The position numbers and the translations under genes are program-made. A model generated the notes under the pieces. The model ran no database searches. It worked only from the letters and a program-made list of their open reading frames with translations, and was not told the origin of the DNA. 64,000 nt of DNA, from NCBI GenBank assembly GCA_964642835.1, contig CAZXQA010000001.1, positions 132,314-196,313 on the forward strand, given 5' to 3'. This document shows, piece by piece, positions 1 through 64,000 of the stretch. How positions within the stretch are numbered: the stretch's first letter is position 1; each line of letters opens with the position of its first letter. The stretch comes from an uncultured Candidatus Saccharibacteria bacterium. Its GTDB lineage: Bacteria; Patescibacteriota; Minisyncoccia; Phycocordibacterales; Zambryskibacteraceae.

Positions 1-331
1 TAATCTCGTGGAAGACGATGCGCTTGGCGCTCTTGAGACCAGCGGCTTCGCGGACGTGCCAGGCGATTGCCTCTCCTTCGCGGTCGGGGTCGGAAGCGAG
101 GAAGATTTCGTCGGCTTTCTTGGCCAGGGCTTTAATGTCGGCGATGACACTCTCTTTGCCTTTGGAAATTTCGTAGTGGGGGATGAAGCCGCCTGGGATA
201 TCGATGGCGGCCTTGTTGCTCTTCGGCAAATCACGCACGTGACCGACGGAAGCCACGACGCGGTACTCTTTGCCCAAATATTTTTCGATCGTTTTCGCCT
301 TCGACGGCGACTCGACAATTAAGAGCTTCAT
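1..331 (-). CDS. topA: DNA topoisomerase I (TopA), N-terminal TOPRIM part; partial, continues beyond window start
   Basis: Reverse-strand translation from ATG at 331-329 reads [36 protein letters not shown], the canonical TopA N-terminus. The listed + strand ORF 8..322 is its shadow. Confidence 0.85.
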
Positions 332-378
332 TAGGGTTAACAAATAGCACGGTAAATTTTTAAACGCAAATTATTTTG

Positions 379-759
379 ACCTCACCCGGCCTTTCGGCCA
401 CCCTCTCCTAGGCGCAAGGAGAGGGTTGAAGCAATCCGCTCAATTACAACACTTACATCGTCGCGTATTTCCTCATTTTTAATTCTCAGAGTTTCGTATC
501 CGAGTTGTTTGAAATATCTATCTCTGTCTCGGTCATATTCCTTACGAAGGTTGTGAGATTTCCCATCAAGTTCGATAATCAGTCTCGCTTGAAAGCAGTA
601 GAAGTCCAGAATAAACCCTCCAAAACTGTGCTGACGTCTGAATCGAACACGGAATACTTTCTTCCTAAGAGCCTGCCACAATAACTCTTCCTCGCGGGTT
701 TGATTCTGACGCAGATCTCTTCTTCGTTGGATAAACTTCTTGTGGTTATGGATTTTCAT
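379..759 (-). CDS. DUF559 endonuclease-domain protein (Vsr-like fold)
   Basis: 125 aa, pattern HNHKKFIQRRRDLRQNQTREEELLWQALR...FRRQHSFGGFILDFYC...LIIELDG typical of DUF559 proteins. The C-terminal residues are encoded inside flanking hairpins. Confidence 0.65.
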
Positions 760-824
760 ATGTTCCCCTCTCCTTACGTCTAGGAGAGGGGTAGGGGTGA
801 GGTGTTGAAGTGTTGGTGAGGTGT

Positions 825-1685
825 TTAAAATGTTCTCCTCACCTCTCCCATCTCCTCCACTATTAATCCTTTAATCTCTAAGAGCGAAAGGATGGCGCTG
901 GCTGTCCCTGTTTCGAGTTTGCTTTTGCGGATCAACTCGCTTCTCTCCATAGGATTTTCGAGTAAGGTGAGGAACACTTTTTCCTCGGGTGTCGCGTCCT
1001 CTATATCCATAAGGGTGGGCGGAGCGTCTTTGCGCGGAAGGCCGAGGAGTTCGAGAAGGTCGTTGGTATCGCGGATAAGCGCGGCGCCGAGACGGATGAG
1101 CATGTGGGGACCTTCGGACGTCGGTGAGTGAAGAGGACCAGGAATAGCGCCAACTTCGCGGTTGTAGTCGGTGGCGAGGCGCGAGGTAATAAGCGTGCCG
1201 GATTTCTGCTCGGCTTCGATGACGAGCGTTGCGTGGCACATGCCGGCGATGAGTCGGTTGCGTCGCGGGAAGGCCCACGGCCCACTTGGCATGAGGTCAT
1301 CGTATTCGGAAAGGAGCCCGCCACCAGCCGCGACGATCTCGTCGGCCAGGGTCGCGTGCGAGCGAGGGTGAATGACGGAGCGGTCGAGCCCTGACCCAGG
1401 GAGAGCGATCGTCTGCAAACCGGCTTTGATAGCACTCCTGTGGGCAATGGAGTCGATCCCCAAGGCTAAGCCCGAGACAATCACTACTGGTTCGCCCGCG
1501 AGTCCGTGGATAAGGGCTTCGCAGATCTCGCGGCCGTACGGAGAGAACTTACGAGCCCCGACGACGGCGAGGAGTTTATGTCCAGGGTGCGGCAGGGTCC
1601 CCTCACAGCGTAGCTGGGCGGGGAGCATAGGGATCTCAGTTAAGAGAGGTGGGTATTCAACTGGTGATAAGGCGCGAATTGGCAT
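825..1685 (-). CDS. dprA: DNA processing protein DprA/Smf
   Basis: 286 aa. Rossmann-like DprA core (LLAVVGARKFSPYGREI, VIVSGLALGIDSIAHRSA, NRLIAGMCHATLVIEA) plus C-terminal winged-helix-like region. Confidence 0.9.
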   Translation of the reverse strand: MPIRALSPVEYPPLLTEIPMLPAQLRCEGTLPHPGHKLLAVVGARKFSPYGREICEALIHGLAGEPVVIVSGLALGIDSIAHRSAIKAGLQTIALPGSGLDRSVIHPRSHATLADEIVAAGGGLLSEYDDLMPSGPWAFPRRNRLIAGMCHATLVIEAEQKSGTLITSRLATDYNREVGAIPGPLHSPTSEGPHMLIRLGAALIRDTNDLLELLGLPRKDAPPTLMDIEDATPEEKVFLTLLENPMERSELIRKSKLETGTASAILSLLEIKGLIVEEMGEVRRTF

Positions 1686-1733
1686 AGTGTTGTATAATTC
1701 TAAAAAATCGGAGATTAAGAAAAGTTAAAGAAT

Positions 1734-2972
1734 ATGTTGGATATCAAATTCATCAGGGAGAATAAGGAGCTCATTAAGGAAGCTGCTCGGAAAAAGCACA
1801 TCGAATTCGATGTGGAGCGTCTGGTGGCCGTCGATGACAAGCGAAAAGAATTAACTCAAAAAATCGATGACAAGAACCGCGAGAGAAAGGAGGCCGCTGA
1901 TACTCGCGATATTGAATTAGGGAAGAGAATTAAAGGAGAACTCGACGAACTTGAAACCGCTCAGAAAGAAGTGATGCCTGAATGGCAGTCACTGATGATT
2001 CAGGTGCCAAATATTCCTGACATTTCAGTGCCGGAAGGCGAGACGGACGCGGATAATCAGGAAATTAAAAAATGGGGTGAAATCAGATCATTCGACTTTG
2101 CGCCTAAGTCGCACATTGAACTTATGACCGCGCTCGATATGGTGGACTTCGAACGAGGAACGAAAGTTTCCGGTTTCCGCGGCTACTTCCTCAAAGGCAA
2201 GGGTGTCGAGCTCCAGTTCGCTTTATGGAACTTCACGCGAGACTTCTTTGCTCGCAAGGGAGGATTCGTGCCGATGATCGTACCGTCTCTCGTGCGTCGC
2301 GAATCTCTTATTGGTACAGGGATGATTCCGCAGAGTGAAGAAGATCTCTACAAAACTCAAGATGGCGAATACCTGGCAGGCACGGGTGAAGTGGCTACGA
2401 TGGGCTACTATATGAATGAAGTGCTTGAACGCTCAGAATTCCCGAAGAAGTTCTTAGCTTTCTCTCCATGTTTTCGCCGTGAGGCTGGTTCTTACTCTAA
2501 AGATACAAAGGGTCTTATTCGAGTCCATGAATTCTATAAGATGGAACAGGTTGTGTTGTGTGAGGCGAGCCATGAAGAGTCGGTTAAGTATCACGAAGAG
2601 CTCGAACGCAATACAGAAGAGCTCACAGAAGCTCTAGGTCTTCCATATCATGTAGTGGTGAATTGTGCGGGGGATCTTGGATTAGGCCAGGTGAAGAAAT
2701 ACGACATCGAAGTCTGGATGCCTTCTGAGGGCAAGTACCGCGAAACTGGCTCGTGCTCATATTTCCATGATTTCCAGACAAGGAGACTCAATATCCGTTA
2801 CAAAGATGCCGAGGGGAAGCTCAAATTCGCCCACTCTCTCAACAACACAGCTCTCTCAGGTCGCCCTCTTATCGCCATTATCGAGAACTATCAGCAGGCT
2901 GACGGCTCTGTGAAGATTCCAGACGTGCTCGTGCCGTACATGAACGGGCTCACCGAGATTAAGGCCAACTAA
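1734..2972 (+). CDS. serS: seryl-tRNA synthetase
   Basis: 412 aa. N-terminal coiled-coil tRNA-binding arm, class II motifs (FRREAGSYSKDTKGLIRVHEF, GDLGLGQVKKYDIEVWMP). Confidence 0.95.
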   Translation: MLDIKFIRENKELIKEAARKKHIEFDVERLVAVDDKRKELTQKIDDKNRERKEAADTRDIELGKRIKGELDELETAQKEVMPEWQSLMIQVPNIPDISVPEGETDADNQEIKKWGEIRSFDFAPKSHIELMTALDMVDFERGTKVSGFRGYFLKGKGVELQFALWNFTRDFFARKGGFVPMIVPSLVRRESLIGTGMIPQSEEDLYKTQDGEYLAGTGEVATMGYYMNEVLERSEFPKKFLAFSPCFRREAGSYSKDTKGLIRVHEFYKMEQVVLCEASHEESVKYHEELERNTEELTEALGLPYHVVVNCAGDLGLGQVKKYDIEVWMPSEGKYRETGSCSYFHDFQTRRLNIRYKDAEGKLKFAHSLNNTALSGRPLIAIIENYQQADGSVKIPDVLVPYMNGLTEIKAN

Positions 2973-2976
2973 GGCG

Positions 2977-3801
2977 ATGAAGATCGTTTCTAAGGGCAAC
3001 ACGATTTCGACTCCGGAATTCCGCACGAAGAAGATGAAGGCGCGTCGCAAGCGCACCACTCTTCTCGGCGGTGCTGCTGCCCTCATCCTCGTGGGGATTA
3101 TCGCCCTTCTCCATCTTGAGAGTTTGCGAATTCACACGGTCACAGTGACGGGCGCCGCCGCCACAGGGGCGGAGACGATCGAGACTCTCGTGAGAGAAAA
3201 GATCGCCGGAAGTTATCTCTGGCTCTTCCCGAAGAACAGCACCTTTCTCTATCCGCACGGTGCCATCGAAGCGGAAATTCTCACGACCTTCCCACGATTG
3301 AGCGTGGCCACTGTTTCCCTCGACGGGTTCTCGGCTCTCAGGGTGGAAGTGACGGAGCGTCAGCCTTTCGCGCTCTCGTGCGCCGAGACCTGCGCCTTCC
3401 TCGACGAGTCGGGCTTTATTTTCGACGAGGCGCCCATGTTCTCAGATGGTGTCTACTTTATATATAGAGACAAGCGGAGCGAGCCTGCTCGACTCGGCGC
3501 CCCGCTCCTTCCTCCTGACGTCTTCAAGAACGTGGCGGCCTTCGTGCGCAAGATCGCGAACCTCAATATAATGCCGGTCTCGCTTACGGTGGGAGAAAAT
3601 TATAACGAACTTCTTCTCGCGGCCGGCGGCGTGTTGGTGTGGCGCGGCGAAGCCGATGTGGCGGGAGTGTATGCGGACCTCGCTGCTTTCTTGGGAAGCG
3701 AGGCCATTCGCGCGGAGAAAGATTTCTGGAGTCGAGTGGCTCAGGTGGATCTGAGGACCCCAAATAAGGTATTTTATACGTTCAAGGAACGTGAGGAGTA
3801 G
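2977..3801 (+). CDS. ftsQ: cell division protein FtsQ/DivIB-like (POTRA domain, N-terminal TM anchor)
   Basis: 274 aa. Basic N-terminus, one TM helix, POTRA-like block IHTVTVTGAA...VSLDGFSALRVEVTERQPFA. Starts 4 nt after the serS stop. Confidence 0.55.
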   Translation: MKIVSKGNTISTPEFRTKKMKARRKRTTLLGGAAALILVGIIALLHLESLRIHTVTVTGAAATGAETIETLVREKIAGSYLWLFPKNSTFLYPHGAIEAEILTTFPRLSVATVSLDGFSALRVEVTERQPFALSCAETCAFLDESGFIFDEAPMFSDGVYFIYRDKRSEPARLGAPLLPPDVFKNVAAFVRKIANLNIMPVSLTVGENYNELLLAAGGVLVWRGEADVAGVYADLAAFLGSEAIRAEKDFWSRVAQVDLRTPNKVFYTFKEREE

Positions 3802-3813
3802 CGAGTAGAAGAG

Positions 3814-4794
3814 ATGCAGAAAAATTTCTGGAATACATTACAAAAGCCAATCTTTGTCTTGGCGCCGATGGCCGATGTCACCGACGCGGCCTTTCGCCGT
3901 CTTATCGCGAGCAAGGGTAAGCCAGATGTGATGTGGACGGAGTTCGTCTCTGCTGACGGTCTCGCCCGCGCGCCCGAAGAGGGGAGGAAGAAGTTACTTC
4001 TTGATCTGCTCTACACCGAGGAGGAGCGACCGATCGTCGCGCAATTCTTTACCTCCAATCCCGACCATACGCGCGAGGCGGCTTCTCTGGCCAAGGATCT
4101 CGGCTTCGATGGCGTGGACATCAACATGGGTTGCCCCGATAAATCGATCGAGAAGCAAGGGGCGGGAGCGGCGATGATGAAGAACCCGGCGCTCGCTCGC
4201 GCAATCATTCACGCCGCTAAGGAGGGTGCTCGCGGCTTGCCCGTCTCCGTGAAGACGAGAATCGGCTACAACAAAGTAGAACTCGAAACATGGCTGCCGG
4301 AAATCTTGAAGGAAGAACCGGCTGTCGTGACGATCCACGCGCGCACTCGCAAGGAAATGTCGAAGGTAGTCGCCCGCTGGGAGTACGTGCGACGTGCCGT
4401 CGAGATCAGGAACGAGATGAAGAGTGAGACGCTTATCTTTGGCAATGGTGACGCGCTCGATCTCTCAGACGCGAGAGAGAAGGTGCGAGAGACGGGGTGC
4501 GACGGCGTCATGCTCGGCCGAGCCATCTTTGGTAACCCGTGGTTGTTCAAAGAAGGATACGCGCCATCTATGGAAGAGAAGCTCCTAACGCTCGCGGAGC
4601 ATATTGAACTTTTCGATACCTTGCTTGGACACGAGAAGAGCTTCGCCATTATGAAGAAGCATTTCAAAGCGTATGTAAAAGATTTCGAGGGGGCAGTGGA
4701 TCTCCGTGCGGCTCTTATGGCCTGCGAAGATGCGGCTGGAGCGGTTCAAACTATCCAAGAATATTTAAAGAAAGAAAAGAGCGCGGTCGTGTAA
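3814..4794 (+). CDS. dus: tRNA-dihydrouridine synthase
   Basis: 326 aa. FVLAPMADVTDAAFRRL, DGVDINMGCP, TIHARTR motifs of the Dus TIM-barrel flavoenzymes. Confidence 0.85.
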   Translation: MQKNFWNTLQKPIFVLAPMADVTDAAFRRLIASKGKPDVMWTEFVSADGLARAPEEGRKKLLLDLLYTEEERPIVAQFFTSNPDHTREAASLAKDLGFDGVDINMGCPDKSIEKQGAGAAMMKNPALARAIIHAAKEGARGLPVSVKTRIGYNKVELETWLPEILKEEPAVVTIHARTRKEMSKVVARWEYVRRAVEIRNEMKSETLIFGNGDALDLSDAREKVRETGCDGVMLGRAIFGNPWLFKEGYAPSMEEKLLTLAEHIELFDTLLGHEKSFAIMKKHFKAYVKDFEGAVDLRAALMACEDAAGAVQTIQEYLKKEKSAVV

Positions 4795-4909
4795 GGAAGC
4801 TTGACATTTCCCGTCGTTTGTGATAGGAAATAGGGCAGTAAAGCCTTGTTCTTTGAGGCTTAGAAGCATTCAACGACCTGTCACAGGGTCATTTCTGGAG
4901 GGCATGCTA

Positions 4910-6481
4910 ATGCTCGGACGTGTATATCTCGCGGGGGCAATTGGTGCCCTCATTCTGCTGACTTCGGTCGGTTGCAACAAGAACACGGCGACGGCCATTG
5001 CCAACGCTTCGGTCAACGTCACGGGACCCAACACGGCTGTCACGGGGATCTCAATCGATCCCAACTCGGATCAGAACCTGATCCGAGAATCCCAAAACGG
5101 GATTTGCATCGCAAGGAAAACCTTTGTGGTGAAAGTGCTCCCTGACGGCGGCGGCTATTCGTCCTCGATCTTGCCCTCAACAGGGGCAACGTTCGCGGCC
5201 GGGGAGTTCGCAGCGACCGTGAACGGAACATATGTTCTCACGGTCTCGACCCCTGGCAACGAATACAAAGCCAGTGTCAGGATTAACGTCACTGGCGATT
5301 GCGGCGGCGGAAACGGAGAAAATCCGAATCCACCAACGAACCCACCAACCAACCCGCCTCAGGTGCCGGCAGCAACTGCCGCGCTCACAGCCTCTCCCTC
5401 AACGATCAACGTGGGGCAGGGATCTGACCTGACGTGGAGTTCTGCAAATGCGGGCTACTGTTCCTGGATCCAGGGTCTCTCCGGAGATGTTGGAAGCTCG
5501 GGCACCGTGCGGGTGACGCCAGGTGTTACCACGAACTACAGGATCCGATGTTTCGGATCTGGCGGCTCGGGTGATGCTCCTGCGACGGTGACGGTGAACG
5601 GACAGCCTCCGCCCCCGTCGACGGTGACTTCAATCATTGTGACACCAGCGAACGCGACGATCGCGTTGTCTGGCACACCCGGCTCCTGCTCTGCTTCACA
5701 GCAGTTCAGTGCCACGGTGTACGGAACGGGTTCGTACTCGTCTGCAGTTACGTGGTCAGCATCCGGTGGGAGCATCAGCTCTTCCGGAGTCTTCACGCCT
5801 ACGGCGGTGGGTACCTACATCATCACGGCTCGATCAGTGCAAAACCCGGCAGTATCGGGTATCACACAGATCACTGTCACTGCTGGTTCCTGTGTCACGC
5901 CACCAAGCGTTGTTTCTATCTCTGTGCAACCGAAGACGTTTACGTGCGTCGTCGGCGGTGAGTTCACTCTCGGTGCCAATGTTACTGTAACGGCGGGAAG
6001 CAATCTTTCCACCGCCGTAACATGGTCGCTCTCAGACCAGACTGTCGCTTCACTTAGAAGCACTACTCAAAATCAGGCAGTGTTCAATTGTCTGAAGGTG
6101 GGTACGGTCACAGCAACGGCACGGGCAATGGCAGATCCGTCGAAATCGGATTCCGCCACGGGCACGGTGACGCCTAACGGACCCCAGTGCACGTTTACCC
6201 CCAGCATTGCTCCGCAGCCTGACGGGAAAACGTTCATCATCAATACAGGACAGACCTTTACGGGTACTGCGTCTTGCACGGGTGGAAATGGGTTGCCCGC
6301 GGGGTACTCCTCGGATCCTTCGCGGGTCGGCATTACGGGAAATCAGCCTACGGGTGGTATCTACCAGACCGGTACGGTATTCACCATCAAGGGGCTTTTC
6401 ACCGGCCAGGCCACCGTAGGGATCCAGGCCTCACTCACGCAAACCAGTCCGTCAGTCTCGTGGACTGTCATTGTGAAGTAA
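4910..6481 (+). CDS. secreted/lipoprotein-like surface protein with bacterial Ig-like (Big_2-type) repeats
   Basis: Signal peptide with a possible lipobox (LLTSVGC), PTNPPTNPP tandem motif, several about 90-aa repeats containing ITVTA.../VTWS... Start uncertain (ATG 4904 or 4910; GGAGGG box at 4897-4902). Confidence 0.55.
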   Translation: MLGRVYLAGAIGALILLTSVGCNKNTATAIANASVNVTGPNTAVTGISIDPNSDQNLIRESQNGICIARKTFVVKVLPDGGGYSSSILPSTGATFAAGEFAATVNGTYVLTVSTPGNEYKASVRINVTGDCGGGNGENPNPPTNPPTNPPQVPAATAALTASPSTINVGQGSDLTWSSANAGYCSWIQGLSGDVGSSGTVRVTPGVTTNYRIRCFGSGGSGDAPATVTVNGQPPPPSTVTSIIVTPANATIALSGTPGSCSASQQFSATVYGTGSYSSAVTWSASGGSISSSGVFTPTAVGTYIITARSVQNPAVSGITQITVTAGSCVTPPSVVSISVQPKTFTCVVGGEFTLGANVTVTAGSNLSTAVTWSLSDQTVASLRSTTQNQAVFNCLKVGTVTATARAMADPSKSDSATGTVTPNGPQCTFTPSIAPQPDGKTFIINTGQTFTGTASCTGGNGLPAGYSSDPSRVGITGNQPTGGIYQTGTVFTIKGLFTGQATVGIQASLTQTSPSVSWTVIVK

Positions 6482-6549
6482 GCAAGTTCTTTCGAACACG
6501 CACCCGTTCAGCTACATGCTGGGCGGGTGTTTTTTGTTGTTCTGGTATA

Positions 6550-7608
6550 ATGCTCTCAATGGTAAAACAGGAGAGTAAAAGTGAAGGGGTGCTTTACCGG
6601 AAGTACCGGCCGCAAACCTTCGAGGATGTGATCGGTCAGGACCATATTGTGAAGGTCTTGAAGGGCGCTATCGCGCTCGGTAACGTTGCCCACGCCTATC
6701 TCTTCTCCGGGACGCGCGGTACGGGGAAGACCTCGATGGCTCGCATTCTTGCCCGCGCTATTGGCACCTCGGCCAATGACCTCACCGAGATGGACGCCGC
6801 GTCGAACCGTGGGATCGACGATGTCCGTGAGATTCGCGACTCGGTGAATACCTTGCCGTTCGAAAGTAAGTATAAGGTTTACATTATCGACGAGGTGCAC
6901 ATGCTCACGAAGGATGCTTGGAACGCGTTTCTGAAGACCTTGGAGGAACCGCCGGCGCATGTTGTCTTTATTCTCGCGACCACCGAGCTTGAGAAGGTGC
7001 CGGAGACCGTGGTCTCACGCTGCCAGACCTTCACCTTCAAGTCACCGAACCTCGCGACCCTTAAGGACTTCGCGCTCGCTATTGCAAAGAAAGAGGGCGC
7101 GACGCTTGAACCAGCGGCAGCTGAACTCGTGGCGCTTCTCGGAGATGGATCCTTCCGCGACACGCACGGGATCTTGGAGAAGATTGTGAGCTCAACGGCC
7201 GAGAAGACCATCACCCGCGCAGATGTTGAGGTGGTGACTGGCGCGCCGAAGGCCGAGCTTGTCTCCGCGATTCTGGAAGCAGTAGTGGGGAAGGACTTCG
7301 CGAAGGGCGCCGCCGCCGTCCAGGCGGCGGCGCAGGCGAACGCGGACATGAAGCTCTTTGCCAAACTCATTCTCGAGCGACTCCGCTTCCTCTTCCTCCT
7401 GCGTCTCAAGGCGGGGATGGAGGATTATATTTCCAAACAAATTTCCGAAGACGATTTCTCTTTCTTAAAGACGCTTGCCGCCAAGGCCGGCCCCCATCTT
7501 ACCTCGGAGACTCTCATCCGATTTATCGAAGCGTACGAAAATTCCGGCCGCACCTCGATCCCCGAACTCGCTCTCGAGATTGCGTTAGCAGATTCCACCC
7601 AGAAGTAA
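6550..7608 (+). CDS. dnaX: DNA polymerase III subunit gamma/tau (short form)
   Basis: YRKYRPQTFEDVIGQ, GTRGTGKTS Walker A, DEVHML Walker B, SRCQTF sensor. Start could be 6550, 6559 or 6589. Upstream TGGTATAAT at 6544-6552. The ORF-track extension back to 6274 is not coding. Confidence 0.85.
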   Translation: MLSMVKQESKSEGVLYRKYRPQTFEDVIGQDHIVKVLKGAIALGNVAHAYLFSGTRGTGKTSMARILARAIGTSANDLTEMDAASNRGIDDVREIRDSVNTLPFESKYKVYIIDEVHMLTKDAWNAFLKTLEEPPAHVVFILATTELEKVPETVVSRCQTFTFKSPNLATLKDFALAIAKKEGATLEPAAAELVALLGDGSFRDTHGILEKIVSSTAEKTITRADVEVVTGAPKAELVSAILEAVVGKDFAKGAAAVQAAAQANADMKLFAKLILERLRFLFLLRLKAGMEDYISKQISEDDFSFLKTLAAKAGPHLTSETLIRFIEAYENSGRTSIPELALEIALADSTQK

Positions 7609-7609
7609 C

Positions 7610-8872
7610 GTGTCTTCCTCTTCACCAGATTGGGACGTCATTGTCGTCGGCGGTGGACCGGCGGGGATGATGGCGGCCGGACGAGCAGCCGAGCGCGGGG
7701 GCAAGGTACTTCTTCTCGAGAAGAATCGTGGCTTGGGCAAGAAGCTTCTTATTACCGGTGGTGGACGATGCAACGTGACGAACGCCGAGCCCGACGTGCG
7801 CAAACTCCTCGCGCGTTTTAAGGAAAGTACGGAGTATCTCTTCTCCGCGTTCTCGCAGTGGGGTGTGAAAGAAACGCTTGCCTTCTTTAACGACCGAGGG
7901 ATGGAGACCAAGGTGGAGAACGAGCAGAGAGTTTTCCCGGTCAGTAACTCCGCTCAGTCGGTTTGGGACGTCGTCGTGGGATACATGAAGAAGCATGGCG
8001 TTGCTGTGGAGTCCGGAGCCGCGGTGGCAGGTCTTGTAACAGATGAGGGTAAGGTGACCGGTGTGGCGCTTAAAGACAAAAGAGTGCTCCAGGCTCACTC
8101 CGTTATCCTCGCGACAGGTGGCATCTCGCACCCGGAGACTGGCTCGACCGGGGACGGCTTCCGTTGGCTTAAGGAGATCGGGCATACGGTGAAGCGGCCA
8201 GAAGCTTCGCTCGTGCCTATTGCCGTCCTGGAGCCCTGGGTGGCTCGTGTGGCGGGTCTTACGCTACCAGAGGTAAAGATCACTGTTCTCCATGAAGGGG
8301 TGAAGCAAGAGAAGGTGGCAGGGAAGATCCTTTTCACTCACGTGGGCTTGAGTGGGCCGACTATTTTGAATCTGAGCCGGAGCGTGGGAGAGCTCTTGAA
8401 GTATGGCAAGGTTACTCTCTCACTCGACGTTGCGCCCACCATGGACTATGGCGTTTTGAACCTGAAGCTCCAAGAAATTTTTGCCATAGAAGATAAGAAA
8501 AAGTTTAAAAACTCTCTTTCCTCACTCGTGCCCTCGTCACTTGCTCCGGTTATCATCATGCTCTCCGGCATCGATCCCGACAAGCAGTGCAACGGCGTCA
8601 CTCGCGAAGAGCGCTTGAAGCTCGTGACGCTCTTGAAGCACTTGGACCTTACCGTCGCGGGTCTCTTGGGGGAAGACAAGGCCATTACCACCTCGGGCGG
8701 CATCTCTCTCGACGAGGTCGACTTTAGAACCATGCGTTCGCGTCTGTTCCCGAATCTCTATGTCGTGGGGGACGTCCTCAATATCGACCGTCCTTCTGGT
8801 GGCTATAGCTTGCAGTTGTGTTGGACCACTGGCTTTGTGGCGGGCAATGCCGTCCCTGTGGACAAAGGATAA
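7610..8872 (+). CDS. HI0933-like FAD-dependent oxidoreductase (BaiN / aminoacetone-oxidase family flavoprotein)
   Basis: GTG start. DVIVVGGGPAGMMAA dinucleotide-binding motif, ITGGGRCNVTN family signature, C-terminal GD...LNIDRPSGGY. Confidence 0.8.
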   Translation: MSSSSPDWDVIVVGGGPAGMMAAGRAAERGGKVLLLEKNRGLGKKLLITGGGRCNVTNAEPDVRKLLARFKESTEYLFSAFSQWGVKETLAFFNDRGMETKVENEQRVFPVSNSAQSVWDVVVGYMKKHGVAVESGAAVAGLVTDEGKVTGVALKDKRVLQAHSVILATGGISHPETGSTGDGFRWLKEIGHTVKRPEASLVPIAVLEPWVARVAGLTLPEVKITVLHEGVKQEKVAGKILFTHVGLSGPTILNLSRSVGELLKYGKVTLSLDVAPTMDYGVLNLKLQEIFAIEDKKKFKNSLSSLVPSSLAPVIIMLSGIDPDKQCNGVTREERLKLVTLLKHLDLTVAGLLGEDKAITTSGGISLDEVDFRTMRSRLFPNLYVVGDVLNIDRPSGGYSLQLCWTTGFVAGNAVPVDKG

Positions 8873-8956
8873 TCCTTTGCACGATTAGCATTTCTTGCCC
8901 AACTACGTGATAATGGTCGGGTGAAGTTTATTCAGTAACTCGTAACTCTTACACAC

Positions 8957-9178
8957 ATGAAGACAATGACCTGCGCTCAGATGGGTGGAGCTTGTGACGC
9001 CGCTATCACTGGCAGCACCAAGGAAGAAATGCTCGCAAATGGCATGAAGCACCTTGAAGAGGCTCATCCGGAAATGGCCGCCGACGTGAAGGCTACTCCG
9101 ATGGATGATCCGAAGATGATTGAGTGGAATCAGAAGTTTGAAGCAGACTTCGCCGCCGCTCCTGAAGCAGCAATGTAA
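8957..9178 (+). CDS. DUF1059 small metal-binding protein
   Basis: 73 aa, MKTMTCAQMGGACDAAITGSTKEEMLANGMKHL matches the DUF1059 pattern. Followed by a hairpin plus T-run. Confidence 0.55.
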   Translation: MKTMTCAQMGGACDAAITGSTKEEMLANGMKHLEEAHPEMAADVKATPMDDPKMIEWNQKFEADFAAAPEAAM

Positions 9179-9203
9179 TTCTCTTCGCTTTGGCGAACGT
9201 AAA

Positions 9204-9230
9204 GGCTCCCCACTGGGGAGTTTTTATGTT
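9204..9230 (+). terminator. rho-independent terminator after the DUF1059 gene
   Basis: GGCTCCCCACTGGGGAG followed by TTTTTAT. Confidence 0.5.
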
Positions 9231-9248
9231 ACGTTTATGGAGAAAGAT

Positions 9249-9321
9249 TGCCCGATCGTCTAATGGTAGGACAGAGGCCTTTGAAGCCTTTAATTGGGGT
9301 TCGAATCCCTGTCGGGCAGCA
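9249..9321 (+). tRNA. tRNA-Gln (anticodon UUG)
   Basis: Cloverleaf folded by hand: acceptor TGCCCGA/TCGGGCA with U1-A72 and G73 (Gln identity elements), D-arm GTCT/GGAC, anticodon stem GAGGC/GCCTT with loop CTTTGAA, T-arm TGGGG-TTCGAAT-CCCTG. The 3' CCA is not encoded (gene ends GCA then A). Confidence 0.8.
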
Positions 9322-9375
9322 ACACAAAATTTTACGCATGTCCAGTTAGACATGTGTGAAAATTTTGTTGTCTCT
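9322..9375 (+). terminator. long inverted repeat (hairpin) immediately 3' of tRNA-Gln
   Basis: ACAAAATTTTACGCATGTC...GACATGTGTGAAAATTTTGT, about 19-bp stems. Confidence 0.45.
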
Positions 9376-9461
9376 GCCCAGAAGCGAGCAACATTTTGCT
9401 CGCGCCAGGGATTCGAAAGGATTTTCGTTATTGTGCGAAGCGAAATCGAAAATCACCCGCG

Positions 9462-9575
9462 ACGGTAGTCGAGAATCCCTGTCGGGCAGCCAAGTCGTGC
9501 GACGCACGAGACGCGTCAAAACAACAATATTTTAGGTCTGCATAGAGCGCACCCGTTTAGGACAGGGAAACCTGG
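9462..9575 (+). repeat. tRNA-Gln-derived intergenic repeat, copy 1 (3'-end+CCA module, hairpin, 5'-half-like module)
   Basis: TCGAGAATCCCTGTCGGGCAGCCAAGTCGTGCGACGCACGAGACGCGTCAAAACAACAATATTTTAGGTCTGCATAGAGCGCACCCGTTTAGGACAGGG. The first 17 nt equal the tRNA-Gln 3' end plus CCA. The last part matches the tRNA-Gln D-arm/anticodon stem (TAGGACAG) with the D-loop deleted. Confidence 0.7.
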
Positions 9576-9707
9576 GTGAGCTTCACATATTGAAAATAAC
9601 CAGATTTCATGTTAATTTAAATCCATAGTATTCAATAATTAGATTGCCCAATGAAGACACAAGGCTAACTTTATAAGTTAATTATCCGTTCAAGCGGAGC
9701 TTTGTGT

Positions 9708-11132
9708 ATGCAATCTAAAACTCCCATCAAAAGACCGGTTATTCTCTCATGCCGGCACCTAAAAAAGACATTTAACACCGTAGATGTTCTGAAAGACATT
9801 ACGTTTTCAATTCGCCAAGGCGAAAAGATTGGTGTTGTTGGACCAAACGGCTCAGGAAAGAGTACGCTTTTTGCGATGCTCGCCAATCTGATTGAAAAAG
9901 ATTCTGGACTCATTACATATGGTAAGGGAATAAATGTGGCTTACTTACCCCAAATCCATGAGCAGGAGGAATTAAGTGGTGGAGAAATGGCCAGGAAGGT
10001 ATTGAAGCCGATTATGGGTTCCGATGCAGATCTGTTTCTATTGGACGAACCAACTAATAACTTGGATGTGGATGGGTTAGAAATGGTTGAGAAATTCGTA
10101 AGAGAAAACTCCAGCGCTTTTCTAATCATTTCGCACGATCGTACATTTCTAGATCGTACCGTCTCCAAAATTATTGAGCTAGACCCATACTCCAAAACAG
10201 CCTACGTATATGAGGGTAATTATTCCTCATATATAGAAGAGAAAACAGCAAGAATTGAACGAGCCTGGCATAAATACAGCGACGCTCAAGAGAAGACTCA
10301 AAAACTTTCTAAAGAAGTTGACCAGAGACTTTCTTGGATGAAAAAGATTGAGCAAAAACGGCTCGATATCAAAAAGATTCCAAAGAACATAACTGAAAAG
10401 CCTCACGCTGCGGTTTTGCGTGACAAAGAAGCCAAGGCGGGCAGAAGGGCACGTCTCCTTAAGGATAGGCTTGAAGCTCATAAAGAAGAAGTTAAAGCAG
10501 AGATTGAAAAGCCTGCTCGCGAGCTTCCATTGAAAATTAACTTTGAACCAGTGCGAGGCAGTACCAAGGTTCTGAGTCTCACTAAAGTTGTAAAAAAGCT
10601 GGGTTCAAAAGTAATTGGACCAATCGATGTCTTTATCCAGTATGGGGATAGGGTTCACATAACAGGTAAAAATGGAGTTGGAAAAACAACACTTCTTAAG
10701 CTTATGTTAGGTGAAATGGTGCCAGATAAAGGAGAATTTGTTGTAGGGGAAAACGTTCGCACTGGGTATGTAGAACAATTGAAGGATAGAAATTCTCTAT
10801 CTCAAACAGCCTTAGAGCATTTCCTTGAAAAGACGAAACTCGATCAAACAAATGCTCGCAAAATTCTCAATCGTTTCCGTATTACAACGGAAGATATTGG
10901 TAAAAAAGTTGGCGAATTAAGTCCAGGAGAGTATTCAAGGTTGGTGATAAGCGAATTGGTTGCGATTCAGCCAAATTGCATCATTCTCGATGAACCAAGC
11001 AACCATCTTGATCTTGAGGTTCTGGAAGAGCTTGAAAAGGGGTTGGTAAATTTCCCAGGTACGTTGATTGTGGTGAGCCACGATAGATATTTTGTCGAGA
11101 AAATTAAACTCACCAGAGAAATTTCTCTGTAA
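9708..11132 (+). CDS. ABC-F family ATPase (tandem ABC domains, no TMD; EttA/Uup-like translation factor class)
   Basis: Two Walker A motifs (GPNGSGKST, GKNGVGKTT), two signature/Walker B sets, charged inter-domain linker. GGAG box 8 nt upstream of ATG 9708. Confidence 0.9.
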   Translation: MQSKTPIKRPVILSCRHLKKTFNTVDVLKDITFSIRQGEKIGVVGPNGSGKSTLFAMLANLIEKDSGLITYGKGINVAYLPQIHEQEELSGGEMARKVLKPIMGSDADLFLLDEPTNNLDVDGLEMVEKFVRENSSAFLIISHDRTFLDRTVSKIIELDPYSKTAYVYEGNYSSYIEEKTARIERAWHKYSDAQEKTQKLSKEVDQRLSWMKKIEQKRLDIKKIPKNITEKPHAAVLRDKEAKAGRRARLLKDRLEAHKEEVKAEIEKPARELPLKINFEPVRGSTKVLSLTKVVKKLGSKVIGPIDVFIQYGDRVHITGKNGVGKTTLLKLMLGEMVPDKGEFVVGENVRTGYVEQLKDRNSLSQTALEHFLEKTKLDQTNARKILNRFRITTEDIGKKVGELSPGEYSRLVISELVAIQPNCIILDEPSNHLDLEVLEELEKGLVNFPGTLIVVSHDRYFVEKIKLTREISL

Positions 11133-11164
11133 AATCTAGCTTCTCATGGAGTTAGACTGATCTC

Positions 11165-11335
11165 GGGCGCCTTAAGAGCTACCCATCTTGAGCAGGGAAC
11201 TTTTTAGCTATTTTCAATGGTTCGCTCGTTGTAAAATAAGACTATTCTGGGACTCGGTTCGATTCCAAGACCCGCAGCCAAGTCGAGCTTAGCTCGAGAT
11301 GTGTTAAAACAACGATATCAGATACATATAGAATC
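11165..11335 (+). repeat. tRNA-Gln-derived intergenic repeat, copy 2 (long form with 5' AGCAGGGAACTTTTTAGCTATTTT module)
   Basis: Shares about 130 nt with copies at 18630 and 25753 (…CCCATCTYGAGCAGGGAACTTTTTAGCTATTTT…AAAATAAGRSTATTCTGGGACTCGGTTCGATTMC…GCAGCCAAGTCGAGC…). Confidence 0.65.
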
Positions 11336-11352
11336 TATCGCTACACTTTTGA

Positions 11353-13800
11353 TCAATTATTTTGTGTTTGAGTTGTCGTGACGGATGCACTTGGTGCGAT
11401 ACGAAGAAAGAGAATTAGGAGCAGGCTGAATTCGAAAGCGCCAATGATCGGAGCGCTCCATGCGAGTCCTAAGAGGCCAAATGGGATACCAAGCCCGAAC
11501 AAGGCGAGGAATTTTGCCGTATGCGTGCTGATTTCACTGATGTAGAGCGTGCGGGTCTTTCCGAATGCGGTGAGCGCCGCCCGCAGAAGTCCGACCGGTG
11601 CAAAGGCGACACACATGAACATGATCTGAAAGTAAATAACGGATTCTGGATAGTTTGGAAAGAGGATGCTGTATACAAAAGGAGCGCACGCTATTCCGAA
11701 TATGACCATCGGTATCGTGAGAAGGAAAAGAGCCCCCGTTTTACGGAGTATCGAGCGCTTAAGTTCGGGGGTGTGTAGGTGCGTGCTTAGGTGCGGCAAC
11801 GTAATCGTGCCGATGGGGAGAAGCTGGAATACTTTCATGATTGGCGTTGCGGCGAATGTCTGGATGGCGGTGGCGGTAGGGCCAAGAAGCCACCATACAA
11901 AGATTTTATCGAGGTTTTCCGAAATGGTACGCAATATCTGCATGGCGGTAAGATGGAACCCGAGGGAAAGGGAAGAATCGCTCTCGGGACCGACTGCCTG
12001 CCGACGTACGGTCAGAAATACGAGTATCCCGACAATCGTTTGGACACCCAGGACCCCTGCGACAATAACGATAAGGTTGTTTGAAAGAAGAAGTATCGGG
12101 ATGCTCCCGAGCGCGAGCCCGACGAAATATATGACGGTTACGGATGCGCTCACTCCAAAGCGCTTTTTGCCCTGCCAATAGTTCATGGCAAAGACGCTGA
12201 AGGTGTCGGTGAGCGGTACAAACGGAGCGGAAACAACAAATGCCCAGCCAAGTGAAGAGTTTCCGCTAAGGAGAAACCATGCGCCGATGACCGAGGCGGC
12301 GAGCGTCCCGAGCATGCCCCATCGTAAGCGCGCCCGTAGCATCGGCCACACACTACCGTCATTGCCTTGGGCCACCGCGCGTACGAGCGCGTTGTTCATA
12401 CCGGGAAGCGTGGAGAGGCTGAGTATGCTAAGCGTGGCTATAAGATAGTTGTACGACCCAACCACTTCGCGCGGCACGCGGGCCGCCATCGTCGTCACTA
12501 CCGCGAGCGAAGCGAGCAAGGCTCCGAAACGGCCGATCGTAATGTAGAGCGCGTTGTGCGTCGATTCCTTTAGCGGCATGGCGTCGGGGGTGCGGAGGCG
12601 TTCGCGAGAGCCGCGTATGCCGAACATGGTTCGAAGGCGAATCGCATACTTTCGGGCGGCAAACTTTATAAATTGCCGCAGGTTAGAAACACCATATGTC
12701 TGCATGAGATATGCGACAAATCCGAGCGGGCTACGGTTTGTCTCATGTTTCCAGTATGCATACCAAAGAGTTGGTACGTTGCCGATAGGCGAATAGCGTT
12801 CCTCGTGTATGGTATTCGCGTAGTTTTCGTACGCTCGCCGCTCATTCCTTGAAAAGGGGACGGCTTCTAACTGTTCAAGAAACCAGGCGGGAATCGGCGC
12901 TTGCCAGCGCTCTTTGAGGTAGCGGGCGGCAAGGAAAACTTCAAGGCTGAATCCAAATCGCCGCGCCGATGCCGCTACCGCTTCCCAGTCGACTGGGAAG
13001 GCCTCCATAGCACGAAGTGCGTCTGCAACCCAACGTAGCGTACGCTGGCTGTTTCCTTCGGTGCCATGAATCATGAGATGGATAAGAAAATACTCATTCG
13101 AGAGCCGGAAGCACGGTATGCCGTCGATATCCATGCGTACAGCCGTTTGCCACAGAACTGTGCGAAGAGCTTCGGATGAAGGGGTTTTTAGAAGAAAAAG
13201 ATCGATAGTAGGCGTGTGGTGCGAAAGTGAGAAGATGTTCCAATGGACGTCAACTTCGAGATCACCAGGCCCTATGAAGAGCGTCTCCTTAATGACCTGG
13301 TAAATGCTCGAGACGGGATGGAGTGCGTCGGGCGCATAGGGGATACCATGATGAAAGCCATGTTGATGCAAGAGGGTTGTCATCTGGTATCCGTATTCCG
13401 GCGGTATGAGAATATCGGCATCGCCCAAAAAGCGTGAACCCCGGTCGCGATAGACTTCCAATAGGAGTGGTGTACCCTTTAGGACGAGAATGGGGATGTG
13501 GTGTTTGTCGCAGAGCGTGGCGATACTCTTGGTGATTGCAAGAATGCGTTGGTTGCGCACCCAGGCGCTACGGTATGCACCTTTGATACGATCGTAATAC
13601 TCGTCTTTTATACCCAAACGCTGCATGCGCAGATAGATGAGGGGTACAAGACGGAGATAAACGCCATCGATGCTCTCGAATGTATTGTGCTGAATCCAGA
13701 TCCGCCAAAGGCTCGGGAAATCGCTGTCGCGACATAAAACAAGTTCAAGAAAGGCTTCTTCGTCGAGTGTGGGAAAGCTGTCTGGGTATGGAAGAGGCAT
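11353..13800 (-). CDS. fusion protein: N-terminal uncharacterised nucleotidyltransferase (NTP_transf_5-like) + C-terminal Wzx-like polysaccharide flippase (about 12 TM helices)
   Basis: 815 aa. N-terminal half has LGDADILIPPEY (GDxD nucleotidyltransferase motif) and is soluble. C-terminal about 400 aa is polytopic with oligosaccharide-flippase-like helices. Confidence 0.6.
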   Translation of the reverse strand: MPLPYPDSFPTLDEEAFLELVLCRDSDFPSLWRIWIQHNTFESIDGVYLRLVPLIYLRMQRLGIKDEYYDRIKGAYRSAWVRNQRILAITKSIATLCDKHHIPILVLKGTPLLLEVYRDRGSRFLGDADILIPPEYGYQMTTLLHQHGFHHGIPYAPDALHPVSSIYQVIKETLFIGPGDLEVDVHWNIFSLSHHTPTIDLFLLKTPSSEALRTVLWQTAVRMDIDGIPCFRLSNEYFLIHLMIHGTEGNSQRTLRWVADALRAMEAFPVDWEAVAASARRFGFSLEVFLAARYLKERWQAPIPAWFLEQLEAVPFSRNERRAYENYANTIHEERYSPIGNVPTLWYAYWKHETNRSPLGFVAYLMQTYGVSNLRQFIKFAARKYAIRLRTMFGIRGSRERLRTPDAMPLKESTHNALYITIGRFGALLASLAVVTTMAARVPREVVGSYNYLIATLSILSLSTLPGMNNALVRAVAQGNDGSVWPMLRARLRWGMLGTLAASVIGAWFLLSGNSSLGWAFVVSAPFVPLTDTFSVFAMNYWQGKKRFGVSASVTVIYFVGLALGSIPILLLSNNLIVIVAGVLGVQTIVGILVFLTVRRQAVGPESDSSLSLGFHLTAMQILRTISENLDKIFVWWLLGPTATAIQTFAATPIMKVFQLLPIGTITLPHLSTHLHTPELKRSILRKTGALFLLTIPMVIFGIACAPFVYSILFPNYPESVIYFQIMFMCVAFAPVGLLRAALTAFGKTRTLYISEISTHTAKFLALFGLGIPFGLLGLAWSAPIIGAFEFSLLLILFLRIAPSASVTTTQTQNN

Positions 13801-13807
13801 GGAAATA

Positions 13808-14497
13808 TTAACGCATTGAACGTCTACGATCGATACTGGCCTTCATGATCTTGAGATAGTCGCTATGTCCGGCGAGGTTGAGAGTTGTATTAGTTTGGTG
13901 AACACGCCGTAGATAGAGTACTTCTTGAAGCATGATATGTTTCAGACCAAATTCTTCCGCTCGCATTGTCCAGTCAATAAATTCTCCGATACGATACGCC
14001 TCGTTGAAAGGTCCGACTTTCTTCATGCTCGCTGCCCGTCCAAGAAATGTGGCGGATATTCTGTTGGCAAGAGGCCCCTCAAGAAAGCGTTTTGTGGTGC
14101 GAACAGAATCAGGCAATTCGGGGCTGATAAAATTTTCTAACATACAGTGAACAATGTCGAGATCTGGATGTGTATCGAACATTTCCATTTGTCGTGCAAG
14201 CTTATTTGGTTTCCAAATATCATCAGCGTCGGCGAGCGCGATGAAGGAGCCTCGTGCGATGCGGATGCCCGAGTTGCGTCCAGCGGCAATGCCGCGATTG
14301 GCACGGTGAGATATTACGGTGATTCGGTCGCCGAACGTCTTGAGGGTGGCAGAGGTGGCGTCTGTCGAACAGTCGTCTACCACGATAAGCTCAAGAGGGG
14401 TATATGTTTGGTCAAGAATGCTGTTAATGCTTTCGGCAAGATACGGTTCGCCATTGAGTACTGTCATAACTACGGAGACAAGAGGATTCATACTCAT
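13808..14497 (-). CDS. glycosyltransferase family 2
   Basis: 229 aa. VSVVMTVLNGEPYLAESINSILDQTY, DDCSTDAT, ADADD (DxD). 4-nt overlap with the upstream kinase gene. Confidence 0.85.
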   Translation of the reverse strand: MSMNPLVSVVMTVLNGEPYLAESINSILDQTYTPLELIVVDDCSTDATSATLKTFGDRITVISHRANRGIAAGRNSGIRIARGSFIALADADDIWKPNKLARQMEMFDTHPDLDIVHCMLENFISPELPDSVRTTKRFLEGPLANRISATFLGRAASMKKVGPFNEAYRIGEFIDWTMRAEEFGLKHIMLQEVLYLRRVHQTNTTLNLAGHSDYLKIMKASIDRRRSMR

Positions 14498-15624
14498 AGA
14501 GAGGGAGCGAGAGACGCCGGCCGGGCGTCAAGAAAGGCGCGTATCGTTTCGGGTACGGCGCGCACGTGAGGGCCCAACTCAAGAATAAAGCACGGTGTCT
14601 TCCCAATGATATCGGCGAGAGAAGAGGTCTTCGATGAGGGTGCGAGCGGAAGTTGAAAAAGGGTAGTCGGCACCAGGGCAAGCATGGCTTCAAGTTTTGT
14701 GGCGGGGATAATGCGCGTATGCGAGGCGATGCGCGGAATGAAAATCGCCGCAAGCGGCGCGCACTCCTTTAATTGCCGGGGAAATAGTTCGGATAGAAAC
14801 ACGATCGCTTTTTCAGCCTCTTTTTTCCCGACGCCCTCCGCATTCCAGATAGAGGTGCGAAATTCGGGGAAGTTGGGGAGTTGCTCGGGCTTTATTTTGA
14901 CGGAATTATAAAGGCTGTGCACGCTATTTTGCTCAATGAGAACATAATCGTCCCCGATATAATCCATACCCGACATGAGGCAGGAGAGCGCGGTGGTTGA
15001 TTTTCCCGAGCCGCCCACGGCAGATAACAGCACGGCTCCATTCTCTGTGCCCACCGCGGCTCCATGAACAAAGTGAATGTCGTGATGGGAGAAAAACCAA
15101 TGCAATATAGTGCGCAACGGCGCCGCATGCATCCACTCGGGCACGGCGGCGGCATCATGAATCCAAAAGTAGGCTGTCTGCGAGGCGTAATCGTAGAGAT
15201 ATAGTATGTCCTCGCCGCGCACGAATACGCCCCGGAACGTCGGGTCTGACTCCTTTGCTTTGTCGGGAGTTTCCAGGTTGCCGTATGCAGGATCAGACCA
15301 AGGGCCGCCTAGCGGTACGCCGGAGGAAACACTATCGAGCAGATGAATGGTAAGATCGGGTTCGGCATTACTTGCGGTGGGCAGGTGCGCGAAGGCGCGC
15401 GCGGCGAATTCTGCAAAACGCGGGGCATGCGCACGTATTCGGACGGTTTTACCGGCGATGCGGCGTGTCGTATCGATCGAAGATTTTGCCGAAATGACGG
15501 CTTCAAATGCGGGGACAAATACTTCATCGAGATAATCTCGATGAATAGTGGCGTAATGTTGCATTACGACGGTGTGTGCGTTCTGAGCCATGCGGTAAGT
15601 TTTTGTTTTTCCGACTCGCACCAA
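14494..15624 (-). CDS. HPr kinase/phosphorylase-related P-loop kinase (HprK-related kinase family)
   Basis: 376 aa. GAVLLSAVGGSGKSTTAL Walker A of the HprK C-terminal-domain type, upstream HGAAV block. Lacks the HprK N-terminal domain. Confidence 0.65.
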   Translation of the reverse strand: MVRVGKTKTYRMAQNAHTVVMQHYATIHRDYLDEVFVPAFEAVISAKSSIDTTRRIAGKTVRIRAHAPRFAEFAARAFAHLPTASNAEPDLTIHLLDSVSSGVPLGGPWSDPAYGNLETPDKAKESDPTFRGVFVRGEDILYLYDYASQTAYFWIHDAAAVPEWMHAAPLRTILHWFFSHHDIHFVHGAAVGTENGAVLLSAVGGSGKSTTALSCLMSGMDYIGDDYVLIEQNSVHSLYNSVKIKPEQLPNFPEFRTSIWNAEGVGKKEAEKAIVFLSELFPRQLKECAPLAAIFIPRIASHTRIIPATKLEAMLALVPTTLFQLPLAPSSKTSSLADIIGKTPCFILELGPHVRAVPETIRAFLDARPASLAPSL

Positions 15625-15637
15625 ATTAGAGAATCCG

Positions 15638-16003
15638 TTAGTCCGCCTTTCGCTTCGGCCAGCCCATAGCGTCCACGTCGTGAATGGGGTCGGTGAGAAT
15701 CATTTCCTGCATGTCGGTATAGATTTCGACCGCGGGCGCCTGAAATACCGCTTCGTCCGCAAGATCCCCCGCCTGCTCGGTCTCTCTGATCAGCCCTTCG
15801 GAGAGGAGGGTAGCGACGAATGCGGAGATAGTAGAATTCCCGAGAGGAATAGCTTTGCCGTTGCCTATGGCCGCCCATAACGCAGTCCCGTCTTGGTTCA
15901 TGCTGTAATACGAGCCGGTTTCGATATTGATGACGATCGTCTCATTCTCAAGCGTCTCGCTGATAGCGGTTTTCGAATTTATGGCGTAGGTTTTTGCACT
16001 CAT
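15638..16003 (-). CDS. PqqD-family protein (RiPP recognition element-type peptide chaperone)
   Basis: 121 aa. ETLENETIVINIETGSYYSMNQDGTALWAAIGNGKAI matches the PqqD/RRE pattern (…L.n..tg.yy.LN..g..iW..l…). Confidence 0.65.
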   Translation of the reverse strand: MSAKTYAINSKTAISETLENETIVINIETGSYYSMNQDGTALWAAIGNGKAIPLGNSTISAFVATLLSEGLIRETEQAGDLADEAVFQAPAVEIYTDMQEMILTDPIHDVDAMGWPKRKAD

Positions 16004-16041
16004 GAGTAGTTATTATACTTATCTTTGAGAAATGGAAAAGA

Positions 16042-17292
16042 TTATGGCCGTATTATCTCTCCTCTCTTCTCCGCGTTGCGCACCAAGTTCGTCGCAGAGA
16101 CAGCGTCGCGCACGGCCTGAGAGGAATGATGCTTCCGCACCCACGAAGCGGCCTCGGCGCAAAGCCGCTCGGCCAACCCCGGATCATTTAAAAGGTTGAC
16201 GCAGGCCTCAGCAAACGCTTCGGGTTCATCGGCGATGAGAAGGTGGCGATTGTGCTCAACTCCCAGTCCTTCTGCGCCGATGGCGGTTGAAACCACCGGG
16301 CGGCCAAGCCCGAACGCTTCAAGAATTTTTACGCGGGTGCCGCCTCCGGATCGAATCGGTACAAGGCAGATAGAAGCATTTTGATACACCGGCATGAGGT
16401 CCGCGCGGTTGCGGTCAAAAATGATACCGGGAGTGCCATCGGGGCGAAAGGACGAAGGCGGATTAGCGCCTACCAAATGAAGTTGCAAGGCGCCCTCGTG
16501 CAGCGCTTGTATGCGCGGCCATATTTTATCTACCAGAAACTTTGCGCCGTCGAGATTGGGGAAGTAGTCCATTTTGCCGACGAACATGAGGGTGCGCGGC
16601 AGACTGTCGGGCGGAGGAGGCAGGCGCGAGGCCTGATGCGTTGCATTAGGAATCGCTACGACGCGCTCCGGTTCGGTAAGCGCGCTTATGTTCTCCTTTT
16701 CGCGCGTAGAGGCTACGTAGATTTCTTGGAACTGAGGAAGTAAAACGCGTTCCATCATGCGAAAGAGATGAAGCCCACGCTGCAGTTCCTCGACCTTTTC
16801 GGGCGGAAGACCCGGAGTTTTGAGAAACCGCAGCTGCCGTTTCGAAAGCATCTCATCTAAATCCAGATACACCGGCTGGAGACGGTCGAGTATCAGACGG
16901 ACAAAAACGGCGGTGTCGAATGCAAAGAGTAACGTAGCGTCGATGGCTTTTTCGGCATGAAGCTTTGCAATGAGCTCGGGGGCTTCTTGGGTGGTCGCAT
17001 ATACGGATGAGGGCGAGGCTCCGGCGGAAGCTCGGCGCTCATCGAGCGTATCACTCATATGCAGGTAGGTTATTGAGGCGAAACGAGCAAGGAGCGGCGC
17101 ATCAGGCTGTCCCGATAGAGCATCCGCGTAGATAATTACTACGTGTATGTTAAAGGAATCAGCCAGCGCGTCGAGGATGTGAGCGGCGCGTTGCTGACTG
17201 CCCGTGCCGAGGCGAGTGGGTTGATCGCGCCATATCCATAAAAGATTCGGGCGAGAATCTGCAGATTTTGAGGTAGCGTACATTGCGACCAT
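16042..17292 (-). CDS. glycosyltransferase family 1 (GT-B, GT4-like)
   Basis: 416 aa. C-terminal GGGTRVKILEAFGLGRPVVSTAIGAEGL, the E-x7-E nucleotide-sugar binding region. Confidence 0.85.
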   Translation of the reverse strand: MVAMYATSKSADSRPNLLWIWRDQPTRLGTGSQQRAAHILDALADSFNIHVVIIYADALSGQPDAPLLARFASITYLHMSDTLDERRASAGASPSSVYATTQEAPELIAKLHAEKAIDATLLFAFDTAVFVRLILDRLQPVYLDLDEMLSKRQLRFLKTPGLPPEKVEELQRGLHLFRMMERVLLPQFQEIYVASTREKENISALTEPERVVAIPNATHQASRLPPPPDSLPRTLMFVGKMDYFPNLDGAKFLVDKIWPRIQALHEGALQLHLVGANPPSSFRPDGTPGIIFDRNRADLMPVYQNASICLVPIRSGGGTRVKILEAFGLGRPVVSTAIGAEGLGVEHNRHLLIADEPEAFAEACVNLLNDPGLAERLCAEAASWVRKHHSSQAVRDAVSATNLVRNAEKRGEIIRP

Positions 17293-17323
17293 CTCATTAT
17301 ACTATGGGGTGTGGAATTTGATC

Positions 17324-17369
17324 TCGTTGCATAGAGCGGTCCCTCTTAGGACTCGAACTTTGGTATAAT
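17324..17369 (+). promoter_or_regulatory. conserved promoter module (extended -10, TGgTATAAT) for the NUDIX operon
   Basis: CGTTGCATAGAGCGGTCCCTCTTAGGACTCGAACTTTGGTATAAT. Nearly identical modules precede the genes at 39066 and 58127. ATG lies 12 nt after the TATAAT. Confidence 0.6.
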
Positions 17370-17381
17370 TTCGATATTGTT

Positions 17382-17825
17382 ATGGAATATAGAAAAGCCA
17401 ACTCTTTCGGAGTTATTCCAGTCTGCAAAGACGCCAATGTCTATAAAATATTGATAGTTAAAAATAGTAAGGGTTGTCACTGGGGTTTACCAAAAGGCAC
17501 ACCCGAAGGTAACGAAATTCCGTTAGAGACAGCTGAAAGAGAGCTTAGGGAAGAAACTGGCATTGGATCAAGTGGTATTAGAATACAAGAGTCTCCTGTT
17601 TTCCTGGAATCATATTCTTTCAAACAGGGTGATCTTGTTTATGATAAAACGAATACTTATTATCTTGGATTTGTTTCTGAAATGAGTATTGGAAAGAACC
17701 TTGATGAAATAGATGAAGTTAGGTGGATTCCAATCGATGAAGCTGTAAATATCTTAAGTCATCAAAGTGTTATTGATGTTATATCTAAACTAAGAAGTTA
17801 CTTAAATACTCATAATTTGGTATAA
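17382..17825 (+). CDS. NUDIX hydrolase
   Basis: 147 aa. NUDIX box GLPKGTPEGNEIPLETAERELREETGI. Confidence 0.85.
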   Translation: MEYRKANSFGVIPVCKDANVYKILIVKNSKGCHWGLPKGTPEGNEIPLETAERELREETGIGSSGIRIQESPVFLESYSFKQGDLVYDKTNTYYLGFVSEMSIGKNLDEIDEVRWIPIDEAVNILSHQSVIDVISKLRSYLNTHNLV

Positions 17826-17837
17826 TCAACTTTTCTT

Positions 17838-18377
17838 ATGGACACATATAAAAAATTAGGCACCTTCTACCAACGGGACATTTTCCCACAAATGGAAGAT
17901 ACTCCGTGTGATTTTGAGGATCGTGTAACTGGTAAAAGCATCATTACTAATGAGAGAGGCGGTGTTGCTCTTGTTGGAACCGCAGTTAACTATATCTATA
18001 CCTTGCCTGGTGGCGGAGTAGACGCTGGGGAAAGTATTGAGGAAGGAATTTGTCGTGAAGCCAAAGAAGAAACTGGGTATGATACTGAATGGGTTCGCAA
18101 GATTGGTGTAATTGATGACTTTAGAAATCGAGACAAAAAGCACTGTATAAGCTATTGTGCCTTGCTTAAGGCTACGAGCGAAGTCCAAGAGCTAAACTTA
18201 ACTGATGATGAAAAGAAGAATGGTTTGCATGTAAAGTGGTTTGGTTTGGAAGATGCTAAAAAAGTACTCAGTGAAGAGAATGAACAAGTTAAGAAAGGAG
18301 AGATTTCTTTCTACAATACAGCTTTTAATGTGGTCAGAGACTATGAGTTTCTTAAAGAGTATCAGAAAACTATTTAA
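17838..18377 (+). CDS. NUDIX hydrolase (second, tandem)
   Basis: 179 aa. NUDIX box GGGVDAGESIEEGICREAKEETGY. Confidence 0.85.
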   Translation: MDTYKKLGTFYQRDIFPQMEDTPCDFEDRVTGKSIITNERGGVALVGTAVNYIYTLPGGGVDAGESIEEGICREAKEETGYDTEWVRKIGVIDDFRNRDKKHCISYCALLKATSEVQELNLTDDEKKNGLHVKWFGLEDAKKVLSEENEQVKKGEISFYNTAFNVVRDYEFLKEYQKTI

Positions 18378-18629
18378 GATATAAAAAGAGGGGAAGCCGT
18401 CTGTGCTTCCCCGGATCGGATGTTGAAGCTTCCTGAACATCCGTTAATTAAAAAATACTTATCGGTACATTGCACTCGAAAAGCTATTGAGAGGTTTTTA
18501 AATGGCGATGTTGCTAATAGCAACTTCTTGTTTACACTAGTTAGCTTAACGGCTTGGTGGGACATTTTTATTGAGCCTTCAAAATCCGAATATTTTAGAT
18601 AATTTAAGAAATAGGTTTTTGCATTGTTC

Positions 18630-18790
18630 TAGATGCTACCCATCTCAAGCAGGGAACTTTTTAGCTATTTTTACACTCGGGCTCATTGCAAAATAAGGCT
18701 ATTCTGGGACTCGGTTCGATTACTAGACCTGCAGCCAACTCATGATAGGTTATCGCGCTCGAGACGCATTAAAACAAGGACACCGTAGCA
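18630..18790 (+). repeat. tRNA-Gln-derived intergenic repeat, copy 3 (long form)
   Basis: CTAGATGCTACCCATCTCAAGCAGGGAACTTTTTAGCTATTTTT…GGACTCGGTTCGATTACTAGACCTGCAGCCAACTCATGATAGGTTATCGCGCTCGAGACGCATTAAAACAAGG. Confidence 0.65.
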
Positions 18791-18839
18791 GTTAATATCT
18801 GGAGCTTTTGTTTAAAATAATATTTTATAAATAAGGGTT

Positions 18840-20270
18840 TTAGTCTAATCGACTAAAAAGATTATGAGGCTTAGCATTAGCCAGAACGGCCTTCTTAATA
18901 AGGTTGCTGGTTTCGGTCATAATCGGATTCAAAAAAAAACCGATGGAGTATAGTTCTTGCACAAGTTGAATAATGATCTCCTGGGCGGCAGATTTATCTT
19001 CTTTCACTAATTTGAATGGCTCGGTTTCTGCTATCTTTTCATCAAGTTCACCGACCTTCTGCCACACAAAATCGCAAGCCGCACGAAAATCATACACTGA
19101 AAGCGCATCCTTAAACTCGGCAGGAAACTCATCGGCAAGGCCTTCCTTGATTGGACCATCAAGATGAGTTTCGGCCATCTTCATTATTCGCGCGGTAAGG
19201 TTACCAAGCCCATTGACCAAATTGGCGGTATAGAATTCGTCCATCTTCTCCCAAGTCAAATCAGAATCGTCAGTAGGGTGAACATGCCGAAGCATAATGT
19301 ACCTCGTTGCATCTGTGCCATAGCGCTTTATCAAATCATACGGATCGATAACATTGCCGATGCTTTTACTCATTTTATGACCACCACTGTTTATAAAACC
19401 GTGATAGAAAACCTGGTCTGTCGAGGGAAGATTGGCGCTTCTAAGCATTGCTTGCCAGATAATAGACTGGAACCTAACTTGATCTTTTCCGGCTAATTGA
19501 AACGTCTCATTTTCTACCCAAAACTTTCGGAACATACCCTCTTTATCTTCAGGCCACCCAAGACATGAAATGTAGTTCACCAGCGCATCGAACCAGACAT
19601 AGACTACGTGCGCATCATCGTCGGGTACCGGGATACCCCAATCCATTCGTGACTTCTCGCGCGAGATAGATAGATCCTCGAGGCCCTGTTTAACAAAATT
19701 CAATGCTTCGTGACGGCGAAAATCAGGTAGAATGACACCCTCTTGTGAGAGATACTGCTCTAGAAAATTTTGATATTTGGAAAGTCGGAAAAAGTAATTC
19801 TCCTCCTCTATTTCCTCCGGTTCGATCTGGTGCTCCGGGCATTTGCCGTCGACCAGGTCGCTTAAATTCTTAAAGGCTTCGCAACCTACACAGTAGAGAC
19901 CTTTATACTTTTTTTTGTAAATATCACCCGCTTCTTCCCACAATTTCCAGATGTGCTGAACGGCGCTTGTGTGGGCGGGGCTTGTGGTGCGGATAAAACT
20001 ATCGTAAGAAAGATCGAGTGCGTCCTTGAGAGTCGTAAACTCTTTTGCGTATTTATCAACGTACTCTTGGCGGTCGATACCTTCCTCATCGGCTTTGCGA
20101 GCTATTTTCTGACCATGCTCATCCACGCCTGTATTAAAGAAGACTTCGTGTCCCAGGGCGCGCCAAAAACGAGCCAGGGTGTCGGCTTGCACAAATTCGA
20201 GCGCATGGCCCATATGCGGCGAAGCATTGACATACGGCAGAGTCGTAGTTATATATCGCGGCTTGTTCAT
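18840..20270 (-). CDS. metG: methionyl-tRNA synthetase (short form)
   Basis: 476 aa. PYVNASPHMGHALEF (HIGH-type), KMSKSIGNV (KMSKS), Zn knuckle CxxC…CPEH. Confidence 0.95.
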   Translation of the reverse strand: MNKPRYITTTLPYVNASPHMGHALEFVQADTLARFWRALGHEVFFNTGVDEHGQKIARKADEEGIDRQEYVDKYAKEFTTLKDALDLSYDSFIRTTSPAHTSAVQHIWKLWEEAGDIYKKKYKGLYCVGCEAFKNLSDLVDGKCPEHQIEPEEIEEENYFFRLSKYQNFLEQYLSQEGVILPDFRRHEALNFVKQGLEDLSISREKSRMDWGIPVPDDDAHVVYVWFDALVNYISCLGWPEDKEGMFRKFWVENETFQLAGKDQVRFQSIIWQAMLRSANLPSTDQVFYHGFINSGGHKMSKSIGNVIDPYDLIKRYGTDATRYIMLRHVHPTDDSDLTWEKMDEFYTANLVNGLGNLTARIMKMAETHLDGPIKEGLADEFPAEFKDALSVYDFRAACDFVWQKVGELDEKIAETEPFKLVKEDKSAAQEIIIQLVQELYSIGFFLNPIMTETSNLIKKAVLANAKPHNLFSRLD

Positions 20271-20337
20271 TGGTATATGAGAATAATATCAGACTATCAC
20301 AATATGCAGTAGTCAAAAATATTGTAGAATATCGGAC

Positions 20338-22062
20338 ATGCAAGTCTTAGGAATAAATACCGGACACGACGCGAGTGTCGCCTTGGTACGAGATGGGATT
20401 TTTGTGGAGGTGGTCAATGAGGAACGCTTTAGTCGTTATAAAAATCACCACGGATTTCCGAATCGTTCGGTTGCCTACATAAAGGAAAAATATCTGATAG
20501 ACTCCTTTGACCGAGTCGTGCTTGTATCTGCTAACGGTCGATATGACACGCCGCTTTTTGGTGATAAGGAAAATGAGGTTTTGCGCAAGCGTACCGGCGA
20601 ACCGCTTTTTATCAAGGCGGCATTCTTTAAATTAGGATTGCTCCAGGTGTGGCGTAATGTTCGGTATTGGTTCCATATCCGTTTCAAACAACCCGCGCTC
20701 AGAAAAAAAATACACGATCTCGTTCGCAAGCATTTCCCGACAGAAGAGATAATACATCTGGATCATCATTTAGCTCATGCTTGGTCAGCACTCGCATTCA
20801 CTGAACAACCGGAAGAGGCCCTCATAATCACTCTCGATGGCGAGGGTGATGGTTTGTGCGGATCGGTAAATTGCTACAAGAACAATCGATTGTCTCGGGA
20901 AATAGCTATCCCCGCCGGAGTCGGTATCGGAACATTGTATGGCAAGGTGACCGAATTTATGGGAATGCGACGCAATGAGCACGAGTTTAAGGTAATGGGC
21001 CTGGCTCCTTACGCTAAGTCGGATGCCGCTGAGCCTTTTCTTATACATTTGCGATCTCTTATCAGCTTTTCGCCGAAATCGCTCTCTTTTTCAACGCCTT
21101 TCCATATGCAGTATGCCAAATATTTTTTTATGTCAAAAACCTTCTCAAACTATCGTTTCGAAGCCTTAGCCAGCGGGATTCAGAAATTTACTGAAGAATT
21201 AGTTACGCAATTTTTAAAGGCGATATTGGACGAGTATCCATCAAAACATGTTTGTGTCGGCGGCGGTGTCTTCATGAATATTAAACTCAATCAGGTTATA
21301 CAGAGGAATTTTCCCGATATAGATCTTACCTTTACACCATCATGCGGAGATGATTCGCTATCAATCGGCGCCGCGAAGTACGGATATGACACTGCCGTTA
21401 ACGGACGTACGAAGCCGATTGAAACTCTATATTTGGGTTCTGAATACACGGATGAAGAAATCGGAGCCACAATCAATGAGTTTTCTGATAGAGATTTTAA
21501 AATCCGACACTTTTCAACGGACGGTGAGATCGAGGACGAGATATCGCGTCTTCTGGCTAAAGGTCATATCGTTGCGCGTTTTGCCGGCCGAATGGAGTGG
21601 GGTTCGCGAGCCCTCGGAAATCGCTCTATTCTGGCAAACCCGTCCGACCCACGGATTATTAGGAAAATTAATGAAGCCATCAAAAATCGTGATTTTTGGA
21701 TGCCGTTCGCGCCTACGATTCTCGATGAGGTAGTGGATGAATATTTGATAAATCCCAAAGCCTCACCGTTTATGATGGTTGGATTTGAAACGACCCCTCT
21801 GGCACAGGAACAAATACCTGCCGCTTTGCATCAGTATGATTTCAGTTGCAGGCCGCAAATTCTCAAGAAGAACGACAATCCGGAATTCCATCACCTGATC
21901 TCGCTCTTTAAGAAAAGAACGGGTATCGGCGCAGTGCTTAACACCAGCTTTAATTTACACGGCAGTCCGATCGTTGAGGGCCCGAAGACTGCTATTACCA
22001 CATTCACGCAATGCGGCCTCACACATCTTGCTATTGGAAACTATCTTTTAGTTAAAGTTTAG
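20338..22062 (+). CDS. carbamoyltransferase (NodU/CmcH family; Kae1/HypF-like ASKHA fold)
   Basis: 574 aa. LGINTGHDASVAL N-terminus and HHLAHA motif typical of NodU/CmcH O-carbamoyltransferases. Confidence 0.8.
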   Translation: MQVLGINTGHDASVALVRDGIFVEVVNEERFSRYKNHHGFPNRSVAYIKEKYLIDSFDRVVLVSANGRYDTPLFGDKENEVLRKRTGEPLFIKAAFFKLGLLQVWRNVRYWFHIRFKQPALRKKIHDLVRKHFPTEEIIHLDHHLAHAWSALAFTEQPEEALIITLDGEGDGLCGSVNCYKNNRLSREIAIPAGVGIGTLYGKVTEFMGMRRNEHEFKVMGLAPYAKSDAAEPFLIHLRSLISFSPKSLSFSTPFHMQYAKYFFMSKTFSNYRFEALASGIQKFTEELVTQFLKAILDEYPSKHVCVGGGVFMNIKLNQVIQRNFPDIDLTFTPSCGDDSLSIGAAKYGYDTAVNGRTKPIETLYLGSEYTDEEIGATINEFSDRDFKIRHFSTDGEIEDEISRLLAKGHIVARFAGRMEWGSRALGNRSILANPSDPRIIRKINEAIKNRDFWMPFAPTILDEVVDEYLINPKASPFMMVGFETTPLAQEQIPAALHQYDFSCRPQILKKNDNPEFHHLISLFKKRTGIGAVLNTSFNLHGSPIVEGPKTAITTFTQCGLTHLAIGNYLLVKV

Positions 22063-22750
22063 ATTCCTGGTGAGTAAATGGGGTATTTATTTCTGATACA
22101 TCCGGGAAAAGCTCTTTTGCGCGCTCGTAATCTTCCGGAGTGTCAATCTCGATCCACTTGGCATCCGAAACGATTGGCGCGACACGAGGTCGCAATTTAC
22201 CTTCGCCGACTCCGACTCCCCACCATTTGAGATGGTCTAGATCCTCGTAGATCGCTTGTAATGCGTCGGAGGTGACTAGAGTACAGACCTCGGCCCCGTA
22301 ACCGTGCTCTTTTGAATACTCAACAATTCTGCCTTCCTTAACTACCACCTTCATCGCTTCCGGATCATCGAAATCAGGGTCGATCAAGGAAACGGATTCA
22401 TGGTATTGATTGTAATTGTCTAACAGGGGCAATAATGCTCCAGGCGAAAGCACCAGGTCGGCATCTATAATTAAAGTATCGGCATATCCGATTGCATCAA
22501 GCGCGATTTTTAAGCCTTGAGCATTATCACCATGCTGATAATCTGGATTTGGAATAAGGGTAACTTCCGTAGATAAACTCGCAAACAGTTCGGACTGATG
22601 GCCTATGACAACATAGATCTGGTTGATGCCGTAACCATGAAGTTGTTTGAGCATGCGCCCAATAATCGACTCCCCTTGGATTTTCAAAAAAGGCTTGGAT
22701 ATCCCATTAAATCGCGAAGCCACCCCAGCCGCCATGATCAGTGCTCTCAT
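22052..22750 (-). CDS. sugar-/alcohol-phosphate nucleotidyltransferase (LicC/MobA-like NTP_transferase fold)
   Basis: 232 aa. LIMAAGVASRF (GxGxR nucleotide-binding loop). Confidence 0.7.
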   Translation of the reverse strand: MRALIMAAGVASRFNGISKPFLKIQGESIIGRMLKQLHGYGINQIYVVIGHQSELFASLSTEVTLIPNPDYQHGDNAQGLKIALDAIGYADTLIIDADLVLSPGALLPLLDNYNQYHESVSLIDPDFDDPEAMKVVVKEGRIVEYSKEHGYGAEVCTLVTSDALQAIYEDLDHLKWWGVGVGEGKLRPRVAPIVSDAKWIEIDTPEDYERAKELFPDVSEINTPFTHQESKL

Positions 22751-22790
22751 AATGCTATTCCTTGTATAAGATTTATACTATAAATATATC

Positions 22791-24125
22791 ATGAGAATTC
22801 AGGCTGGATTAACGGATGCTACGCCTTTTCTACCCCCGTTAGATATAAGGAGTTTTGATGAGTTGGCATCAAATCAAGTTGCCGCCACTCTAGACAAGGC
22901 GGCAGGATTACAGAAATCCGGCATCATTCACATTTCCGCCTCCAGATTGAGAGAGGATAAGGAGACTGGAAAGAAGTATATCGGTGGAGGTGGGCTGGCC
23001 GAAACTCTACGGGACCAGATCCCCCTAGAATCTTCATGCGGATTAAGAAGTTCGCTCTATTTACCGAATGCTCAATCGTCTTACTATCCAATTTGTCAAA
23101 AAATCTTTTCGCAGATTATCGGAGAGACAGACCGCTGTTTGTTACCCTCTGACATCGAAGAATACACGATGACCTGCACAGATCTCCGGCCGCAATTACA
23201 AAAAACGCTTATGCAAGAGCGCCCGGAGATCGTAATAATGCACGACTTTGAATTTTTACCACTGATCAGCGCCGTACCCGATTCTTTAATAAAGATCCTT
23301 CACTGGCATGTTGATTTTCCATCCAACCCTTCTGACTGTATTCCTGTCTTAATGCCATATTTAAAACAATTCGACGTGGCAATAGCTGCCGATAAAGAAA
23401 TTGCCGATAAATTGGCGTCAGTAATCCCAAACACGCGAGTCATATCGCCGAGCGTAAACCCGCAAACGATAAAACTTTCGACACCCACATCATCAAATAG
23501 AAAGAAAATTCTGGAGAAGTTGAGCATCGATTACAATCGTCCCATACTTTCTCAAATCGGAAGAATCTCAAACCAGAAAGACCCCGTATCGGTCGTGAAT
23601 ATCTTCAAGCGTGTGCGCGAAAGATTTCCGGGAACACAACTTGTCTTGGCGGGAATGTTTAATTTACCCGGTGAGGATTTCACGCTTACTTTACAAGAGT
23701 TGAGGAAACAAATCGGTCAAGACCGGGATATACACCTAATTACAAGCCCTTTAGAGATCAGCCCTTTTTCCAATGATGAATTCCTTGCCACCCTCTACTC
23801 TTCGAGTGACATTCTGATAAATATCGGCAAAAACGAAGGATTCGGATTAGTGATGACAGAAGCTATGTGGCATGGCAATATAGTGGTCGCGATGGATTCG
23901 CCTGGCGCCCGCACACAGATTGATTCTGGTCATAATGGCTTTATTATTTCCGACTTGACCCAAGCGGTTGAAAAAATCAGTGATATATTGCGGGAGCCCG
24001 ATAAATTCAAGGGTATAAAAGAGCGCGCGAAACAATCAGTGCGGGACAGGTTCTTAATCACGAATTATATGGAAGATATGATAGATTTGTACAAATCACT
24101 GCAAAAAAACCATGAGTTCAGATAG
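22791..24125 (+). CDS. glycosyltransferase family 1 (GT-B)
   Basis: 444 aa. C-terminal NEGFGLVMTEAMWHGNIVVAMDSPGARTQI donor-binding region. True start may be downstream of 22791. Confidence 0.7.
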   Translation: MRIQAGLTDATPFLPPLDIRSFDELASNQVAATLDKAAGLQKSGIIHISASRLREDKETGKKYIGGGGLAETLRDQIPLESSCGLRSSLYLPNAQSSYYPICQKIFSQIIGETDRCLLPSDIEEYTMTCTDLRPQLQKTLMQERPEIVIMHDFEFLPLISAVPDSLIKILHWHVDFPSNPSDCIPVLMPYLKQFDVAIAADKEIADKLASVIPNTRVISPSVNPQTIKLSTPTSSNRKKILEKLSIDYNRPILSQIGRISNQKDPVSVVNIFKRVRERFPGTQLVLAGMFNLPGEDFTLTLQELRKQIGQDRDIHLITSPLEISPFSNDEFLATLYSSSDILINIGKNEGFGLVMTEAMWHGNIVVAMDSPGARTQIDSGHNGFIISDLTQAVEKISDILREPDKFKGIKERAKQSVRDRFLITNYMEDMIDLYKSLQKNHEFR

Positions 24126-25752
24126 GATAAGCAAGCTTTCCAAACCGCTCTCGGAACATTCAAATCTTACAAGGTTGTTTTCTGATAATCTTTTGGATGA
24201 AGCCAATCTGTTTCTTGCCTCAGTAAATGATGCAGTGTTGAAGGGGCAAGCCAGAATTACGGGTGATGGCGTATCTGAAAGCCACAATGAGCTACTGAAA
24301 CGATTCTCTTTCTTACCAGAAGATACGACAAAAGACCCGTCTTCCGTTTTTCGTAATATCACGAACCATTTATTCTCCAGAGCTCCTCTTTGGAGAAGCC
24401 CCAGTCTCCAATACAATGTAGGAGCTCCGGTAAATGCCGTATCGTCCATACTCTATGGGACGGCAATGGACTTAAATATATTTAATATCAATGATGGACT
24501 GTCCGGAAATGCAATTGTGGCAGAGCATGCTGTCATCCGAATTCTTGCAGAATTGGCCGGGCTCGATCCAAATTCAGTGGCGGGATTCTTCACGTTCGGG
24601 GGCACTGCAACCAATCTATATGCCCTTAAACTGGCTCTGCAAAAAAACATACCTGGCTTGCGTACCGGCGGTCTATCGACCAAAGTAAAAGTCGCCCTGA
24701 CTGCCGACGCACATTTTTCTCATTTCCGCATTCTTGACTGGTTGAGTATTGGAACTGACAACGCATTAGTTTTAGCCGCGCAGAATGATCACACCACCGA
24801 TGTGCTGCCATCTCGCGCGGAACTTGAAGAGGCGCTATCTAACGGTTTCCGCATACCTCTAATAATCCTCAATGGGGGCACCACCTATGACCATGCCATA
24901 GATAATATCGCTGACTTTGTGCAACTTCGGAACGATCTGGTTGAGAAGTACAAATTAGATTACGTGCCACATATACACGCAGACTCGGTAATTGGATGGC
25001 CGTGGTTATTCTTCCGTACTTACGATTTCGAAAAAAACCCGCTTGAAATCGAGGAGCACACACTCAAGCTGATCAATCAGCAGGTCGGATATATCGAGCA
25101 AATTCGCCTGGCTGACAGTTGGGGTGTCGATTTCCACAAAGGAGTCGGCTCCTGTCCCATACCGGCAAGCGTAATTATGATAAACGATCGCCGCGATCTT
25201 CAATCACTCACCACAAAAAAACTCGGACTGCATCAATTAGCCAGTGAATACAGTACCTTTTCACCTGTAGATTTTACGCTAGAGTCATCGCGGCCGGCCG
25301 GCGCACCATTAGCGGCCTTGGGTGCACTTCATGCTCTCGGAACCAAAGGCTTCCAAACACATCTTGCCATTCTGATACAGTCGAGCCAGTTGTTTAGAGA
25401 GCTTATAGCATCACTTGGTCGCGAGGATATTCAAATATTAAACCCCGACTCAAGGGGTTATGTCACAATGCTACGACTGCACCCAGCAATTAATACACAA
25501 GAAAAGGACAACACTTACTTAAAATCCTTCTTTGAATTTGATAAAGAAAATCGGATGAAGCAAGGCGATGGTGTTGAGTATTCGTATACATCTCAATACA
25601 CAGTCGACGCAAGTGGAAAAAATTCGGATGCAATTAAGTTTTATCCGACTTCTCCTTTGATAACATCCCAGCATGTCGAAAAGGCGGTTGAAACTCTCGT
25701 AAAACAAAAAGAACTTTTTGATCAGACCTTCTTTAATTACCAACCTTGTTAG
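24112..25752 (+). CDS. PLP-dependent group II decarboxylase (MfnA/serine-decarboxylase-like)
   Basis: 546 aa. FTFGGTATNLYALKLA, HIHADSVIGW (H-x-D-A-A-x-G type), DFHKGVGSCPIPASV (PLP-Lys loop, cf. DPHKMG..P.P). Confidence 0.75.
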   Translation: MSSDRISKLSKPLSEHSNLTRLFSDNLLDEANLFLASVNDAVLKGQARITGDGVSESHNELLKRFSFLPEDTTKDPSSVFRNITNHLFSRAPLWRSPSLQYNVGAPVNAVSSILYGTAMDLNIFNINDGLSGNAIVAEHAVIRILAELAGLDPNSVAGFFTFGGTATNLYALKLALQKNIPGLRTGGLSTKVKVALTADAHFSHFRILDWLSIGTDNALVLAAQNDHTTDVLPSRAELEEALSNGFRIPLIILNGGTTYDHAIDNIADFVQLRNDLVEKYKLDYVPHIHADSVIGWPWLFFRTYDFEKNPLEIEEHTLKLINQQVGYIEQIRLADSWGVDFHKGVGSCPIPASVIMINDRRDLQSLTTKKLGLHQLASEYSTFSPVDFTLESSRPAGAPLAALGALHALGTKGFQTHLAILIQSSQLFRELIASLGREDIQILNPDSRGYVTMLRLHPAINTQEKDNTYLKSFFEFDKENRMKQGDGVEYSYTSQYTVDASGKNSDAIKFYPTSPLITSQHVEKAVETLVKQKELFDQTFFNYQPC

Positions 25753-25945
25753 CTCTAGACGCTCCCCGTCTCGAGCACGGGAACTTTTAAGCTATTTCTA
25801 GGTTTGGGCTATCGTAAAATAAGGGTATTCTAGGACTCGGTTCGAGTCCCTGTCGGGCAGCCAACTCGTGAGGCGCACAAAACGCGTCAAAACAACGATA
25901 TTTTAGGTCTGCATAGAGCGCACCCGTCTAGGACTCGAATTTTTG
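25753..25945 (+). repeat. tRNA-Gln-derived intergenic repeat, copy 4 (long form, full tRNA 3' module)
   Basis: …GGACTCGGTTCGAGTCCCTGTCGGGCAGCCAACTCGTGAGGCGCACAAAACGCGTCAAAACAACGATATTTTAGGTCTGCATAGAGCGCACCCGTCTAGGACTCGAA. Confidence 0.7.
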
Positions 25946-26488
25946 TGTGTTATTTTTCTCAATCAACTCCTTCATGTGAGAAGCAATTGGTCCTCTAATT
26001 ACATTCTCTAATTTTAAAAGCTCTTCCAATCGTTTAAGACCTTCAACGGTATTCGACTTAAACTCAACCGTATAAAAATCTTTTAGATCGTCCACCCTCT
26101 CTAGATCTATTTGGTCCTCGCCCAGGTCGTATTGCCAGCCAGTACGGTTAAACTCAAATTCATATCGGTATTGATTTAAAAGATTTTCTTCTACAAATTT
26201 AAGAGCTTCTTCTTCAGTTTCAAAACCTTTCTTGAGAGGCACTACAGTATCTACCCCAATTTCTTTCTGTTCGTGAATTTTCACCGCCACCATTACATTT
26301 GAGTCATTCCAAATATTTTTCTGGTAGATTCTCACCCTCAGAAATTCGTCATCTAAACCCTTAGGGGGGTTGTAAGAGGAATAAATCTTGTCTCGTAAAA
26401 TATATTCACCCTTAAAGACGGCTCCATTTTCCTCAAGGGTTTTCCTTGTTGAATCTATTTCGGAAGAAAATGTTCTAGCTTCAATCAT
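25928..26488 (-). CDS. hypothetical protein, possibly CYTH-like (class IV adenylate cyclase / triphosphate tunnel fold), weak
   Basis: Start taken at MIEARTF (ATG 26488-26486; TTATAAT 9 nt upstream on the minus strand). The ORF-track N-terminal extension to 26656 looks non-coding. Acidic beta-rich composition. Confidence 0.3.
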   Translation of the reverse strand: MIEARTFSSEIDSTRKTLEENGAVFKGEYILRDKIYSSYNPPKGLDDEFLRVRIYQKNIWNDSNVMVAVKIHEQKEIGVDTVVPLKKGFETEEEALKFVEENLLNQYRYEFEFNRTGWQYDLGEDQIDLERVDDLKDFYTVEFKSNTVEGLKRLEELLKLENVIRGPIASHMKELIEKNNTQKFES

Positions 26489-26711
26489 GGGAGAATTATA
26501 ACAAATTTCTCTAAATAACAGTGTTCCGAGGAGGGTCCGAATGTTAGAATAAAAAGTGTCAAAAAAGCCTTGCGAGGTCTCGCGGTGGTGGTTCCGAGAC
26601 CGAGAAGGCCAGCAAACTTGAGCTAGCACGAGATGCTTACAAAATAAGCTCTCCAACTAGCCGAGGTCTATCCTGTAATTGCATACCTGCTGAGAGCAGT
26701 ATCCAGAACAA

Positions 26712-26745
26712 AAAGCACCCAGTCGGGTGCTTTTTGTTTTTGACT
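26712..26745. terminator. bidirectional rho-independent terminator
   Basis: AAAAAGCACCCAGTCGGGTGCTTTTTGTTTTT, T/A runs on both sides. Confidence 0.6.
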
Positions 26746-26751
26746 TGCCCT

Positions 26752-26769
26752 ATACCCCCTAGGGGGTAT
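26752..26769 (+). promoter_or_regulatory. putative CsoR operator (perfect 18-bp GC-core palindrome) overlapping the csoR-copA promoter
   Basis: ATACCCCCTAGGGGGTAT between TTGACT (26740-26745) and TATAAT (26769-26774). Resembles known CsoR operators (ATACCC…GGGTAT type). Confidence 0.6.
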
Positions 26770-26774
26770 ATAAT

Positions 26775-27056
26775 ATGTTCATGAAATATATGGAAGATAA
26801 AAGTAAGGGGAAAATTATTCGTCGCCTTAGACTCATTGAGGGTCAGATTCGAGGTTTGCAAAAGATGGTTGAAAGTGACACATACTGTATTGATGTGATC
26901 ACCCAAACTTCTGCAGTCAAACAAGGACTCTCTAGTATTGAAGACTTATTGCTCGAAAATCATCTTGGTGGATGCATTCTGAATCAGGTGAAAGCTGGGC
27001 AGACTGAAAAGGCGAAGCAAGAGATTTTAAAAGTTTATAAGCTAAAGAGAAAATAA
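26775..27056 (+). CDS. csoR: CsoR/RcnR-family copper-sensing transcriptional repressor
   Basis: 93 aa. RLRLIEGQIRGLQKMVESDTYCIDVITQ…ENHL..C: the Cys-His-Cys metal site of CsoR. Start may be 26781 or 26790. Confidence 0.8.
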   Translation: MFMKYMEDKSKGKIIRRLRLIEGQIRGLQKMVESDTYCIDVITQTSAVKQGLSSIEDLLLENHLGGCILNQVKAGQTEKAKQEILKVYKLKRK

Positions 27057-27059
27057 TTT

Positions 27060-29354
27060 ATGCATACACAAACATACAACGTAAAAGGAATGCATTGTGC
27101 CTCATGCTCATCTGTTATTGAAAAAACATTCAAGAAAGTCGAAGGTGTGCATTCTGCAGAAGTGAACTATGGTACTGAAAAAGCGAAAGTTTCTTTTGAT
27201 CCTTCCAAAACTAGTCCTCATGATCTCTCTAAGCACATCGAACCCCTTGGATATTCGCTCGAAGTACCTGAAACAGCGATGGAAATGGGTATGTCCGAAA
27301 GTGAGCATGCAGCCCATCTTGGACTTAATCAGTCAAAAAAGGAAAAGCTCGCCGAAGTCGCGGACATGCGAACAAAGGTGCTCTCTGCAATTCCTTTGGC
27401 AATCTTTGCAGCTCTCATTATGGGCTGGGACATTCTCGCTGAGTACAGCATTGTCCCTGCGATGAGCTATACACTCAAGGAATTTTTTCACCATCTCCTT
27501 CCAATATTTGCTACCTACATTCTTTTTGTAGTAGGTAAGCCATACCTTCTTGGTTTTTATAGATTTCTCCGATATGGCAAAGCGAATATGGATACGCTTA
27601 TTGGTATTGGTACGGTAGCCGCTTTTTTATACAGTTTCGCCGTCAGTGCTTTTGAGGATGTTCTTAAGCCATTTATTAACGTCGAATATCAATACTACGA
27701 TGTAACAATTGTAGTCATTACCTTTATCGCGCTTGGTAAATACCTTGAGGCAAGGTCTAAAATTAAAACAGGAGATGCCATCGAAAAGCTTCTCAATCTT
27801 CAAGCGAAAACGGCATTGGTTGTTCGTGATGGAAAGGAAATCGAGATTTCAGTAAATGATGTAAAGCACGGAGATTTGATCATTGTAAAGCCAGGAGCAA
27901 AAATTCCTGTTGATGGTGTGATCATTGAAGGCTCATCTTTTATTGATGAATCGATGGTTACAGGAGAGCCAATGCCTGCTCAGAAAAAGATTGGTGACAA
28001 TGTCGTATCTGGGACAATAAATACAAGTGGATCATTCACTTTTAAAGCCACTAAGGTTGGTTCAGAGACATTGCTCGCACAGATTATAAAGATGGTTGAA
28101 GATGCTCAAGGAAGTAAAGCACCAATACAGGCGCTGGCAGACAAGATATCAGCAATCTTTGTACCTATAGTTCTAATAGTCGCTTTTCTTTCCCTTGGTG
28201 CGTGGCTTATTATTGGGTCGCAATATTTGGGCTTTTCCCAAGCACTTTCATTCGGTCTTGTATCCTTTGTTGGAATCCTGGTAATAGCCTGTCCGTGTGC
28301 GCTTGGTCTCGCTACTCCAACTGCAATAATCGTCGGAGTTGGCAAAGGTGCTAAGGAAGGAATTCTTATCAAAGATGCGGCTACTCTCGAAAAACTCCAC
28401 AAGGTAAACACAGTTGTGGTCGACAAGACAGGAACAATCACCAAGGGAAAGCCGACACTTGTCGATATACAAAACTTCTCAAACTTGAAAGAGGATGAAT
28501 TTGTTTCAATTCTCGCTTCGCTTGAGAAAAAATCAGAGCATCCGATCGCACACGCAATCGTAAGCTACGCACAAGAGAAAAATATCTCAATATCTGATGT
28601 TCCAAACTTTGAAGGAATACAAGGAAAGGGTCTTAAGGGAAAGATTACAGACACTGAATATTTTGTAGGCAATGCAAAACTTGTGAGTGATCTCAAGATT
28701 TCATTTGACGCTAATAAGTTAGATGAGTTTACTTCACAAGGAAAAACACCAGTCATTCTTGCCACAAATGAAAAAGTTCTTGGTTTCGTGATGGTGGCAG
28801 ATGAAATCAAGACCGAGTCAGTAGAGGCTATTAAAAATCTTCACGCTCTCGGCATAAAGGTAGTTATGCTTACAGGAGATGATGAAAAGACTGCAAAGTA
28901 TATCGGGTCACTCGTCGGTATCGATGATGTTGTAGCTCATGTGTTACCGCAGGATAAGCTTGAAAAAATAAAAGAACTTCAATCGCAAGGTCGTATTGTT
29001 GCTATGGCTGGTGATGGAGTGAACGATGCACCTGCGCTTGCTCAGGCTGATGTAGGGATTGCGATGGGTACGGGTACGGATGTTGCGATCGAGTCTGCAG
29101 GCATCACACTTCTTGGCGGTGATATTTCAAAGCTTGTAAAAGCTATCAAGCTTTCCAAGATCACTATGCGAGGAATCAAGCAAAATCTTTTCTGGGCATT
29201 CGTCTACAACATTGTCGGTATACCACTCGCCGCAGGTGTTTTCTATCCAATCTTTGGTTGGCTTTTGAATCCTATCTTTGCTGGGTTAGCTATGGCGATG
29301 TCGTCAGTCTCCGTAGTGTCGAATTCGCTTCGCATTAAAGCTAAGAAATTATAA
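27060..29354 (+). CDS. copA: copper-translocating P1B-type ATPase
   Basis: 764 aa. N-terminal HMA (GMHCASCSSV), CPC (ACPCALGLATP), DKTGTIT, GDGVNDAP. Confidence 0.95.
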   Translation: MHTQTYNVKGMHCASCSSVIEKTFKKVEGVHSAEVNYGTEKAKVSFDPSKTSPHDLSKHIEPLGYSLEVPETAMEMGMSESEHAAHLGLNQSKKEKLAEVADMRTKVLSAIPLAIFAALIMGWDILAEYSIVPAMSYTLKEFFHHLLPIFATYILFVVGKPYLLGFYRFLRYGKANMDTLIGIGTVAAFLYSFAVSAFEDVLKPFINVEYQYYDVTIVVITFIALGKYLEARSKIKTGDAIEKLLNLQAKTALVVRDGKEIEISVNDVKHGDLIIVKPGAKIPVDGVIIEGSSFIDESMVTGEPMPAQKKIGDNVVSGTINTSGSFTFKATKVGSETLLAQIIKMVEDAQGSKAPIQALADKISAIFVPIVLIVAFLSLGAWLIIGSQYLGFSQALSFGLVSFVGILVIACPCALGLATPTAIIVGVGKGAKEGILIKDAATLEKLHKVNTVVVDKTGTITKGKPTLVDIQNFSNLKEDEFVSILASLEKKSEHPIAHAIVSYAQEKNISISDVPNFEGIQGKGLKGKITDTEYFVGNAKLVSDLKISFDANKLDEFTSQGKTPVILATNEKVLGFVMVADEIKTESVEAIKNLHALGIKVVMLTGDDEKTAKYIGSLVGIDDVVAHVLPQDKLEKIKELQSQGRIVAMAGDGVNDAPALAQADVGIAMGTGTDVAIESAGITLLGGDISKLVKAIKLSKITMRGIKQNLFWAFVYNIVGIPLAAGVFYPIFGWLLNPIFAGLAMAMSSVSVVSNSLRIKAKKL

Positions 29355-29356
29355 TT

Positions 29357-30364
29357 ATGAAAGCATACACATTACACGTATCGGGTACCCACTGTGCGTC
29401 ATGCAAAATCTTAATCGAAGATGTTTTAAATGATCAATATTATATTAGTAGTGCACAAGTAGATTTAAAAAATCAAACCTTACATATAGAAACTGTGAGT
29501 GAGAAATCTCCAGAAGAATTAGCAGTTTTACTTACTGAGAAGATAAGGCCAAACGGTTATACAGTATCAGTAGAAAAGGTTTTGATAGAAAAACAAAAAG
29601 ATGATGTTATCTGGAAAGCACTACCTATAGGGTTAGTATTCTTAATACTTTTCTTTGTATTACAAAAGTCAGGGCTATTAAATCTTGGTATCGGTGGTAC
29701 AACCACGCCTGCCACAAGTTTCATCATTGGGTTAATCGCATCTGTATCAAGTTGTCTTGCGGTGGTTGGAGGACTTGTTCTATCACTCTCAGCAAAAATC
29801 TCTCAAGACGATGTAAGTGATACAAAAACTTTCATACTTTTCCATATCGGAAGACTCGTTAGTTTTGCGCTCCTTGGCGGAGTGCTTGGCTTAGTTGGGA
29901 GTGCTATAGGAATCAGTTTTACTTTTACTGCAATCCTAGGGATTGTTGCGTCAACAGTAATGCTCCTATTGGGACTTAATCTAGTCGGAGTGTTCAAAAA
30001 GAATAAAGTTGCGTTACCTTCAGGAATTTTTAACTTCTTCCGCAAAATCGAACACAAGACTCTAACTCCTTTAATAATTGGATTTGCTACATTCTTCTTA
30101 CCTTGTGGCTTTACTCAGTCGATGCAAGTAGTAGCACTATCTAGCGGTTCATTTATTTCAGGATTACTTATTATGCTTGCGTTTGCTCTCGGTACGCTCC
30201 CAATGCTTTTGCTCCTGTCGTTTGGGGGAGCATCACTTGCTCATGGGAAACATGCACCACTTTTCTTTAAATCTGCTGGAGTGGTAGTGATAGGTCTTGG
30301 AATATTTGCACTGCTTGCAGGTCTGGCAGGACTCGGAATTATTAATCCTTTATTTAATATATAA
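29357..30364 (+). CDS. HMA-domain fused membrane protein (TauE/SafE- or DsbD_2-like 6-8 TM permease), putative copper handling
   Basis: 335 aa. N-terminal GTHCASCKILIE HMA domain, then a polytopic region with conserved Cys pairs (SSCLAV, LPCGF). Confidence 0.65.
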   Translation: MKAYTLHVSGTHCASCKILIEDVLNDQYYISSAQVDLKNQTLHIETVSEKSPEELAVLLTEKIRPNGYTVSVEKVLIEKQKDDVIWKALPIGLVFLILFFVLQKSGLLNLGIGGTTTPATSFIIGLIASVSSCLAVVGGLVLSLSAKISQDDVSDTKTFILFHIGRLVSFALLGGVLGLVGSAIGISFTFTAILGIVASTVMLLLGLNLVGVFKKNKVALPSGIFNFFRKIEHKTLTPLIIGFATFFLPCGFTQSMQVVALSSGSFISGLLIMLAFALGTLPMLLLLSFGGASLAHGKHAPLFFKSAGVVVIGLGIFALLAGLAGLGIINPLFNI

Positions 30365-30372
30365 TTAACTTT

Positions 30373-30768
30373 ATGAATAAAATCGCTTTATCAATTATTA
30401 CTATCGGACTCATTGTTGGAATTGGTGTTATTTTTGTAGGATCGAAGGATGGCGACAAAACTGCATTAACACAGTCTATGCAAAATGTTGAAGTAAAAGA
30501 TGGGATTCAATACATAACTATCGACGCTAAAGGTGGATATTCTCCAAAACTCTCTAATGCAAAGGCTGACATTCCTACCAAGTTGATCGTGAAAACAAAC
30601 GGAACTTATGACTGCTCTTCTTCACTTGTAATCAAGTCATTGGGATATCAAAAGATATTAGCGCAAACTGGAGAAGAGATGATTGATGTTGGAACACCTA
30701 AAGCAGGAGAACCACTTCAAGGAGTTTGTGGTATGGGGATGTATAGCTTCGTAGTTAATTTTAGCTAA
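30373..30768 (+). CDS. membrane-anchored cupredoxin-like copper-binding protein
   Basis: 131 aa. N-terminal TM, C-terminal C…GVCGMGMYSF Cys/Met cluster as in Cupredoxin_1-type proteins of cop operons. Confidence 0.45.
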   Translation: MNKIALSIITIGLIVGIGVIFVGSKDGDKTALTQSMQNVEVKDGIQYITIDAKGGYSPKLSNAKADIPTKLIVKTNGTYDCSSSLVIKSLGYQKILAQTGEEMIDVGTPKAGEPLQGVCGMGMYSFVVNFS

Positions 30769-32050
30769 TGCATATATTTTTTTCTTTTAGCAGTATTTTG
30801 CTTTTAAAACAGGTAAGCAGTTCTCGTTTCTCTTCAACTGTTCCATCTTTCAGTATGAATTTAGCGTAATCTCTAATATCCACGTCTTTAACTTGTATTT
30901 GCTGTTTAATACCTAAGATAGATTGCTGGAACTTCTTTATGCGCTCGACCTCATATTTTATTTTCTCTCTCATGCCTATTTCATTAAGATTTATATGAGT
31001 AAGGATCTTCACAAACTGTTGTATTAGGTCAGTTTCCTTGATATAACCACATTTGCAATCCTTGTCTTTAGATTTCGTGCATCCATAATAAACATGTCTG
31101 TTCACTGATCCGTCTTTCAGCTTCTTAAACTTTTCATCAGCACATATTCCAGAGCCACACAAAGCGCATGTCATTATTTTGGTGAACGCAAATTCTTTTG
31201 GTTCCTGTACCCGTAATATCTGACTTTTAATTTGCTGTTGAACTTGGTCAAATAACTCTTTTGAAATTATTGCTTCATGAACTCCTTTGTACCAAAGCCC
31301 ACTCTTTCTAGGATATTCAAATGAACCGTAATAGAAGTCGTTTTGTAAAAGAAGATAGATGTTGCTCAAAGTCAGACCCTTGTTTCCGTTAGGTGTTTTA
31401 AAGTTCAACTCGAACTTGAGCCAGTTATAAATTTTGCGACCGCTCCATTTCTCATAGGCAACTTTCTCAAACATCTTCCTTATGATTGGCCCTCGTTCTG
31501 GATCTATGTAAACATGACCTTTGCGGTCGACTCGCTTTTCATTGAGATACCCCATCGGAGCGGGGGCGGGCCATAAACCCATCTCGCAACGAGTCCTCAG
31601 CCCACGCTTCACGTTGATGCTCTTGTTGTCATTCTCAAGCTTTGCCTGAGAACAGAGAATCATTAATAGGAACTTCTCGCTTGGAGTATTCGTAAACGTC
31701 TGACCATAAGTGCGTATCTGAACCAGAAGTTTCTGATCCATTAAGTCCACTAGAGAACCTAGATCTCCCGCATTTCTACTCAACCTATCTGGATGCCAAA
31801 CAATGATTCCATTAAATCGCTGTCTTCTTAAGTCTTCCAAGATTTCTTTGAAGACTGGTCTTTGTCCTGAATCTTTTGCAGAGTGCGCCTCTCTTCGTAT
31901 GTCTATAACATCAAGATTTTCTCTTTCGGCTATGGCTAGCATTTCCTTAACTTGGGATTCGATTGAAAGGGCTTGCTTCTCGTCTTGTTCAGTGGATTTA
32001 CGAGCATAGAGAACGTACTTAACTCTTGGGGCTGGTTGTGTGGTTTCCAT
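30761..32050 (-). CDS. large serine recombinase (integrase/resolvase family)
   Basis: 429 aa. N-terminal resolvase catalytic domain (YVLYARKSTEQDEKQALSIESQ, catalytic Ser), recombinase domain, C-terminal Cys-rich zinc ribbon (CALCG…CTKSKDKDCKC). Confidence 0.9.
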   Translation of the reverse strand: METTQPAPRVKYVLYARKSTEQDEKQALSIESQVKEMLAIAERENLDVIDIRREAHSAKDSGQRPVFKEILEDLRRQRFNGIIVWHPDRLSRNAGDLGSLVDLMDQKLLVQIRTYGQTFTNTPSEKFLLMILCSQAKLENDNKSINVKRGLRTRCEMGLWPAPAPMGYLNEKRVDRKGHVYIDPERGPIIRKMFEKVAYEKWSGRKIYNWLKFELNFKTPNGNKGLTLSNIYLLLQNDFYYGSFEYPRKSGLWYKGVHEAIISKELFDQVQQQIKSQILRVQEPKEFAFTKIMTCALCGSGICADEKFKKLKDGSVNRHVYYGCTKSKDKDCKCGYIKETDLIQQFVKILTHINLNEIGMREKIKYEVERIKKFQQSILGIKQQIQVKDVDIRDYAKFILKDGTVEEKRELLTCFKSKILLKEKNICIS

Positions 32051-32365
32051 GTATATATTGGTGCCAGACCAGTAAACCCTGCATAGCTATGCAGACTAGG
32101 GAATTCGTCGCATACTCGCTATGGGCCTTAGCAAGATTGACCCACTAAGATATAATGTTATGGTGTGAAAGTTTAAGTGCTGTGGCCTAAACTCTTGGTG
32201 CGAATCAGGAGCATGGTCAAAAATCATAGGACATAAAGAACCCATCATTAGGGCATGTCCTATGTTATAGGGGGAAACTCCTATAGGGGGCTTCGGCCTC
32301 TCCTAGTGGTGGGCTTTTTGTTACAAAAAAACCACCATTAATTATTACTTTAATCTTAATAATTT

Positions 32366-32668
32366 ATGGAATTTTGGATCTGGGCACTACTAATTATCGC
32401 TCTGTACTTTGCGCCAACAATTACTGCTTACGATAAGAAAAAGAAGAATACTGGGGCAATATTTGCCCTCAACTTCTTTCTTGGTTGGACTTTGGTAGGT
32501 TGGGTGGTCGCGTTAGTTTGGGCTACTACCGTTGAGAAAGAAGAAAGGGTAGAGGTTGTAAGGGGATCATCAAGTATTGATGATTTACACAAGTTAGCAG
32601 AACTAAAAGAGAAAGGACTTATCAGCGAAGAAGAGTTCAACAAAAAGAAGCAACAAGTGCTTGGTTAG
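32366..32668 (+). CDS. superinfection immunity protein (Imm_superinfect) fused to SHOCT domain
   Basis: 100 aa. YFAPTITAYDKKKKNTGAIFALNFFLGWTLVGWVVALVWA matches the phage superinfection-immunity family. C-terminal SIDDLHKLAELKEKGLISEEEFNKKK is a SHOCT motif. Confidence 0.75.
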   Translation: MEFWIWALLIIALYFAPTITAYDKKKKNTGAIFALNFFLGWTLVGWVVALVWATTVEKEERVEVVRGSSSIDDLHKLAELKEKGLISEEEFNKKKQQVLG

Positions 32669-33216
32669 TTTTTCTGGGGCTTGTTTCTTTTCTCCTCATA
32701 TTCTTTCTTCCATTCCTCAAAGAGTTCTCTTGCCCTCTTCTCTCTATCGTGATCCATAACCTTTTTCCACTTGTCCATCCATTTTTGTGCCTGATTTGCA
32801 GCTTCTTCGTTTCTTATGCGATTTTTTTCTGTGATCGTATATTTTATTTCCTCTTCAATCTGGCGTTTCTTTACTCCTTCCAAGGTGGAGCGGAAGTGAG
32901 AGATCAGATCATCAGAATCAACCTTAAAGACGTATGGCCTTCTGAAATCAGGGTGCCTGTGACTCAACCAATACTTTGTGTACATAGGATCCTTTTTCTT
33001 GATGCCATCAAGAACATTACTTACGGCCACATCACTCACTAACCCAGTGCCAAGAGACAAGGCCTCGTTAACCTGGGAGAGAAATTCTTTATCTTCTTTC
33101 ATCCAGCGATAGAAGGTATTTCTTGAGACACCCACCTTTTCGCAAGCTCCCAGAATAAGGCCTGTTTTCTCAAGCTCCTCTATAAGTCTATTCACTAGTG
33201 CCTTTGTCTTTTTCAT
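32665..33216 (-). CDS. HTH-domain protein, possible phage terminase small subunit
   Basis: 183 aa. N-terminal ACEKVGVSRNTFYRWMKEDKEF homeodomain-like HTH, highly charged C-terminal coiled region. No large terminase subunit nearby. Confidence 0.35.
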   Translation of the reverse strand: MKKTKALVNRLIEELEKTGLILGACEKVGVSRNTFYRWMKEDKEFLSQVNEALSLGTGLVSDVAVSNVLDGIKKKDPMYTKYWLSHRHPDFRRPYVFKVDSDDLISHFRSTLEGVKKRQIEEEIKYTITEKNRIRNEEAANQAQKWMDKWKKVMDHDREKRARELFEEWKKEYEEKRNKPQKN

Positions 33217-34474
33217 AGAGGGCTTTTTCTCCAGTTAATTTTTCCCATCTCCGCACAATCAGGTCGCAGAACTTTGGTTCCAGTTCACAACCATATACTC
33301 GTCGTTTAAGGATCTCTCCCGCAATCAAAGTGCTGCCAGATCCCAAGAAGCTGTCTAAGATGATGTCATTAGGCCTTGTACAGCGTTTAATAGCCTTCTC
33401 ATGGAGTTCTGGTGGCTTTGAGGTGGCGTGTTCGTATTCTTTGGCACCAAGGCGTTTAACTGCCCAGATATCGCCGATTTCATCGAGCATGTCGTTGCCG
33501 CTGGTTACTTCCTTGTTCATGACCTCATTGAGATCTTGTCTCAAATCAGAAAGGAATGGAGATCCGCGAGTGCCGTAAGTGCACGGTTCATAGCATTTGT
33601 TGAAAGCGGAAGTTGGGGTGGGGTTGTGTCCGTTCTTAATCCAGAGACAAACTCTCTTGTTTGCGATACCAAGCTCCTGATACAGGGTTTGCATGAGCCA
33701 GATATAACGCTGGTCAGACCAGTAGAAGATATGAAGATCGTTCTTAGAGACTGACAAGGCATTCTCAAGAGACTGCCTGATGAGATTTTTATAATCCCCC
33801 TCTTTTTGATTGTCGTTTACTTTGCCTCCGTAGCCTTTCTTCTTGCTTATGCCTTTGTCGTAGTCGATGCCGATGTTGTAGATCGGATCGGAGTAGATCA
33901 TGGATGCTTTATCTTTCCCTAAGAGTTTCTTAAGGTTTTCTTTATCAGTTGAATCTCCACAGAGAACTCGGTGCTTACCGAGTATGATAAGGTCGCCTAA
34001 CTTTGTTGTAGGCTCTTTAATATTCTTAAGTTCCTTCTCAACGTCGAAGTCTTCTTCTGCAACTTCCTTTTCTCTATCGAAGATGTTGGCGAGCTCAAGT
34101 CCATCAAAGCCTGCGAATTCGAGGGTATCGAAATCGAAGGATTTAAGGAGTTCAAAGTCCCAATCACCGCCGAGCTTGTTTGAGGCAATCAGGTATTCTT
34201 TCGATTCTTCCACTGTGAGCTTGCGATTGGGGACACGGACGTCGATTAATTCTTCTCCACGCCCAAGAAGCTGAAGAGCTTTAATGCGCTGATGTCCGGC
34301 AAGGATAGTGCCATCAGTATCAACCGCAGGAATCTCTACAAGATTGTATTTCTTGAGACTTCTTTTAAGATCCGACATCTGTTTGTCGGTAATTGTGCGA
34401 GGATTTACCTCTTGGGGAACAAGGTCGTTAACACGGTAACAATCTGTACGCCATTCTAACTTTAAGTTTTTCAT
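33188..34474 (-). CDS. ParB-like nuclease domain fused to DNA N6-adenine/N4-cytosine methyltransferase (beta class)
   Basis: Start taken at MKNLKLEW (ATG 34474). ParB/Srx motif LAGHQRIKAL. MTase motif IV SDPIYNIG (DPPY-like) precedes motif I ILDSFLGSGSTLIAGE (beta-class order). Typical phage/plasmid orphan methylase. Confidence 0.85.
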   Translation of the reverse strand: MKNLKLEWRTDCYRVNDLVPQEVNPRTITDKQMSDLKRSLKKYNLVEIPAVDTDGTILAGHQRIKALQLLGRGEELIDVRVPNRKLTVEESKEYLIASNKLGGDWDFELLKSFDFDTLEFAGFDGLELANIFDREKEVAEEDFDVEKELKNIKEPTTKLGDLIILGKHRVLCGDSTDKENLKKLLGKDKASMIYSDPIYNIGIDYDKGISKKKGYGGKVNDNQKEGDYKNLIRQSLENALSVSKNDLHIFYWSDQRYIWLMQTLYQELGIANKRVCLWIKNGHNPTPTSAFNKCYEPCTYGTRGSPFLSDLRQDLNEVMNKEVTSGNDMLDEIGDIWAVKRLGAKEYEHATSKPPELHEKAIKRCTRPNDIILDSFLGSGSTLIAGEILKRRVYGCELEPKFCDLIVRRWEKLTGEKALYEKDKGTSE

Positions 34475-34823
34475 GACTTTAAAACCTATTTTGTTAATGC
34501 GTACAAACAAAAACACCAACTTTTTGAATTGGTGTTTTTGCGGGATAACGAAAGCAATAACAACAACCAAAAAGGCTGTAACTATTACTTCCGTCAAAAA
34601 GAATCGTACCTAGACGCACTTTCGTGCCGGTAATTAACGTTCTACGGCTTTTGACTTATAACCGAATCGATGCCGGAGCAGACCCACTTTCCGTGTAAGG
34701 GTCTCAAAGAAGACAATTGATGTTTTGTGAATGTACTACTGTAATTATAAGACATGTATTTACTAGTTAGTAACTAGAGTTGTTGATAAAGAAGGTGTAT
34801 GCTAATCCCAAGAAAAACTTAAT

Positions 34824-36500
34824 ATGTCAATAAAGATTGTCCACGAAGAAATAAAACGTTTCTTGGAAAATGACGAACCAGAGGTTCTTTGTCTTAAGGG
34901 AAAGTGGGGCGTAGGTAAGACATATGCTTGGAATTACTTTCTTAAGGAAGCTGCAAGGAAAAAAGGTTTGGGTATGAATAAGTACGCGTATGTTTCTCTT
35001 TTTGGGCTTAAAAGTTTAGAAGAAGTTAAGTATGCATTATTTGAATCAACCGTTGCTGATGAGGCAATAGTAGATGGGCCAAGTGCAACAACCTTAGATA
35101 AGGGATTCACTTGGGTGAAAAAGAACTTGAGAAAGGGAGCTGGCTTGGTTAGTCAGAATCCTCTGGTTAAATCTTATATAGGGGAAACAGAGAAAAGCCT
35201 TTTCTTTCTAGTTAGAAATCAAGTTATTTGTATTGATGACTTAGAGCGAGCTAGTGAAGGTCTCGATATTAAAGATGTGTTTGGCCTAATTTCTTATTTA
35301 AAAGAGCAAAGGAGATGTAAGGTTGCCTTGCTTCTTAATGAAGAGAAGATTGCAGATAAAAGTGTTTATGATGAATTACTAGAAAAAGTGGTAGACACCA
35401 AGCTTGATTTCAGCCCAACTCCCTCAGAAGCATCTGATATTGTATTTCCATCACCTTCGGACAATCAAAAGTTGATACATGATAACTGCGTTAAATTAGG
35501 TATTACGAATATCAGAATCATCAAAAAGATTGAAAGGATTATTAAAAGATTTGAGGAAATTTTTGGAAAGAGTAGTTTACTAATGCCCCAAGTCGTTCGT
35601 TCAGGAACATTATTTGCATGGTCTATATATCAACCAAAAGAAGCTCCTCCTTTAGAATTTCTTGGTGATTTTGGGAGATTGAACAATTTGGGTCTGGAAA
35701 CAGACAAAGTTCCTGAATCTGAAAAGGAATGGCAACAGCTAATGAGAGAATATGGCCACTTTCAAATTGATGATTTTGACAAACAGATACTAGAAACCAT
35801 TAAAAGTGGGTACTTTAACAAAGATGTCTTACTGATTGCCGGGAAAAAACAGCTTGATGAATTCGATGAGGCGCAGGTAAAAAATGAATTTAGCCAAGCT
35901 TGGGACTTGTATCACAATTCTTTCGATCGCAACGAAAAAGAGGTGCTGGATGCAATTTATTCTTCTGCTAAGAAAGCTGCAAAGTTTATTGAGCCGTCAA
36001 ATATGGATGCAACAGTCGTATTTCTTAGAGAATTCGATAGAAAAGAGGAAGCTGAAGATTTGATTAAAACCTTCATCGAAGCTAGAGGAACTGACAAGGA
36101 AGTGGTTGATTTTGAAAACTCTTTCTTTTCAAGAGAGCTGAAAGATCAAAACTTCGCCACAGCATTAAAAAATAATGCAGAATCATTTAAGGATTCTCGT
36201 AGTCCTGCTCAGGTTCTAGAAGATGTGTATTTAAAAAGAGGTTGGAATCCAGAAGATGTACATCTTATTAACACTTTAACGAGTGCTGATTTCTATAACC
36301 TTTTTAAAAAAGCTAAAGGCATTGAAATGCATAGAATGGTGAAGATGGCTTTGGATTTTGGGAAATATACTGATGCCTCTGTAGAAATGAAAAGCATTGC
36401 CGAAAAAGCAATGCAGGCTTTGGAGAAAATTGGAAAAGAGACTCGGCTTAATGCCAAACGAGTGTCGCTTCGTGGAATTAAGGTTACCCCTGAAAAATGA
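34824..36500 (+). CDS. KAP-family P-loop NTPase
   Basis: 558 aa. LKGKWGVGKTYAWNYF Walker A and VICIDDLERA Walker B with KAP-type spacing, long helical C-terminal region. Confidence 0.7.
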   Translation: MSIKIVHEEIKRFLENDEPEVLCLKGKWGVGKTYAWNYFLKEAARKKGLGMNKYAYVSLFGLKSLEEVKYALFESTVADEAIVDGPSATTLDKGFTWVKKNLRKGAGLVSQNPLVKSYIGETEKSLFFLVRNQVICIDDLERASEGLDIKDVFGLISYLKEQRRCKVALLLNEEKIADKSVYDELLEKVVDTKLDFSPTPSEASDIVFPSPSDNQKLIHDNCVKLGITNIRIIKKIERIIKRFEEIFGKSSLLMPQVVRSGTLFAWSIYQPKEAPPLEFLGDFGRLNNLGLETDKVPESEKEWQQLMREYGHFQIDDFDKQILETIKSGYFNKDVLLIAGKKQLDEFDEAQVKNEFSQAWDLYHNSFDRNEKEVLDAIYSSAKKAAKFIEPSNMDATVVFLREFDRKEEAEDLIKTFIEARGTDKEVVDFENSFFSRELKDQNFATALKNNAESFKDSRSPAQVLEDVYLKRGWNPEDVHLINTLTSADFYNLFKKAKGIEMHRMVKMALDFGKYTDASVEMKSIAEKAMQALEKIGKETRLNAKRVSLRGIKVTPEK

Positions 36501-36512
36501 TATAATTTAACT

Positions 36513-36761
36513 ATGGCAAAAAAGGGAAATTATCATATAGTTCCTGACTCAAATAACGGCTGGGCGGTAAAAAGAGAAGGTGCTGAAAAAGTTAGTGCTT
36601 TCGCCGCTACTCAGAGAGGCGCAGAGAAGTTGGCTAAAAACTTTTCTGCCAATCATGGTGGAGGTGAGGTAGTGATACATCGTAGAGATGGAAAGATCCG
36701 AGATAAGGATACTGTTTATCCTGCCTCAGACCCATTTCCTCCAAGAGATCGACGACACTAA
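36513..36761 (+). CDS. DUF2188 domain protein
   Basis: 82 aa. YHIVPDSNNGWAVKREGAEKVSAFAATQRGAEKLAKNFS…EVVIHRRDGKIRDKDTVY matches the DUF2188 consensus across the whole length. Confidence 0.7.
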   Translation: MAKKGNYHIVPDSNNGWAVKREGAEKVSAFAATQRGAEKLAKNFSANHGGGEVVIHRRDGKIRDKDTVYPASDPFPPRDRRH

Positions 36762-36772
36762 TTCTAGTTTAG

Positions 36773-37660
36773 ATGAAAAAAGCTCTTGGTTTTGTTCCTG
36801 AATTAAAGTTTGGTAGAAATATAAATCGCAGGATAAAACTTACTGATAACATCTATCTGTTGCCAGATGAGAGCACTTTGGCTGTCGATTTTCGTTCTGA
36901 GATAGAGAAGAAGGGATATAAGCTTTCAGATGGCTCAGTTCTCTATTTTCAAGGGAGCTTAAAAGCAGATGGTACTTTGTATGAAATATTTCAAGGCTAT
37001 GCTCTTGCTCTAACTTTTTTCAACCCAAAAGGTCAAGCAACATGCAGAGCCTTTAAAGATTTAGATACTGAGGAAGGTATTCAGCTATTTATTGATGAAT
37101 ACGACAAATTTGGTTATGAGAAAGAAGATGTAATCACCCTTAAACCTTCCAAGGTAAAAGATGTTAAGTCTATTTATTCCAAAGTAGAGAAGCAATTGGA
37201 GATTAAAGATTTTAACCCCTTGAGAAACTCGCTAGAGTTCTTTATTTTGTTTTTAAATGAGAGAAAAATTAGAACTCGCTTATTGTATCTAAGTATTTGC
37301 TTAGAAAGTGTCTTGTTGGAAGGGGCGACTGAAGGTCTTTCTTATAAGCTGAGTATGCGTTGTGCAAATCTTTTAAATGCTTTCTATAAAGGTGTAAATA
37401 TGGAATCCGTTTTCGGTGAGATCATGAGCGGGTATGAACTTCGCAGTAAGATTATTCATGGAGATGATTACAACAAAGCATCGGAAAAAATCATAAGAAG
37501 AAGAGGTGGCAATTCTACTGAGCTGGATCATGTTATAAATCTTGAAGCGGTAGTGAAGGACGTGCTTTCAGTAATTTTCTCAAATCAGAGCTTGTATGAT
37601 TCTTCAATAGAAAGTGGATTGGGTAAAATGATTGATCAAAAATATATATTAGATTGTTAG
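36773..37660 (+). CDS. hypothetical protein with C-terminal HEPN-like motif (Rx4H) - candidate Abi/RNase component
   Basis: 295 aa. All-helical C-terminal half with YELRSKIIHGDDY (R-x4-H). Confidence 0.4.
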   Translation: MKKALGFVPELKFGRNINRRIKLTDNIYLLPDESTLAVDFRSEIEKKGYKLSDGSVLYFQGSLKADGTLYEIFQGYALALTFFNPKGQATCRAFKDLDTEEGIQLFIDEYDKFGYEKEDVITLKPSKVKDVKSIYSKVEKQLEIKDFNPLRNSLEFFILFLNERKIRTRLLYLSICLESVLLEGATEGLSYKLSMRCANLLNAFYKGVNMESVFGEIMSGYELRSKIIHGDDYNKASEKIIRRRGGNSTELDHVINLEAVVKDVLSVIFSNQSLYDSSIESGLGKMIDQKYILDC

Positions 37661-37695
37661 TTGTAACAGTGTATCTTTTTTGATAATACTTAAGA

Positions 37696-38211
37696 ATGAT
37701 CAAAAAAATATTACTCATTAGCTTCCTGGTTTTATCTCCAGCTTTTGCTTTTGCCGCAAGCGGAGCATGTTCAGGTCATGGAGGGGTAAGTTGCAGTGCG
37801 GGAGCAGATTCGGACGGAAGTGTGATTTGTAATGACGGTTGGAGGAATAGTAGTGTCTCATATTCTTCAATGGTTATGTGTGGCGCACCTTCAAGTTCAA
37901 AACCTAAGGAAATTGTTCCTGTGGTTAAGCCTGAACCAAGGCCAGAGCCAATAACTGTTCCAACTCCTAAGCAAGAAATCCCGAAGCCTAAAGAGATCCC
38001 AGTTGTTCAGCCTCAAGTTTCAAAACCCGAGGTTGTTAAGCCGGTTGAGAAGAAAGTAACTCCAACACAAGTGGTTCAACCTAAAGCCACTACAACCCCT
38101 GTAAAAACAGTGGAATCAAAGCCTATTCAGGAAGAGGTAAAACCTGTTGAGGTGCCTGCACAGGTTAAAAAGAGAGGGATTATCTCAAGATTCTTTAGCT
38201 TCTTTTTCTAA
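37696..38211 (+). CDS. secreted Cys-/Pro-rich repeat protein
   Basis: Signal peptide, Cys-rich head (GACSGHGGVSCSAGADSDGSVICNDGW), then PKPEP/PVVKP repeats. Confidence 0.45.
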   Translation: MIKKILLISFLVLSPAFAFAASGACSGHGGVSCSAGADSDGSVICNDGWRNSSVSYSSMVMCGAPSSSKPKEIVPVVKPEPRPEPITVPTPKQEIPKPKEIPVVQPQVSKPEVVKPVEKKVTPTQVVQPKATTTPVKTVESKPIQEEVKPVEVPAQVKKRGIISRFFSFFF

Positions 38212-38222
38212 AACCTAACCAC

Positions 38223-38241
38223 TGTCACTTTTGTCACTTTT
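38223..38241 (+). repeat. TGTCACTTTTGTCACTTTT direct-repeat motif (left boundary of repeat copy 5)
   Basis: Identical 19-mer recurs at 55154-55174, directly abutting repeat copy 7. Confidence 0.5.
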
Positions 38242-38874
38242 ATGAAGTCAACTTTTCGTCCGTTAACTGAATTGGCAGAAAGTAAGGAACGTCTGAATGC
38301 TCTGCTCTTCCTAACTCTTGGTTCAAAGTATTTGAATTTGGTGCACAACGTTTTAGGAGAGAGTATAAAGTCTGGTAACCCTCATATGATTGTTTCAGAT
38401 GGCGATTCATCTTGGGAAGAGTACTACCAGAAAACCAAATGGAGTGATTTCTTTATTATTGAGCCCACCTTATTTTGTCTTTATCACGGACTCGAGCTCA
38501 CCATTAAGGGCCTTACTCTTTTGGTAAAAGAAGAGGATATGGAGCCAGTTCATAGTCTTTCTAAACTTTATAACAAGCTACTGGCTTTAGAAGAAGTTCC
38601 TAACGATATAAAAGATGTTATAGGTAAATACATTAGTGCTAGTGAAAAAGAAAACTTCATTTCCAGCTTTCTACTAGAAAATGGCAAGGACATTGATGGC
38701 CTCTACGAATCTTTAAGGTACCCAGCGGATAAAAATCTTCAGAGTTTGAATAGCTACTTTCAGCTACATTATAAGGAGGCTCAGGCACTAGAGGAGTACC
38801 AATCAATCCTTCAAGACATAAGGAGCTTGCAATCCTCAGCTACTAAATTTTACAAAGCATATTCCCAGGAATAA
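38242..38874 (+). CDS. hypothetical protein nested inside repeat copy 5 (candidate cargo / mobility protein)
   Basis: 210 aa, helical, no recognisable motifs. Sits exactly where the cargo-free copy (55154-55305) has TTTTGAAGCGCTCGAGACCC. Here TTTT-ATGAAG…(gene)…TAATATGCGCTCGAGACCC. Confidence 0.5.
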   Translation: MKSTFRPLTELAESKERLNALLFLTLGSKYLNLVHNVLGESIKSGNPHMIVSDGDSSWEEYYQKTKWSDFFIIEPTLFCLYHGLELTIKGLTLLVKEEDMEPVHSLSKLYNKLLALEEVPNDIKDVIGKYISASEKENFISSFLLENGKDIDGLYESLRYPADKNLQSLNSYFQLHYKEAQALEEYQSILQDIRSLQSSATKFYKAYSQE

Positions 38875-38877
38875 TAT

Positions 38878-39062
38878 GCGCTCGAGACCCGTCGTTTTAG
38901 ATGCTAAAATTAAGCTAATTCCGTCAAGCGGGGCTTAACCGTTTACGGTTCGAGCTCGAGTCGGCCAGCCAACTCGTGCGATGCTCGAGACGCGTCTGCA
39001 CATCGTTTTCTTAGCTCTGCATAGAGCGCACCCTCTTGGGACTCGAACTTTGGTATACTTTT
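38878..39062 (+). repeat. tRNA-Gln-derived intergenic repeat, copy 5 (GCTCGAGACCCGTCGTTTTAGATGCTAAAATTAAGCTAATTCCGTCAAGC form + promoter module)
   Basis: …CGGTTCGAGCTCGAGTCGGCCAGCCAACTCGTGCGATGCTCGAGACGCGTCTGCACATCGTTTTCTTAGCTCTGCATAGAGCGCACCCTCTTGGGACTCGAACTTTGGTATACT. Confidence 0.7.
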
Positions 39063-39065
39063 GTT

Positions 39066-39986
39066 ATGGAAGCTAAAACTGTCGTCACGAGCTACACAGA
39101 ACCCGATCTAGACGGGTATTCTGGTGCCGTTGCCTATGCCGAATTTTTGAATAAAACAGGCACTCCAGCGATCGTTAGGCTTTTTGGTAAACCTCATATT
39201 GAAGCCACACATTTGGTAGAAAAGTATGGTCTCAAGGTTGAACAAGATGATCAGGCACCTTTAGAGAAAGTTGTATTGGTTGATGCGAGTGAAATAAAGA
39301 ATCTAAATCCACTCATTGATTTTAAAAATGTGGTTGAGGTTATTGATCACCGCAAAATGAATGATGCTCCGATGTTTGTAAACGCAAAGATTCTGATAGA
39401 GTTCGTAGGTGCCGCAGCCACTCTTATTGCCGAGAAATTTCACCAAAGCAATATCGAAATTTCAAAGGCATCAGCTATCTTGCTCTACGGGGCTATTGTC
39501 TCAAATACCCTTAATTTTAAAGCCAAGGTTACTACGGAGCGGGATCAAATCATGGCTAAGTGGCTCAATGAACAGCTCGGGTTTACCAAAGAATTTACTG
39601 ATGATATGTTCCGTGCCAAGTCGGATGTAACAGGAGAAAAGCTTATGGAGCGAATTAATGCAGATTTCGCCATCTTCCCGTTTGAAAAAAAGAAATTAGG
39701 TTTTGGTCAGCTTGAGATCACGGATGTTAAGTCTTTAATAGATACTCGAAAAGATGAGTTATTCTCCATATTAAAAACACTTAAAACAAATGATAGCCTC
39801 GATACAGTTTTCATCTCCTTTATTGATCTCAGTGACGGATTCAATGCCTTTGTTACCGAAGACATCGAATTGCAATCTATTTTGAGCGAAATACTAGATA
39901 TTAAATTTGAAGATGGGGTAGCTTTCAGAGATGGATATATTATGCGTAAAGAATTAGCACCTTTTCTTAAAGAGAAGTTTTCATAA
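39066..39986 (+). CDS. DHH/DHHA2-family phosphoesterase (family-II inorganic pyrophosphatase PpaC-like, divergent active site)
   Basis: Start at MEAKTV (ATG 39066, 7 nt after TGGTATACT). TEPDLDGYSGAVAYAEFLNK resembles PpaC NPDTDTICSAIAYA. DHH motif reads IDHRK. C-terminal DHHA2-like GFGQLEITD. Confidence 0.7.
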   Translation: MEAKTVVTSYTEPDLDGYSGAVAYAEFLNKTGTPAIVRLFGKPHIEATHLVEKYGLKVEQDDQAPLEKVVLVDASEIKNLNPLIDFKNVVEVIDHRKMNDAPMFVNAKILIEFVGAAATLIAEKFHQSNIEISKASAILLYGAIVSNTLNFKAKVTTERDQIMAKWLNEQLGFTKEFTDDMFRAKSDVTGEKLMERINADFAIFPFEKKKLGFGQLEITDVKSLIDTRKDELFSILKTLKTNDSLDTVFISFIDLSDGFNAFVTEDIELQSILSEILDIKFEDGVAFRDGYIMRKELAPFLKEKFS

Positions 39987-39992
39987 ATATCC

Positions 39993-40508
39993 ATGCTACT
40001 TCTTAACCAAGAAAAGTATCTAGAAACAGTTCCTGAAGACAAGATTGCTAAAGTGGTTCCCTTTGATCCTGCAACTCAAACAACTGCCCAGGAAATTATC
40101 TCTGAAATCCGAGAAGTTCTTCCAGGAGCAGAAGTTTTCTATATAGGCTCTTCAGCTTTAGGGATAGCAGGAGAAAACGATATAGATATGACAGTTATGG
40201 CCTATGATCGCTTTGATGAATACATGCAAGTTATGGGAAAAATGTATGGTGAGCCAGTTCATTCAAACCCAAGTGATGGATACATAAAATGGGAACTAGA
40301 GAGGAACGGTTTTCCAGTGGAACTTCATTTGAATGATGTAATTTCCCCCAACTTCCAAGAACAACTTGATACTCAAAAGATACTTGAAGGAAGTGAAAGT
40401 TTAAGGCAAGAATATGAACGAATAAAGTTTGAGGCCAATGGTTTGTCTTGGAAGGAATATTTGAGAAGAAAATATGAGTTTTGGAATAGAATTTTAGGAA
40501 TAAATTAA
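39993..40508 (+). CDS. GrpB/UPF0157-family nucleotidyltransferase-fold protein
   Basis: 171 aa. VFYIGSSALGIAGENDIDMTV matches the GrpB core (…HIGSTSVPGL.AKP.IDI…). Confidence 0.7.
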   Translation: MLLLNQEKYLETVPEDKIAKVVPFDPATQTTAQEIISEIREVLPGAEVFYIGSSALGIAGENDIDMTVMAYDRFDEYMQVMGKMYGEPVHSNPSDGYIKWELERNGFPVELHLNDVISPNFQEQLDTQKILEGSESLRQEYERIKFEANGLSWKEYLRRKYEFWNRILGIN

Positions 40509-40512
40509 ATTC

Positions 40513-41073
40513 ATGCTAATTGAGTCACAGGATACCATTGAGGCTTTTAATAAAGGAAAGGAATTTCTTCTTACTCTCCCTGGTTCTCTTGACCCAGAGA
40601 TATTAAAAGAAAGTCCCATAATTTTTGTTTTCAGTGATTTATCTGGGGATTCATCAATCCCATATTTTGATGGTAGTAAACTCTCGGCTAATTTCGATTA
40701 TCCAGAAAGTATTCAAAATCAGTCAGTGATTGAAGAATTTAGGCACTACGAAAAGTTATTAGTTCCTAAGATTCAAGAGATAGTCGGATATTTAAAAGAA
40801 AACCCTTTCTCTAAAAGAGCAATAATCAATATCTGGGACGATGCTCAAAGAGCTTTAAATAATAAAGCCGAATGTTTAGTCTATTTAAATTTTAGAAAAT
40901 CAAACAACGGTCTTGACATGAATGTACACATGAGGGCCAACGACGCGGAAAATAAGATATTGTTGAATTTTCATATATTTGCGGCAGTACACAGATTTGT
41001 ATCAAGGGAACTGGGAGAAAGGGTGGGAGTGTATACTCACTTTGTTGATTCCTATCATATTTATAGAGGATGA
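40513..41073 (+). CDS. truncated thymidylate-synthase-superfamily protein (TS/dNMP-hydroxymethylase-like catalytic core, 186 aa)
   Basis: KRAIINIW…AECLVYLNF…LDMNVHMRANDA…NFHIFAAV…HFVDSYHIY aligns block-for-block with E. coli ThyA RRIIVSAWNP…PCHAFFQFYV…LSCQLYQRSCDV…NIASYALL…GDTHLYSNH (catalytic Cys, Arg and Asp retained). The protein ends about 55 residues before a normal TS C-terminus. Confidence 0.55.
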   Translation: MLIESQDTIEAFNKGKEFLLTLPGSLDPEILKESPIIFVFSDLSGDSSIPYFDGSKLSANFDYPESIQNQSVIEEFRHYEKLLVPKIQEIVGYLKENPFSKRAIINIWDDAQRALNNKAECLVYLNFRKSNNGLDMNVHMRANDAENKILLNFHIFAAVHRFVSRELGERVGVYTHFVDSYHIYRG

Positions 41074-41795
41074 ACCATTCAAAAGAGTATTTTTCCATAC
41101 AGTTAGAATTTGCTAAAAAAGTTTCTGAATTAGCAGGAATAAGTCTAAGTGATGCTATCTTAAATTACACTACCTGTTATAAGAAATTTGAAATCGAAGG
41201 ATGGGATTTTAACCCAAATCATCCAGTCTGGTCTGACTTCTCTAAACAGCTAGAAAGCTCTAGTGATCCTTTGTCTACCGTATACGACTTCTATCTAGAA
41301 AGGCAGAAAACTCAAACTAAGGACGCGCCATCTCCTTTTGGCTGTTTTTCCTACGAATATGATAGCGAAGAGAAACATATTCAAATTCACTTTAAACAGA
41401 AAGATAAATCTGGGATTAGTCCATTAAGTTCAGAAAGAATTGAAGTACGCAAAGATGAGTTAAGGAGAATGTTTTCTGAAATTAGGACTAAATACCCAGA
41501 AGCTAAAACGGTAGGAGGATTTTCTTGGCTCTACAACATTGGGGCATATAGAAGGCTTTTCCCGTCCTTATATACCGAAAGTGCTAAAGTCAATCAAACA
41601 TGGTTTAAGTCGTATGCCCTATGGGGTCAGTTCGTAAACTCTAAGAAAGAATTGAAGCAAGACATGTCCCGCTCTTTTCTATCCTGCGTAGAAAGTAAAA
41701 ATACCGTTGAAGAACTAAGAAAATGTTTCCCATATTTAGTTTTAGAACCTGAGGTGAATATCGACGCTTTTTATAATTTTTACAATATAAAATAA
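41070..41795 (+). CDS. hypothetical protein (4-nt ATGA overlap with upstream gene)
   Basis: 241 aa, no recognisable motifs. Translationally coupled inside the 39066-42351 operon. Confidence 0.45.
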   Translation: MNHSKEYFSIQLEFAKKVSELAGISLSDAILNYTTCYKKFEIEGWDFNPNHPVWSDFSKQLESSSDPLSTVYDFYLERQKTQTKDAPSPFGCFSYEYDSEEKHIQIHFKQKDKSGISPLSSERIEVRKDELRRMFSEIRTKYPEAKTVGGFSWLYNIGAYRRLFPSLYTESAKVNQTWFKSYALWGQFVNSKKELKQDMSRSFLSCVESKNTVEELRKCFPYLVLEPEVNIDAFYNFYNIK

Positions 41796-41799
41796 TAAT

Positions 41800-42351
41800 A
41801 TGAACGAACGAGGCGTACTGAATCTGATAAGGAATGATAAATGGATGATGAATGTCTTGGAGACTGCTGAGAAACTTCGACTGCCTCAATGGGTTATTGG
41901 GGCGGGGTTCGTGCGTAATAAAGTCTGGAACCATCTAAGTGGAAAAAATGATGCACAACACTCAACCGACATAGATCTCGTTTACTTTGACCCTATTGAT
42001 ATTGAAGAATCTACCGAAAAAGCGTTAGAGAAAAAGTTGAAAGAGGTGTTGAAGCTAGATTGGTCTGTTAAAAATCAGGCTAGGATGCACCTAGTAAATG
42101 GAGATAGTCCTTATCTTTCTACAGAAGACGCATTGGCACATTGGCCTGAAACAGCTACGGCGATCGGAGTAAATAAGGAGGGAGAAAACCTTCGTCTCGT
42201 TAAACCGTATGGCATCGAAGATTTAGTAAATATGATTGTCAGATCATCTTTAAAATTCAAAGGAGGCCTAGAAGGAGTTAAAATTCGAGCAGCAAAGAAG
42301 AGATGGTTAGAGATGTGGCCAGAGTTAGTAATTCAAAATGAAGATAATTAA
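41800..42351 (+). CDS. nucleotidyltransferase family protein (NTP_transf_6/DUF925-like)
   Basis: 183 aa. WVIGAGFVRNKVWN…STDIDLVYFD matches the DUF925 nucleotidyltransferase signature. Confidence 0.6.
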   Translation: MNERGVLNLIRNDKWMMNVLETAEKLRLPQWVIGAGFVRNKVWNHLSGKNDAQHSTDIDLVYFDPIDIEESTEKALEKKLKEVLKLDWSVKNQARMHLVNGDSPYLSTEDALAHWPETATAIGVNKEGENLRLVKPYGIEDLVNMIVRSSLKFKGGLEGVKIRAAKKRWLEMWPELVIQNEDN

Positions 42352-42481
42352 ATTATTTAGGCCGATTGTAAAAGATGGCTATGGTCTTAAACACACGTTT
42401 CCAGGGGTAACTTAGTAGCTGATTCTAATTTGATCTTTTCTTTAGAGTTATTTACTAGTTTTTTGGAGTATAATTACAGAC

Positions 42482-42739
42482 ATGAATTTCCTATCGCGCC
42501 CGAACACATGGATCGTACTTAGCATCTCTTCTCTTGTGTGTTCGAACGCTTTTTTCCTCTCCCTTAATGATCCAGAGGGGTCGAATCTTCTCGTCATTGC
42601 GGCCTTGGCAGTGGTGACAGGGGGTGTCTCATTCTTGGTGTATAGAGCGGCGCTTGGGTTGAGTGTTGTGAGAAGGTTGCTCCTCGCTCTTGCGGCACAA
42701 ATAATTTTCGTGACGCTTCTCGCCTTCTTTCTAGGTTAA
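42482..42739 (+). CDS. small membrane protein (2-3 TM)
   Basis: 85 aa, hydrophobic. ATG 8 nt after GGAGTATAAT (near-leaderless). 7 nt upstream of the M23 gene. Confidence 0.35.
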   Translation: MNFLSRPNTWIVLSISSLVCSNAFFLSLNDPEGSNLLVIAALAVVTGGVSFLVYRAALGLSVVRRLLLALAAQIIFVTLLAFFLG

Positions 42740-42746
42740 GAACATC

Positions 42747-44180
42747 ATGAAGAAACCTCTTCTCTTCGTACTTGTTTTGACCGCGTTGGCCGTCTATTTG
42801 AGTTACCCGGCGGCGCCAACAGCTATTTCGAGCACCCCCACGGCTACTACGACTCCTCCTGCGATGTGGCTCTCAGTGACTCCAGAAGAACCTATGCAAG
42901 GGGAACCATTCCTTGTACGCGTTGACGGGGCGACGAGCCTCGTGGAGGTGGAGAAACTTACCTTCAATGGCAAAGCCCTGCCAATCTTTATGATGGGAGG
43001 AGAAGTCGTGAGCCTCGCTGGGCTCGATTTGCGTCAGGCGACCGGTACGTATTCCGTGCACGCGGTGCTTTCTGACGGCCGAACATTAAGTGAGGATGTG
43101 GTAGTAAAGGCACGCAAGATTGAGACCGCGCCCTTAGGGATCCCAGAAACACTCGGCGGCAATACGCCCGAGAGCGAGAAGGAACTTGTGAGTACACTAG
43201 TTGAAGAGGGGAAAATTATCTCCGCTATCCCGGTAACAGACGAGAAGCTTTGGAGTGAATCTTTTAGCTACCCACTTGCCACTCCTGTTGTGACTGATGC
43301 TTATGGTTATAGCCGCGAGACGGGTGCCACGACAATCGCTCACAAGGGGACGGACTTCCGCGCGGCGGTTGGCACGCGGGTCAGTGCCATCAATGTGGGG
43401 AAGGTGGCGTACACGGGGTTCCTCCGAAATTACGGCAATGTTATCGCGATCGATCATGGCGCGCGGGTCCTCTCCATTTATATGCATCTCTCGAAGATCT
43501 CGGTAGCTGTCGGTCAGTCGGTGGTACGAGGAGAGACGCTCGGGTTCTCGGGAGACACGGGTTACGTGCTCGGCGCGCATCTTCATCTCACGATTCGTAT
43601 TGGCGGTATCTCCGTTGATCCACTGGCGTTCTTGAAGCTCTTGGGGCCCGATGCTTCCGTTCCGCTCGCGAAGACTGTGGTCGCTTTCGGAGACAGTTTG
43701 ACCTACGGAATTGGTTCAACTGGAGGTGGCGGGTATGTCTCGATTCTCGCGGACGAGCTCGGCATGCCTATCCGTAACCTCGGTGTAAGTGGTAATACAA
43801 CGACTCAGGCTTTGGCGCGACTTCCCGAAGCAACGGCAGAGAAAGCCAGTGTCGCCATCGTGCTTTTGGGCGGGAATGATTTCCTCCAAGGCGTGCCTGC
43901 TGCCACCACGTTTAAAAATTTGGCGGCGATTATCGAAGGATTCAAGAAGGCGGGGACGAAGGTGCTTCTGCTCGGCCTTACCTCAGAGGTGGCGGGCAAT
44001 CGGGACCGGGAATATTTTGATGCTTTAGCAAGAGAGGAAGGAGTGGCATACATACCGGATATTTTGCGTGATATATATGGCGTGCCGGCGATGATGTCGG
44101 ACGCGCTTCACCCCAACGACGCGGGTTACGCACTCATGGCGAGCCGAATCGCACCCGTGCTCAAAAATATGATGAAGTAA
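42747..44180 (+). CDS. secreted fusion: M23 (LytM-type) metallopeptidase + SGNH/GDSL hydrolase
   Basis: 477 aa. Signal peptide. HKGTDFRAAVGTRV…GNVIAIDHG…YMHLS (M23 Zn site) then VVAFGDSLTYG (GDS block), LLGGNDF, DALHPN (SGNH block V). Confidence 0.85.
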   Translation: MKKPLLFVLVLTALAVYLSYPAAPTAISSTPTATTTPPAMWLSVTPEEPMQGEPFLVRVDGATSLVEVEKLTFNGKALPIFMMGGEVVSLAGLDLRQATGTYSVHAVLSDGRTLSEDVVVKARKIETAPLGIPETLGGNTPESEKELVSTLVEEGKIISAIPVTDEKLWSESFSYPLATPVVTDAYGYSRETGATTIAHKGTDFRAAVGTRVSAINVGKVAYTGFLRNYGNVIAIDHGARVLSIYMHLSKISVAVGQSVVRGETLGFSGDTGYVLGAHLHLTIRIGGISVDPLAFLKLLGPDASVPLAKTVVAFGDSLTYGIGSTGGGGYVSILADELGMPIRNLGVSGNTTTQALARLPEATAEKASVAIVLLGGNDFLQGVPAATTFKNLAAIIEGFKKAGTKVLLLGLTSEVAGNRDREYFDALAREEGVAYIPDILRDIYGVPAMMSDALHPNDAGYALMASRIAPVLKNMMK

Positions 44181-44283
44181 GCGACAGGATTAGACCACAT
44201 TTCACACGTAAGAGGTACACTCACGCATCGTTAACCACTCCTGTACCCGGCCGGGTCACTTTATTGGCTCATCACAAACATAT

Positions 44284-44484
44284 ATGGCTATCGAAAATGG
44301 GAATGAAGAGCGCGGTGGGCGTGGTTTCGCGGGCATGGACCCCAAGAAACAGCGCGAAATCGCCTCTGAAGGCGGCAAGGCCGCTCACGCAAGCGGGAAT
44401 GCAAACCAGTTTGACTCGGAAAGTGGTCGCGAAGCGGGTCGCAAGGGCGGCTTGAGTCGTGGCATCAATAGCGAAGAAGTCTAA
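44284..44484 (+). CDS. KGG-repeat general stress protein
   Basis: 66 aa. GGRGFAGMDPKKQREIASEGGKAAH and EAGRKGGLSRG KGG motifs. Hairpin terminator GAACAGGAGCCGTTTTGCGGCTCCTGTTC at 44507-44535. Confidence 0.65.
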   Translation: MAIENGNEERGGRGFAGMDPKKQREIASEGGKAAHASGNANQFDSESGREAGRKGGLSRGINSEEV

Positions 44485-44684
44485 TTCTCTTTTCTTCTCC
44501 GCGCGAGAACAGGAGCCGTTTTGCGGCTCCTGTTCGCGTGCTGCTCCTGTCGTGCTTGCAGTTAGCCGTTCGCCATCTGTAAGATGGATGGATCAAAATT
44601 AAAGCAAACATCAAGAATATTCTCTGGCACCAAGCGGAGAAGAGTATCGTCACACCGACGCGGACGATTGAGTGGTTTGGCGGC

Positions 44685-45164
44685 GTGAGTCATGACAATG
44701 TGCGACACGCGTTAGGCGAGTGCAAGCGTTTGCTAGCGGAAAGCGCGGAGCCTGTTTCGCTTCTCGTGAACTCCCATGGAGGTCCCACGGGGATTGCTAT
44801 GAGCTTTTACGATACCGTCCGGACGGTGTTGCCGGTTGATCTCACGACGATCGGTACGGGGGACGTGGACTCCTCGGGCATCATCATTTTCCTCGCTGGC
44901 CGTCGCCGGTATCTCACCAAGAACACGACGCTCCTCTTCCACTTGGCCGGCCGCACCTTCGGCACTGACCGCCGCTTCTCGACGGCGGATCTCGAAGATA
45001 TGTTGAAGGAGGACAAACTGAAGGATTATCAATACGCCTGCGTTGTTTCTGATGCGACTGGTGGACGCTCCACGCCGGAGAAGATTCTCGACATGATGGC
45101 GAAGACGACGGTGCTCACGGCCGAAGAGGCGGTTAGCCTCGGGTTGGCGCACGGCGTGCTCTAG
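44685..45164 (+). CDS. ClpP-like (S14-family fold) protein; start codon unresolved
   Basis: LLVNSHGGPTGIAMSFYDTVR…GDVDSSGIIIFLAG…LLFH aligns with ClpP INSPGG…GQAASMG…HQP blocks. ClpP-like homology continues upstream to 44583 in the same frame without any ATG; only GTG 44685. A +1-frame ATG ORF (44584-44688) overlaps. Confidence 0.5.
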   Translation: MSHDNVRHALGECKRLLAESAEPVSLLVNSHGGPTGIAMSFYDTVRTVLPVDLTTIGTGDVDSSGIIIFLAGRRRYLTKNTTLLFHLAGRTFGTDRRFSTADLEDMLKEDKLKDYQYACVVSDATGGRSTPEKILDMMAKTTVLTAEEAVSLGLAHGVL

Positions 45165-45267
45165 GGGGGGGCCTTGTTGCGTTGTTATCGTTTACAAACA
45201 AGTAAAAATTCGTATATTGGAGGGCAGAGAAAGTTCCTTTTCTGCTCAATACAAATCGAGGTGACAC

Positions 45268-46227
45268 GTGGCAAAAAAGTTACAGGAAATACCCATGCTT
45301 ATCCTCGACGATGACCGAGACGTGTGCATGGCGCATGCTAGTTATTTCCAGGAGATGGAAGGTATCTCCGCTGTGGCGACAGGGACCATCCGCGAGGCGC
45401 GGCGCGCTCTTAACGAGCTTTTGAAGAAGCACGAGCGTCTCATTGCTGTCGTCGATTACCATCTGATGGGTGACCCTGATGGCACTAGTCTCGACTTCAT
45501 CAAGTACCTGAGACGATACTTCTCTCGGGAATCTCTCATCTATGTCTGTACGGGAGATAACCAAGAGAATACGGAGAAAGAGGTTGCTGACGCCGGGGCC
45601 AATCGCTTCTTTGTGAAGCCCCTTCGCTACGGCTGCCTCCTCGCGTGGGCTCAAGTGGATTTAACAGAGCGTGAAATGAACGAGGAAGAACGCGCTACCG
45701 ATGAAATGACGGGACTATGGCGACTCCCTAGATTTGAGAAGGAGACCCTTGCTCTGTGTAAGGAAATGAGTGATGAGTCGGAACTCGCATTCTTCTCCAT
45801 TGACGTTGATCACTTTAAGGACGTCAATGATCAGTATGGCCACTTCACCGGGGACAAAGTTCTTCAAGCTACAGCTCAGGTTCTGAGAATGTGGGCTCGC
45901 GCTACGGACAGTATCTCTCGATCGGGAGGTGATGAATTCGTGGCTCTTCTGCCGGGCATTACGAAAAAGATGGCTAGGCAGAAAGGGGAAGAACTCAAGG
46001 AATTGATCTCTCGGACGAAAGTGTTCGGTCCGAGCGGAGAGAGAGTCCCTTTCTCTATATCTGTTGGGGTGGTTCACATCACTGGTAAGAAGTTGCGCGC
46101 CACTCCCGATCCAGTGAAGTTCTTGCGAGATTCATCAGAGCTAGACGAAGATGGGATGTACACGAGACGTCGGCGTGAACGACGAGAAGGCGCTGACCGA
46201 CGAATCCACAAGAGACGTTCTTCGTAG
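45268..46227 (+). CDS. response-regulator receiver domain + GGDEF diguanylate cyclase
   Basis: 319 aa. GTG start with GAGGTGA box. REC fold (MLILDDD…VVDYHLMGDPDG) and RSGGDEFVALL active-site motif. Confidence 0.85.
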   Translation: MAKKLQEIPMLILDDDRDVCMAHASYFQEMEGISAVATGTIREARRALNELLKKHERLIAVVDYHLMGDPDGTSLDFIKYLRRYFSRESLIYVCTGDNQENTEKEVADAGANRFFVKPLRYGCLLAWAQVDLTEREMNEEERATDEMTGLWRLPRFEKETLALCKEMSDESELAFFSIDVDHFKDVNDQYGHFTGDKVLQATAQVLRMWARATDSISRSGGDEFVALLPGITKKMARQKGEELKELISRTKVFGPSGERVPFSISVGVVHITGKKLRATPDPVKFLRDSSELDEDGMYTRRRRERREGADRRIHKRRSS

Positions 46228-46310
46228 GGTGCGAAGGCGGGGACTCGTTCCTCGCCTTTTGTTATATACTAAAGAAGAAAGTCTTTAACTGTTGTTGCGT
46301 TTATACTCTT

Positions 46311-46760
46311 ATGAAAAGCTGGTTCAAATTACTTCTCGCCGTTTTCTTCCTTCTTTCTATCTCGCTTATTGCGTGGTGGGGATTAAGGAAGAGCCCGGTA
46401 ACGCCCGAAGAGCCGACGCCGGTAGCCTCCACCACTCCCGAGGCATCGCTTGAGGTCATGAGCCTTCAAGAGAATGCGCTTATCTCGAGTCCGCTTACGG
46501 TCACGGGTCGGGCACGAGGTATGTGGTACTTCGAAGGCAGTTTCCCAGTGCGCGTACTTGATGCTGAGGGTGTTGAGCTTGGCGTTGTGGCGGCGCAGGC
46601 ACAGGGAGAGTGGATGACAACGGAGTTCGTGCCATTCTCGGCGACGCTCACCCTTGCCACTTCGACGACTGCCACGGGCACGATCGTCTTCGAGAAAGAT
46701 AATCCATCTGGTTTACCAGAATATGCTGCTGAAGTACGGATTCCTGTAAGATTTAAATAA
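46311..46760 (+). CDS. Gmad2 (GerM-associated Ig-like) domain secreted protein
   Basis: 149 aa. TM/signal anchor then VTGRARGMWYFEGSFPVRVLDAEGVELG, the Gmad2 hallmark. Confidence 0.6.
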   Translation: MKSWFKLLLAVFFLLSISLIAWWGLRKSPVTPEEPTPVASTTPEASLEVMSLQENALISSPLTVTGRARGMWYFEGSFPVRVLDAEGVELGVVAAQAQGEWMTTEFVPFSATLTLATSTTATGTIVFEKDNPSGLPEYAAEVRIPVRFK

Positions 46761-46969
46761 TGAAAGTTGATACCCGTATGATTATTGTGGGAGCCGTTCT
46801 CCTGGTGCTCTTTGCTCTTATTTCTCGATACGCTGTGATTCACCAAAAGGATCCTGCGCAAGAAACTCCTGGTAGTTGGTCTTGCACGGCCGATACTCAG
46901 ACGTGCTCTGACGGGTCTGTTGTTGGTCGGGTTCCGCCGTATTGTCTCTTCGCCGCGTGTCCTCGTTAA
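46760..46969 (+). CDS. small Cys-containing membrane-anchored protein (TAATG-coupled to upstream gene)
   Basis: 69 aa. One TM helix, four Cys in C-terminal tail. Confidence 0.3.
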   Translation: MKVDTRMIIVGAVLLVLFALISRYAVIHQKDPAQETPGSWSCTADTQTCSDGSVVGRVPPYCLFAACPR

Positions 46970-47060
46970 GAGAAAGAAAACTTAACCATATACGTTAATT
47001 CTCTTGAGGCTCTCTGGATTTTACTCGAGACCTCTCTTTAATTCTCTTACACCATAGAAT

Positions 47061-47729
47061 ATGAGCAAACACTACGCGTATACTCTGTCTGGCTTCGCTC
47101 TTGCCGGAGTGCTTGCCGTCAGCTCGCTTGCTTCCGCGGCAACACTTCTTGATGTTAACCTGAGCGGTTCGGCTTCGAGTACGGCTACAAGTCCAGCTAA
47201 CTCCTCGAGCACGAATATAGACACGACTCTTAACACCACTCTGGAAATTAACCGCGCCAATGTTGGAACTTCTCAATCCGGTGAGGGGAGCATGAGCTCT
47301 TCCGCTGTTTCCACTCAAGATGAATTGCATTCCTACGCTCGAGCCGCTCTCCGCGCTGATGCGAGTGTGGAAGCTATGAACTTCACCAAGGATAAGGTGG
47401 AAGTGAAATATAAGGAGAAAGGTCGCCTCCTCGCTCTCTTACCGGTCACCTTCACTGTTTCTGCCCGCACACACGCGAACGGCGAGGTTGAGATTGATTA
47501 CCCGTGGTACTCCTTCCTTACCGTTGATAACCACGATAAGGTAGAGACCGAGATGAAGGTGGCGGTAGATAATGCCCTTCGTGCTCGTCTCGTTGGTTCC
47601 GTGAAGGCAGAAGGCGAGTCCAAGAACCCTGTCTTTACCGCTTCTGAATCCGCCATGCTTGCCGCTGAAATGCAGCGTGTTCTCAAGGCAAACATTGCCA
47701 CGAACGCGAGTGCTTCAGCCGCAAGATAA
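47061..47729 (+). CDS. secreted hypothetical protein
   Basis: 222 aa. Signal peptide, Ser/Thr-rich linker, beta-rich C-terminal domain. Confidence 0.45.
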   Translation: MSKHYAYTLSGFALAGVLAVSSLASAATLLDVNLSGSASSTATSPANSSSTNIDTTLNTTLEINRANVGTSQSGEGSMSSSAVSTQDELHSYARAALRADASVEAMNFTKDKVEVKYKEKGRLLALLPVTFTVSARTHANGEVEIDYPWYSFLTVDNHDKVETEMKVAVDNALRARLVGSVKAEGESKNPVFTASESAMLAAEMQRVLKANIATNASASAAR

Positions 47730-47937
47730 TAGCAGGGAATCTGTGAACATGAAGAACAGCGCGACCTTGTGAGTTGCGCTGTTCGGGTGTATACTATGGG
47801 TGTACCGTTTTCTACCTCTGAACGACTGACTGACGTAATTGACCGACCGCTGACAAGCCAGAATTGACTGTCCTAAAGGTTTGTGAATAGTTTGTAACCT
47901 TTATCAGTTAGTTTTGGCGTATTTTACGTCTCTCAAT

Positions 47938-48507
47938 ATGATCACACGCACAACTCGTGCCGTGGAGAATGGTTTGAAGTTACTCGAAGAAGCATTCCGT
48001 GAGACTTACAAGAAAGAAGCTGGCGCGATTTTCCGTTTCTGTCTCCTTCGCACCTCAGATCGCGAAGTGGCACTCGACTTCACTCAGGACACGTTCATGC
48101 GTTTCTGGAACACGATGAAGAGTGAGAAGGACATCAAGAACCACCGCACCTTCCTCTTTACCATCGCGAGAAATGTCGTGATTGACTGGTATCGCAAGAA
48201 GAAATCTTTTTCGCTCGAGAAGATGACGGAGAATGCCGAAGATCAAGGCCTCGCTTCTTTCCAGCCAGCTAGTAGTGATAATGTGGAGAATAACGTGGAA
48301 GCACGCTTCCTGATAAGAAAGATCAGAGAGCTTCCTGAGCCTTATAGTCGCGCGGTGTACATGCGCTGTGTCGAAGAGTTGAAGCCCCGGGAGATCTCGG
48401 AGATGTTGGGAGAATCGGCAAACGTCATCTCAGTGCGGATTAGTCGTGGACTCGAGCAATTACGTCGTCTTCTCCACATTGAACCGCGCAAGTCGATTCG
48501 CGTCTAA
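47938..48507 (+). CDS. ECF (sigma-70 family group 4) sigma factor
   Basis: Region 2 (FRFCLLRTSDREVALDFTQDTFMRFW, VIDWYRK) and region 4 HTH (EISEMLGESANVISVRISRGLEQLR). Start at ATG 47938 preferred over 47914. Upstream TGTAAC-N19-CGTA ECF-type promoter candidate. Confidence 0.8.
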   Translation: MITRTTRAVENGLKLLEEAFRETYKKEAGAIFRFCLLRTSDREVALDFTQDTFMRFWNTMKSEKDIKNHRTFLFTIARNVVIDWYRKKKSFSLEKMTENAEDQGLASFQPASSDNVENNVEARFLIRKIRELPEPYSRAVYMRCVEELKPREISEMLGESANVISVRISRGLEQLRRLLHIEPRKSIRV

Positions 48508-48523
48508 CTTAGTGCTTCGATAG

Positions 48524-48555
48524 AACAAACAGGACCCGACCGGGTCCTGTTTGTT
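48524..48555. terminator. bidirectional hairpin terminator between convergent genes
   Basis: AACAAACAGGACCCGACCGGGTCCTGTTTGTT. Confidence 0.6.
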
Positions 48556-48564
48556 GTAGTGTAT

Positions 48565-49200
48565 TTATTTGAACATTGCTTCGACGTCGTCCCACCAACC
48601 GTCCTGATCCGCGTCGCGGGTGGCTGGATCGGTGTTTATGCACTGATCCTGAGTTGTTTCTTCTCCGACGCAGAAGCGCACGCCGAGGAATTTAGTGTCG
48701 AGAGCGCTCGTGCGAACAAAGTAGAAGACAGTCTTAATTAGATCCGTGGCGCCGTCGAGCATGATGTAGTCCGTGGTGATGATCGACTGCCTGTCGTCAT
48801 AAGCGACGTGAGTGAAGTCGGATTGCTTGAAGTCTCCCGTAAAGAAGACGACGCTGTCCATGAGTCCGTAGCATTCTTCGCGGCGAGCGGGGTCCTTGCA
48901 GGCAGGAGAGAGTTGGTAGGAGAGAGCCGAGAGGGTTGGAAGGTCATGTGCCTTGGCGGCGGCAATGTAGTTCTGGAACGTGGCCCACGCCTGAGCGATA
49001 GCCGGAGCATCCTTGAGACTGGTGAGAGAAGGGAGAACGGGAGCGGCGAAGGAAAGGCCGCCAGTCGCGTCACCTGTCGGCGTCGAAGTGGCGGTAGGAA
49101 GATGAAATGAAGGAATATAACTCTTCCACGGGAGGAACAAAGCTCCGAGTACGAGTGCGACCCCCAACGCGACGGCAATATATGTGTTCTTGGTATTCAT
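48565..49200 (-). CDS. membrane-anchored/secreted hypothetical protein
   Basis: Start taken at MNTKNTYIAVALGV (ATG 49200). Four Cys, Trp/Asp-rich C-terminus. Confidence 0.45.
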   Translation of the reverse strand: MNTKNTYIAVALGVALVLGALFLPWKSYIPSFHLPTATSTPTGDATGGLSFAAPVLPSLTSLKDAPAIAQAWATFQNYIAAAKAHDLPTLSALSYQLSPACKDPARREECYGLMDSVVFFTGDFKQSDFTHVAYDDRQSIITTDYIMLDGATDLIKTVFYFVRTSALDTKFLGVRFCVGEETTQDQCINTDPATRDADQDGWWDDVEAMFK

Positions 49201-49276
49201 GAGTCGTATTTTACCACATGGAGAGAGGTGGCTGTGCTTTATCCTCAGCGGCAACCTATGCTAAAATAATGAGGCT

Positions 49277-49957
49277 ATGATCCTTTTCGACCGCGTTTCC
49301 AAACGGTACCCCGACGACTCTGTCGCGGTAGACGATGTGAGCTTCAGTATTGACCAGGGCGAGTTCGTCTCGATCGTCGGTCCTTCCGGCGCTGGCAAAA
49401 CGACGCTTCTCAAACTCTTTCTCGGCGAAGAAAAGCCGACCGCTGGTGTCATCTCCTACAACAACGTCGACGTCAACGAGCTCCGCAAGAAGGACATCGA
49501 CGAATTCCGCCGGAATATCGGTATGGTCTTCCAGGATTTCCGCCTTCTCCCGAACAAGACTATTTACGAGAACATTGCCTTCACCATGGAGGTTTCTGGT
49601 AAAACTGACGAGGAGATTGAGCAGGATGTGCCTCACGTGCTTGAGCTCGTTGACCTTCTCCCAAAGATTTGGAACTTCCCGAAGGAGCTCTCTGGCGGAG
49701 AGAAGCAGCGCGTGGCTATCGCTCGCGCTCTGGTGAACGAGCCCGACATTATTATCGCGGATGAGCCAACGGGGAACTTGGATCCCGTGAACACCTACGA
49801 CGTCGTGCAGATCCTTAAGCGTATTAATGACCTAGGGACGACCGTCATTCTTACCACGCACAACAAGGGCATCATCGACTCACTCGGTCGCCGGGTTATT
49901 GCCATGGAGCGGGGTCGCGTTGTCCGTGATGACCGCAGTGGAAAATACTTTATCTAA
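49277..49957 (+). CDS. ftsE: cell division ATP-binding protein FtsE
   Basis: 226 aa. [36 protein letters not shown]. Confidence 0.9.
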
Positions 49958-49962
49958 ATCAT

Positions 49963-50904
49963 ATGAAGCAAAAAGAACAACTCTGGACTAAGTTGAGGCG
50001 TATCACCCGGACGGGGTTCTTTAATTTCTGGAGGAACGGTACGGTCTCGGCCGCCTCGGTGCTGGTCATGCTCGTGACGCTTCTTACCATCGGTGCCATT
50101 TCGCTCGGCGGCGCTCTTCTCGACACCTCACTTGCGGAATTGCGCGACAAGATTGACATCAACGTCACCTTCGTGACGACCGCTCAGGAAGCGGATGTGC
50201 TTGGTATCAAACATTCTCTTGAATCCTTGCCGGAAGTTCTTCTCGTGACCTATGTCTCTCCGGAAGAAGCTTTAAACCAGTTTAAGGAGCGCCACGCGAA
50301 TGACCAGTCGATTCTCGCCGCTCTTGATGAGTTGGGTGAGAATCCGCTCGGCGCAGTCCTCAACGTGAAGGCGCGCGATCCTTCCCAATATGCTTCTGTG
50401 GCCACCTTTCTCGAGAGTGACAGCGCTCTTTCGAGCTCTGGTATCACTATTATTGATCGAGTGAACTACTTCCAGAACAAGACAGCTATCGACCGCCTCT
50501 CAGCTATCATCGGTTCGGCGGACAAACTCGGCTTCGGTCTCACACTCGTTCTCGCGGCCATCTCCATGCTTATTGCCTTCAACACGATCCGCCTCACGAT
50601 CTACATTGCCAAGGATGAGATCAGCGTCATGCGTCTCGTTGGTGCCTCTACTGGCTATATCCAGGGCCCATTCGTGGTGGTCGGCGTCATTTATGGCGTT
50701 GTGGCGGCGGCGCTCGCGCTCCTCATCTTCTTGCCAGCCACGTACTACTTAGGCGATGTGACAGCGGGCTTCTTCTCGAACTTCAATCTCTTCTCGTATT
50801 ACATTCGCCACTTCCTAGAGATTGCTTGGATCATCCTCGTCTCAGGTGTCCTCATCGGCGCTCTCTCGAGCACCTTCGCCATCCGCCGATACTTGAAGAT
50901 TTAA
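49963..50904 (+). CDS. ftsX: cell division permease FtsX
   Basis: 313 aa. 4 TM with large periplasmic loop, MRLVGAS motif. Followed by hairpin AATAAAACCCGCGAAGGATTCGCGGGTTTTATT (50925-50957). Confidence 0.9.
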   Translation: MKQKEQLWTKLRRITRTGFFNFWRNGTVSAASVLVMLVTLLTIGAISLGGALLDTSLAELRDKIDINVTFVTTAQEADVLGIKHSLESLPEVLLVTYVSPEEALNQFKERHANDQSILAALDELGENPLGAVLNVKARDPSQYASVATFLESDSALSSSGITIIDRVNYFQNKTAIDRLSAIIGSADKLGFGLTLVLAAISMLIAFNTIRLTIYIAKDEISVMRLVGASTGYIQGPFVVVGVIYGVVAAALALLIFLPATYYLGDVTAGFFSNFNLFSYYIRHFLEIAWIILVSGVLIGALSSTFAIRRYLKI

Positions 50905-50972
50905 TATCTCAACGCGAGACACAATAAAACCCGCGAAGGATTCGCGGGTTTTATTGTCATCGAGAGAGCGGG

Positions 50973-51126
50973 TTATTTGATCGGGTTCTCACCGCGGATG
51001 AGGCGGACGAGGATCATGACAATCGCCACGACGAGGAGGATGTGGATGAATCCGCCAAGCGTGTAGGACGTTACGAAGCCCAAGAGCCAGAGGATAAGCA
51101 GGACGATAGCAATGGTGGTAAGCATG
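50973..51126 (-). pseudogene. lmo0937-family small membrane protein gene, apparently frameshifted at a T3 run
   Basis: Minus-strand frame 2 encodes …FTTIAIVLLILWLLGFVTSYTLGGFIHILLVVAIVMILVRLIRGENPIK*, matching the about 50-aa lmo0937 family (MLWTII…LWLLGF…HILLV). The only ATG (51126-51124) is in frame 1. Removing one T of TTT at 51118-51120 restores MLTTIAIV…. Confidence 0.5.
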
Positions 51127-51190
51127 ATCTTTAATTTATAGAGGTAACGCTAGGGTAGACGCAGCAGGAGAAAGAATCTGTCAGATGCGT

Positions 51191-51967
51191 TTACGCGGTG
51201 GCGGGCAGAGGGAACCGCACGGTAAAGACGGTGCCCGTCTGAGGACCATAGTGGTAGGTAAGCGTACCCCTGAAGGTCTTCTCCACAATATCCTTGGTAG
51301 TCGAGAGGCCGAGTCCGATGCCGTACTCTTTGGTGGTAAAGAAGGGAGTAAATATTTCCCGCCCTATGTCCTCGGGAATCCCTTTCCCATAGTCGGTAAC
51401 GCAGAGGACGAGATGTGTCGCGCGCTTCCCTAACGTGATGAGAACGGGGCGACGAGGAAGAGGAGAATTTTCATAGGCTTCAAGAGCATTGCCGATAAGG
51501 TTCGATAGGATTTGATTCCATTTAAAGATATTCTGGGTGAGGAATATTTCTTCTTCAGCTTCGAAAACTATTGCCACCTTCAGGTTTCGCGCTTTGCCTT
51601 GGAAGACCTCGATGGCGTCTTCTATTTCATGGTTCGCGGAGAAACGAACTACTTCTTCTCCGGCTTTGAGTTGTTTACGCAAGATATGCATGAACTCTTC
51701 AACCCGCCGGCTTGCCGCCAGGGCCGCTTTCGCGGAACGCAGAGCTTCCGCCTTGCTTTTGCTCTTTGCCGTTAACTTCGAGACTGAGAGAGTGAGTGCG
51801 GTGAGTGGGTTCGCGAGGTCGTGGAAGAGCCCGGCAGAGAGTTTGCCGAACTCCGCGAAGCGATAGAGTCGACTGAGTCGTTCTCGTTCAGCTGATCTTA
51901 AAATCTTAATACGGGGGACAATGATGAGATGGTAGAGGCGTCGGAGTTTGTGGTAGAGAGGCCTCAT
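51191..51967 (-). CDS. sensor histidine kinase (cytoplasmic, HisKA + HATPase_c)
   Basis: 258 aa. H-box FHDLANPLTAL, N-box NLIGNALEAY, G1 DYGKGIP, G2 GIGLGL. Confidence 0.85.
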   Translation of the reverse strand: MRPLYHKLRRLYHLIIVPRIKILRSAERERLSRLYRFAEFGKLSAGLFHDLANPLTALTLSVSKLTAKSKSKAEALRSAKAALAASRRVEEFMHILRKQLKAGEEVVRFSANHEIEDAIEVFQGKARNLKVAIVFEAEEEIFLTQNIFKWNQILSNLIGNALEAYENSPLPRRPVLITLGKRATHLVLCVTDYGKGIPEDIGREIFTPFFTTKEYGIGLGLSTTKDIVEKTFRGTLTYHYGPQTGTVFTVRFPLPATA

Positions 51968-51972
51968 GATAG

Positions 51973-52644
51973 TTAGTGATGAAGGGCGAGCTTGTATCCT
52001 CGACCCGGTATGGTCTGGATACAGCTTCGTCTGCGACTCGAGAGTTTTCTCCTGAGGTTAAAGACGTGAGCCTCGATGGTCTTCGAGAAGGGATCACTCT
52101 CCCTGTCCCAGACATGTTCCATGATCATGCCACGGCTCACAACCTCTCCGTGATGACGGGCGAAATACTCAAGGAGAGCGAACTCTTTGCGCGTGAGATA
52201 AATCGGTTTCTGGCTCAGCCATACTTCTTGGGTGAGAGAGTCGATCTTGAGGTCGCCGATATGGATATTCACCGGCTCCTGGCGGAGAGGGCGGCGTTTG
52301 AGGGCGCGCACGCGAGCGACCAGTTCATCGTAGGAGAAGGGCTTAGTAATGTAATCATCGGCGCCCAGATTCAAGAGCGTTACCTTGTCGGCCACGTTGA
52401 CGCGCGCGGAGATGATGAGGATGGGAACGGTCTTTCCTGAAGCGCGGAGTTCGGCGCAGATAGTCGGGCCGTCTTTCTTGGGGAGGACGCAGTCGAGGAT
52501 AATGAGGTCGTATTCGCTGGTTCGAGCGAGGAAGGAGCCATGCTCGCCGTCGTCGGTGGAGTCGACCGCAAAGGATTCGGTCTTTAAATTCCTCACGAGC
52601 ATCTCACGAATACTCGTATCGTCTTCGACGATCAGTATGCGCAT
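51973..52644 (-). CDS. OmpR-family response regulator
   Basis: 223 aa. REC (MRILIVEDD…DLIILD…K) + winged-helix trans_reg_C (LTRKEFALLEYF…GRGY). Confidence 0.9.
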   Translation of the reverse strand: MRILIVEDDTSIREMLVRNLKTESFAVDSTDDGEHGSFLARTSEYDLIILDCVLPKKDGPTICAELRASGKTVPILIISARVNVADKVTLLNLGADDYITKPFSYDELVARVRALKRRPLRQEPVNIHIGDLKIDSLTQEVWLSQKPIYLTRKEFALLEYFARHHGEVVSRGMIMEHVWDRESDPFSKTIEAHVFNLRRKLSSRRRSCIQTIPGRGYKLALHH

Positions 52645-52700
52645 GGAAGTGTGCCGTTATTATAACGCTTTCGGAGCCGCAGATGTCAAGGGCGTCCTCC

Positions 52701-53249
52701 TTACCCGTCTAAGGCACTGATGTGCTCGGCGGCGCGCTCGATATGAGCTTCTTCCTTGGCAATTTGTTCAACATGAGCCTCGACATCTCCTTGAGCGGTG
52801 CGGGTGACGCGATAGACGCTGTGGATTTCAAAGATGGTACCGATAGCTCGCCCCAAGAGAGCGCCGAAGAGACCCGCCAAGGCATAGACTGCCGAAGAGG
52901 TGGGGAAGAGATTATTCAAAAGGGTGTGGAGCATGAGCTCGTAGAGCGCGTAGAGAGCGAGCGAGGCGTACCCCACTCGGTCCGTGCGCGAGACCTTCAC
53001 CACTTCTTCCACCTCACTCCACTCAATGGCATTCATGCGGAAGAAGATGTAGTAGCCCAAGATGAAGCCAATGAGGAAAATGGCGAGCGCGATAAGGTAG
53101 CTCGCCGGGCGGAGGAAGAGGTTAATAAGAGTGATCACGCCGAAGACAGCCGCGATCGTAAAGAGCACCCAGAGTCGTTTGAGGAGTGTCTGGTGAATAC
53201 GCCCTTCTTCCTGAAGGGTGGTCAATTCGAGGATAAGCCGGTTGAACAT
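52701..53249 (-). CDS. membrane hypothetical protein
   Basis: Start taken at MFNRLILE (ATG 53249). 3-4 TM helices then acidic/His-rich tail. Confidence 0.4.
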   Translation of the reverse strand: MFNRLILELTTLQEEGRIHQTLLKRLWVLFTIAAVFGVITLINLFLRPASYLIALAIFLIGFILGYYIFFRMNAIEWSEVEEVVKVSRTDRVGYASLALYALYELMLHTLLNNLFPTSSAVYALAGLFGALLGRAIGTIFEIHSVYRVTRTAQGDVEAHVEQIAKEEAHIERAAEHISALDG

Positions 53250-53344
53250 GGGCAATATTTTAACATAAGGCGAAAAGCACTTATATAAATCAGTCATTCA
53301 TTTAAATTGAAAATGGTTAAGAAATACTGTATTCTGAGCGAGAT

Positions 53345-53417
53345 TGCCCGATCGTCTAATGGTAGGACGCCCGCCTCTGGAGCGGTTAATTGGGGTTCGA
53401 GTCCCTGTCGGGCAGCA
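53345..53417 (+). tRNA. tRNA-Gln (anticodon CUG)
   Basis: Identical to the 9249 tRNA except the anticodon arm (CCCGC-CTCTGGA-GCGGT). U1-A72, G73. Same 6-nt upstream and 10-nt downstream flanks as the other copy. Confidence 0.8.
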
Positions 53418-53460
53418 AGCACAAAATAAAACACCCTATAATGGGTGTTTTATTTTGTGC
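53418..53460 (+). terminator. perfect 18-bp-stem hairpin immediately 3' of tRNA-Gln(CUG)
   Basis: GCACAAAATAAAACACCC-TATAAT-GGGTGTTTTATTTTGTGC. Confidence 0.5.
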
Positions 53461-53545
53461 TCTGAAATCCGATAGACAGGGACGAGAAAGCCGGAGTGCG
53501 ACGGCACGAGGCGGGGTCGCGAGCTTTTTCAGCAGAAAAAGACTT

Positions 53546-53653
53546 GTGACCGAGAGCGTACTCGCGGTCCCTGTCGGGCAGCCAACTCGTGCGAGGTTAT
53601 TGCGCACGAGACGCGTATGGAACACAAAACCGCCGTCTAGGCGGTTTTGTGCC
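53546..53653 (+). repeat. tRNA-Gln-derived repeat, copy 6 (GTGACCGAGAGCGTACTCGCGG + tRNA 3' module with loop-containing hairpin) + downstream hairpin
   Basis: GTGACCGAGAGCGTACTCGCGGTCCCTGTCGGGCAGCCAACTCGTGCGAGGTTATTGCGCACGAGACGCGT. The first 49 nt are identical to copy 9 (56136). Followed by CACAAAACCGCCGTCTAGGCGGTTTTGTG. Confidence 0.7.
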
Positions 53654-53673
53654 AAAAGCGATATAATTAAATT

Positions 53674-54438
53674 ATGAAAATTATCAGCTTAAATACATGG
53701 GGTGGACGTGCAGGAAAGGAAGGCCTACTTTCTTTTTTTGAGAAGCATAAGGATGATACGGACATCTTTTGTCTTCAGGAGATTTGGTCAGCACCCTATA
53801 GCCATTTAGAGGGATACAAGGCGGGAGGAAAGGAAATTGATCATTCGGAGATCATGGTACATGGGCTTCAGGAAATTACTGAACTCCTGTCTGATTTTGT
53901 TCCATATTTTCGGCCTCACCACGGTGACCATTACGGTCTTCTTATGCTCGTAAGAAAAGGTCTTGGAGTTAAGGTTGAAGGAGAAATTTTCGTACACAAG
54001 CACAAGGGCTATATGCCTGAGGGTGATATTGGAAACCATGCGCGCAATATTCAGTTCATTACAACAGAGTTTAATGGTTCGCCTTTAACAGTTATTAACT
54101 TTCATGGCCTTTGGAATGGACAAGGCAAGGGTGACTCGGAAGATCGTTTGAATCAATCGAATAAGATAAAAGAATTCATTGAAACTTTGCAGGGAAATGT
54201 AGTGATGTGTGGAGATTTTAATCTTCTTCCTAACACCAAAAGTATTCAGATTCTTGAAGATATTGGCTTGAAGAACCTTATTAAAGAAACTGGCATTACT
54301 TCTACAAGAACTTCTCACTACACCAAGCCAGAGAAGTTTGCTGACTACACCTTTGTTTCTAAGGATATAGAAGTGAAAGATTTTAAAGTTCTGCCTGATG
54401 AAGTTTCAGATCATTCACCAATGATGCTCAAGTTTTAG
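53674..54438 (+). CDS. endonuclease/exonuclease/phosphatase (EEP) family protein
   Basis: 254 aa. ISLNTWGG, CLQEI, GDFNLLPN, SDHSPM. Confidence 0.8.
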   Translation: MKIISLNTWGGRAGKEGLLSFFEKHKDDTDIFCLQEIWSAPYSHLEGYKAGGKEIDHSEIMVHGLQEITELLSDFVPYFRPHHGDHYGLLMLVRKGLGVKVEGEIFVHKHKGYMPEGDIGNHARNIQFITTEFNGSPLTVINFHGLWNGQGKGDSEDRLNQSNKIKEFIETLQGNVVMCGDFNLLPNTKSIQILEDIGLKNLIKETGITSTRTSHYTKPEKFADYTFVSKDIEVKDFKVLPDEVSDHSPMMLKF

Positions 54439-54442
54439 ATTT

Positions 54443-54766
54443 ATGAAAAAACGTTACAAAATAGTTGTATATGTTCCTGAAGATCATGCAGATAAGCTAC
54501 GCGAGGCCATGGGTAATGCGGGTGCTGGCCAGATAGGAAATTATTCTCATTGCACTTTTACCCTTAAAGGCACTGGTCGTTTTAAACCCGAAGAAGGAGC
54601 GAACCCTACTATCGGGTCAGTAGGTAAACTTGAAGAGGTTTCTGAAGATCGTATTGAGACTGTGTGCGAAGCTGACAAGCTCAAGGCAGTACTTAAGGCA
54701 ATCAAAGATACTCACCCTTATGAAGAGCCTGCCACTGATGTATATCCTATAGAGATTTTCGAATAA
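54443..54766 (+). CDS. small conserved protein, possibly PII/CutA-like fold (HPYEEP motif)
   Basis: 107 aa. …YSHCTFT.KGTGRF.P…AIKDTHPYEEPATDVYPIE, reminiscent of the CutA/NIF3-insert HPYE.P motif. Weak. Confidence 0.35.
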   Translation: MKKRYKIVVYVPEDHADKLREAMGNAGAGQIGNYSHCTFTLKGTGRFKPEEGANPTIGSVGKLEEVSEDRIETVCEADKLKAVLKAIKDTHPYEEPATDVYPIEIFE

Positions 54767-54768
54767 AC

Positions 54769-55047
54769 ATGTCAGTGAATCTTCATCAAAAATGCATATC
54801 ACTTCTAGAAGCCTTTAAATCAGGAAAGCTTGGTCAAACTGTGATGCCAGAAGATTCTAATCCTGGCTTCTCAGATAAAGAGTCTGAAATGCGAATAGCA
54901 TATTTCACTCTTCCAATGGCGCTCAATTATCAGCGTGATAGCTATAAGCTTTGGGAAGCCGCCCTAAAAACTTTTAATGATCCAGAAACAAGATTTGTAT
55001 TTGATACGGTAAAAGTCTCTTTCCCGACGCTCTACCCGAAGGAGTAG
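54769..55047 (+). CDS. hypothetical protein
   Basis: 92 aa ORF, 3 nt after the previous stop. No motifs. Confidence 0.35.
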   Translation: MSVNLHQKCISLLEAFKSGKLGQTVMPEDSNPGFSDKESEMRIAYFTLPMALNYQRDSYKLWEAALKTFNDPETRFVFDTVKVSFPTLYPKE

Positions 55048-55153
55048 ATCAAATATGGTATGCAGACGCTACGATCCCTCCGCATATCGAATTTCACGAT
55101 CTGACTGCCTTGGGTGAGCTGATCAAAAAGGAGGAAGTGGAATAACCTAGGGG

Positions 55154-55305
55154 ACTGTCACTTTTGTCACTTTTTGAAGCGCTCGAGACCCGTCGTTTTA
55201 GATGCTAAAATTAAACTAATTCCGTCAAGCAGGGCTTGGTCCACTAGGGTTCGAGCACGAGACGGCCAGCCAACTCATGATAGGTTATCGCGCTCGAGAT
55301 GCATC
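55154..55305 (+). repeat. tRNA-Gln-derived repeat, copy 7 (cargo-free counterpart of copy 5)
   Basis: CTGTCACTTTTGTCACTTTTTGAAGCGCTCGAGACCCGTCGTTTTAGATGCTAAAATTAAACTAATTCCGTCAAGCAGGGCTTGG…GGGTTCGAGCACGAGACGGCCAGCCAACTCATGATAGGTTATCGCGCTCGAGATGCATC. Confidence 0.7.
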
Positions 55306-55502
55306 TGGGCTGTACCAGATTAATTCTGCATGAAGCGTGTTGTTTAGAATTTGAATATAAAAAGAAAAAGACCCAGCATATTTCAGCTGAGTCTACTTAC
55401 ACATTCATAAGATTTCTCCAATCTCGCCCGCCGTCGCGCGCCTCTTTCTGCGCCGCGACGGGCTTGCCGTTCCAGAAGGGTCGAACGGCTGACCTTGGCG
55501 CG

Positions 55503-55928
55503 CTATTGCGCCGACCGAGTGGGTCCGAGAACACCGAGCAGGTAGCTCGGCACTTCTTCGACAGGTTCGCGATTCGGGTCTTCCTTGTAGCCCTGGCACT
55601 TGATGTAGCCGTCTGCGTCCACGCTGGAGCGCAAGCAAGCTTCCGTCATCGGCCAGGCGCGCCTCGGTTCGTCCTCGAAGACGATCCAGAAGCACTCGCC
55701 CTCGGACTGCTGACTCGTGGCGCCGTATTTGCGGCACACCGAGATGACAGCGTTGGGGCGAACCCGTTCGTTTGTCGTGATGACTGCGACGACGGGCGTT
55801 GGAGCCATGAGGCCCCCTTCAAGCGGTGGGAAGAAATCCTTGTACATTGCATACCCCTCTTTATGGGTTACGAAAGCCAGGAATTGGCTATCTACTACCA
55901 TCTTATCATACTTAACTTGAATTGTCAA
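55503..55928 (-). CDS. hypothetical protein flanked by repeat copies 7 and 8
   Basis: 141 aa (TTG) or 131 aa (ATG 55901). Aromatic-rich globular composition. The overlapping + strand ORF 55299..55958 reads through repeat sequence and is rejected. Confidence 0.45.
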   Translation of the reverse strand: MTIQVKYDKMVVDSQFLAFVTHKEGYAMYKDFFPPLEGGLMAPTPVVAVITTNERVRPNAVISVCRKYGATSQQSEGECFWIVFEDEPRRAWPMTEACLRSSVDADGYIKCQGYKEDPNREPVEEVPSYLLGVLGPTRSAQ

Positions 55929-56022
55929 GTGCTCGAGATCCGTCGTTTTGAGTGCTAAAATAGTCTTAATTCCGTCAATCTGGCTTGGCCGATTAAGGTT
56001 CGATCACGAGACGGTCAGCCGA
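55929..56022 (+). repeat. tRNA-Gln-derived repeat, copy 8 (diverged GCTCGAGATCCGTCGTTTTGAG form)
   Basis: GCTCGAGATCCGTCGTTTTGAGTGCTAAAATAGTCTTAATTCCGTCAATCTGGCTTGGCCGATTAAGGTTCGATCACGAGACGGTCAGCCGA. Confidence 0.6.
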
Positions 56023-56135
56023 TTTTAAGTTTTTTGCAAGCGAAGCGCTCCTATACAAAAAAGCGTAAAATCGCTTCGCCGCGTCTCGCCAGAGACGCAA
56101 GAAGGTATTGGTATTTTTTGCACCTGGAAATATCT

Positions 56136-56200
56136 GTGACCGAGAGCGTACTCGCGGTCCCTGTCGGGCAGCCAACTCGTGCGACGCTCGAGATACGTCA
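56136..56200 (+). repeat. tRNA-Gln-derived repeat, copy 9
   Basis: GTGACCGAGAGCGTACTCGCGGTCCCTGTCGGGCAGCCAACTCGTGCGACGCTCGAGATACGTC. Confidence 0.7.
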
Positions 56201-56244
56201 ATACAAAGCTTTTATAAGCTCGTAAAGAGCGATATACTTTTGCC

Positions 56245-56898
56245 ATGAATCCCGAAAATAAAGCTCTGGATAGAACTTACTTCATTGCGGGCCCGCCAAG
56301 AGTTGGAAAAACAACCCTCTCATACAAACTCGCCGAAAAGATTAAAGGCCACGTTGTCTCAACAGATGCTATAAGAAGCGCGGCAAAGAAAGCGCGAGAG
56401 AATAAAACTGGCGACCTCTTTAGAACTAATTTCTACAATTCTCTTTCCGAAGAAGAATGGTTTGAAAGACATCTCAAACGACCAGAGGTGGTTGTTGAAG
56501 ACCATAACAAAGAATCCGCCGCCTTTTGGACTTCAATCGTCTCTTTTTGCAATACATTCTGTGAAGATTCTGCAATTCACATTGTTGAAGGTGCTCATCT
56601 TATTCCAGAACTAGTCGCAAGTATGGAAGATAAACCTTCTCATATTGTATATGTGGGTAACACCAATCCAGACCACTTTAAACACATGCTTGAATACAGC
56701 CGAAATAACCCCGAGCAGGATTGGATGGCTTCATTGGGATATGGAGAAGAGAAGATTCAAGCAATGGCAAATTTTGTAAGAGAGATGAGTTTGTATTTCA
56801 AGGCGGAAGCGGAGAAATACGGCTTTCCCTACTTTGAAATTTCAGATGAGGATTTCGAGGGATCGCTTGAAAAAGTTTGTAACTTTCTGTTGAAATGA
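56245..56898 (+). CDS. P-loop kinase-like ATPase (AAA_33/zeta-toxin/2-phosphoglycerate-kinase-like)
   Basis: 217 aa. FIAGPPRVGKTTLSYKLA Walker A near N-terminus, hhhhE Walker B (IHIVEGAH). Confidence 0.6.
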   Translation: MNPENKALDRTYFIAGPPRVGKTTLSYKLAEKIKGHVVSTDAIRSAAKKARENKTGDLFRTNFYNSLSEEEWFERHLKRPEVVVEDHNKESAAFWTSIVSFCNTFCEDSAIHIVEGAHLIPELVASMEDKPSHIVYVGNTNPDHFKHMLEYSRNNPEQDWMASLGYGEEKIQAMANFVREMSLYFKAEAEKYGFPYFEISDEDFEGSLEKVCNFLLK

Positions 56899-57287
56899 AG
56901 CAAGATATTCCTCAAATAATCAAAGATGTTGGTTTTGACTTCCGTTGGGATGAAAAGAAAGTCTGGGCTCTAGAGTATCCATCTGAAGAAATGGATATTA
57001 AAGAGCTGGTTTGGCATTTCAATATTCCTTTTCACTGGCACGGAGGAGAGGTATATAACCTTAAATCCAGAGAGATTATTGATAACCCAGAAAAGTATAA
57101 GGATGAATATGAAAGAACAATGAAAGCTGATACTTCGCATCCGATAGATATTATGGAAAATAAAGGTCGTTGGCTTATCCTTGATGGTCTGCATAGACTT
57201 ATGAAGTTATATATTCAGGGGCAAAAGAAAGTAACAGTTCGTAAGATACCAAGAGGGCGGATACCAGATATAACTACTGAAGAATGA
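56895..57287 (+). CDS. small protein with ParB/sulfiredoxin-like DGxHR motif
   Basis: 130 aa. RWLILDGLHRLMKL. ATGA overlap with upstream kinase and with downstream VanX-like gene. Confidence 0.4.
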   Translation: MKQDIPQIIKDVGFDFRWDEKKVWALEYPSEEMDIKELVWHFNIPFHWHGGEVYNLKSREIIDNPEKYKDEYERTMKADTSHPIDIMENKGRWLILDGLHRLMKLYIQGQKKVTVRKIPRGRIPDITTEE

Positions 57288-57946
57288 CGCAACAAATAAA
57301 GAATGGTTTACCTCTAGAAGAGATAAAGAAAATAAGAATAAACGAGACCAATGAGCCTTTAGTTGAAATTACCGAAACCGAGAAAGTTAAGCTACTCAGA
57401 GACCATAAATACTTATACCCGCATCTCAGGAAGGGAGCACAGGAGCTTCTGTATGTAGCCTCTGATAATCTTCCAGATGGACATAAACTTCTTGTTGTAA
57501 CCGCCTATAGACCTATTTGGATGCAGAAAGAGCTATACAGAAGAAGAGAGAAGCAAATGGCTAAAGCTCATCCTTTCTTGATGATTTTCCAATATCCAAA
57601 ATGGAGAAAAATGGTTAATAGATATACCTCACCTCCAGGCGGTTCATCTCATCAATATGGTGGAGCTGTTGATGTAACAGTAATAGACCCTGCTGGCAAT
57701 AGATTAGATATGGGAACAACCTTGACTGACTACGGAGTAAAAGTCCATACAGAAAATGATTTGATTACAGAAGAACAGAGGAGCAACAGGAAACTTTTAT
57801 ATAACGCTATGACTAAGGCTGGGTTCGTAAACTATCCTTTGGAATGGTGGCATTATTCTTATGGAGATAGGATGTGGGCAGCATACAGCTCACGAGAAGA
57901 TTGTTTCTATGGACCGCTTAATGAGCAAGCGAAAGGATACCACTAA
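57284..57946 (+). CDS. D-alanyl-D-alanine dipeptidase (VanX/DdpX, M15D)
   Basis: 220 aa. SSHQYGGAVDVTV (SxHxxGxAxD Zn ligands) and EWWHYSYGD. Confidence 0.8.
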   Translation: MTQQIKNGLPLEEIKKIRINETNEPLVEITETEKVKLLRDHKYLYPHLRKGAQELLYVASDNLPDGHKLLVVTAYRPIWMQKELYRRREKQMAKAHPFLMIFQYPKWRKMVNRYTSPPGGSSHQYGGAVDVTVIDPAGNRLDMGTTLTDYGVKVHTENDLITEEQRSNRKLLYNAMTKAGFVNYPLEWWHYSYGDRMWAAYSSREDCFYGPLNEQAKGYH

Positions 57947-58082
57947 ACTCTAATTCTCGTGTTATTCTGGACCAATTAAGAGTTCTGAATACGTCCACAA
58001 AGGACAGCCAACGTGAGGTAGGTTCGGACTCCGAGGAGCTTCATATTTAGAGCCATTTTTTAAATTCGTGTTTTTCCTAAAA

Positions 58083-58108
58083 CTGAGCACCCTCTTAGGA
58101 ATCGAACT
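58083..58108 (+). promoter_or_regulatory. conserved promoter module (CCCTCTTAGGAATCGAACTTTGGTATAAT) for the 58127 operon
   Basis: Third copy of the module. TATAAT 58103-58108, ATG 18 nt later. Confidence 0.6.
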
Positions 58109-58126
58109 TTGGTATAATTACTAAAC

Positions 58127-58669
58127 ATGAAATTCTTCATCGGCATTGTTCCACCTCTGGCAACCAAAGAGAAAGTCTTGGAATTCCAGAAAAGTTTTCC
58201 TTCAAATAAAATTCCTTTCTTTCACGAACCACACATTACCCTCAAAGCTCCCAGTGGTCTCACAGAAGATAAGTCTTGGCTTGCTCCCGTCATGGCACTA
58301 GTCGGAGATTATCCTCGATTTCAGATCAAGCTAGAAGGACTTGGCGGTTTTGAGGATAGGGTGTTATTCCTCAACCCTGTTTTTTCTCAAGAACTGTTAG
58401 ATCTACATATGAAATTAGTTAATCTGCTTTACCCAAATACTGAAAGTGATAATAAATTTTACGAGAGGTCTTTATTCTACCCTCATTTAACTCTAGGAGA
58501 GACAACATGGGGAGGAATGACTCCTGAGGAGTTGGTGGAAATGAAGAAGAAGGCAGAAATAGAGTTCTATAGTATCCCACCGTTTCAGGTAGATTTTGTT
58601 CGAGCCTTTCAAAAGGAAAAAGATGGTGAGCCATATCGCAAGCTTTTAGATATCCCTTTAAAAATATGA
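58127..58669 (+). CDS. 2H phosphoesterase (LigT-like 2'-5' RNA ligase / cyclic phosphodiesterase family)
   Basis: 180 aa. Two H-x-T/S-x motifs (HITLK, HLTLG) at the expected spacing. Confidence 0.8.
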   Translation: MKFFIGIVPPLATKEKVLEFQKSFPSNKIPFFHEPHITLKAPSGLTEDKSWLAPVMALVGDYPRFQIKLEGLGGFEDRVLFLNPVFSQELLDLHMKLVNLLYPNTESDNKFYERSLFYPHLTLGETTWGGMTPEELVEMKKKAEIEFYSIPPFQVDFVRAFQKEKDGEPYRKLLDIPLKI

Positions 58670-58710
58670 GTCGTTAGAACTTTATACAGTTCCCTGATAA
58701 CATTTCTTTT

Positions 58711-60486
58711 ATGGAACAGCAGACAATTAAGCAATTTGGCTGGCTAGACATCCCCAATTCAATCTGGCACTTTTTAGACAAAGACAAGCCGAGGTGGGTG
58801 TTCTTGAATGTTTTGCTATTTGTAATTTTATTTTATGACCTAGTTCCTGCATTTGTAGTAGGTAAGATAATCGACTTCTTTACTAAATACCAAGCAGGTG
58901 ATTCTCTCCGCACTTTCTACTCATATGTGATTTTCCTAGGAGTTGCTCATACTATTATCTCTCTTATTAGATTAGGAACTAAGAATAGACTTTCAAAGAT
59001 AAGTATTTCTACCAGAAGTCGTGCACGAGTATCTGGTTTTGAGAATCTAATCAACCTACCCCTTCAATGGCACGCCCAAGAAAATACTGGGAACAAGATT
59101 GAGCGTGTATTTTCAGGCAGCCAAGCTCTTAGAGAATGGGCTAGTTTTAGTAATAATACGCTATTTCCCGTCACAGTCTCTTTCATTGGTGTCTTAACAG
59201 TATTTATTTTCTTGAGCCCGATATTTTTTATTTTCCTTGTCGGATACACTGCTTTATTCTTTGGAACGGAATGGTATTTCAATAGAAAAATTGCGGAACT
59301 TAATGAGGCACACAATCGCTCTAAGCAAGAATCAACGGGAGCTTATGTAGAGAGCACTGGCAACCTTTTGTCTATCAAAGCTATGGGTTCTGAAAAACAT
59401 CTTAATTTACGAATCAAGAAAACTGAGGAATCTGCTAGAGATATCCAGTACATAATAGCTGATACAGGTAGTCGTAAATGGTATACATTCCAGACCATAA
59501 ATGGAATTTCTTTTATTTTATTCTTCTTTTTGTTAGGTCATCAATTAGTTGCTGGCATCCTCACTGTCGGTTCAATTATGGTGTATTACACTTATTTCAA
59601 TAAACTTCGTGAGGCGGCCAGCGATGCCACTGATGCCGTTACAAGAGTAATCGGACTTAAATCTGATTTAGCAAATATGATGCCTATATTCTTGGAGCAA
59701 TCGACTGTAAAGACAGGACATCAAAAATTCCCTAGAAGATGGGATAAGGTTGAGATTAGGAATGGCGATTTCTCTTATCCATCAGGCAAAAAAGCTCTTA
59801 GTAATGTAAATCTATCTTTGGGCAGAAATGAGAAGCTTGGTATAGCAGGAGCGTCTGGAAGCGGTAAATCAACATTGGTGAAGATGTTGCTTGGACTGTA
59901 TGCCTTAGAAGGAGGTGAATTTAGAATCGGAGATCGAAATTACTACGATATTGCTCATGATGACTTAATTCACAACATAGCTGTTGTATTGCAGGAAACT
60001 GAATTATTCAACCTGTCTCTTCGGGATAACATCACTGGATTAAAGAGTGTAGATGCAGACATCCTTGAGCTCGCAATAGATATATCTCAACTCAAAGATG
60101 TTTTGAAGAAGTTGCCTGATGGTTTGGACACCTTGGTTGGTGAAAAGGGTTACAAACTTTCAGGAGGCGAGAGACAGAGGTTGGGTATCGCGAGAGCTGT
60201 TTGTAAAAATGCCCCAATTCTTCTTCTTGATGAAGCCACATCCGCTCTGGATAGTAAAACTGAAAAGAAAATTATGGATAAGCTATTATCCAAATTTAGT
60301 AACGAGAAAACTCTTATAATCATTGCTCACCGTATTTCCACGCTTAAGGATACTGACAGGGTAGTTGTTTTTGAAGAGGGTTCTATCATTGAAGAAGGCA
60401 CTTATGATAGCTTGGTGGCAAATCCTAATTCCCACCTTGGGCAACTCTACGCTCTGCAAAGTGGAAGTGCCCAAAATGAGAATTAG
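58711..60486 (+). CDS. ABC exporter, fused TMD-NBD (type I exporter half-transporter)
   Basis: 591 aa. 6 TM, GASGSGKST, LSGGERQRLGIARA, LLLDEATSALD. Confidence 0.9.
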   Translation: MEQQTIKQFGWLDIPNSIWHFLDKDKPRWVFLNVLLFVILFYDLVPAFVVGKIIDFFTKYQAGDSLRTFYSYVIFLGVAHTIISLIRLGTKNRLSKISISTRSRARVSGFENLINLPLQWHAQENTGNKIERVFSGSQALREWASFSNNTLFPVTVSFIGVLTVFIFLSPIFFIFLVGYTALFFGTEWYFNRKIAELNEAHNRSKQESTGAYVESTGNLLSIKAMGSEKHLNLRIKKTEESARDIQYIIADTGSRKWYTFQTINGISFILFFFLLGHQLVAGILTVGSIMVYYTYFNKLREAASDATDAVTRVIGLKSDLANMMPIFLEQSTVKTGHQKFPRRWDKVEIRNGDFSYPSGKKALSNVNLSLGRNEKLGIAGASGSGKSTLVKMLLGLYALEGGEFRIGDRNYYDIAHDDLIHNIAVVLQETELFNLSLRDNITGLKSVDADILELAIDISQLKDVLKKLPDGLDTLVGEKGYKLSGGERQRLGIARAVCKNAPILLLDEATSALDSKTEKKIMDKLLSKFSNEKTLIIIAHRISTLKDTDRVVVFEEGSIIEEGTYDSLVANPNSHLGQLYALQSGSAQNEN

Positions 60487-60516
60487 ACACTATCGTATTT
60501 ACAAATTTTTAAACCT

Positions 60517-61026
60517 ATGACCGATTGGGATACATACTACAAAGTGCATATGAGTCGCCCGCCAAGGGACTTACTAGTTAAGGCTGTGGCCCTATGTAAA
60601 GAAAAAGATATAGCTCTTGATCTTGGAGCCGGCACTCTTGTTGAATCTAACTACTTGATCAAATCTGGGTTCAATAAAGTTGTAGCGATAGATAGTTCTG
60701 AAGAAGTAACCACTTTTGCTAAAGGTCTAAATGAGAATAGGTTGGAGGTAAAAATATCTCAATTTAAGGATTTAACTTTAGAGCCAGAAACTTACGATCT
60801 GACAACAGCTCAGTATGCCCTACCTTTCTATGGTAAGGAGGGATTCAGTGAGTTTATGGCCAAGATCGTATCTTCTCTTAAACAAGAAGGTGTTTTTGTC
60901 GGACAGCTATTTGGAGAAAGAGATGGATGGAATGGAACGAAGGATATGGCTTTTCAGAGCAAAGATGAAGCACTGGAACTTCTTAAGAAATTAATCGTTC
61001 CAGACGGCCAGCTCGTGATATTCTAG
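60517..61026 (+). CDS. class I SAM-dependent methyltransferase (small, TehB-like)
   Basis: 169 aa. Motif I ALDLGAGTL, acidic motif II VAIDSSEE. Confidence 0.7.
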   Translation: MTDWDTYYKVHMSRPPRDLLVKAVALCKEKDIALDLGAGTLVESNYLIKSGFNKVVAIDSSEEVTTFAKGLNENRLEVKISQFKDLTLEPETYDLTTAQYALPFYGKEGFSEFMAKIVSSLKQEGVFVGQLFGERDGWNGTKDMAFQSKDEALELLKKLIVPDGQLVIF

Positions 61027-61030
61027 ATAT

Positions 61031-61534
61031 ATGAAGTTATATTTTCTGATCGGTGCTTCTGGCGCAGGCAAGACTACGGTTATAAAGGAGGTTGAGAAGA
61101 TGGATCTCAAGGATCTAGAAATTTTCTACTTTGACAGTATCGGAGTTCCGCCATTTGAAGACATGGTGAAAGAATATGGGAGTGCAGACGAATGGCAGCG
61201 TGTGAAAACACATGAATGGGTACAAAAAATGAGTGAGGTTTCAGCCAAGGATGTGATTCTTGATGCTCAGGCGAGACCGTCTTTCATTGAAGAGGCATGC
61301 AAAGAAAGGGGTATCAATAATTATGAAATCATTCTTTTTGACTGCTCCGACGAGAAAAGGAAAGAAAGACTTATCGGAAGAGGACAGCCAGAATTGGCCG
61401 ATGAACGCATGATGAATTGGGCAAAGCATATACGAGAAGGCTGTGGTAATGGAGTCTGTAAGATTATCGACAATACAGAGTTAAGTCTTGAAGAAACCAC
61501 AAAGTCTCTCCTTGCCTTACTTGGTAAGGCGTAA
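61031..61534 (+). CDS. P-loop NTPase/kinase-like protein
   Basis: 167 aa. LIGASGAGKTT Walker A at the N-terminus (nucleoside/nucleotide-kinase-like size). Confidence 0.55.
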   Translation: MKLYFLIGASGAGKTTVIKEVEKMDLKDLEIFYFDSIGVPPFEDMVKEYGSADEWQRVKTHEWVQKMSEVSAKDVILDAQARPSFIEEACKERGINNYEIILFDCSDEKRKERLIGRGQPELADERMMNWAKHIREGCGNGVCKIIDNTELSLEETTKSLLALLGKA

Positions 61535-61538
61535 AACT

Positions 61539-61595
61539 GTTCGAATATCATCCCAGACGGCCAGCCAAGTCGTGCGACGCTCGAGATGCGTTAAT
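61539..61595 (+). repeat. tRNA-Gln-derived repeat, copy 10 (short form)
   Basis: GTTCGAATATCATCCCAGACGGCCAGCCAAGTCGTGCGACGCTCGAGATGCGTT. Confidence 0.65.
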
Positions 61596-61656
61596 GCAAC
61601 GCTTATCTAATTCTGTATAGTCTTAGCAAAGAACACGGGAGGCGTTAAAATATGAT

Positions 61657-62367
61657 ATGGCAGATAAATCTATTCGGATTGGACTTGGTTCAATTGATTC
61701 ACCGAAATCAGCTTTGTGGACAGTTGTAGTAGGAAACTCGCAGGTGTACTTTTCGCAAAGATCTGGAATGCAAATTTCAAAATTCAGTTTGCATGACTCA
61801 GGAAAATGGCGCTATGCGGTCAATGACTCAAACTGGTCCAAAGCAGAAGATAGGGCACTTAAAAAATGGGATAGACCAAATCCCATCTACAAGTCGTTGG
61901 TGCTAGGCCCAGCAATTGTTTTTCCTCCCATCGAGGCAGATTTACCTCTAGGTTATCCTGATACGTATACCAAAGAAACATTTTGGTTAATTCCACCAAA
62001 TTCTGAGCAGGTGCGGGTAATAATGTTATTTTTCTCTCTTGGAAATTCTCACCCAAAAGAACACTTTGAAAAACATAATATAAAACTAGACTGGTCATAT
62101 ACATTTCCAATAAAAAATAATTCAAGGCTGGGCGCAGATACTGTAACTGTTGCATCATGGCTTCAGCTTTATTCAAAAGGTGATCGCAAGCTTGTGACAG
62201 AGACATTATCGGGTGTGAAAATACATTATGATGGCGATGTAGAACCTGACATCAAAAGCACGGCCCTTCAAATTGTGACTCCTTCTGCTGAGGAGGTGTC
62301 TCAAGGTAAAACCATAACAATTTTTGAGGTAATGTTAGGTAGAGACAATCTTAGTAAAAACACCTAG
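61657..62367 (+). CDS. hypothetical protein
   Basis: 236 aa, Trp-rich, no motifs. Bounded by repeat copies 10 and 11. Confidence 0.4.
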   Translation: MADKSIRIGLGSIDSPKSALWTVVVGNSQVYFSQRSGMQISKFSLHDSGKWRYAVNDSNWSKAEDRALKKWDRPNPIYKSLVLGPAIVFPPIEADLPLGYPDTYTKETFWLIPPNSEQVRVIMLFFSLGNSHPKEHFEKHNIKLDWSYTFPIKNNSRLGADTVTVASWLQLYSKGDRKLVTETLSGVKIHYDGDVEPDIKSTALQIVTPSAEEVSQGKTITIFEVMLGRDNLSKNT

Positions 62368-62487
62368 CGCCCGAGACGCTTCGAAATTGAATTCTAAGAT
62401 ATAACAAAATCGCCAAGCAGGGCTTAACTGATTATGGTTCTATCTCGAGACGGCCAGCCAAGTCGTGCGACGCACGAGACGCGTTGA
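62368..62487 (+). repeat. tRNA-Gln-derived repeat, copy 11
   Basis: GCGCCCGAGACGCTTCGAAATTGAATTCTAAGATATAACAAAATCGCCAAGCAGGGCTTAACTGATTATGGTTCTATCTCGAGACGGCCAGCCAAGTCGTGCGACGCACGAGACGCGTT. Confidence 0.65.
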
Positions 62488-62532
62488 TACAACGCTTTTC
62501 TAAGTCCGTAAAGCATGTATCATAGTGCGTAT

Positions 62533-63069
62533 ATGTCGCTATATTTCATCACTGGAAACAAAGGTAAGCTCGCCGAAGTTCAAAGCGTCTTAAAAGATAT
62601 AGAAGCTCTTGATATTGATCTGCCTGAAATCCAAAGTTTAGATGCGCACGAGATTATCAAAGCTAAACTCCTAGAAGCGCAAAAACACCAGACTGGAGAA
62701 TTTATCGTAGAAGATAACTCACTCTATCTTGAAGGTATTAAGGGTTTGCCAGGCCCGCTTATCAAGTGGTTTCTAAAAACAGTTGGCAATGAGGGCCTTT
62801 ATAAAATGGCTGAAGCTTTCGGAAACTTTAACGCTGAAGCTAAGGTCGTTATTGGTTACTCCGATCCTGCAGGAGAAATTTCTTTCTATGAAGGAAGCAC
62901 AAAAGGAACGATCGTAGCCTCAAGAGGAGGTCAAGGTTTCGGCTGGGATCCGATCTTTCAACCTGAAGGGTACGACAAAACTTTCGCAGAGATGGGTGTT
63001 GAGGAAAAGAATAAGTTTAGTATGAGGAGGATTGCGGTGGAGAAACTGAAAGAAGCTCTCAATAAATAA
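62533..63069 (+). CDS. rdgB: non-canonical purine NTP pyrophosphatase (RdgB/HAM1, ITPase)
   Basis: Start at MSLYFITGN. FITGNKGKLAE, GFGWDPIFQPEGYDKTFAEM, K..SMR. Confidence 0.9.
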   Translation: MSLYFITGNKGKLAEVQSVLKDIEALDIDLPEIQSLDAHEIIKAKLLEAQKHQTGEFIVEDNSLYLEGIKGLPGPLIKWFLKTVGNEGLYKMAEAFGNFNAEAKVVIGYSDPAGEISFYEGSTKGTIVASRGGQGFGWDPIFQPEGYDKTFAEMGVEEKNKFSMRRIAVEKLKEALNK

Positions 63070-63085
63070 ATAAATAAGTAAGTAA

Positions 63086-63508
63086 ATGGAACAGCGACAT
63101 CTGAACAGTGCCATAAAGATTCTCAAAGAATTGAAATATATGACTCTTGCCACAGTCTGCGAAGATGGCTCACCTTGGAATTCTCCCGTTGCTCATTCGC
63201 CCCTTAAGGATCTCGTTTTCTACTGGGGTTCGACTGAAGATAGTATTCATTCTCAAAATATCAGAAGGGATAAACGAGTTTTTGTAGTTATATACGATTC
63301 CACCGCACCAGCAGGTATGGGCGAAGGAGTATATATGAAAGGTGAAGCAGAGCAATTAGATGAGGTTGAGGGATTGGTTCGAATGTACCGATTTGTCCCA
63401 AAACAAATCTGGGTTAATGATGCAGAGAAGGATGCTAAAGGTAATTATCTAAAGGACTTTAGAATCGAGATTGATATCGAAGAGCTTAAGAAATCTCTGA
63501 GCAAATGA
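63086..63508 (+). CDS. pyridoxamine 5'-phosphate oxidase-like FMN-binding split-barrel protein
   Basis: 140 aa. MTLATV…GSPW.SPV…VFVV pattern of PNPOx-like/general stress protein 26 family. Confidence 0.65.
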   Translation: MEQRHLNSAIKILKELKYMTLATVCEDGSPWNSPVAHSPLKDLVFYWGSTEDSIHSQNIRRDKRVFVVIYDSTAPAGMGEGVYMKGEAEQLDEVEGLVRMYRFVPKQIWVNDAEKDAKGNYLKDFRIEIDIEELKKSLSK

Positions 63509-63671
63509 CGCCAATAAATATCGAAGAGCTGTATTGTATTCTACATCCTCTGCACCGTCGGCGGCTTTGTTTTAAATTTAATAATGGATTCTTTTTAAGC
63601 TAGTAAATAACACAACTGAGTTCAATTGACTCGATTCCCATTTGGTGAATAATGGTCGTCGGAGGTATTTA

Positions 63672-64000
63672 ATGCCAGATGATTACGAGGCACCCTCGGT
63701 GGCCAGACGCCTGCACCTCGACTTGCGAGGGAAGACGAAAGAGGAGGTTCTGAAGATTCTACGGGAACACGGATACAGGGTCTCCTTGCGCCAGGAAACG
63801 GAGTATGGGAAACCCAACATCATCAATCTCGACCCGACGTCAGAGGACAAGGAGGACGTCATCTGGTGCATTCATCTCAATTGGAGAGATGCTCACAACC
63901 TCTCCATCATTACTGAAAGAGGTGATGAGCATGTCTTGCGTGGAGGCCAGAATCCCTGCTTTTGGGAGCCTGTTCCCGGCAAGCGGCCAGGAGGGTGGGG
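63672..64000 (+). CDS. hypothetical protein, 5' part (runs off window end)
   Basis: GGAGGT 5 nt upstream of ATG 63672. Open to 64000. GC-rich, no motifs. Confidence 0.4.
   Translation, partial: MPDDYEAPSVARRLHLDLRGKTKEEVLKILREHGYRVSLRQETEYGKPNIINLDPTSEDKEDVIWCIHLNWRDAHNLSIITERGDEHVLRGGQNPCFWEPVPGKRPGGW

Follow-up and report, generated by a model that had tools for sequence, protein, structure and literature searches.

SCCmec and the other SCC islands rely on Ccr large serine recombinases (CcrA/CcrB) at the 3' end of rlmH/orfX. Those serine integrases that have been characterised act mostly on protein-coding genes. The tycheposon elements of Prochlorococcus are said to use mainly tyrosine recombinases, with long blocks of identity that regenerate the tRNA. 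We analysed a stretch of 64,000 nucleotides, hereafter called the window. The source organism is an ultra-small bacterium of the CPR/Patescibacteria. We propose that both tRNA-Gln genes of the window are attachment sites for serial site-specific accretion and that the repeats following them are junctions between neighbouring elements, a reading to which we give a probability of about 0.6. The best analogy is probably accretion of the SCCmec or tycheposon kind, with a serine rather than a tyrosine enzyme.

With SCCmec the locus shares a large serine recombinase (LSR), a single chromosomal site at the 3' end of a functional conserved gene, and tandem cassettes of resistance-type cargo between repeated att-type junctions, many of them lacking a recombinase. 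It differs in that the target is a tRNA gene (C71-A72 of tRNA-Gln) rather than a protein gene, that a single LSR takes the place of the CcrA/CcrB pair, that the right end mimics ~20 nt of the tRNA, and that cassettes go down to single genes of ~0.9 kb; moreover, the host belongs to the CPR, and a terminase-like/methylase module and a LOOT RNA accompany the LSR. Islander-type tandem tDNA islands (PMC4383910) and tycheposons resemble the locus in their tRNA hot spots, their streamlined hosts and their cargo modules set between partial tRNA repeats, many without an integrase. Here, however, the recombinase identified is of the serine type, ~4 nt (CAGC) make up the shared core, and most tRNA-like fragments appear to be element-borne mimics rather than displaced host ends. 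Like the serine-integrase phages of the phiC31/Bxb1 type, the system combines Resolvase, Recombinase and Zn-ribbon domains with minimal attP/attB identity and an attP-like dyad around a central dinucleotide, and relatives of the element occur in IMG/VR. Unlike those phages, its relatives lie at tRNA-Gln, tRNA-Ser and tRNA-Trp, the element showed no structural phage genes, and a variable cargo zone separates the tRNA from the LSR gene.

ARAGORN and Rfam found exactly two tRNAs in the window, both tRNA-Gln and both on the + strand, each with a cloverleaf, a Gln anticodon and a score above the RF00005 gathering score of 29 bits. The genes and the hairpins that trail them are as follows.

9249-9320, + strand: tRNA-Gln(UUG), anchor of array A (ARAGORN; Rfam RF00005, 60.7 bits)
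9322-9370, + strand: trailer hairpin A, terminator-like, left end of a ~155-bp cargo-less insert
53345-53416, + strand: tRNA-Gln(CUG), anchor of array B (ARAGORN; Rfam RF00005, 53.2 bits)
53418-53461, + strand: trailer hairpin B, left end of the second mini-insert, arms 100% complementary

The initial annotation of this DNA had ended the genes at 9321 and 53417, one nucleotide too far in each case. It had also taken their bodies to be identical outside the anticodon arm; that stem-loop does differ, but so does one base of the T-loop, giving the alleles GAATCC and GAGTCC. A common downstream trailer, CAA(C/G)CACAAAAT, is indeed present at both genes, and the proposed switch in base composition was borne out, with GC falling from ~55% to ~40% just past each locus. 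The perfect 18-19-bp hairpin claimed for each trailer holds for hairpin B, a perfect 19-bp stem (53418-53436 / 53443-53461; -29.1 kcal/mol, z -10.3), but not for hairpin A, whose arms match over 17 nt at 82%, or as 19 pairs with one bulge in the minimum free energy fold (-20.1 kcal/mol, z -5.1). In a simple terminator scan hairpin A passes and hairpin B does not. A wider inverted repeat at 9314-9338 / 9355-9379 pairs GGGCAG of the tRNA with CTGCCC at 9374-9379.

Each hairpin is followed by a short insert body and a copy of the tRNA 3' end.

9371-9475, + strand: body of mini-insert A (fold of 9376-9520, z -3.9)
9476-9575, + strand: displaced host-identical tRNA 3' end with R1 arm, apparently an attL-like junction severed from the tRNA body
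53462-53567, + strand: body of mini-insert B, with L-c arm TGTGACCGAGAGCGTACTCGCGG; repeat family D7
53568-53655, + strand: displaced host-identical 3' end with R1 arm and terminator hairpin, preceding an EEP-nuclease cassette

The 3'-end-like repeat noticed earlier downstream of each tRNA-Gln gene proved to be an exact 15-nt copy, 170 and 166 nt after the respective originals. This 15-mer, TCCCTGTCGGGCAGC, is repeated exactly at 9476, 25847, 53568 and 56158, with six exact copies in the window; a scan allowing up to three mismatches gave seven matches against 1.04 expected, a number reached in 0 of 100 shuffles. Past the displaced copy the two loci again have sequence in common, as had been described, namely CCAA(G/C)TCGTGCGA..GCACGAGACGCGT. 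The displaced end at 9476-9490 is the exact 15-mer with CCA encoded, and its R1 arm comprises a hairpin TCGTGCGACGCACGA, GACGCGTC, ..ATAGAGCG and CACCCGTTTAGGAC; the unit 9431-9570 belongs to repeat family D1 (nhmmer E 4.6e-32), and the junction has a low dyad score of 4/14, like attL. Between the tRNA 3' end and the displaced copy lie only ~155 bp of cargo-free DNA. Within it, mini-insert A holds an inverted copy (9403-9417) of the T-loop/T-stem/acceptor 3' strand at 9300-9314 (15 nt, 93%), and mini-insert B one (53475-53488) of the T-arm/acceptor 3' strand. In each mini-insert the fragment and the inverted copy carry the T-loop allele of the local tRNA.

We suggest that 9249-9575 and 53345-53655 each represent a tRNA followed by a ~155-bp cargo-less insert, which would have given the tRNA a new hairpin trailer and pushed the former tRNA-end/R1 junction, attL-like in kind, downstream. 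Since the displaced copy is host-identical and has the local T-loop allele, this insertion would have exchanged 5' of the copy, near the T-loop; the window holds no candidate enzyme for such an exchange. The earlier comparison with attL/attR was right in kind, the architecture being of the att type, but the real islands would be the cassette arrays beyond the second copy.

Although the repeat pattern first described at two loci is present at both, it belongs to a window-wide family of at least 12 units of a ~140-nt composite repeat, all on the + strand. The units set apart low-GC gene cassettes that share one orientation and form two arrays, one at 9.3-42.5 kb and the other from 53.4 kb to beyond 64 kb.

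9702-11132, + strand: ABC-F ATPase, single-gene cassette (Pfam ABC_tran x2, ABC_tran_Xtn)
11178-11358, + strand: junction unit of L-a arm, foreign-type tRNA-Gln-like 3' end GGTTCGATTCCAAGACCCGCAG and R1 arm; family D2
18635-18780, + strand: junction unit of L-a arm, foreign-type fragment ..ACTAGACCTGCAG and R1 variant
25761-25944, + strand: junction unit of L-a arm, host-identical fragment with T-loop GGTTCGAGTCCCTGTCGGGCAG and R1 arm
55172-55305, + strand: attP-like junction of L-b arm, mimic ..CACGAGACGGCCAG and R1 variant; families D4 and D6, dyad 9/14
55922-56129, + strand: cargo-free unit of L-b arm, mimic ..GACGGTCAG and R2 arm CCGATTTTAAGTTTTTTGCAAGCGAAGCG..
56130-56254, + strand: unit of L-c arm, host-identical fragment and R1 arm; family D7
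61524-61647, + strand: junction unit of ..CCCAGACGGCCAG and R1; dyad 7/14
62367-62541, + strand: attP-like junction of L-b arm, mimic fragment and R1

The ABC-F cassette is flanked by the units 9431-9570 and 11222-11358, and an exact-protein look-up of its product returned no record; the single-gene cassette 61657-62367 is bounded by the junction at 62367-62541. Unit 25761-25944 is 92% identical to the 9476 unit, with its best dyad on the T-loop GTT (8/10), and unit 56130-56254 is 95% identical to 53538-53594. The R2 arm (56016-56109) shows 86% identity to the tRNA-Gln flank of a close relative, L115 (L numbers denote related loci), which has rearranged synteny and carries a tRNA-Gln with one arm and no array. 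Homology to the tRNA always begins at GGTTCGA. Junctions of the L-a type have a common arm up to the T-loop, then differing tRNA-like 3' ends, and their best dyad lies on the T-loop; overall, the units resemble one another in a mosaic fashion on their left and right sides, and the similarity breaks at several different points. In several R arms the last feature, immediately ahead of the cassette's first gene, is a TGnTATAAT-like box. The TTTGGTATAAT boxes of the cassettes are putatively promoter-like. Where array A ends distally, at 42.35-42.75 kb, no recognisable terminal junction was seen.

Some properties of the units could point to a function as RNA, be it as tRNA-like CCA minihelices that would give cassette transcripts their RNase P/Z processing signals (tRNA punctuation) or as an sRNA co-transcribed with tRNA-Gln: CCA is encoded after the tRNA-like fragments, the folds of both mini-inserts, in which the fragment pairs with the inverted copy upstream, outdo those of shuffled sequence (z -3.9 and -5.2), and in L019, L029 and L081 the tRNA is followed by ~135 nt and then a strong terminator. 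We nevertheless consider this very improbable. No Rfam family was found for the units (the window gave only tRNA and LOOT, and the L019 unit had no credible match at E <=10), and folded as whole RNA or ssDNA they do no better than shuffles (z +0.6 to -2.3). In most units the acceptor strand lacks a 5' partner, the left arms do not resemble the 5' portion of the tRNA, and the sequences in question also make up the ends of LSR elements.

Integron arrays likewise consist of small co-oriented, often single-gene cassettes with a ~100-150-nt repeat and grow at an anchored end. Together with the resistance or housekeeping-type cargo and the terminal inverted repeats of some units (for example 25841-25857 vs 25923-25939), this might suggest attC-type folded units recombined in single-stranded form by an integron-type integrase. 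Such a platform is hardly credible here: no IntI-type gene was found, the units lack an R''/L''-L'/R' organisation or a consistent hairpin (ssDNA folds z +0.3 to -2.3), and they carry direct-repeat motifs and a core dyad of the dsDNA type. In further contrast to integrons, the cassettes have promoter-like boxes of their own, attC folding is absent, and the gene of the recombinase, a serine enzyme, lies within one of the cassettes. Separately, two descriptions of the units were dropped, that of a conserved sRNA or attC-like fold, as folds were not consistently better than shuffles, and that of left arms as decayed tRNA-Gln 5' halves (pseudo-tRNAs), as their alignment to tRNA positions 1-52 was about that of shuffles (z < 2). 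No conserved 11-6-11 site of the dif/Xer type was apparent by eye.

Alignment of the junctions located a probable point of exchange. The L-b arm and its fragment are conserved up to CAGC; past this point they differ, running on into R1, R2 or host flank, and this conservation ends sharply at CAGC in seven junctions. A dyad centred on the CA of CAGC scores 7-10/14, with 8-10/14 for the L-b/R1 junctions of the window and 7/14 for the junction at 61551, whose left arm differs from L-b. When the centre is shifted, L-b junctions score 1-6/14, except for one value of 8, and all four window junctions peak at shift 0. For L127 and for L128, the reconstituted attP scores 9/14 on CA, while attL, attR and attB score 3-6. 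Half-sites co-vary between element variants. In these two loci the sites bounding the element share CAGC(A), ~4-5 nt, with the host flank, so that attL and attR have a short core and attP is an imperfect inverted repeat around a dinucleotide, as in LSR elements.

These boundaries bear on the idea that competence and RecA swap cassettes through the ~140-nt units as portable homology, in the style of minimal mobile elements and free of a dedicated recombinase. Natural competence has been reported for Saccharibacteria (PMC10187176), the window encodes DprA at 825-1685, and the units are both long enough for homologous exchange and mosaic with several break points. The sharp stop at CAGC in seven junctions with the dyad centred there argues against it, and at the boundaries of the L127 and L128 LSR elements the ~4-5 nt shared with the host flank make RecA-mediated exchange impossible; we judge this explanation quite improbable.

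Site-specific accretion, by contrast, has a candidate enzyme in the element at 26.6-39.0 kb.

26576-26740, + strand: left end of the LSR element, a degenerate fragment ..AAGGCCAG with copper-type R arm CAAACTTGAGCTAGC..CATACCTGCTGAGAGCAGTATCCAGAAC and terminator
26775-30768, + strand: copper-resistance cargo, CsoR-type repressor, CopA P-type ATPase, DsbD_2/HMA and cupredoxin (Pfam)
30761-32050, - strand: large serine recombinase, with no other recombinase found in the window
32184-32301, + strand: LOOT RNA, divergent from the LSR gene (Rfam RF03000, 75.7 bits vs gathering 46.4)
32665-34597, - strand: small-terminase-like HTH protein and N6/N4 DNA methylase, a conserved module beside the LSR
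38871-39067, + strand: right end of the LSR element and next cassette, attP-like, with L-b arm, mimic GGTTCGAGCTCGAGTCGGCCAG, R1 arm and TTTGGTATAC box

The LSR has Resolvase (PF00239), Recombinase (PF07508) and Zn_ribbon_recom (PF13408) domains, matches the PHROG 95 integrase at E 2.5e-64, and is 61% identical to the LSR of L117, which directly adjoins tRNA-Gln. Its family has at least 8000 close homologues, and all source-named matches are from CPR/Patescibacteria. The copper cargo is 70% identical in nucleotides to that of L081. The copper-type R arm of the left end stands directly 3' of tRNA-Gln in L128, the tail of this end is common to L019, L029, L081 and L117, and the junction at 38871-39067 has a dyad of 10/14 centred on CA. 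The terminase-like/methylase module recurs in L117, L127, L128 and L129. LOOT RNA was found in 7 of 13 related LSR loci (L117, L118, L119, L125, L126, L127 and L128); the main text of its source paper does not discuss it.

Other CPR genomes have 15-21 kb elements with this LSR at tRNA-Gln and with the same two ends, one beginning at the 3' terminus of the tRNA and the other closing with an element-borne mimic of the tRNA 3' end. In L128 the order is tRNA-Gln, copper R arm, the same four copper genes (csoR-copA-dsbD-cupredoxin), LSR, LOOT and terminase-like/MTase module, and at the far end an L-b arm with its mimic fragment gives way to core genes. L127 shows this layout with other cargo, and its far-end fragment ..GGAGGCCAG mismatches its own tRNA, ..CACCCCAG. 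Relatives of the LSR adjoin tRNA-Gln, tRNA-Ser or tRNA-Trp, IMG/VR lists relatives of the element among its viral contigs, and cargo among the relatives includes Hachiman, Shedu-like and type I R-M systems. Searches of viral contigs with the R1 core, L-b, R2 and L-a arm patterns returned nothing except one chance match in a coding region (L130), and H-type trailers and L-c arms were absent from all fetched loci. In the Parcubacteria MAG L019, DnaX and tRNA-Gln are followed by one unit, two DsbA genes and an M23 peptidase, whereas in the window 33 kb separate the tRNA from the M23 peptidase, which marks the array as an insertion zone. Relatives fetched through the flanking HI0933-like gene yielded no empty site of the same species, and one of them, L116, has no tRNA-Gln nearby.

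The copper cassette lies directly behind tRNA-Gln in L081 and L128 and inside the array in the window. Duplication of the locus, one of the two origins first proposed, is not needed to account for the likeness of the two loci, as both tRNA-Gln isoacceptors appear to be targets of the same element families. The other, tRNA-targeted integration, fits well, both loci being integration hot spots at GC switch points. As to the integrase expected with it, the Phage_integrase domain of tyrosine integrases is absent from every window ORF of >=200 aa, but one LSR is present, and related elements appear to exchange at CAGC of the tRNA end.

Islands of tyrosine integrases would each have brought their own tRNA 3' end, a crossover in the T-loop displacing the previous one, with the integrase genes lost or located elsewhere and the LSR element a passenger. 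This would account for several observations: the host-identical copies at 9476, 25847, 53568 and 56158, the start of tRNA homology at GGTTCGA throughout, the L-a arms that are common up to the T-loop and then vary in their 3' ends, with the best dyad on the T-loop, and the match of mini-insert fragments and inverted copies to the local T-loop allele. However, besides the window ORFs, neither the 10 downstream ORFs scanned in L019, L029, L069 and L002 nor the listed Pfam hits of L127-L129 include a tyrosine integrase. In five CPR genomes the 115 nt after CAG are 89-100% identical, while their tRNA-Gln genes, with intact T and acceptor stems, are only 74-88% identical; the downstream arm, almost unchanged from genome to genome, follows tRNA 3' halves that are specific to each host and paired internally, and this excludes a T-loop crossover for that arm. 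Four copies are host-identical, but the L-b units carry fragments that do not match the host tRNA, as do the far ends of L127 and L128, where the fragments are not displaced host ends. As a whole, tyrosine islands therefore strike us as unlikely.

Under serial accretion, new elements would have inserted one after another, building tandem arrays behind both tRNA-Gln genes. The R arm at the left end of an LSR element would start right at the tRNA, ..CAG|C, and the L-b arm at the right end would close with an element-borne mimic of the T-loop-to-acceptor 3' strand of tRNA-Gln. Exchange would take place at the CA of CAGC, tRNA positions 71-72, so that the tRNA stays host-made and the element brings G73-CCA and the trailer. 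One copper-cargo element of this kind would be that at 26.6-39.0 kb, and the short cassettes of 1-3 genes with the same R and L-b ends may be non-autonomous derivatives mobilised in trans. Their link to the LSR is suggested by shared end sequences, the mobility of cassettes and elements by comparison across genera, and the LSR is a putative catalyst of attP x attB exchange at these sites. Several points count against the LSR model, among them the array A end that shows no terminal junction and the relative L115, whose tRNA-Gln has no array. Canonical LSRs pair attP with attB; for such an enzyme it would be nonstandard to insert at an occupied tRNA, an attL-like target, or to excise what lies between two attP-like junctions. 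Furthermore, the four host-identical copies, the L-a dyads on the T-loop and the inverted tRNA ends of the mini-inserts need a second mechanism, which is not CA exchange.

The locus looks like a cassette-collecting platform, and our literature search found no description of such a platform, of tRNA-Gln arrays or of tRNA-targeting LSRs in CPR bacteria. More tentatively, and on balance we lean against it, an integron-like platform for gene capture, driven by an LSR, may be widespread in CPR/Patescibacteria on tRNA-Gln, and in relatives on tRNA-Ser and tRNA-Trp. The LSR, abundant and highly conserved, would insert at the final base pairs of the acceptor stem, the left half of attP mimicking the tRNA 3' end; single-gene cassettes with two ~70-100-nt ends and their own promoter would be moved in trans, stacked and shuffled between CPR lineages. 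Foreign-type tRNA-like fragments would then record earlier hosts or element lineages, and the LOOT RNA beside the recombinase gene might be part of LSR control.

Little is understood of how accessory genes enter the tiny genomes of CPR bacteria and are exchanged among them. If the proposal is true, one recombinase family would be a main CPR route to copper resistance, defence systems and housekeeping extras, with the acquired cargo all stacked behind one tRNA gene. It would also provide a genomic context for the orphan LOOT RNA and explain the recurrent assembly breaks at tRNA-Gln in CPR MAGs. Finally, a serine integrase that naturally targets a conserved tRNA segment of ~40 bp would be of interest for genetic tools in CPR bacteria, for which few exist.

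ARAGORN and Rfam found two tRNA genes in the window:

9249-9320, + strand: tRNA-Gln(UUG)
53345-53416, + strand: tRNA-Gln(CUG)

The sequence differences between the two lie in the anticodon stem-loop and at one T-loop base, and 3' of both stands CAA(C/G)CACAAAAT followed by a long hairpin. Hairpin B, behind tRNA-Gln(CUG), has a perfect 19-bp stem; hairpin A, behind tRNA-Gln(UUG), has 19 pairs with one bulge, its base also pairs GGGCAG of the tRNA with CTGCCC at 9374-9379, and it alone of the two matches a simple terminator pattern. Past both loci the GC content drops from ~55% to ~40%. The 15-nt tRNA 3' end, TCCCTGTCGGGCAGC, has six exact copies in the window, those of the two genes and others at 9476, 53568, 25847 and 56158; a scan allowing up to three mismatches returned seven matches against ~1 expected, a count reached by none of 100 shuffles. 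The pattern of tRNA, hairpin and repeated 3' end that the initial annotation had described at both loci is thus real and beyond chance. Taken narrowly, it is ordinary att-site anatomy. The 15-mer is followed by CAA in the tRNA genes, in contrast to CCAA(G/C)TCGTGCGA..GCACGAGACGCGT in the copies.

A direct-repeat search together with an nhmmer profile revealed a family of ~140-nt units, every copy of which lies on the + strand:

9431-9570, +: repeat unit
11222-11358, +: repeat unit
18683-18780, +: repeat unit
25804-25944, +: repeat unit
26576-26637, +: repeat unit, degenerate
38913-39051, +: repeat unit
53533-53617, +: repeat unit
55219-55305, +: repeat unit
55986-56020, +: repeat unit
56116-56254, +: repeat unit
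61524-61647, +: repeat unit
62409-62541, +: repeat unit
17328 and 58077, +: partial unit copies

Each unit consists of a left arm (~70-80 nt, of three sequence types named L-a, L-b and L-c), a tRNA-Gln-homologous segment with the T-loop (GGTTCGA) at one end and the discriminator base at the other, and a right arm that starts C(C)A. Several kinds of tRNA-like segment occur (host-identical ..GTCGGGCAG; ..G(A/T)CGGCCAG; ..GACCCGCAG; ..GACCTGCAG), and the right arms are of four types:

R1: CCAA.TCGTGCGA.GC.CGAGACGCGT...ATAGAGCG..CCCGTCTAGGAC
copper-type: CAAACTTGAGCTAGC...
R2: CCGATTTTAAG...
fourth type: the hairpin trailer directly 3' of both tRNAs

Several units are closed by TTTGGTATAAT-like boxes just 5' of the next ORF. 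L-b/R1 units also carry three direct-orientation copies of the motif C(T/A)CGAGAC(G/C), at about -75, -15 and +20 relative to CCA (38879-38893, 38957-38965 and 38991-39000, with equivalent positions in other L-b units), which may be candidate accessory protein-binding sites.

The genes between units, in array A behind tRNA-Gln(UUG) and array B behind tRNA-Gln(CUG), are co-oriented and mostly of low GC. They include ABC-F, two NUDIX genes, MetRS-like, carbamoyltransferase, glycosyltransferases, a copper-resistance set, DHH, GrpB, EEP nuclease, VanX-like peptidase, 2'-5' RNA ligase, an ABC exporter, methyltransferase, Ham1 and PNPOx, and some cassettes hold a single gene in ~0.9 kb (55.25-56.0 kb and 61.55-62.44 kb). 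The MetRS-like gene (476 aa, 18840-20270, - strand, array A) adjoins carbamoyltransferase, nucleotidyltransferase and glycosyltransferase genes, perhaps as an additional or resistant MetRS or as a member of a small biosynthetic cluster. A 6-kb polysaccharide-synthesis block (11353-17292, - strand), lying between the full unit 11222-11358 and the partial unit 17328-17377, has a near-core GC of 50-56% within the otherwise low-GC array. Within 26740-27056, the CsoR-family repressor gene is preceded by a TTGAC..TATAAT promoter that overlaps a perfect palindrome, ATACCCCCTAGGGGGTAT. The palindrome is kept in three genomes (the window; L081, ~470-520; L128, - strand, ~15330-15380); it resembles CsoR sites and is a candidate operator of the copper operon.

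For the flanking genes (DprA, SerRS, Dus, DnaX and a HI0933-like flavoprotein), the nearest homologues come from MAGs of Parcubacteria, Paceibacterota and other Patescibacteria. One Parcubacteria MAG (L019) has DnaX followed by tRNA-Gln(UUG), a single unit with its terminator, two DsbA genes and an M23 peptidase. In the window the M23 peptidase (42747) lies 33 kb away from the tRNA, which makes array A an insertion zone. In L115, the closest relative with a sequence, the core region carries a Y1 (IS200/IS605-type) transposase gene at 6423-6956 that is absent from the matching region of the window. Two MAG contigs from one study (L009 and L017) end at the identical base of the R1-long arm (..CATACCTGC/T), and a short-read assembly of this organism (L114) ends inside tRNA-Gln(UUG), at the equivalent of 9283. 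Unit repeats break CPR assemblies, and arrays may have been lost from MAGs through such breaks.

A scan of every window ORF of 200 aa or more turned up no tyrosine-integrase domain and a single large serine recombinase (LSR), with an RNA beside it:

30761-32050, -: LSR with Resolvase, Recombinase and Zn-ribbon domains, matching PHROG 95 integrase
32184-32301, +: LOOT RNA (RF03000)

After the LSR come a small-terminase-like HTH gene and an N6/N4 methylase. At least 8000 database proteins match it at E <= 1e-60; among the matches listed, ~100 clusters are 75-80% identical to it, and all those with a source name come from CPR lineages. An IMG/VR contig (L117) carries tRNA-Gln(CUG), a short arm, a terminator, a convergent LSR (61% identical), an HTH gene and an MTase. 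The 840-kb contig L128 bears an element of ~15 kb that runs from tRNA-Gln(CUG) through the same copper-type arm as at window 26597-26735, csoR-copA-dsbD-cupredoxin, the LSR, LOOT RNA, a terminase-like/MTase module and a Hachiman system to an L-b arm with a tRNA-like fragment, past which core genes resume. That of the 767-kb contig L127 (~21 kb) has the same layout but an R1-type arm and other cargo; its far-end fragment, ..GGAGGCCAG, mismatches its own tRNA, ..CACCCCAG, which argues that the fragment is element-borne rather than a displaced host end. More distant LSR relatives lie near tRNA-Ser (L125, L126) and tRNA-Trp (L129), the latter also followed by CCAAATCGTGCTAGCACGA. Window 26.6-39.0 kb shares gene order and both ends with the L127 and L128 elements, and we read it as probably one LSR element, now internal to the array. 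LOOT RNA accompanies the LSR/terminase-like/methylase module, inside it or adjacent to it, both in the window and in seven of 13 related loci (L117 3454-3581; L118 2016-2132; L119 5689-5807; L125 2242-2363; L126 3208-3333; L127 11395-11529; L128 9707-9836), in the window, L118, L119 and L128 at ~130-200 nt 5' of the LSR gene and on the strand opposite to it; these elements may use LOOT as a regulatory RNA. LSR elements of other CPR genomes carry defence cargo (L127 3180-4607; L128 2202-5782; L129 4146-5466 and 13122-19012), comprising an SduA_C (Shedu)-domain protein, a HamA and helicase pair (Hachiman), a type I restriction-modification system, and a gene pair with a faint ThsB_TIR match and a caspase-like peptidase domain.

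Three lines of evidence from sequence comparison point to exchange at the CA of CAGC, tRNA positions 71-72. Seven aligned L-b junctions (four from the window, one from comparison locus L108, and those at the far ends of the L127 and L128 elements) share their sequence as far as ..GCCAGC, beyond which they continue differently, as R1, R2 or host flank. A dyad around this CA scores 8-10/14 in window L-b junctions, 7/14 at the 61551 junction (which has a different left arm) and 9/14 in the reconstituted attP of L127 and L128, against 1-6 for shifted centres (one exception at 8) and 3-6 in attL, attR and reconstituted attB; the half-sites co-vary between variants (C.CGAG..GGC[CA]GCC..CTCGTG versus CTCAA..GC[CA]GC..TTGAG). 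In five CPR genomes the 115 nt past ..CAG are 89-100% identical, whereas the tRNA-Gln genes are only 74-88% identical, with T and acceptor stems still matched; conserved sequence beside divergent, internally matched tRNAs argues that the mobile DNA begins at the tRNA 3' end. These features would fit a serine-recombinase core with its central dinucleotide in the last acceptor-stem base pairs, in which case the element would supply G73, CCA and trailer to the tRNA. A purely tyrosine-integrase history of the arrays would account for the host-identical copies, but it fits neither the lack of any such gene among the window ORFs of at least 200 aa, nor the sharp CAGC boundary, nor the far ends of the L127 and L128 elements. 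RecA-mediated swapping through the conserved units may have contributed to the mosaic arms, but cannot make the L127 and L128 insertions, whose common core is only ~4 nt.

Between each tRNA and the displaced copy of its 3' end lies a mini-insert without cargo, made up of the trailer hairpin, a structured spacer and a short left arm (9321-9475, ~155 bp, between 15-mer copies 9306 and 9476; 53417-53567, ~151 bp, between 53402 and 53568). Because the copy after each mini-insert is host-identical and joined to R1, its composition (host half-site plus R1) is that of an attL; the dyad score of these junctions is low (4-6/14). Both mini-inserts contain an inverted copy of the tRNA T-loop-to-acceptor 3' strand (9403-9417 versus 9300-9314, 93%; 53475-53488 versus 53396-53409, 86%), and at each locus the A/G T-loop difference of the two tRNAs is tracked by inverted copy and displaced fragment. 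Spacers plus fragment form more stable folds than shuffled sequences do (z -3.9 and -5.2). The mini-inserts might conceivably act as RNA, for instance as processing signals; for units in general such a role is unsupported. L-a junctions have their best dyad on the T-loop GTT. Since exchange at CA cannot leave a foreign left arm followed by a host half-site, the mini-inserts and L-a junctions imply a putative second exchange point near the T-loop, for which either a different recombinase or a secondary LSR site could account.

The closest analogues are SCCmec-type composite islands, which likewise have an LSR, a single chromosomal site and tandem cassettes, many without recombinase, and the tRNA-anchored arrays of tycheposons and Islander-type tandem islands. 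Unlike these, the present locus pairs a serine recombinase with a tRNA 3' end, has an attP half-site that mimics the tRNA, nears integrons in cassette granularity, and sits in a CPR host. There is no support for an integron-type mechanism. Searches of the literature turned up no account of such an LSR/tRNA-Gln cassette system. The main interest lies in the wider system that the tRNA-Gln finding exposes, rather than in the att-like pattern itself.

Follow-up and report, generated by a model that had tools for sequence, protein, structure and literature searches.

The 64-kb window analysed here (64,000 nucleotides) comes from a tiny bacterium of the candidate phyla radiation (Patescibacteria/CPR) and carries a family of intergenic repeats, which raises the question of what these repeats are and by which process they came to lie between genes. 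All 11 copies listed in a preliminary description of the sequence exist. The 17-mer TCCCTGTCGGGCAGCCA has four exact matches in the window (at 9476, 25847, 53568 and 56158; chance expectation 0.00), the core GCAGCCAAsTCGTGCGA has nine and CGCACGAGACGCGT has ten, the latter two against 0.2 expected each and on the plus strand only. Decayed copies beyond the 11 are found at 26575-26740, 57990-58126 and 17328-17377, and further remnants within 9321-9475 and 53417-53567. The window holds at least 13 copies, far above chance and in a single orientation. Units detected at E<0.01 occur on the plus strand only and are restricted to two arrays of 36-45% GC behind tRNA-Gln genes; none lies within the 50-57% GC backbone of the window. 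As described before, the copies sit at gene boundaries, their hairpin occurs in a version with a loop (GGTTATyG) and in a loopless version, and the long copies share an extra module, which is 141 nt in length and 70-72% identical among three copies. The exclusion of a CRISPR array also stands, as the spacing is irregular, from about 0.75 to 17 kb instead of the regular 25-75 bp of such arrays, and the copies differ in length and share 61-95% identity. Nor are the copies intact tRNAs: ARAGORN and Rfam call only the genes at 9249-9320 and 53345-53416, and no unit is recovered as a tRNA even at a threshold of E<=10. Upstream of the T-loop, type A units do not resemble a tRNA.

The 3' ends of both genuine tRNA-Gln genes match the 17-mer with one mismatch (…GCAA), which bears out the proposed tie between the repeat and tRNA-Gln. 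Both genes end in GCAG-CAA and therefore, as had been noted, encode no CCA. By their sequence, the units represent duplications of the tRNA-Gln 3' end together with its trailer, because genuine tRNA-Gln genes (UUG or CUG) of at least 10 other CPR genomes have the core …CAG-CCA-A-sTCGTGCG-A-CGCwCGAGACGCGTC… as their 3' end, with an encoded CCA and a conserved trailer. The window units are 79-87% identical to the tRNA-Gln 3' end and trailer of these relatives over 64-135 nt. The derivation from tRNA-Gln holds for the T-loop, acceptor and CCA part of the repeat, but not for the downstream module that had been matched to the tRNA-Gln 5' half: this similarity is at chance level, with 58 to 425 of 500 shuffles scoring as well. 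The permuted 3'-half/spacer/5'-half junction proposed on its basis fails the same shuffle test, and a permuted or split tRNA is rejected also by GCACCCG not being complementary to TCGGGCA.

Among the origins suggested for the family was a MITE/SINE-like non-autonomous element, derived from tRNA-Gln or from a CCA-bearing mature tRNA and transposing or retroposing into intergenic sites. The repeat is indeed multi-copy, intergenic and modular, and its tRNA-derived part ends in CCA, which the resident genes lack. However, the relatives encode CCA and the same hairpin and trailer at their genuine tRNA-Gln genes, and CCA differs from CAA by a single substitution, so that neither a MITE/SINE nor a mature-tRNA origin is needed. 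The copies are co-oriented and, in the window, lie only behind tRNA-Gln genes; the aligned ends of three long units have neither terminal inverted repeats nor the target-site duplications that had been proposed as a check, and the window contains no reverse transcriptase or transposase. Such an origin is extremely improbable.

The one suggested origin that the evidence supports is that of scars of repeated tRNA-targeted integrations. The repeats are probably att-site junctions resulting from many successive site-specific insertions at the 3' end of both tRNA-Gln genes. An incoming element would bring its own tRNA-Gln 3' end, from the T-loop to the acceptor end and usually with CCA, together with a conserved trailer consisting of two hairpins, one palindromic and one small and terminator-like, and of a promoter-like module. 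Integration would rebuild the tRNA from the copy of the element and push the previous 3' end, with everything behind it, downstream. Repeated insertions would create an array of cargo segments, in which each junction would consist of the right arm of a newer element, a tRNA 3' fragment and the trailer of an older element. Such layered junctions would account for the modular, mix-and-match structure of the units, their sites at gene boundaries, and the fact that all of them have one orientation and lie only downstream of tRNA-Gln.

Both tRNA-Gln loci of the window are syntenic core loci. The tRNA-Gln(UUG) gene at 9249-9320 (plus strand; ARAGORN, and Rfam tRNA with 60.7 bits) anchors island 1 (9.3-42.4 kb) and is orthologous to the tRNA-Gln behind DprA-SerRS-Dus-HolB in the relatives L097 and L155. 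It is followed by E-module 1 (9321-9475, plus strand), a gene-less insert of about 155 nt made up of a terminator and a spacer, which lies between the tRNA and its displaced 3'-end copy; the same architecture recurs at 53417-53567, in L145 and in L155. In U1 (9476-9580), 18 nt of the tRNA 3' end are repeated exactly and are followed by CCA, a palindrome without a loop, an AT hairpin and then the TCTGCATAGAGCG/promoter-like module. Over 100 nt, the unit shares 79% identity with the trailers of tRNA-Gln in L097, L131 and L141. An ABC-F cassette (9702-11132) comes next. U2 (11165-11340), a long type B unit assigned to family D2 in the repeat grouping, bears the foreign tRNA-Gln 3' end TTCGATTCCAAGACCCGCAGCCA and compensated palindrome arms (TCGAGCT/AGCTCGA), with an RNA fold z of -2.5. 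An isolated downstream module, TGCATAGAGCG…TGGTATAAT (17328-17377, plus strand, family D5), lies ahead of two NUDIX genes. Two further type B units are U3 (18630-18790), with a looped hairpin, and U4 (25753-25940), with a host-type 17-mer, CCA and a complete downstream module. In U5 (26575-26740; nhmmer E = 2e-8), the tRNA-Gln 3' end is decayed (GGCCAG-CAAAC) and the palindrome is a hybrid (TTGAGCT/AGCACGA); the unit also has the long trailer and a terminator. It is located directly upstream of csoR-copA, an arrangement collinear with that of the genuine tRNA-Gln, its trailer and csoR in L150, and forms the left end of a recombinase-bearing element, whose right end is the type A unit U6 (38878-39035, family D4), followed by the cassette 39036-42351. 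The recombinase elements of L152, L153 and L155 end in type A-like units as well.

Island 2 (53.4 kb to beyond 64 kb) is anchored by the tRNA-Gln(CUG) gene at 53345-53416 (plus strand; ARAGORN, Rfam), which is orthologous to the tRNA-Gln behind FtsE-FtsX(-PyrG) in L131, L109, L007 and L150. E-module 2 (53417-53567, plus strand; terminator, spacer and …CTTGTGACCGA…) is homologous to the modules of L145 and L155 and leads into U7 (53568-53660), which contains an exact 16-nt copy of the tRNA 3' end, CCA, a looped hairpin and a terminator and precedes the cassette 53674-55047. U8 (55154-55310) is a type A unit with the tandem motif TGTCACTTT-TGTCACTTTTT ahead of it and shares 80% identity with the right end of the L155 element. 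U9 (55929-56157, families D6-D8) is a truncated type A unit that ends in GGTCAGCCG, with an E-like spacer after it; U10 (56158-56240), with a host-type 17-mer, CCA and a loopless palindrome, is followed by the cassette 56245-57946. The decayed U11 (57990-58126, family D5; GGACAGCCAAC… plus a promoter-like module) precedes the cassette 58127-61534, after which come the short-form U12 (61539-61640) and the type A unit U13 (62367-62500), with Ham1 and PNPOx genes behind it. The junction-bounded cargo segments measure 1-12 kb and carry copper resistance, NUDIX, ABC, kinase and methyltransferase genes.

The displaced copy of 16-19 nt matches the host's own tRNA twice in the window, in L145 and in L155. 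The tRNA-Gln sequences of these hosts differ, yet the displaced copies are host-identical and bounded at the T-loop. Other units bear tRNA-Gln 3' ends typical of other CPR lineages. These copies bear on another explanation, according to which the units are functional expression punctuation, made up of a promoter and a hairpin for tRNA-like 3' processing or termination, which spread and are kept as cassette insulators in arrays built mainly by homologous recombination after natural transformation and not by a site-specific enzyme. The trailer holds a terminator-like hairpin with a U-run, the extended -10-like TGGTATAAT sits 12-20 nt ahead of a start codon, the conservation of the units between genomes (79-87%) is comparable to that of tRNA genes themselves, and a DprA gene is present. 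Homologous recombination alone, however, does not give rise to the initial duplication of a tRNA 3' end, and the host-identical copies bounded at the T-loop would be left unexplained. Moreover, promoter and terminator scans are not above chance, there is no covariation, folding z-scores are mostly unremarkable, and no Rfam 15 family reaches its gathering threshold for units or trailer. Punctuation as the basis of the arrays is highly unlikely.

The enzyme most likely to catalyse serial integration is the highly conserved large serine recombinase encoded at 30761-32050 on the minus strand, the only recombinase in the window, and its relatives. The protein contains the Resolvase, Recombinase and zinc-ribbon (Zn_ribbon_recom) domains of Pfam and aligns over its full length with phage integrases, sharing 24-29% identity with annotated integrases of Streptococcus and Lactococcus phages across 86-96% of its length. 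Its homologues are 75-80% identical across CPR classes. A LOOT RNA (RF03000; 32184-32301, plus strand; Rfam 75.7 bits) is divergent from the recombinase gene and adjoins the recombinase in L148, L150 and L152 too. The conserved core of the element comprises this RNA, a TerS-like HTH gene (32665-33216) and an N6/N4 methylase gene (33188-34597). In four of six other independent genomes the recombinase gene is located 4-10 kb downstream of a tRNA-Gln, the two being convergent; in one further genome it is found with tRNA-Trp instead, and the same palindrome follows the tRNA-Trp. Relatives at 54-60% identity adjoin tRNA-Ser. The chance of a tRNA-Gln within a 10-kb flank is about 0.03 by our own estimate, and the linkage of recombinase and tRNA in the compared sequences is non-random. 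The loci in the six other genomes were picked via the recombinase, and its linkage with the repeat units is therefore not an unbiased sample.

The clearest single element is that of L155, where an intact tRNA-Gln (17400-17473) and an exact 19-nt copy of its 3' end (at 1134) flank 16.3 kb with one recombinase, an attL/attR-type layout of intact tRNA, 3' direct repeat and enclosed recombinase. In the window, U5 and U6 flank a 12.4-kb element homologous to it. We infer the site specificity of integration, the position of the crossover and the enzyme responsible. Genomes with 50-60% identity in SerRS, Dus and HolB have CopA proteins that are 92-94% identical, which points to a horizontal origin of the cargo and counts in favour of serial integration.

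Several observations count against serial integration. The recombinase gene is internal to the element and not beside the junction, and large serine recombinases normally need no long identity between attP and attB. Dyad-symmetric attB/attP sites, for these enzymes quasi-palindromes of about 40-50 bp around the crossover dinucleotide, could not be reconstructed around the unit palindrome. The far end of the L153 element bears no more than a weak unit (E = 0.015). Look-ups with exact proteins, which matched at most contigs of the same strain, yielded no excised circle, empty site or presence/absence polymorphism. Most cassettes (1-3 genes) are without any recombinase; they would be decayed elements or would have moved in trans. 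Conservation within the units is strongest in the CCA/palindrome block and not in the T-loop, which the model does not predict.

This block, with a 35-nt palindrome-centred core and 7-bp palindrome arms after the CCA, is central to a reading in which the arrays are an integron-like capture platform. The unit would be a dedicated attC-like site on small, individually mobile, promoter-bearing cassettes, which the large serine recombinase would insert and shuffle in trans at the tRNA-Gln/palindrome site. In agreement with this, the cassettes are many, small, nearly all co-oriented and each bounded by units; the central part of the block is 0, 8 or 41 nt long, as in attC; the palindrome arms vary symmetrically, with hybrid pairs at 26610 in the window and in L155; and the recombinase is unusually conserved across CPR, its 3' end always abutting variable cargo. 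Integron arrays likewise consist of co-oriented small cassettes between imperfect palindromes of variable central length. They differ in that no IntI and no R''/R' GTTRRRY core is present here, the window ORFs including no Phage_integrase-type protein and the junctions no GTTRRRY motif; furthermore, the cassettes here bring a promoter-like module with them, the site derives from a tRNA, and the array has a tRNA gene at its start. No cassette with the same bounding units occurs in two different arrays, some cargo blocks are 6-12 kb long or lie on the opposite strand, and island 2 has no recombinase within 10.6 kb. No wider dyad symmetry was found around the unit palindrome, and the attB/attP sites rebuilt from L155 in our own reconstruction are not symmetric. 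A platform of this kind is distinctly unlikely. That CPR possess a gene-capture system unlike any described, in which the near-universally conserved large serine recombinase and the adjacent LOOT RNA recruit promoter-bearing cassettes at the tRNA-Gln CCA/palindrome site and the unit plays the role of attC, is conceivable but unlikely; in that case, the arrays would serve these ultra-small genomes as an active store of defence and resistance genes that can be shuffled, and would not be passive scars.

Serial integration at tRNA-Gln probably represents a known route of genomic-island building, which is here unusually dense and probably driven by an unusual enzyme. For classical integration into tRNA genes, the documented enzymes are tyrosine integrases, with the int gene lying adjacent; the integration of phages and islands at T-loop/3'-end sublocations of tRNA genes was reportedly treated by Williams in 2002 (NAR). 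The identity block of the window units likewise extends from the T-loop to the tRNA 3' end, and in both cases the tRNA would be rebuilt from the copy of the element and the displaced fragment would mark the far end. In contrast to the classical case, no tyrosine int gene was found here, and the junctions carry extra conserved modules.

SCCmec and other SCC elements are composite islands of staphylococci at rlmH (orfX), which are moved by the large serine recombinases CcrAB and CcrC. The cassettes accrete in tandem with short direct repeats of the integration site, and the same arrays contain recombinase-less 'pseudo-SCC' elements. The window arrays share with SCCmec a large serine recombinase (here a candidate), the 3' end of a conserved gene as the site and tandem cassettes bounded by direct repeats. 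However, the target of SCCmec is a protein-coding gene and not a tRNA, the recombinase families are only distantly related, and the SCCmec repeat, of about 15-18 bp, has no conserved structured trailer.

In architecture the islands match those seeded by tycheposons in Prochlorococcus, additive islands that grow by the entry of new elements at the tRNA, with older material displaced distally (Hackl et al., bioRxiv 10.1101/2020.12.28.424599). Both occur in streamlined genomes, abut specific tRNA genes, and contain scattered partial tRNA copies, degenerate elements and adaptive or defensive cargo, and in both some elements are similar to phage satellites (TerS-like gene, repressor). Of 501 tycheposons, 474 carry tyrosine recombinases of one particular clade, and seven other tRNA/tmRNA genes are used (bioRxiv 10.1101/2020.12.28.424599), whereas neither the window nor the gene lists of the recombinase loci include a tyrosine recombinase, the candidate enzyme here being the large serine recombinase and the target tRNA-Gln. 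Here a conserved trailer palindrome exceeding 30 nt is also part of the duplicated segment, and partial-tRNA junctions are much denser than in tycheposon islands, at about one per 1-7 kb.

The repeat units of the window, most of which carry a fragment of the tRNA-Gln 3' end, appear to be junctions left by elements that integrated at tRNA-Gln. The two genuine tRNA-Gln genes are found at 9249-9320 (UUG) and 53345-53416 (CUG). All 11 copies reported in the preliminary description exist, as seen by direct reading of the regions, by repeat finding and with iterated nhmmer profiles, and further, decayed copies were found at 26575-26740, 57990-58126 and 17328-17377. Remnants of units are also present within the spacers downstream of both tRNA-Gln genes. 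The 17-mer TCCCTGTCGGGCAGCCA has four further exact occurrences, with 0.00 expected by chance, and the adjacent core motifs have 9 and 10 matches in the window against 0.2 expected, on the + strand in every case. According to the nhmmer profiles, the units are located in only two arrays, 9.3-42.4 kb and 53.4 kb to >64 kb, and there are none in the backbone.

The modular composition of the units is real. It comprises two 5' modules, a hairpin that exists with an 8-nt loop or without a loop, and a downstream module (TCTGCATAGAGCG…TGGTATAAT) present in five copies in the window. The "long" 5' module has three copies with 70-72% identity across 141 nt, and the second, "type A", has four copies. 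The downstream module had been taken for the 5' half of tRNA-Gln, which would make the unit a permuted tRNA, but the resemblance is not beyond chance. Type A was also considered as a whole decayed tRNA-Gln gene, and this was rejected because the part 5' of the T-loop aligns no better than shuffled sequences. Directly 5' of the type A units, a tandem direct repeat, TGTCACTTT-TGTCACTTTTT-GA(A/G)G, is found in three genomes: at 55154-55178 in the window, at ~1400-1425 (-) in L155 and at ~3320-3345 (-) in L153, the latter two being contigs of CPR relatives. Another relative, L152, has the variant TGTCTCATT. The repeat could be bound by a protein at the element's right end. The ~630-nt segment between two type A units at 55299-55958 has 54% GC, ORFs that overlap on both strands and no Pfam match, and may be a piece of backbone-like or foreign high-GC DNA.

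The origin of the core is seen in related genomes. A pattern scan of reference genomes with a 16-mer was too unspecific, with about 110 of the 118 matches due to chance, and gave 7 true relatives, all from Patescibacteria/CPR. A stricter metagenome scan added 12 relatives, and a scan of viral contigs for the core gave chance matches only. In at least 10 of these relatives the core belongs to an intact tRNA-Gln (UUG or CUG), of which it forms the 3' end, and the CCA is encoded. Right after the CCA the relatives have the same palindrome, A-sTCGTGCG-A-CGCwCGAGACGCGTC, followed by a small hairpin and a U-run; in L131 and L141 the conserved trailer extends ~170 nt beyond tRNA-Gln, with a terminator at its end. 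The window units are 79-87% identical to the tRNA-plus-trailer of the relatives over 64-135 nt. Both tRNA-Gln genes of the window end in …GTCGGGCAG-CAA, in agreement with the initial statement that the real genes do not encode CCA. In L150, L153 and L155 the trailers are otherwise identical, and a single substitution after the discriminator distinguishes CCA from CAA, so no mature-tRNA intermediate is needed for the CCA of the fragments. The mature-tRNA origin proposed earlier is therefore unnecessary, as the relatives encode CCA at genuine tRNA-Gln genes.

The arrangement of a putative integrated element is clearest in L155. There, an intact tRNA-Gln(UUG) with CCA and trailer lies 16.3 kb from an exact 19-nt duplicate of its 3' end (CGAATCCCTGTCGGGCAGC), and the interval contains one recombinase gene and defence cargo. 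The acceptor stem of this tRNA is that of the window's tRNA-Gln(UUG). In the window, units U5 (26575-26740) and U6 (38878-39035) bracket a 12.4-kb element homologous to that of L155, and U5 is collinear with the real tRNA-Gln, trailer and csoR of L150. The block of identity runs from the T-loop (…CGA) to the base following the discriminator, and a block from the T-loop to the 3' end is classical where an element inserts into a tRNA and reconstitutes it. Further units carry tRNA-Gln 3' ends, for example CCAAGACCCGCAG and GACGGCCAG, that are typical of different CPR lineages, as is expected if each element carried a fragment from an earlier host. Serial insertion at the tRNA would create a junction consisting of the right arm of the newer element, the tRNA fragment and the trailer of the older element; junctions of this form would explain the mix-and-match modules. 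Exact-protein look-ups for alternative island contents in the same population gave no match in four cases and same-strain contigs only in two.

Both window tRNAs are adjoined by a gene-less module of ~150-165 nt, the E-module, which consists of a terminator and a spacer with …GTGACCGA at its end. On the other side of the module is a 16-19-nt copy of the 3' end of the genome's own tRNA, which is followed by CCA and the palindrome; the insertions sit left of the CCA. The module is found at 9321-9475, 53417-53567 and 56023-56157 in the window, at 958-1149 (-) in L145 and at 1116-1305 (-) in L155. It is conserved in three genomes, with CTTGTGACCGA as the spacer end, and each of the two tRNA-adjoining copies (9321-9475 and 53417-53567) holds a 9-nt inverted copy of the tRNA fragment. 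Its predicted helix GGTCGCGAG/CTTGTGACC has no covariation; helices are predicted for type A and the E-module alike, with zero compensatory pairs. Rfam searches, at the gathering as well as at permissive thresholds, assigned neither the units nor the trailer nor the E-module to a family, and single-sequence folding z-scores are mostly unremarkable, the exceptions being type A (-2.8) and U2 (-2.5). Promoter and terminator consensus scans were not above chance, and neither inverted repeats nor target duplications were found at the unit ends.

The strongest conservation in the non-tRNA copies is not in the T-loop. It lies in a 35-nt block that begins with …CAGCCAA, spans the palindrome and ends with GAGAyGCGT. 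The palindrome arms vary symmetrically (TCGTGC/GCACGA, TCGAGC/GCTCGA and TTGAGC/GCTCAA), with hybrid pairings at 26610 in the window and at the tRNA-proximal end of the L155 element, and the centre is 0, 8 or 41 nt long. The block may be a protein-binding or recombination site; alternatively, it may be a processing or terminator hairpin of the tRNA, carried within the attachment region of the element. The palindrome centre is not supported as a serine-recombinase crossover, given the lack of extended dyad symmetry, the asymmetry of the sites reconstructed from L155 and the E-module insertions left of the CCA. The hallmarks of an integron are absent. An integron-like capture system, which the conserved block keeps under consideration, is improbable.

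Pfam scans of the window ORFs detected no tyrosine recombinase, transposase or reverse transcriptase. The sole recombinase is a 429-aa large serine recombinase encoded at 30761-32050 (-). Thousands of homologues with 75-80% identity occur across different CPR classes, among them Moraniibacteria, Pacebacteria and Colwellbacteria, and the protein surpasses SerRS, Dus and HolB of the same genomes (50-60%) in conservation. Its context in six independent genomes follows one architecture: tRNA, trailer, variable cargo (copper operon, type I or MmeI restriction systems, Shedu, HSP70), recombinase, LOOT RNA, TerS-like HTH, N6/N4 methylase, LexA-like repressor and more defence cargo. The recombinase gene is convergent with the tRNA, and a convergent cargo gene, different each time, always adjoins or overlaps its stop codon. 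The far end of the element is closed by a type A-like unit in L152, L153 and L155, and likewise by U6 in the window. The tRNA beside the element is tRNA-Gln in L148, L150, L153 and L155; by our own estimate, tRNA-Gln is present in a random 10-kb flank ~3% of the time. In L154 it is instead tRNA-Trp, the CCA of which is followed by a related palindrome, TCGTGCTAGCACGA. Relatives of the recombinase in IMG/VR (54-60% identity) are found 1-2 kb from tRNA-Ser; these contigs contain no units, and thus no attP was captured. The pairing of recombinase subfamilies with different tRNAs is expected of an integrase. However, because the gene is internal to its element and symmetric attB/attP sites could not be derived, we can only infer that this recombinase is the integrase, and consider the chances to be about even. 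If it is, it would be a large serine recombinase that naturally targets a tRNA and of which thousands of close variants exist; it would then be of interest for genome engineering and would provide a first functional context for the orphan LOOT RNA.

The LOOT RNA (RF03000) is near the recombinase gene in all four genomes checked, at a distance of 40-250 nt in three and of ~2.3 kb in L152: window 32184-32301 (+), L150 9707-9836 (-), L152 7597-7726 (-) and L148 11395-11529 (+). It is usually upstream of and divergent from the recombinase gene, and just downstream in L148. This suggests that LOOT is part of the mobile element. The recombinase start codon is preceded, at a distance of ~50 nt, by a palindrome, TGCATAG(n)CTATGCA, in the window (32078-32095), L150 and L155, and the half-site TCTGCATAGAGCG of this palindrome occurs within the downstream module of the units (9537, 25908 and 39016). 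The two may be a shared putative operator/promoter element, although the statistics are weak.

By gene order, both tRNA-Gln loci of the window are conserved core loci. The order DprA-SerRS-…-Dus-HolB-tRNA-Gln(UUG) is common to the window, a Kaiserbacteria MAG (L097) and L155, and FtsE-FtsX(-PyrG)-tRNA-Gln(CUG) is common to the window, L131, L109, L007 and L150. Behind each tRNA, GC falls from 50-57% to 36-45%, and accessory genes follow: ABC-F ATPase, NUDIX hydrolases, the csoR-copA copper operon, nucleotidyltransferases, GrpB, small kinases, methyltransferases, a VanY-like peptidase and Ham1. CopA shares 92-94% identity with its counterparts in L150 and L152, against 50-60% for SerRS, Dus and HolB of related genomes, which indicates that the cargo moves horizontally. 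The csoR-copA-HMA/DsbD-cupredoxin operon of the window (26744-30768) has an operator-like palindrome, ATACCCCCTAGGGGGTAT; in several CPR genomes (L141, L142, L150 and L152 were compared) the operon is directly 3' of the tRNA-Gln trailer, and L152 has two tandem copies of it, separated by a unit. A methionyl-tRNA synthetase gene (18840-20270 (-), 45% GC) lies within the low-GC accessory array and not in the backbone. A 6-kb glycosyltransferase/polysaccharide-synthesis block of 48-56% GC (11353-17292 (-)) lies on the opposite strand, flanked by U2 and an isolated promoter-like module at 17328, and may be either backbone or inverted high-GC cargo.

The architecture is like that of the tycheposon islands of Prochlorococcus, which are additive and tRNA-seeded, with partial tRNAs scattered in them and older elements displaced distally by new ones. 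It also resembles the SCC composite islands, whose assembly is due to serine recombinases. It differs in four respects: the lineage (CPR), the target (tRNA-Gln), the probable class of enzyme, and a conserved, structured trailer together with the density of the junctions. In literature searches, neither this repeat nor any recombinase/tRNA-Gln island of CPR was found to have been described. The CPR/Patescibacteria account for much of bacterial diversity and have very small genomes, and how they acquire genes is little known. The locus points to tRNA-Gln as the entry site for much of their flexible gene content, including metal resistance, restriction-modification, Shedu, CBASS, Hachiman and nucleotide-modifying enzymes.

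With the repeats as a simple sequence signature, such islands and the junctions inside them can be located in fragmented metagenome assemblies. In several CPR genomes, among them the Logan assembly of this strain, short-read contigs end exactly at the tRNA-Gln unit, which fits a multi-copy unit in those genomes and also means that MAGs systematically lose such islands. The breaks are at the ends of L109 and L144, the starts of L010 and L136, and the end of L147, which corresponds to window position ~9283.

Follow-up and report, generated by a model that had tools for sequence, protein, structure and literature searches.

A putative Patescibacteria version of a widespread cassette joining a PqqD-like RRE protein and an HprK-like kinase to glycosyltransferases and a nucleotidyltransferase

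The closest described system to the cassette reported here is that of the “linear polyphosphorylated peptide” (LPP) clusters of Bacillota (Popov et al., Nat Commun 2026; PMC13381572). These clusters, found in capsule loci, bring together an RRE, a kinase of HprK-like type, an NTP transferase, an MsbA-like exporter and a signal-peptidase-like protease; they are reported as restricted to Bacillota (PMC13381572). In distant homologues, serine is phosphorylated by HprK-like kinases and hexose addition depends on the nucleotidyltransferase; the leader motif bound by RREs has been published as [Y/W]xxPx[L/V/I/F/A] (PMC13381572). Phosphorylated lasso peptides offer another point of reference: the paeninodin kinase and PsmK (pseudomycoidin) are HprK-like and phosphorylate a peptide serine, and the PsmN-type nucleotidyltransferase of pseudomycoidin is needed to put 1–2 hexoses on the phosphorylated peptide. 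The HPr-rel-A (TIGR04352, TIGR04353), HprK-related kinase B and SynChlorMet ScmC/ScmD families also combine a PqqD-family chaperone and a P-loop kinase related to HprK, and our literature search found no paper mentioning any of them. A prediction made earlier from the sequence of the present locus held that its combination of genes had not been described; this is true in part only, the LPP clusters of 2026 being related.

The five-gene operon and its proteins

Within the window, i.e., the whole stretch of 64,000 nucleotides analysed here, we verified the five ORFs of the operon, all on the minus strand; the original prediction had placed them correctly, and its domain identities for the five proteins were correct as well, with GT1, GT2, PF14907 and PF01943 above their gathering scores. 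The operon is opened by a GT1-fold (GT4-type) glycosyltransferase of 416 aa (16042–17292, minus strand; PF13692, 83.6 bits, 2e-23), whose best NCBIfam match is stp1 (TIGR03087), at 127 bits for a cutoff of 316. Then come a PqqD-like RiPP recognition element (RRE) protein of 121 aa with a C-terminal tail (15638–16003, minus strand) and a P-loop kinase with two domains that belongs to the PEPCK/HprK superfamily (365 aa, 14494–15591, minus strand). For the kinase, an alternative TTG start at 15624 would give 376 aa (14494–15624); the 365-aa form, with its ATG at 15591, is the version annotated on a public contig and present in the protein collection. With this ATG start, the gaps of the operon are 38, 46, −4 and 7 nt, the next gene, GT2, overlapping the kinase stop by 4 nt.

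GT2 (13808–14497, minus strand) is a small soluble glycosyltransferase of the GT-A type, 229 aa long, with a clear PF00535 match (114.4 bits, 7e-33) and a resemblance to solved GT-A enzymes (2e-19); its match to the MftF model (1e-18) lies far under the cutoff of that model and reflects generic GT-A similarity. The last gene (11353–13800, minus strand) encodes a fusion protein of 815 aa. Its PF14907 (NTP_transf_5) nucleotidyltransferase domain (aa 50–298, 12907–13653, minus strand) scores 120.8 bits against a gathering score of 31.2 (9.5e-35), with a G-T...D-x-D motif at aa 109–129. The C-terminal part (aa 415–815, 11356–12558, minus strand) is predicted to be a Wzx-like (MOP/Polysacc_synt) multi-pass membrane domain, with a putative flippase role: PF01943 matches aa 415–668 (39.3 bits, gathering score 28.2, 6.7e-10), and a Kyte-Doolittle scan gives at least seven strongly hydrophobic regions in aa 417–801.

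The RRE protein and the kinase are both formally sub-threshold by sequence, as their Pfam matches stay below the gathering scores. PF05402 (PqqD) reaches 23.0 bits for 23.4 required on the RRE protein, over the first 29 model positions only, and is a precomputed match in 29 of the 34 relatives listed; the NCBIfam model lasso_PqqD_Bac (NF033536) matches the RRE protein at 1e-5, as well as 30 of the 31 relatives checked with the lasso PqqD and PqqD_rel_X models. The AlphaFold model of the protein (pLDDT 83) finds as its top four Foldseek matches TbiB1-leader complexes (probability 0.99–1.0, TM 0.62–0.68), headed by the lasso RRE TbiB1 itself (5v1v_A, probability 1.0, TM 0.68). By this model, the protein is predicted to have a winged helix of the RRE type, whose three-stranded sheet would take up a peptide as an added strand, and the RRE falls in the lasso B1 type, nearest TbiB1.

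On the kinase, Hpr_kinase_C (PF07475) gives 20.4 bits (gathering score 33.3) and TIGR00679, the HPr kinase/phosphorylase model, 17.5 bits (cutoff 240). The GGSGKST P-loop (aa 193–199 of the 365-aa form, 14995–15015, minus strand) and the HG...DD motif are conserved; G196, K197 and S198 are invariant across 102 homologues, and so are H176 and D214-D215. The predicted structure is of the PEPCK/HprK type, with a P-loop C-terminal domain, the His, a GxSGxGKS-like loop and the Asp-Asp pair. Homologues and structure models confirm both calls. The original prediction had further assigned the locus to the HPr-rel-A neighbourhood, and this membership has to be abandoned: the kinase scores 31 bits with TIGR04352 and 28.5 bits with the kinase B model, for a cutoff of 200, and PqqD_rel_X (TIGR04353) matches 7 of 31 RRE relatives and misses the window protein. 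All 23 kinase relatives tested match the HprK_rel_A and HprK_rel_B models weakly (best E 1e-12), the NCBIfam matches of the kinase spanning about 55–75 residues around the P-loop. Scores so far under the cutoffs point to a separate family without an NCBIfam model, and the sequence relates the kinase only distantly, through the P-loop region, to characterised HprK-like kinases.

Distribution, core and natural fusions of the cassette

Our comparison covered 80 loci, each standing for one species and together drawn from more than 10 phyla, and 48 of the loci were counted as complete; the whole family amounts to about 1000 protein clusters in more than 10 phyla, genome-reduced Patescibacteria included. 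Among the complete loci, the kinase and GT2 are present in 48/48, the RRE protein in 47/48 and the PF14907 nucleotidyltransferase in 46/48, so that the core consists of a PqqD-like RRE, the kinase, one to four GT2 copies and the nucleotidyltransferase. The order PqqD-(GT2)-kinase-GT2(n)-nucleotidyltransferase is kept in Uhrbacteria, in Halioglobus and across the 80 loci, and the predicted recurrence of the trio of PqqD-like protein, HprK-like kinase and PF14907 protein is, thus, borne out, with strong synteny. The identical five-gene operon, with GT1 in the same position, recurs in another neighbourhood in locus L087 at 76% identity. This recurrence, together with the co-occurrence of the core genes in 46–48 of the 48 complete loci, confirms that the five-gene association is far beyond chance, and the comparison of neighbourhoods across genomes finds the core genes syntenic and co-conserved.

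The trio had also been described as wired to two glycosyltransferases and a flippase. This stands for GT2, a core gene, but not for the two other parts: GT1 is a lineage-specific accessory, found no more than 6 kb from the kinase in only 12 of the 48 complete loci, and the nucleotidyltransferase-Wzx fusion, kept in 10 protein clusters with identities down to 43%, is restricted to a small Patescibacteria clade. An ABC exporter occupies its place inside about 30 of the 80 loci, the Wzx fusion being a rare lineage-specific substitute for it; by its likeness to solved structures, this exporter cannot be assigned to lipid rather than peptide export. Other natural fusions join the kinase to GT2 (8 loci, plus P0016 and P0117) or three RREs to the kinase (L040, P0160-62, P0176 and P0259).

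One has to consider that the operon could be a polysaccharide operon of the ordinary kind, its small ORF and P-loop ORF being unrelated hitch-hikers or mis-annotated fragments, as the sub-threshold Pfam scores of the two proteins might suggest. Such a coincidental adjacency is hardly credible, and synteny and fusions refute it: both proteins and their order are conserved across phyla, their folds are predicted with high confidence, and they occur in natural fusions.

In L085 and L088, the cassette with the Wzx fusion adjoins Bac_transf, additional glycosyltransferases, Wzy_C and an epimerase; none of the other genes there matches PF01943. Of the 80 loci, only 1 was seen to have Bac_transf close to the cassette, and neither an initiating phosphoglycosyl transferase nor a Wzy adjoins the window operon.

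A leader-like motif in cis and the possible acceptors

Behind a variable linker, the RRE protein carries a leader-like motif of the form [F/Y]xxPx[L/I/V], which reads FQAPAV in the window (aa 87–92, 15728–15745, minus strand) and agrees with the published RRE-binding motif. Among 74 family members, the first column holds F in 63 and Y in 9, the proline column P in 73 and the last column L, I or V in 68. A β-strand is predicted by AlphaFold at aa 92–95, and in tandem-RRE proteins the motif is repeated behind each RRE. The tail that follows (YTDMQEMILTDPIHDVDAMGWP, aa 95–116, 15656–15721, minus strand) ends in a DPIHDVDxxGWP element near-invariant across the family: D97, D105, P106, H108 and P116 are invariant in the 74 sequences, and G114 and W115 nearly so. 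This element is single per protein, even in multi-RRE proteins. Docking of the cis motif on the RRE is suggested by motif logic and by a single AlphaFold model, through its pLDDT and secondary structure, and the RRE protein appears to bring its own ligand in cis, with no separate precursor peptide. The candidate novelty of the family lies in this leader-type motif and near-invariant tail carried by the RRE proteins themselves, along with the tandem RREs and 3xRRE-kinase fusions.

The original prediction was of a precursor-guided system that would phosphorylate, nucleotidylate and glycosylate a peptide or lipid-linked glycan for export. In its classical form, a small peptide encoded elsewhere in the genome would be bound by the RRE in trans, phosphorylated on serine, glycosylated and exported. 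Such a classical RiPP pathway would fit the homologous lasso and LPP modules, which work on ribosomal peptides, the predicted lasso B1 type of the RRE, and the ABC exporters of the type found in the cassette, which include bacteriocin exporters. Guidance by a precursor is nevertheless doubtful, and we regard the pathway as quite unlikely, since none of the 80 loci showed a separate precursor gene or conserved small ORF beside the cassette, and since the leader-like motif is in cis on the RRE protein, whose groove is predicted to be filled by it. The docking motif is, moreover, confined to RRE tails (68 occurrences versus 2 chance matches), and in the 64-kb window no reading frame contains the LPP-type leader YxxPxVLxHQxIxFETxxS. 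Leader peptidases are missing too: no SpI-like (SipW-type) enzyme was found among the five proteins of the operon or those of adjoining genes, and no leader peptidase or protease was seen in the Pfam-annotated relatives L002, L004, L085, L086, L087 and L088. Neither the operon nor its flanks contain the lasso Asn-synthetase-like cyclase (C), transglutaminase-like peptidase (B2) or precursor (A); the prediction had rightly noted that the operon shows no lasso cyclase, leader peptidase or precursor.

It is unlikely, in our estimate, that the RRE protein is instead the substrate, its motif docking on the RRE while the P/A/S/T-rich linker or the tail is shown to the kinase, nucleotidyltransferase and glycosyltransferases, the product then being either the phosphoglycosylated protein or something derived from it, be it a peptide or a cofactor-like molecule. 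The RRE protein is indeed the sole protein of the conserved core that is neither an enzyme nor a transporter, and its layout (RRE, linker, leader motif) parallels the leader-core logic of RiPPs. No precursor in trans was found, the linker contains Ser/Thr in 73 of the 74 RRE proteins (median 4), position 96 of the tail is Thr/Ser in 50 of 74, and the tail alone is predicted to be disordered, with low AlphaFold confidence (pLDDT 44–61). Against this, no hydroxyl residue of the tail is invariant in the 74 sequences, position 96 being also D or E (15 sequences), A, R, K or H; the tail is internal in 3xRRE-kinase fusions; no protease was seen in the Pfam-annotated loci; and we know of no precedent for a Wzx or MsbA-like pump exporting a folded protein of 13–16 kDa. 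The broader claim that the RRE protein represents a self-guided substrate of a novel kind, tethered to its own docking motif and giving a conserved phosphoglycosylated product, we consider unlikely; if true, this product would be nearer to a cofactor or a cell-surface primer than to an antibiotic.

The alternation of T/S with phosphomimetic D/E at position 96 could also betray a regulatory module, where phosphorylation of the RRE tail (Thr/Ser96) or of a partner would switch the glycosyltransferases and exporter, the phosphate not being a biosynthetic intermediate. Genuine HprK/P is, after all, a protein kinase with a regulatory role, and RRE-kinase fusions exist. We find this very unlikely: kinase-GT2 fusions and strict co-occurrence with PF14907 parallel the biosynthetic kinase/nucleotidyltransferase pair of lasso clusters, and A, R, K and H also occur at position 96.

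Proposed function and relation to known systems

Sequence comparisons make the operon a Patescibacteria-type version of a very widespread, uncharacterised cassette, usually with an exporter; by analogy, it probably makes and exports a phosphate-linked sugar conjugate. Our best reading overall, held tentatively and at a little less than an even chance, is a phosphoglycosylation/export module with a self-liganded RRE adaptor and no separately encoded precursor, the acceptor being, as a guess, a lipid-linked glycan. As the conserved motifs, the AlphaFold model and the fusions found in nature suggest, the RRE would bind its own [F/Y]xxPx[L/I/V] motif while the DPIHDVDxxGWP tail would assemble it with the kinase. 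The kinase would then phosphorylate a hydroxyl group, as its conserved P-loop, His and Asp-Asp and the shown activity of distant homologues suggest. By analogy with PsmK/PsmN, the nucleotidyltransferase, GT2 and, in the window, GT1 would attach and extend sugars into a phosphodiester-linked glycan, which the Wzx-like domain fused to the nucleotidyltransferase, or an ABC exporter elsewhere, would carry over the membrane. In this lineage, the acceptor may be a lipid-linked glycan intermediate associated with the membrane, the RRE serving as self-liganded adaptor or regulatory subunit; the main alternative acceptor would be the RRE protein's own linker or tail.

We counted for this reading the gene content and synteny, the predicted folds of RRE and kinase, the published chemistry of the distant homologues, the statistics of cis motif and tail, the physical linkage of cassette parts in the kinase-GT2, 3xRRE-kinase and nucleotidyltransferase-Wzx fusions, as well as the export and glycan context (ABC exporters and the neighbours in L085 and L088). 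Counted against it were the rarity of Bac_transf, the lack of an initiating transferase or adjoining Wzy in the window, exporter similarities that fit lipid and peptide exporters alike, the distance of the kinase from characterised HprK-like kinases, and the shown substrates of the homologous trio, which are ribosomal peptides only. To our knowledge, RREs have no role in glycan or lipid-linked pathways.

Borosins such as OphMA have their precursor fused to its own machinery, so that the substrate segment is a covalent part of the protein by which it is recognised, and in the RRE-dependent mycofactocin pathway (MftB/MftF) a conserved peptide-derived cofactor is glycosylated by a GT2; the cassette, unlike them, has neither a methyltransferase nor a radical-SAM enzyme. 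It recalls Wzx/Wzy polysaccharide loci by the Wzx-like domain (PF01943), GT1 and GT2 of the window operon and by the Bac_transf, Wzy_C and epimerase beside it in L085 and L088, but the Wzx of the window is fused to PF14907 and belongs to one transcription unit with an RRE and a kinase. As the original prediction noted, the same enzyme types, HprK-like kinase and nucleotidyltransferase, tailor phosphorylated lasso peptides, where the nucleotidyltransferase gene adjoins an ABC exporter gene. The cassette differs from that module in having no lasso cyclase, B2 peptidase or precursor and a kinase related distantly, over the P-loop region only; its extra GT2 and GT1 imply a longer glycan.

The cassette is a predicted evolutionary relative of both the paeninodin/pseudomycoidin-type and the Bacillota LPP phosphorylation-then-glycosylation modules. 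Its RRE, kinase and PF14907 nucleotidyltransferase are candidate counterparts of LppK, LppB and LppN of the latter, with which it shares a position in or adjoining polysaccharide loci and an RRE ligand motif of the [Y/W]xxPx[L/V/I] type. LPP clusters have a signal-peptidase-like leader peptidase and separate YxxPxVLxHQxIxFETxxS precursors, both missing from the cassette, whereas the cassette occurs in more than 10 other phyla, Patescibacteria included, counts GT2s in its core, carries the ligand motif in cis with a DPIHDVDxxGWP tail on its RRE and, in the window, replaces the MsbA-like exporter by a putative Wzx domain fused to the nucleotidyltransferase.

The five-gene operon and its two sub-threshold proteins

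All five minus-strand ORFs were found exactly where the original prediction had placed them, and three of its domain calls are backed by Pfam matches: a GT1 (16042-17292; PF13692, 2e-23), a GT2 (13808-14497; PF00535, 7e-33), and an 815-aa fusion of a PF14907 nucleotidyltransferase to a Wzx-like domain (11353-13800; PF14907, 9.5e-35, and PF01943, 6.7e-10), the latter protein giving no match as query of a PDB sequence search. The PqqD-like protein (15638-16003, −) reaches 23.0 bits with PqqD against a gathering score of 23.4, and the kinase (14494-15624, −) 20.4 bits with Hpr_kinase_C against 33.3; as both scores are below the cutoffs, the two calls were tested independently, and they were upheld by homologues, conserved motifs and structure models. 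PF05402 is a precomputed match in 29 of the 34 listed relatives of the PqqD-like protein, and the NCBIfam lasso-peptide PqqD model is matched by 30 of 31; its AlphaFold model (pLDDT 83) is confident for residues 1-95, with the lasso RiPP recognition element (RRE) TbiB1 bound to a leader peptide as best solved match (probability 1.0, TM 0.68).

For the kinase, more than 818 homologues, the conserved motifs HGAxVG...GGSGKSTTA...GDDY and a very confident AlphaFold model (pLDDT 92.8) place it in the PEPCK/HprK superfamily; PF27840 is precomputed on many of the homologues. The link originally drawn to the HPr-rel-A type has to be abandoned, the kinase scoring only 31 bits with HprK_rel_A and 28.5 bits with HprK_rel_B, for cutoffs of 200. 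It belongs to none of HprK_rel_A, HprK_rel_B and bona fide HprK, and 23/23 tested relatives match these models only weakly (best E-value 1e-12). Its start is more likely the ATG at 15591, because the resulting 365-aa form is called on a public contig and is present in the protein collection; intergenic gaps are then 38, 46, −4 and 7 nt.

A recognition element with a putative built-in ligand motif

We aligned 74 RRE proteins of this family, which share a single layout: the RRE at the N-terminus, then a variable linker rich in P/A/S/T (15-32 aa), a [F/Y]xxPx[L/I/V] motif, and the tail xx[Y/F]xD[M/L]Q..LLxDPIHDVDxxGWP. In the motif columns, we found F in 63 sequences and Y in 9, P in 73 and an aliphatic residue in 68; in the tail, D97, D105, P106, H108 and P116 are invariant. 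The motif fits the one by which leaders of lasso peptides and of linear polyphosphorylated peptides (LPP) are reported to bind RREs, [Y/W]xxPx[L/V/I/F/A] (PMC13381572). In the AlphaFold model, residues 92-95, downstream of the variable linker, form a predicted beta-strand (pLDDT 75-87); the DPIH...GWP segment alone has low confidence. Searching 1.84 billion representative proteins with a profile returned 977 clusters at 50% identity (E <= 1e-30), and also brought up proteins with two or three tandem RREs (P0156-P0159, P0163-P0165, P0167, P0207, P0232, P0239). Fusions of three RREs to a kinase, of about 780-850 aa, are seen in five representative clusters (P0160-P0162, P0176 and P0259) and at 8633-10990 of locus L040. 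In the multi-RRE proteins, a separate [F/Y]xxPx[L/I/V] comes after each repeat, and DPIH...GWP occurs once per protein. From this motif logic and one structure model, the RRE would be liganded in cis by its own motif, and the invariant tail may be a docking or presented segment; such a built-in ligand would be the surprising feature of the cassette.

The RRE protein could also be its own substrate. Ser or Thr is present in the linker of 73/74 proteins, and at tail position 96, 50/74 have T or S (elsewhere D, E, A, R, K or H); no Ser, Thr or Tyr of the tail is invariant among the 74 sequences, and we regard this reading as somewhat unlikely.

One has to consider as well a ribosomal precursor encoded elsewhere. 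Around 80 kinase loci, all unlabelled ORFs with 25 or more aa were clustered, and for each RRE gene the small ORFs on its strand in the 900 nt upstream were collected; no recurrent small-ORF family emerged around the 80 loci. The sole shared small ORF, of 26 aa (MNLAKVLVDNEAKETHHNSSESFKET and close variants), is found in three Nostoc loci (L034, L037, L044), where it precedes the RRE gene by about 380-400 nt; its conservation may be trivial because these genomes are closely related. A precursor acting in trans and carrying the family docking motif was rejected: 68 occurrences of the strict motif fall in RRE tails, and the two others are chance matches within nucleotidyltransferases. In the window, neither an LPP-type leader nor a second tail motif was found. 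An unlinked precursor is an unlikely source of the substrate, and the original reading of a precursor-guided phosphorylation/nucleotidylation/glycosylation system was only partly right, the operon itself being real.

Conservation and surroundings of the cassette

Scanning one genome per species for the kinase yielded at least 277 relatives; 80 loci were kept, from Patescibacteria, Gamma-, Delta- and Alphaproteobacteria, Acidobacteriota, Cyanobacteria, Actinomycetota, Chloroflexota, Planctomycetota, Chlamydiota, Bacteroidota and Nitrospirota. Genes near each kinase were tallied with HMMs built from the window proteins. Among the 48 complete loci (at least 6 kb on either side of the kinase), GT2 was found in 48, the PqqD-like protein in 47 and PF14907 in 46, bearing out the originally noted association of PqqD-like protein, kinase and nucleotidyltransferase, with GT1 in 12 and Wzx in 1. 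Each cassette has 1-4 GT2 copies, the RRE gene is immediately upstream of the kinase in 62/73 judgeable loci, and one Uhrbacteria and one Halioglobus genome share the order PqqD-(GT2)-kinase-GT2...-PF14907. The kinase is fused to GT2 in 8 loci and in the protein clusters P0016 and P0117, and the NT-Wzx fusion recurs in 10 clusters with identity down to 43%. The whole five-gene operon, GT1 included, is found at 76% identity in another genomic neighbourhood (L087), and therefore behaves as a unit. With such synteny and fusions, a coincidental grouping of these genes is barely credible; a regulatory role of the kinase appears improbable.

Some cassettes carry further genes. In Halioglobus/Halieaceae (L004/L059, L019, L038) and in L086, a sulfotransferase-like gene stands between GT2 genes, accompanied by a Methyltransf_24 gene in all of these except L086; in the gammaproteobacterial cassettes, these genes suggest a decorated glycan. 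Another sub-type (L023, L026, L042, L045, L069, L073) combines a 742-aa TPR and double-GT2 protein with a TPR protein of about 500 aa, a large GT1 and an ABC exporter, and has two PF14907 genes, the second of them divergent. An ABC exporter of about 540-590 aa, co-directional with the cassette, is found inside about 30 of the 80 cassettes; solved structures were discarded as a guide to its lipid or peptide type, Sav1866, PCAT1 and MsbA scoring alike. This exporter is missing from the window and from its Patescibacteria relatives, where the Wzx-like domain is fused to the nucleotidyltransferase instead. In L085 and L088, the cassette adjoins an initiating Bac_transf enzyme, more glycosyltransferases, a Wzy_C protein and an epimerase, and no gene of these loci besides the cassette fusion contains PF01943.

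No such neighbours flank the window operon, which is bordered by dnaX, a flavoprotein gene, tRNA-Gln, an ABC-F gene, two NUDIX genes and metG. A glycan-related gene set lies 3-7 kb away: a carbamoyltransferase (20338-22062, about 3 kb from the operon), a MobA-like NTP transferase (22052-22750, −) and a second GT1 (22791-24125) whose N-terminal domain is TreT-like. The tandem NUDIX hydrolase genes (17382-18377, +) diverge from the operon, sharing an 89-nt intergenic region with GT1, and the same pair flanks it on public contig L001. Promoter and terminator scans were uninformative on operon boundaries, as their counts equal shuffle expectation. Gene by gene, GC is bimodal: 0.48-0.57 for the operon, dnaX and the flavoprotein gene, and 0.34-0.41 for the flanking ABC-F and NUDIX genes, with about 0.36-0.41 at 34-42 kb and 56-60 kb of the window; since the nearby dnaX and flavoprotein genes are also at 0.56, the operon GC, 0.48-0.56 by itself, is not diagnostic of horizontal transfer. 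Further along, an HMA-DsbD_2 membrane protein comes after a copper-type P1B ATPase that has an HMA domain (27060-30364, +). A LOOT RNA (RF03000; 32184-32301, +), scoring 75.7 bits where the gathering score is 46.4, has a large serine recombinase gene with Resolvase and Recombinase domains 134 nt away and a DNA methylase gene close by (genes at 30761-32050, −, and 33188-34597, −); this region may be a mobile element.

Possible function and comparison with described systems

Beyond the gene content, folds, synteny, fusions, motif statistics and lack of a nearby precursor observed here, we infer the catalytic steps and the nature of the acceptor. Tentatively, we favour a phosphoglycosylation and export module, in which the self-liganded RRE would assemble with the kinase, the kinase would phosphorylate a hydroxyl group, the PF14907 enzyme, GT2 and GT1 would attach and extend sugars, and the Wzx-like domain would export the product. 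For the acceptor in this lineage, we lean towards a membrane-associated, lipid-linked glycan, because of the Wzx fusion, the Wzx/Wzy context of L085 and L088, the glycosyltransferase-rich content and the PEPCK-like two-domain kinase. That tiny Patescibacteria genomes keep the cassette, fused to a flippase and sometimes placed in Wzx/Wzy loci, points to a cell-envelope function, which could bear on how episymbiont Patescibacteria build their surface.

RREs are usually taken as the hallmark of pathways that recognise a precursor peptide with a gene of its own. An RRE that brings its ligand motif along, and is tied to glycosyltransferases, a kinase, a PF14907 enzyme and an exporter, with no precursor gene found, would widen this concept to in-cis, adaptor or self-substrate roles. 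The five genes also offer a tractable system for learning what PF14907 enzymes and HprK-like kinases produce, a question shared with LPP and paeninodin. In paeninodin-type lasso precursors, a Ser is phosphorylated by HprK-like kinases; in pseudomycoidin, the phosphorylated peptide acquires one or two hexoses, a step that requires a nucleotidyltransferase. Our literature searches found no paper describing the window-type cassette, and nothing relevant for HprK-related kinase, HPr-rel-A or PF14907. The closest described system, compared here by its published description, is that of the LPP clusters, defined in Bacillota by a 2026 paper and often located inside capsule loci, for which polyphosphorylation of Ser3 was demonstrated, the NTP transferase showed no activity in the heterologous host and the end product is not given (PMC13381572). 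Both share the RRE, kinase, nucleotidyltransferase and exporter logic. Unlike LPP clusters, the window-type cassette is devoid of peptidase and precursor, includes GT2s in its core, carries the cis motif and tail on its RRE, and is distributed across many phyla outside Bacillota.
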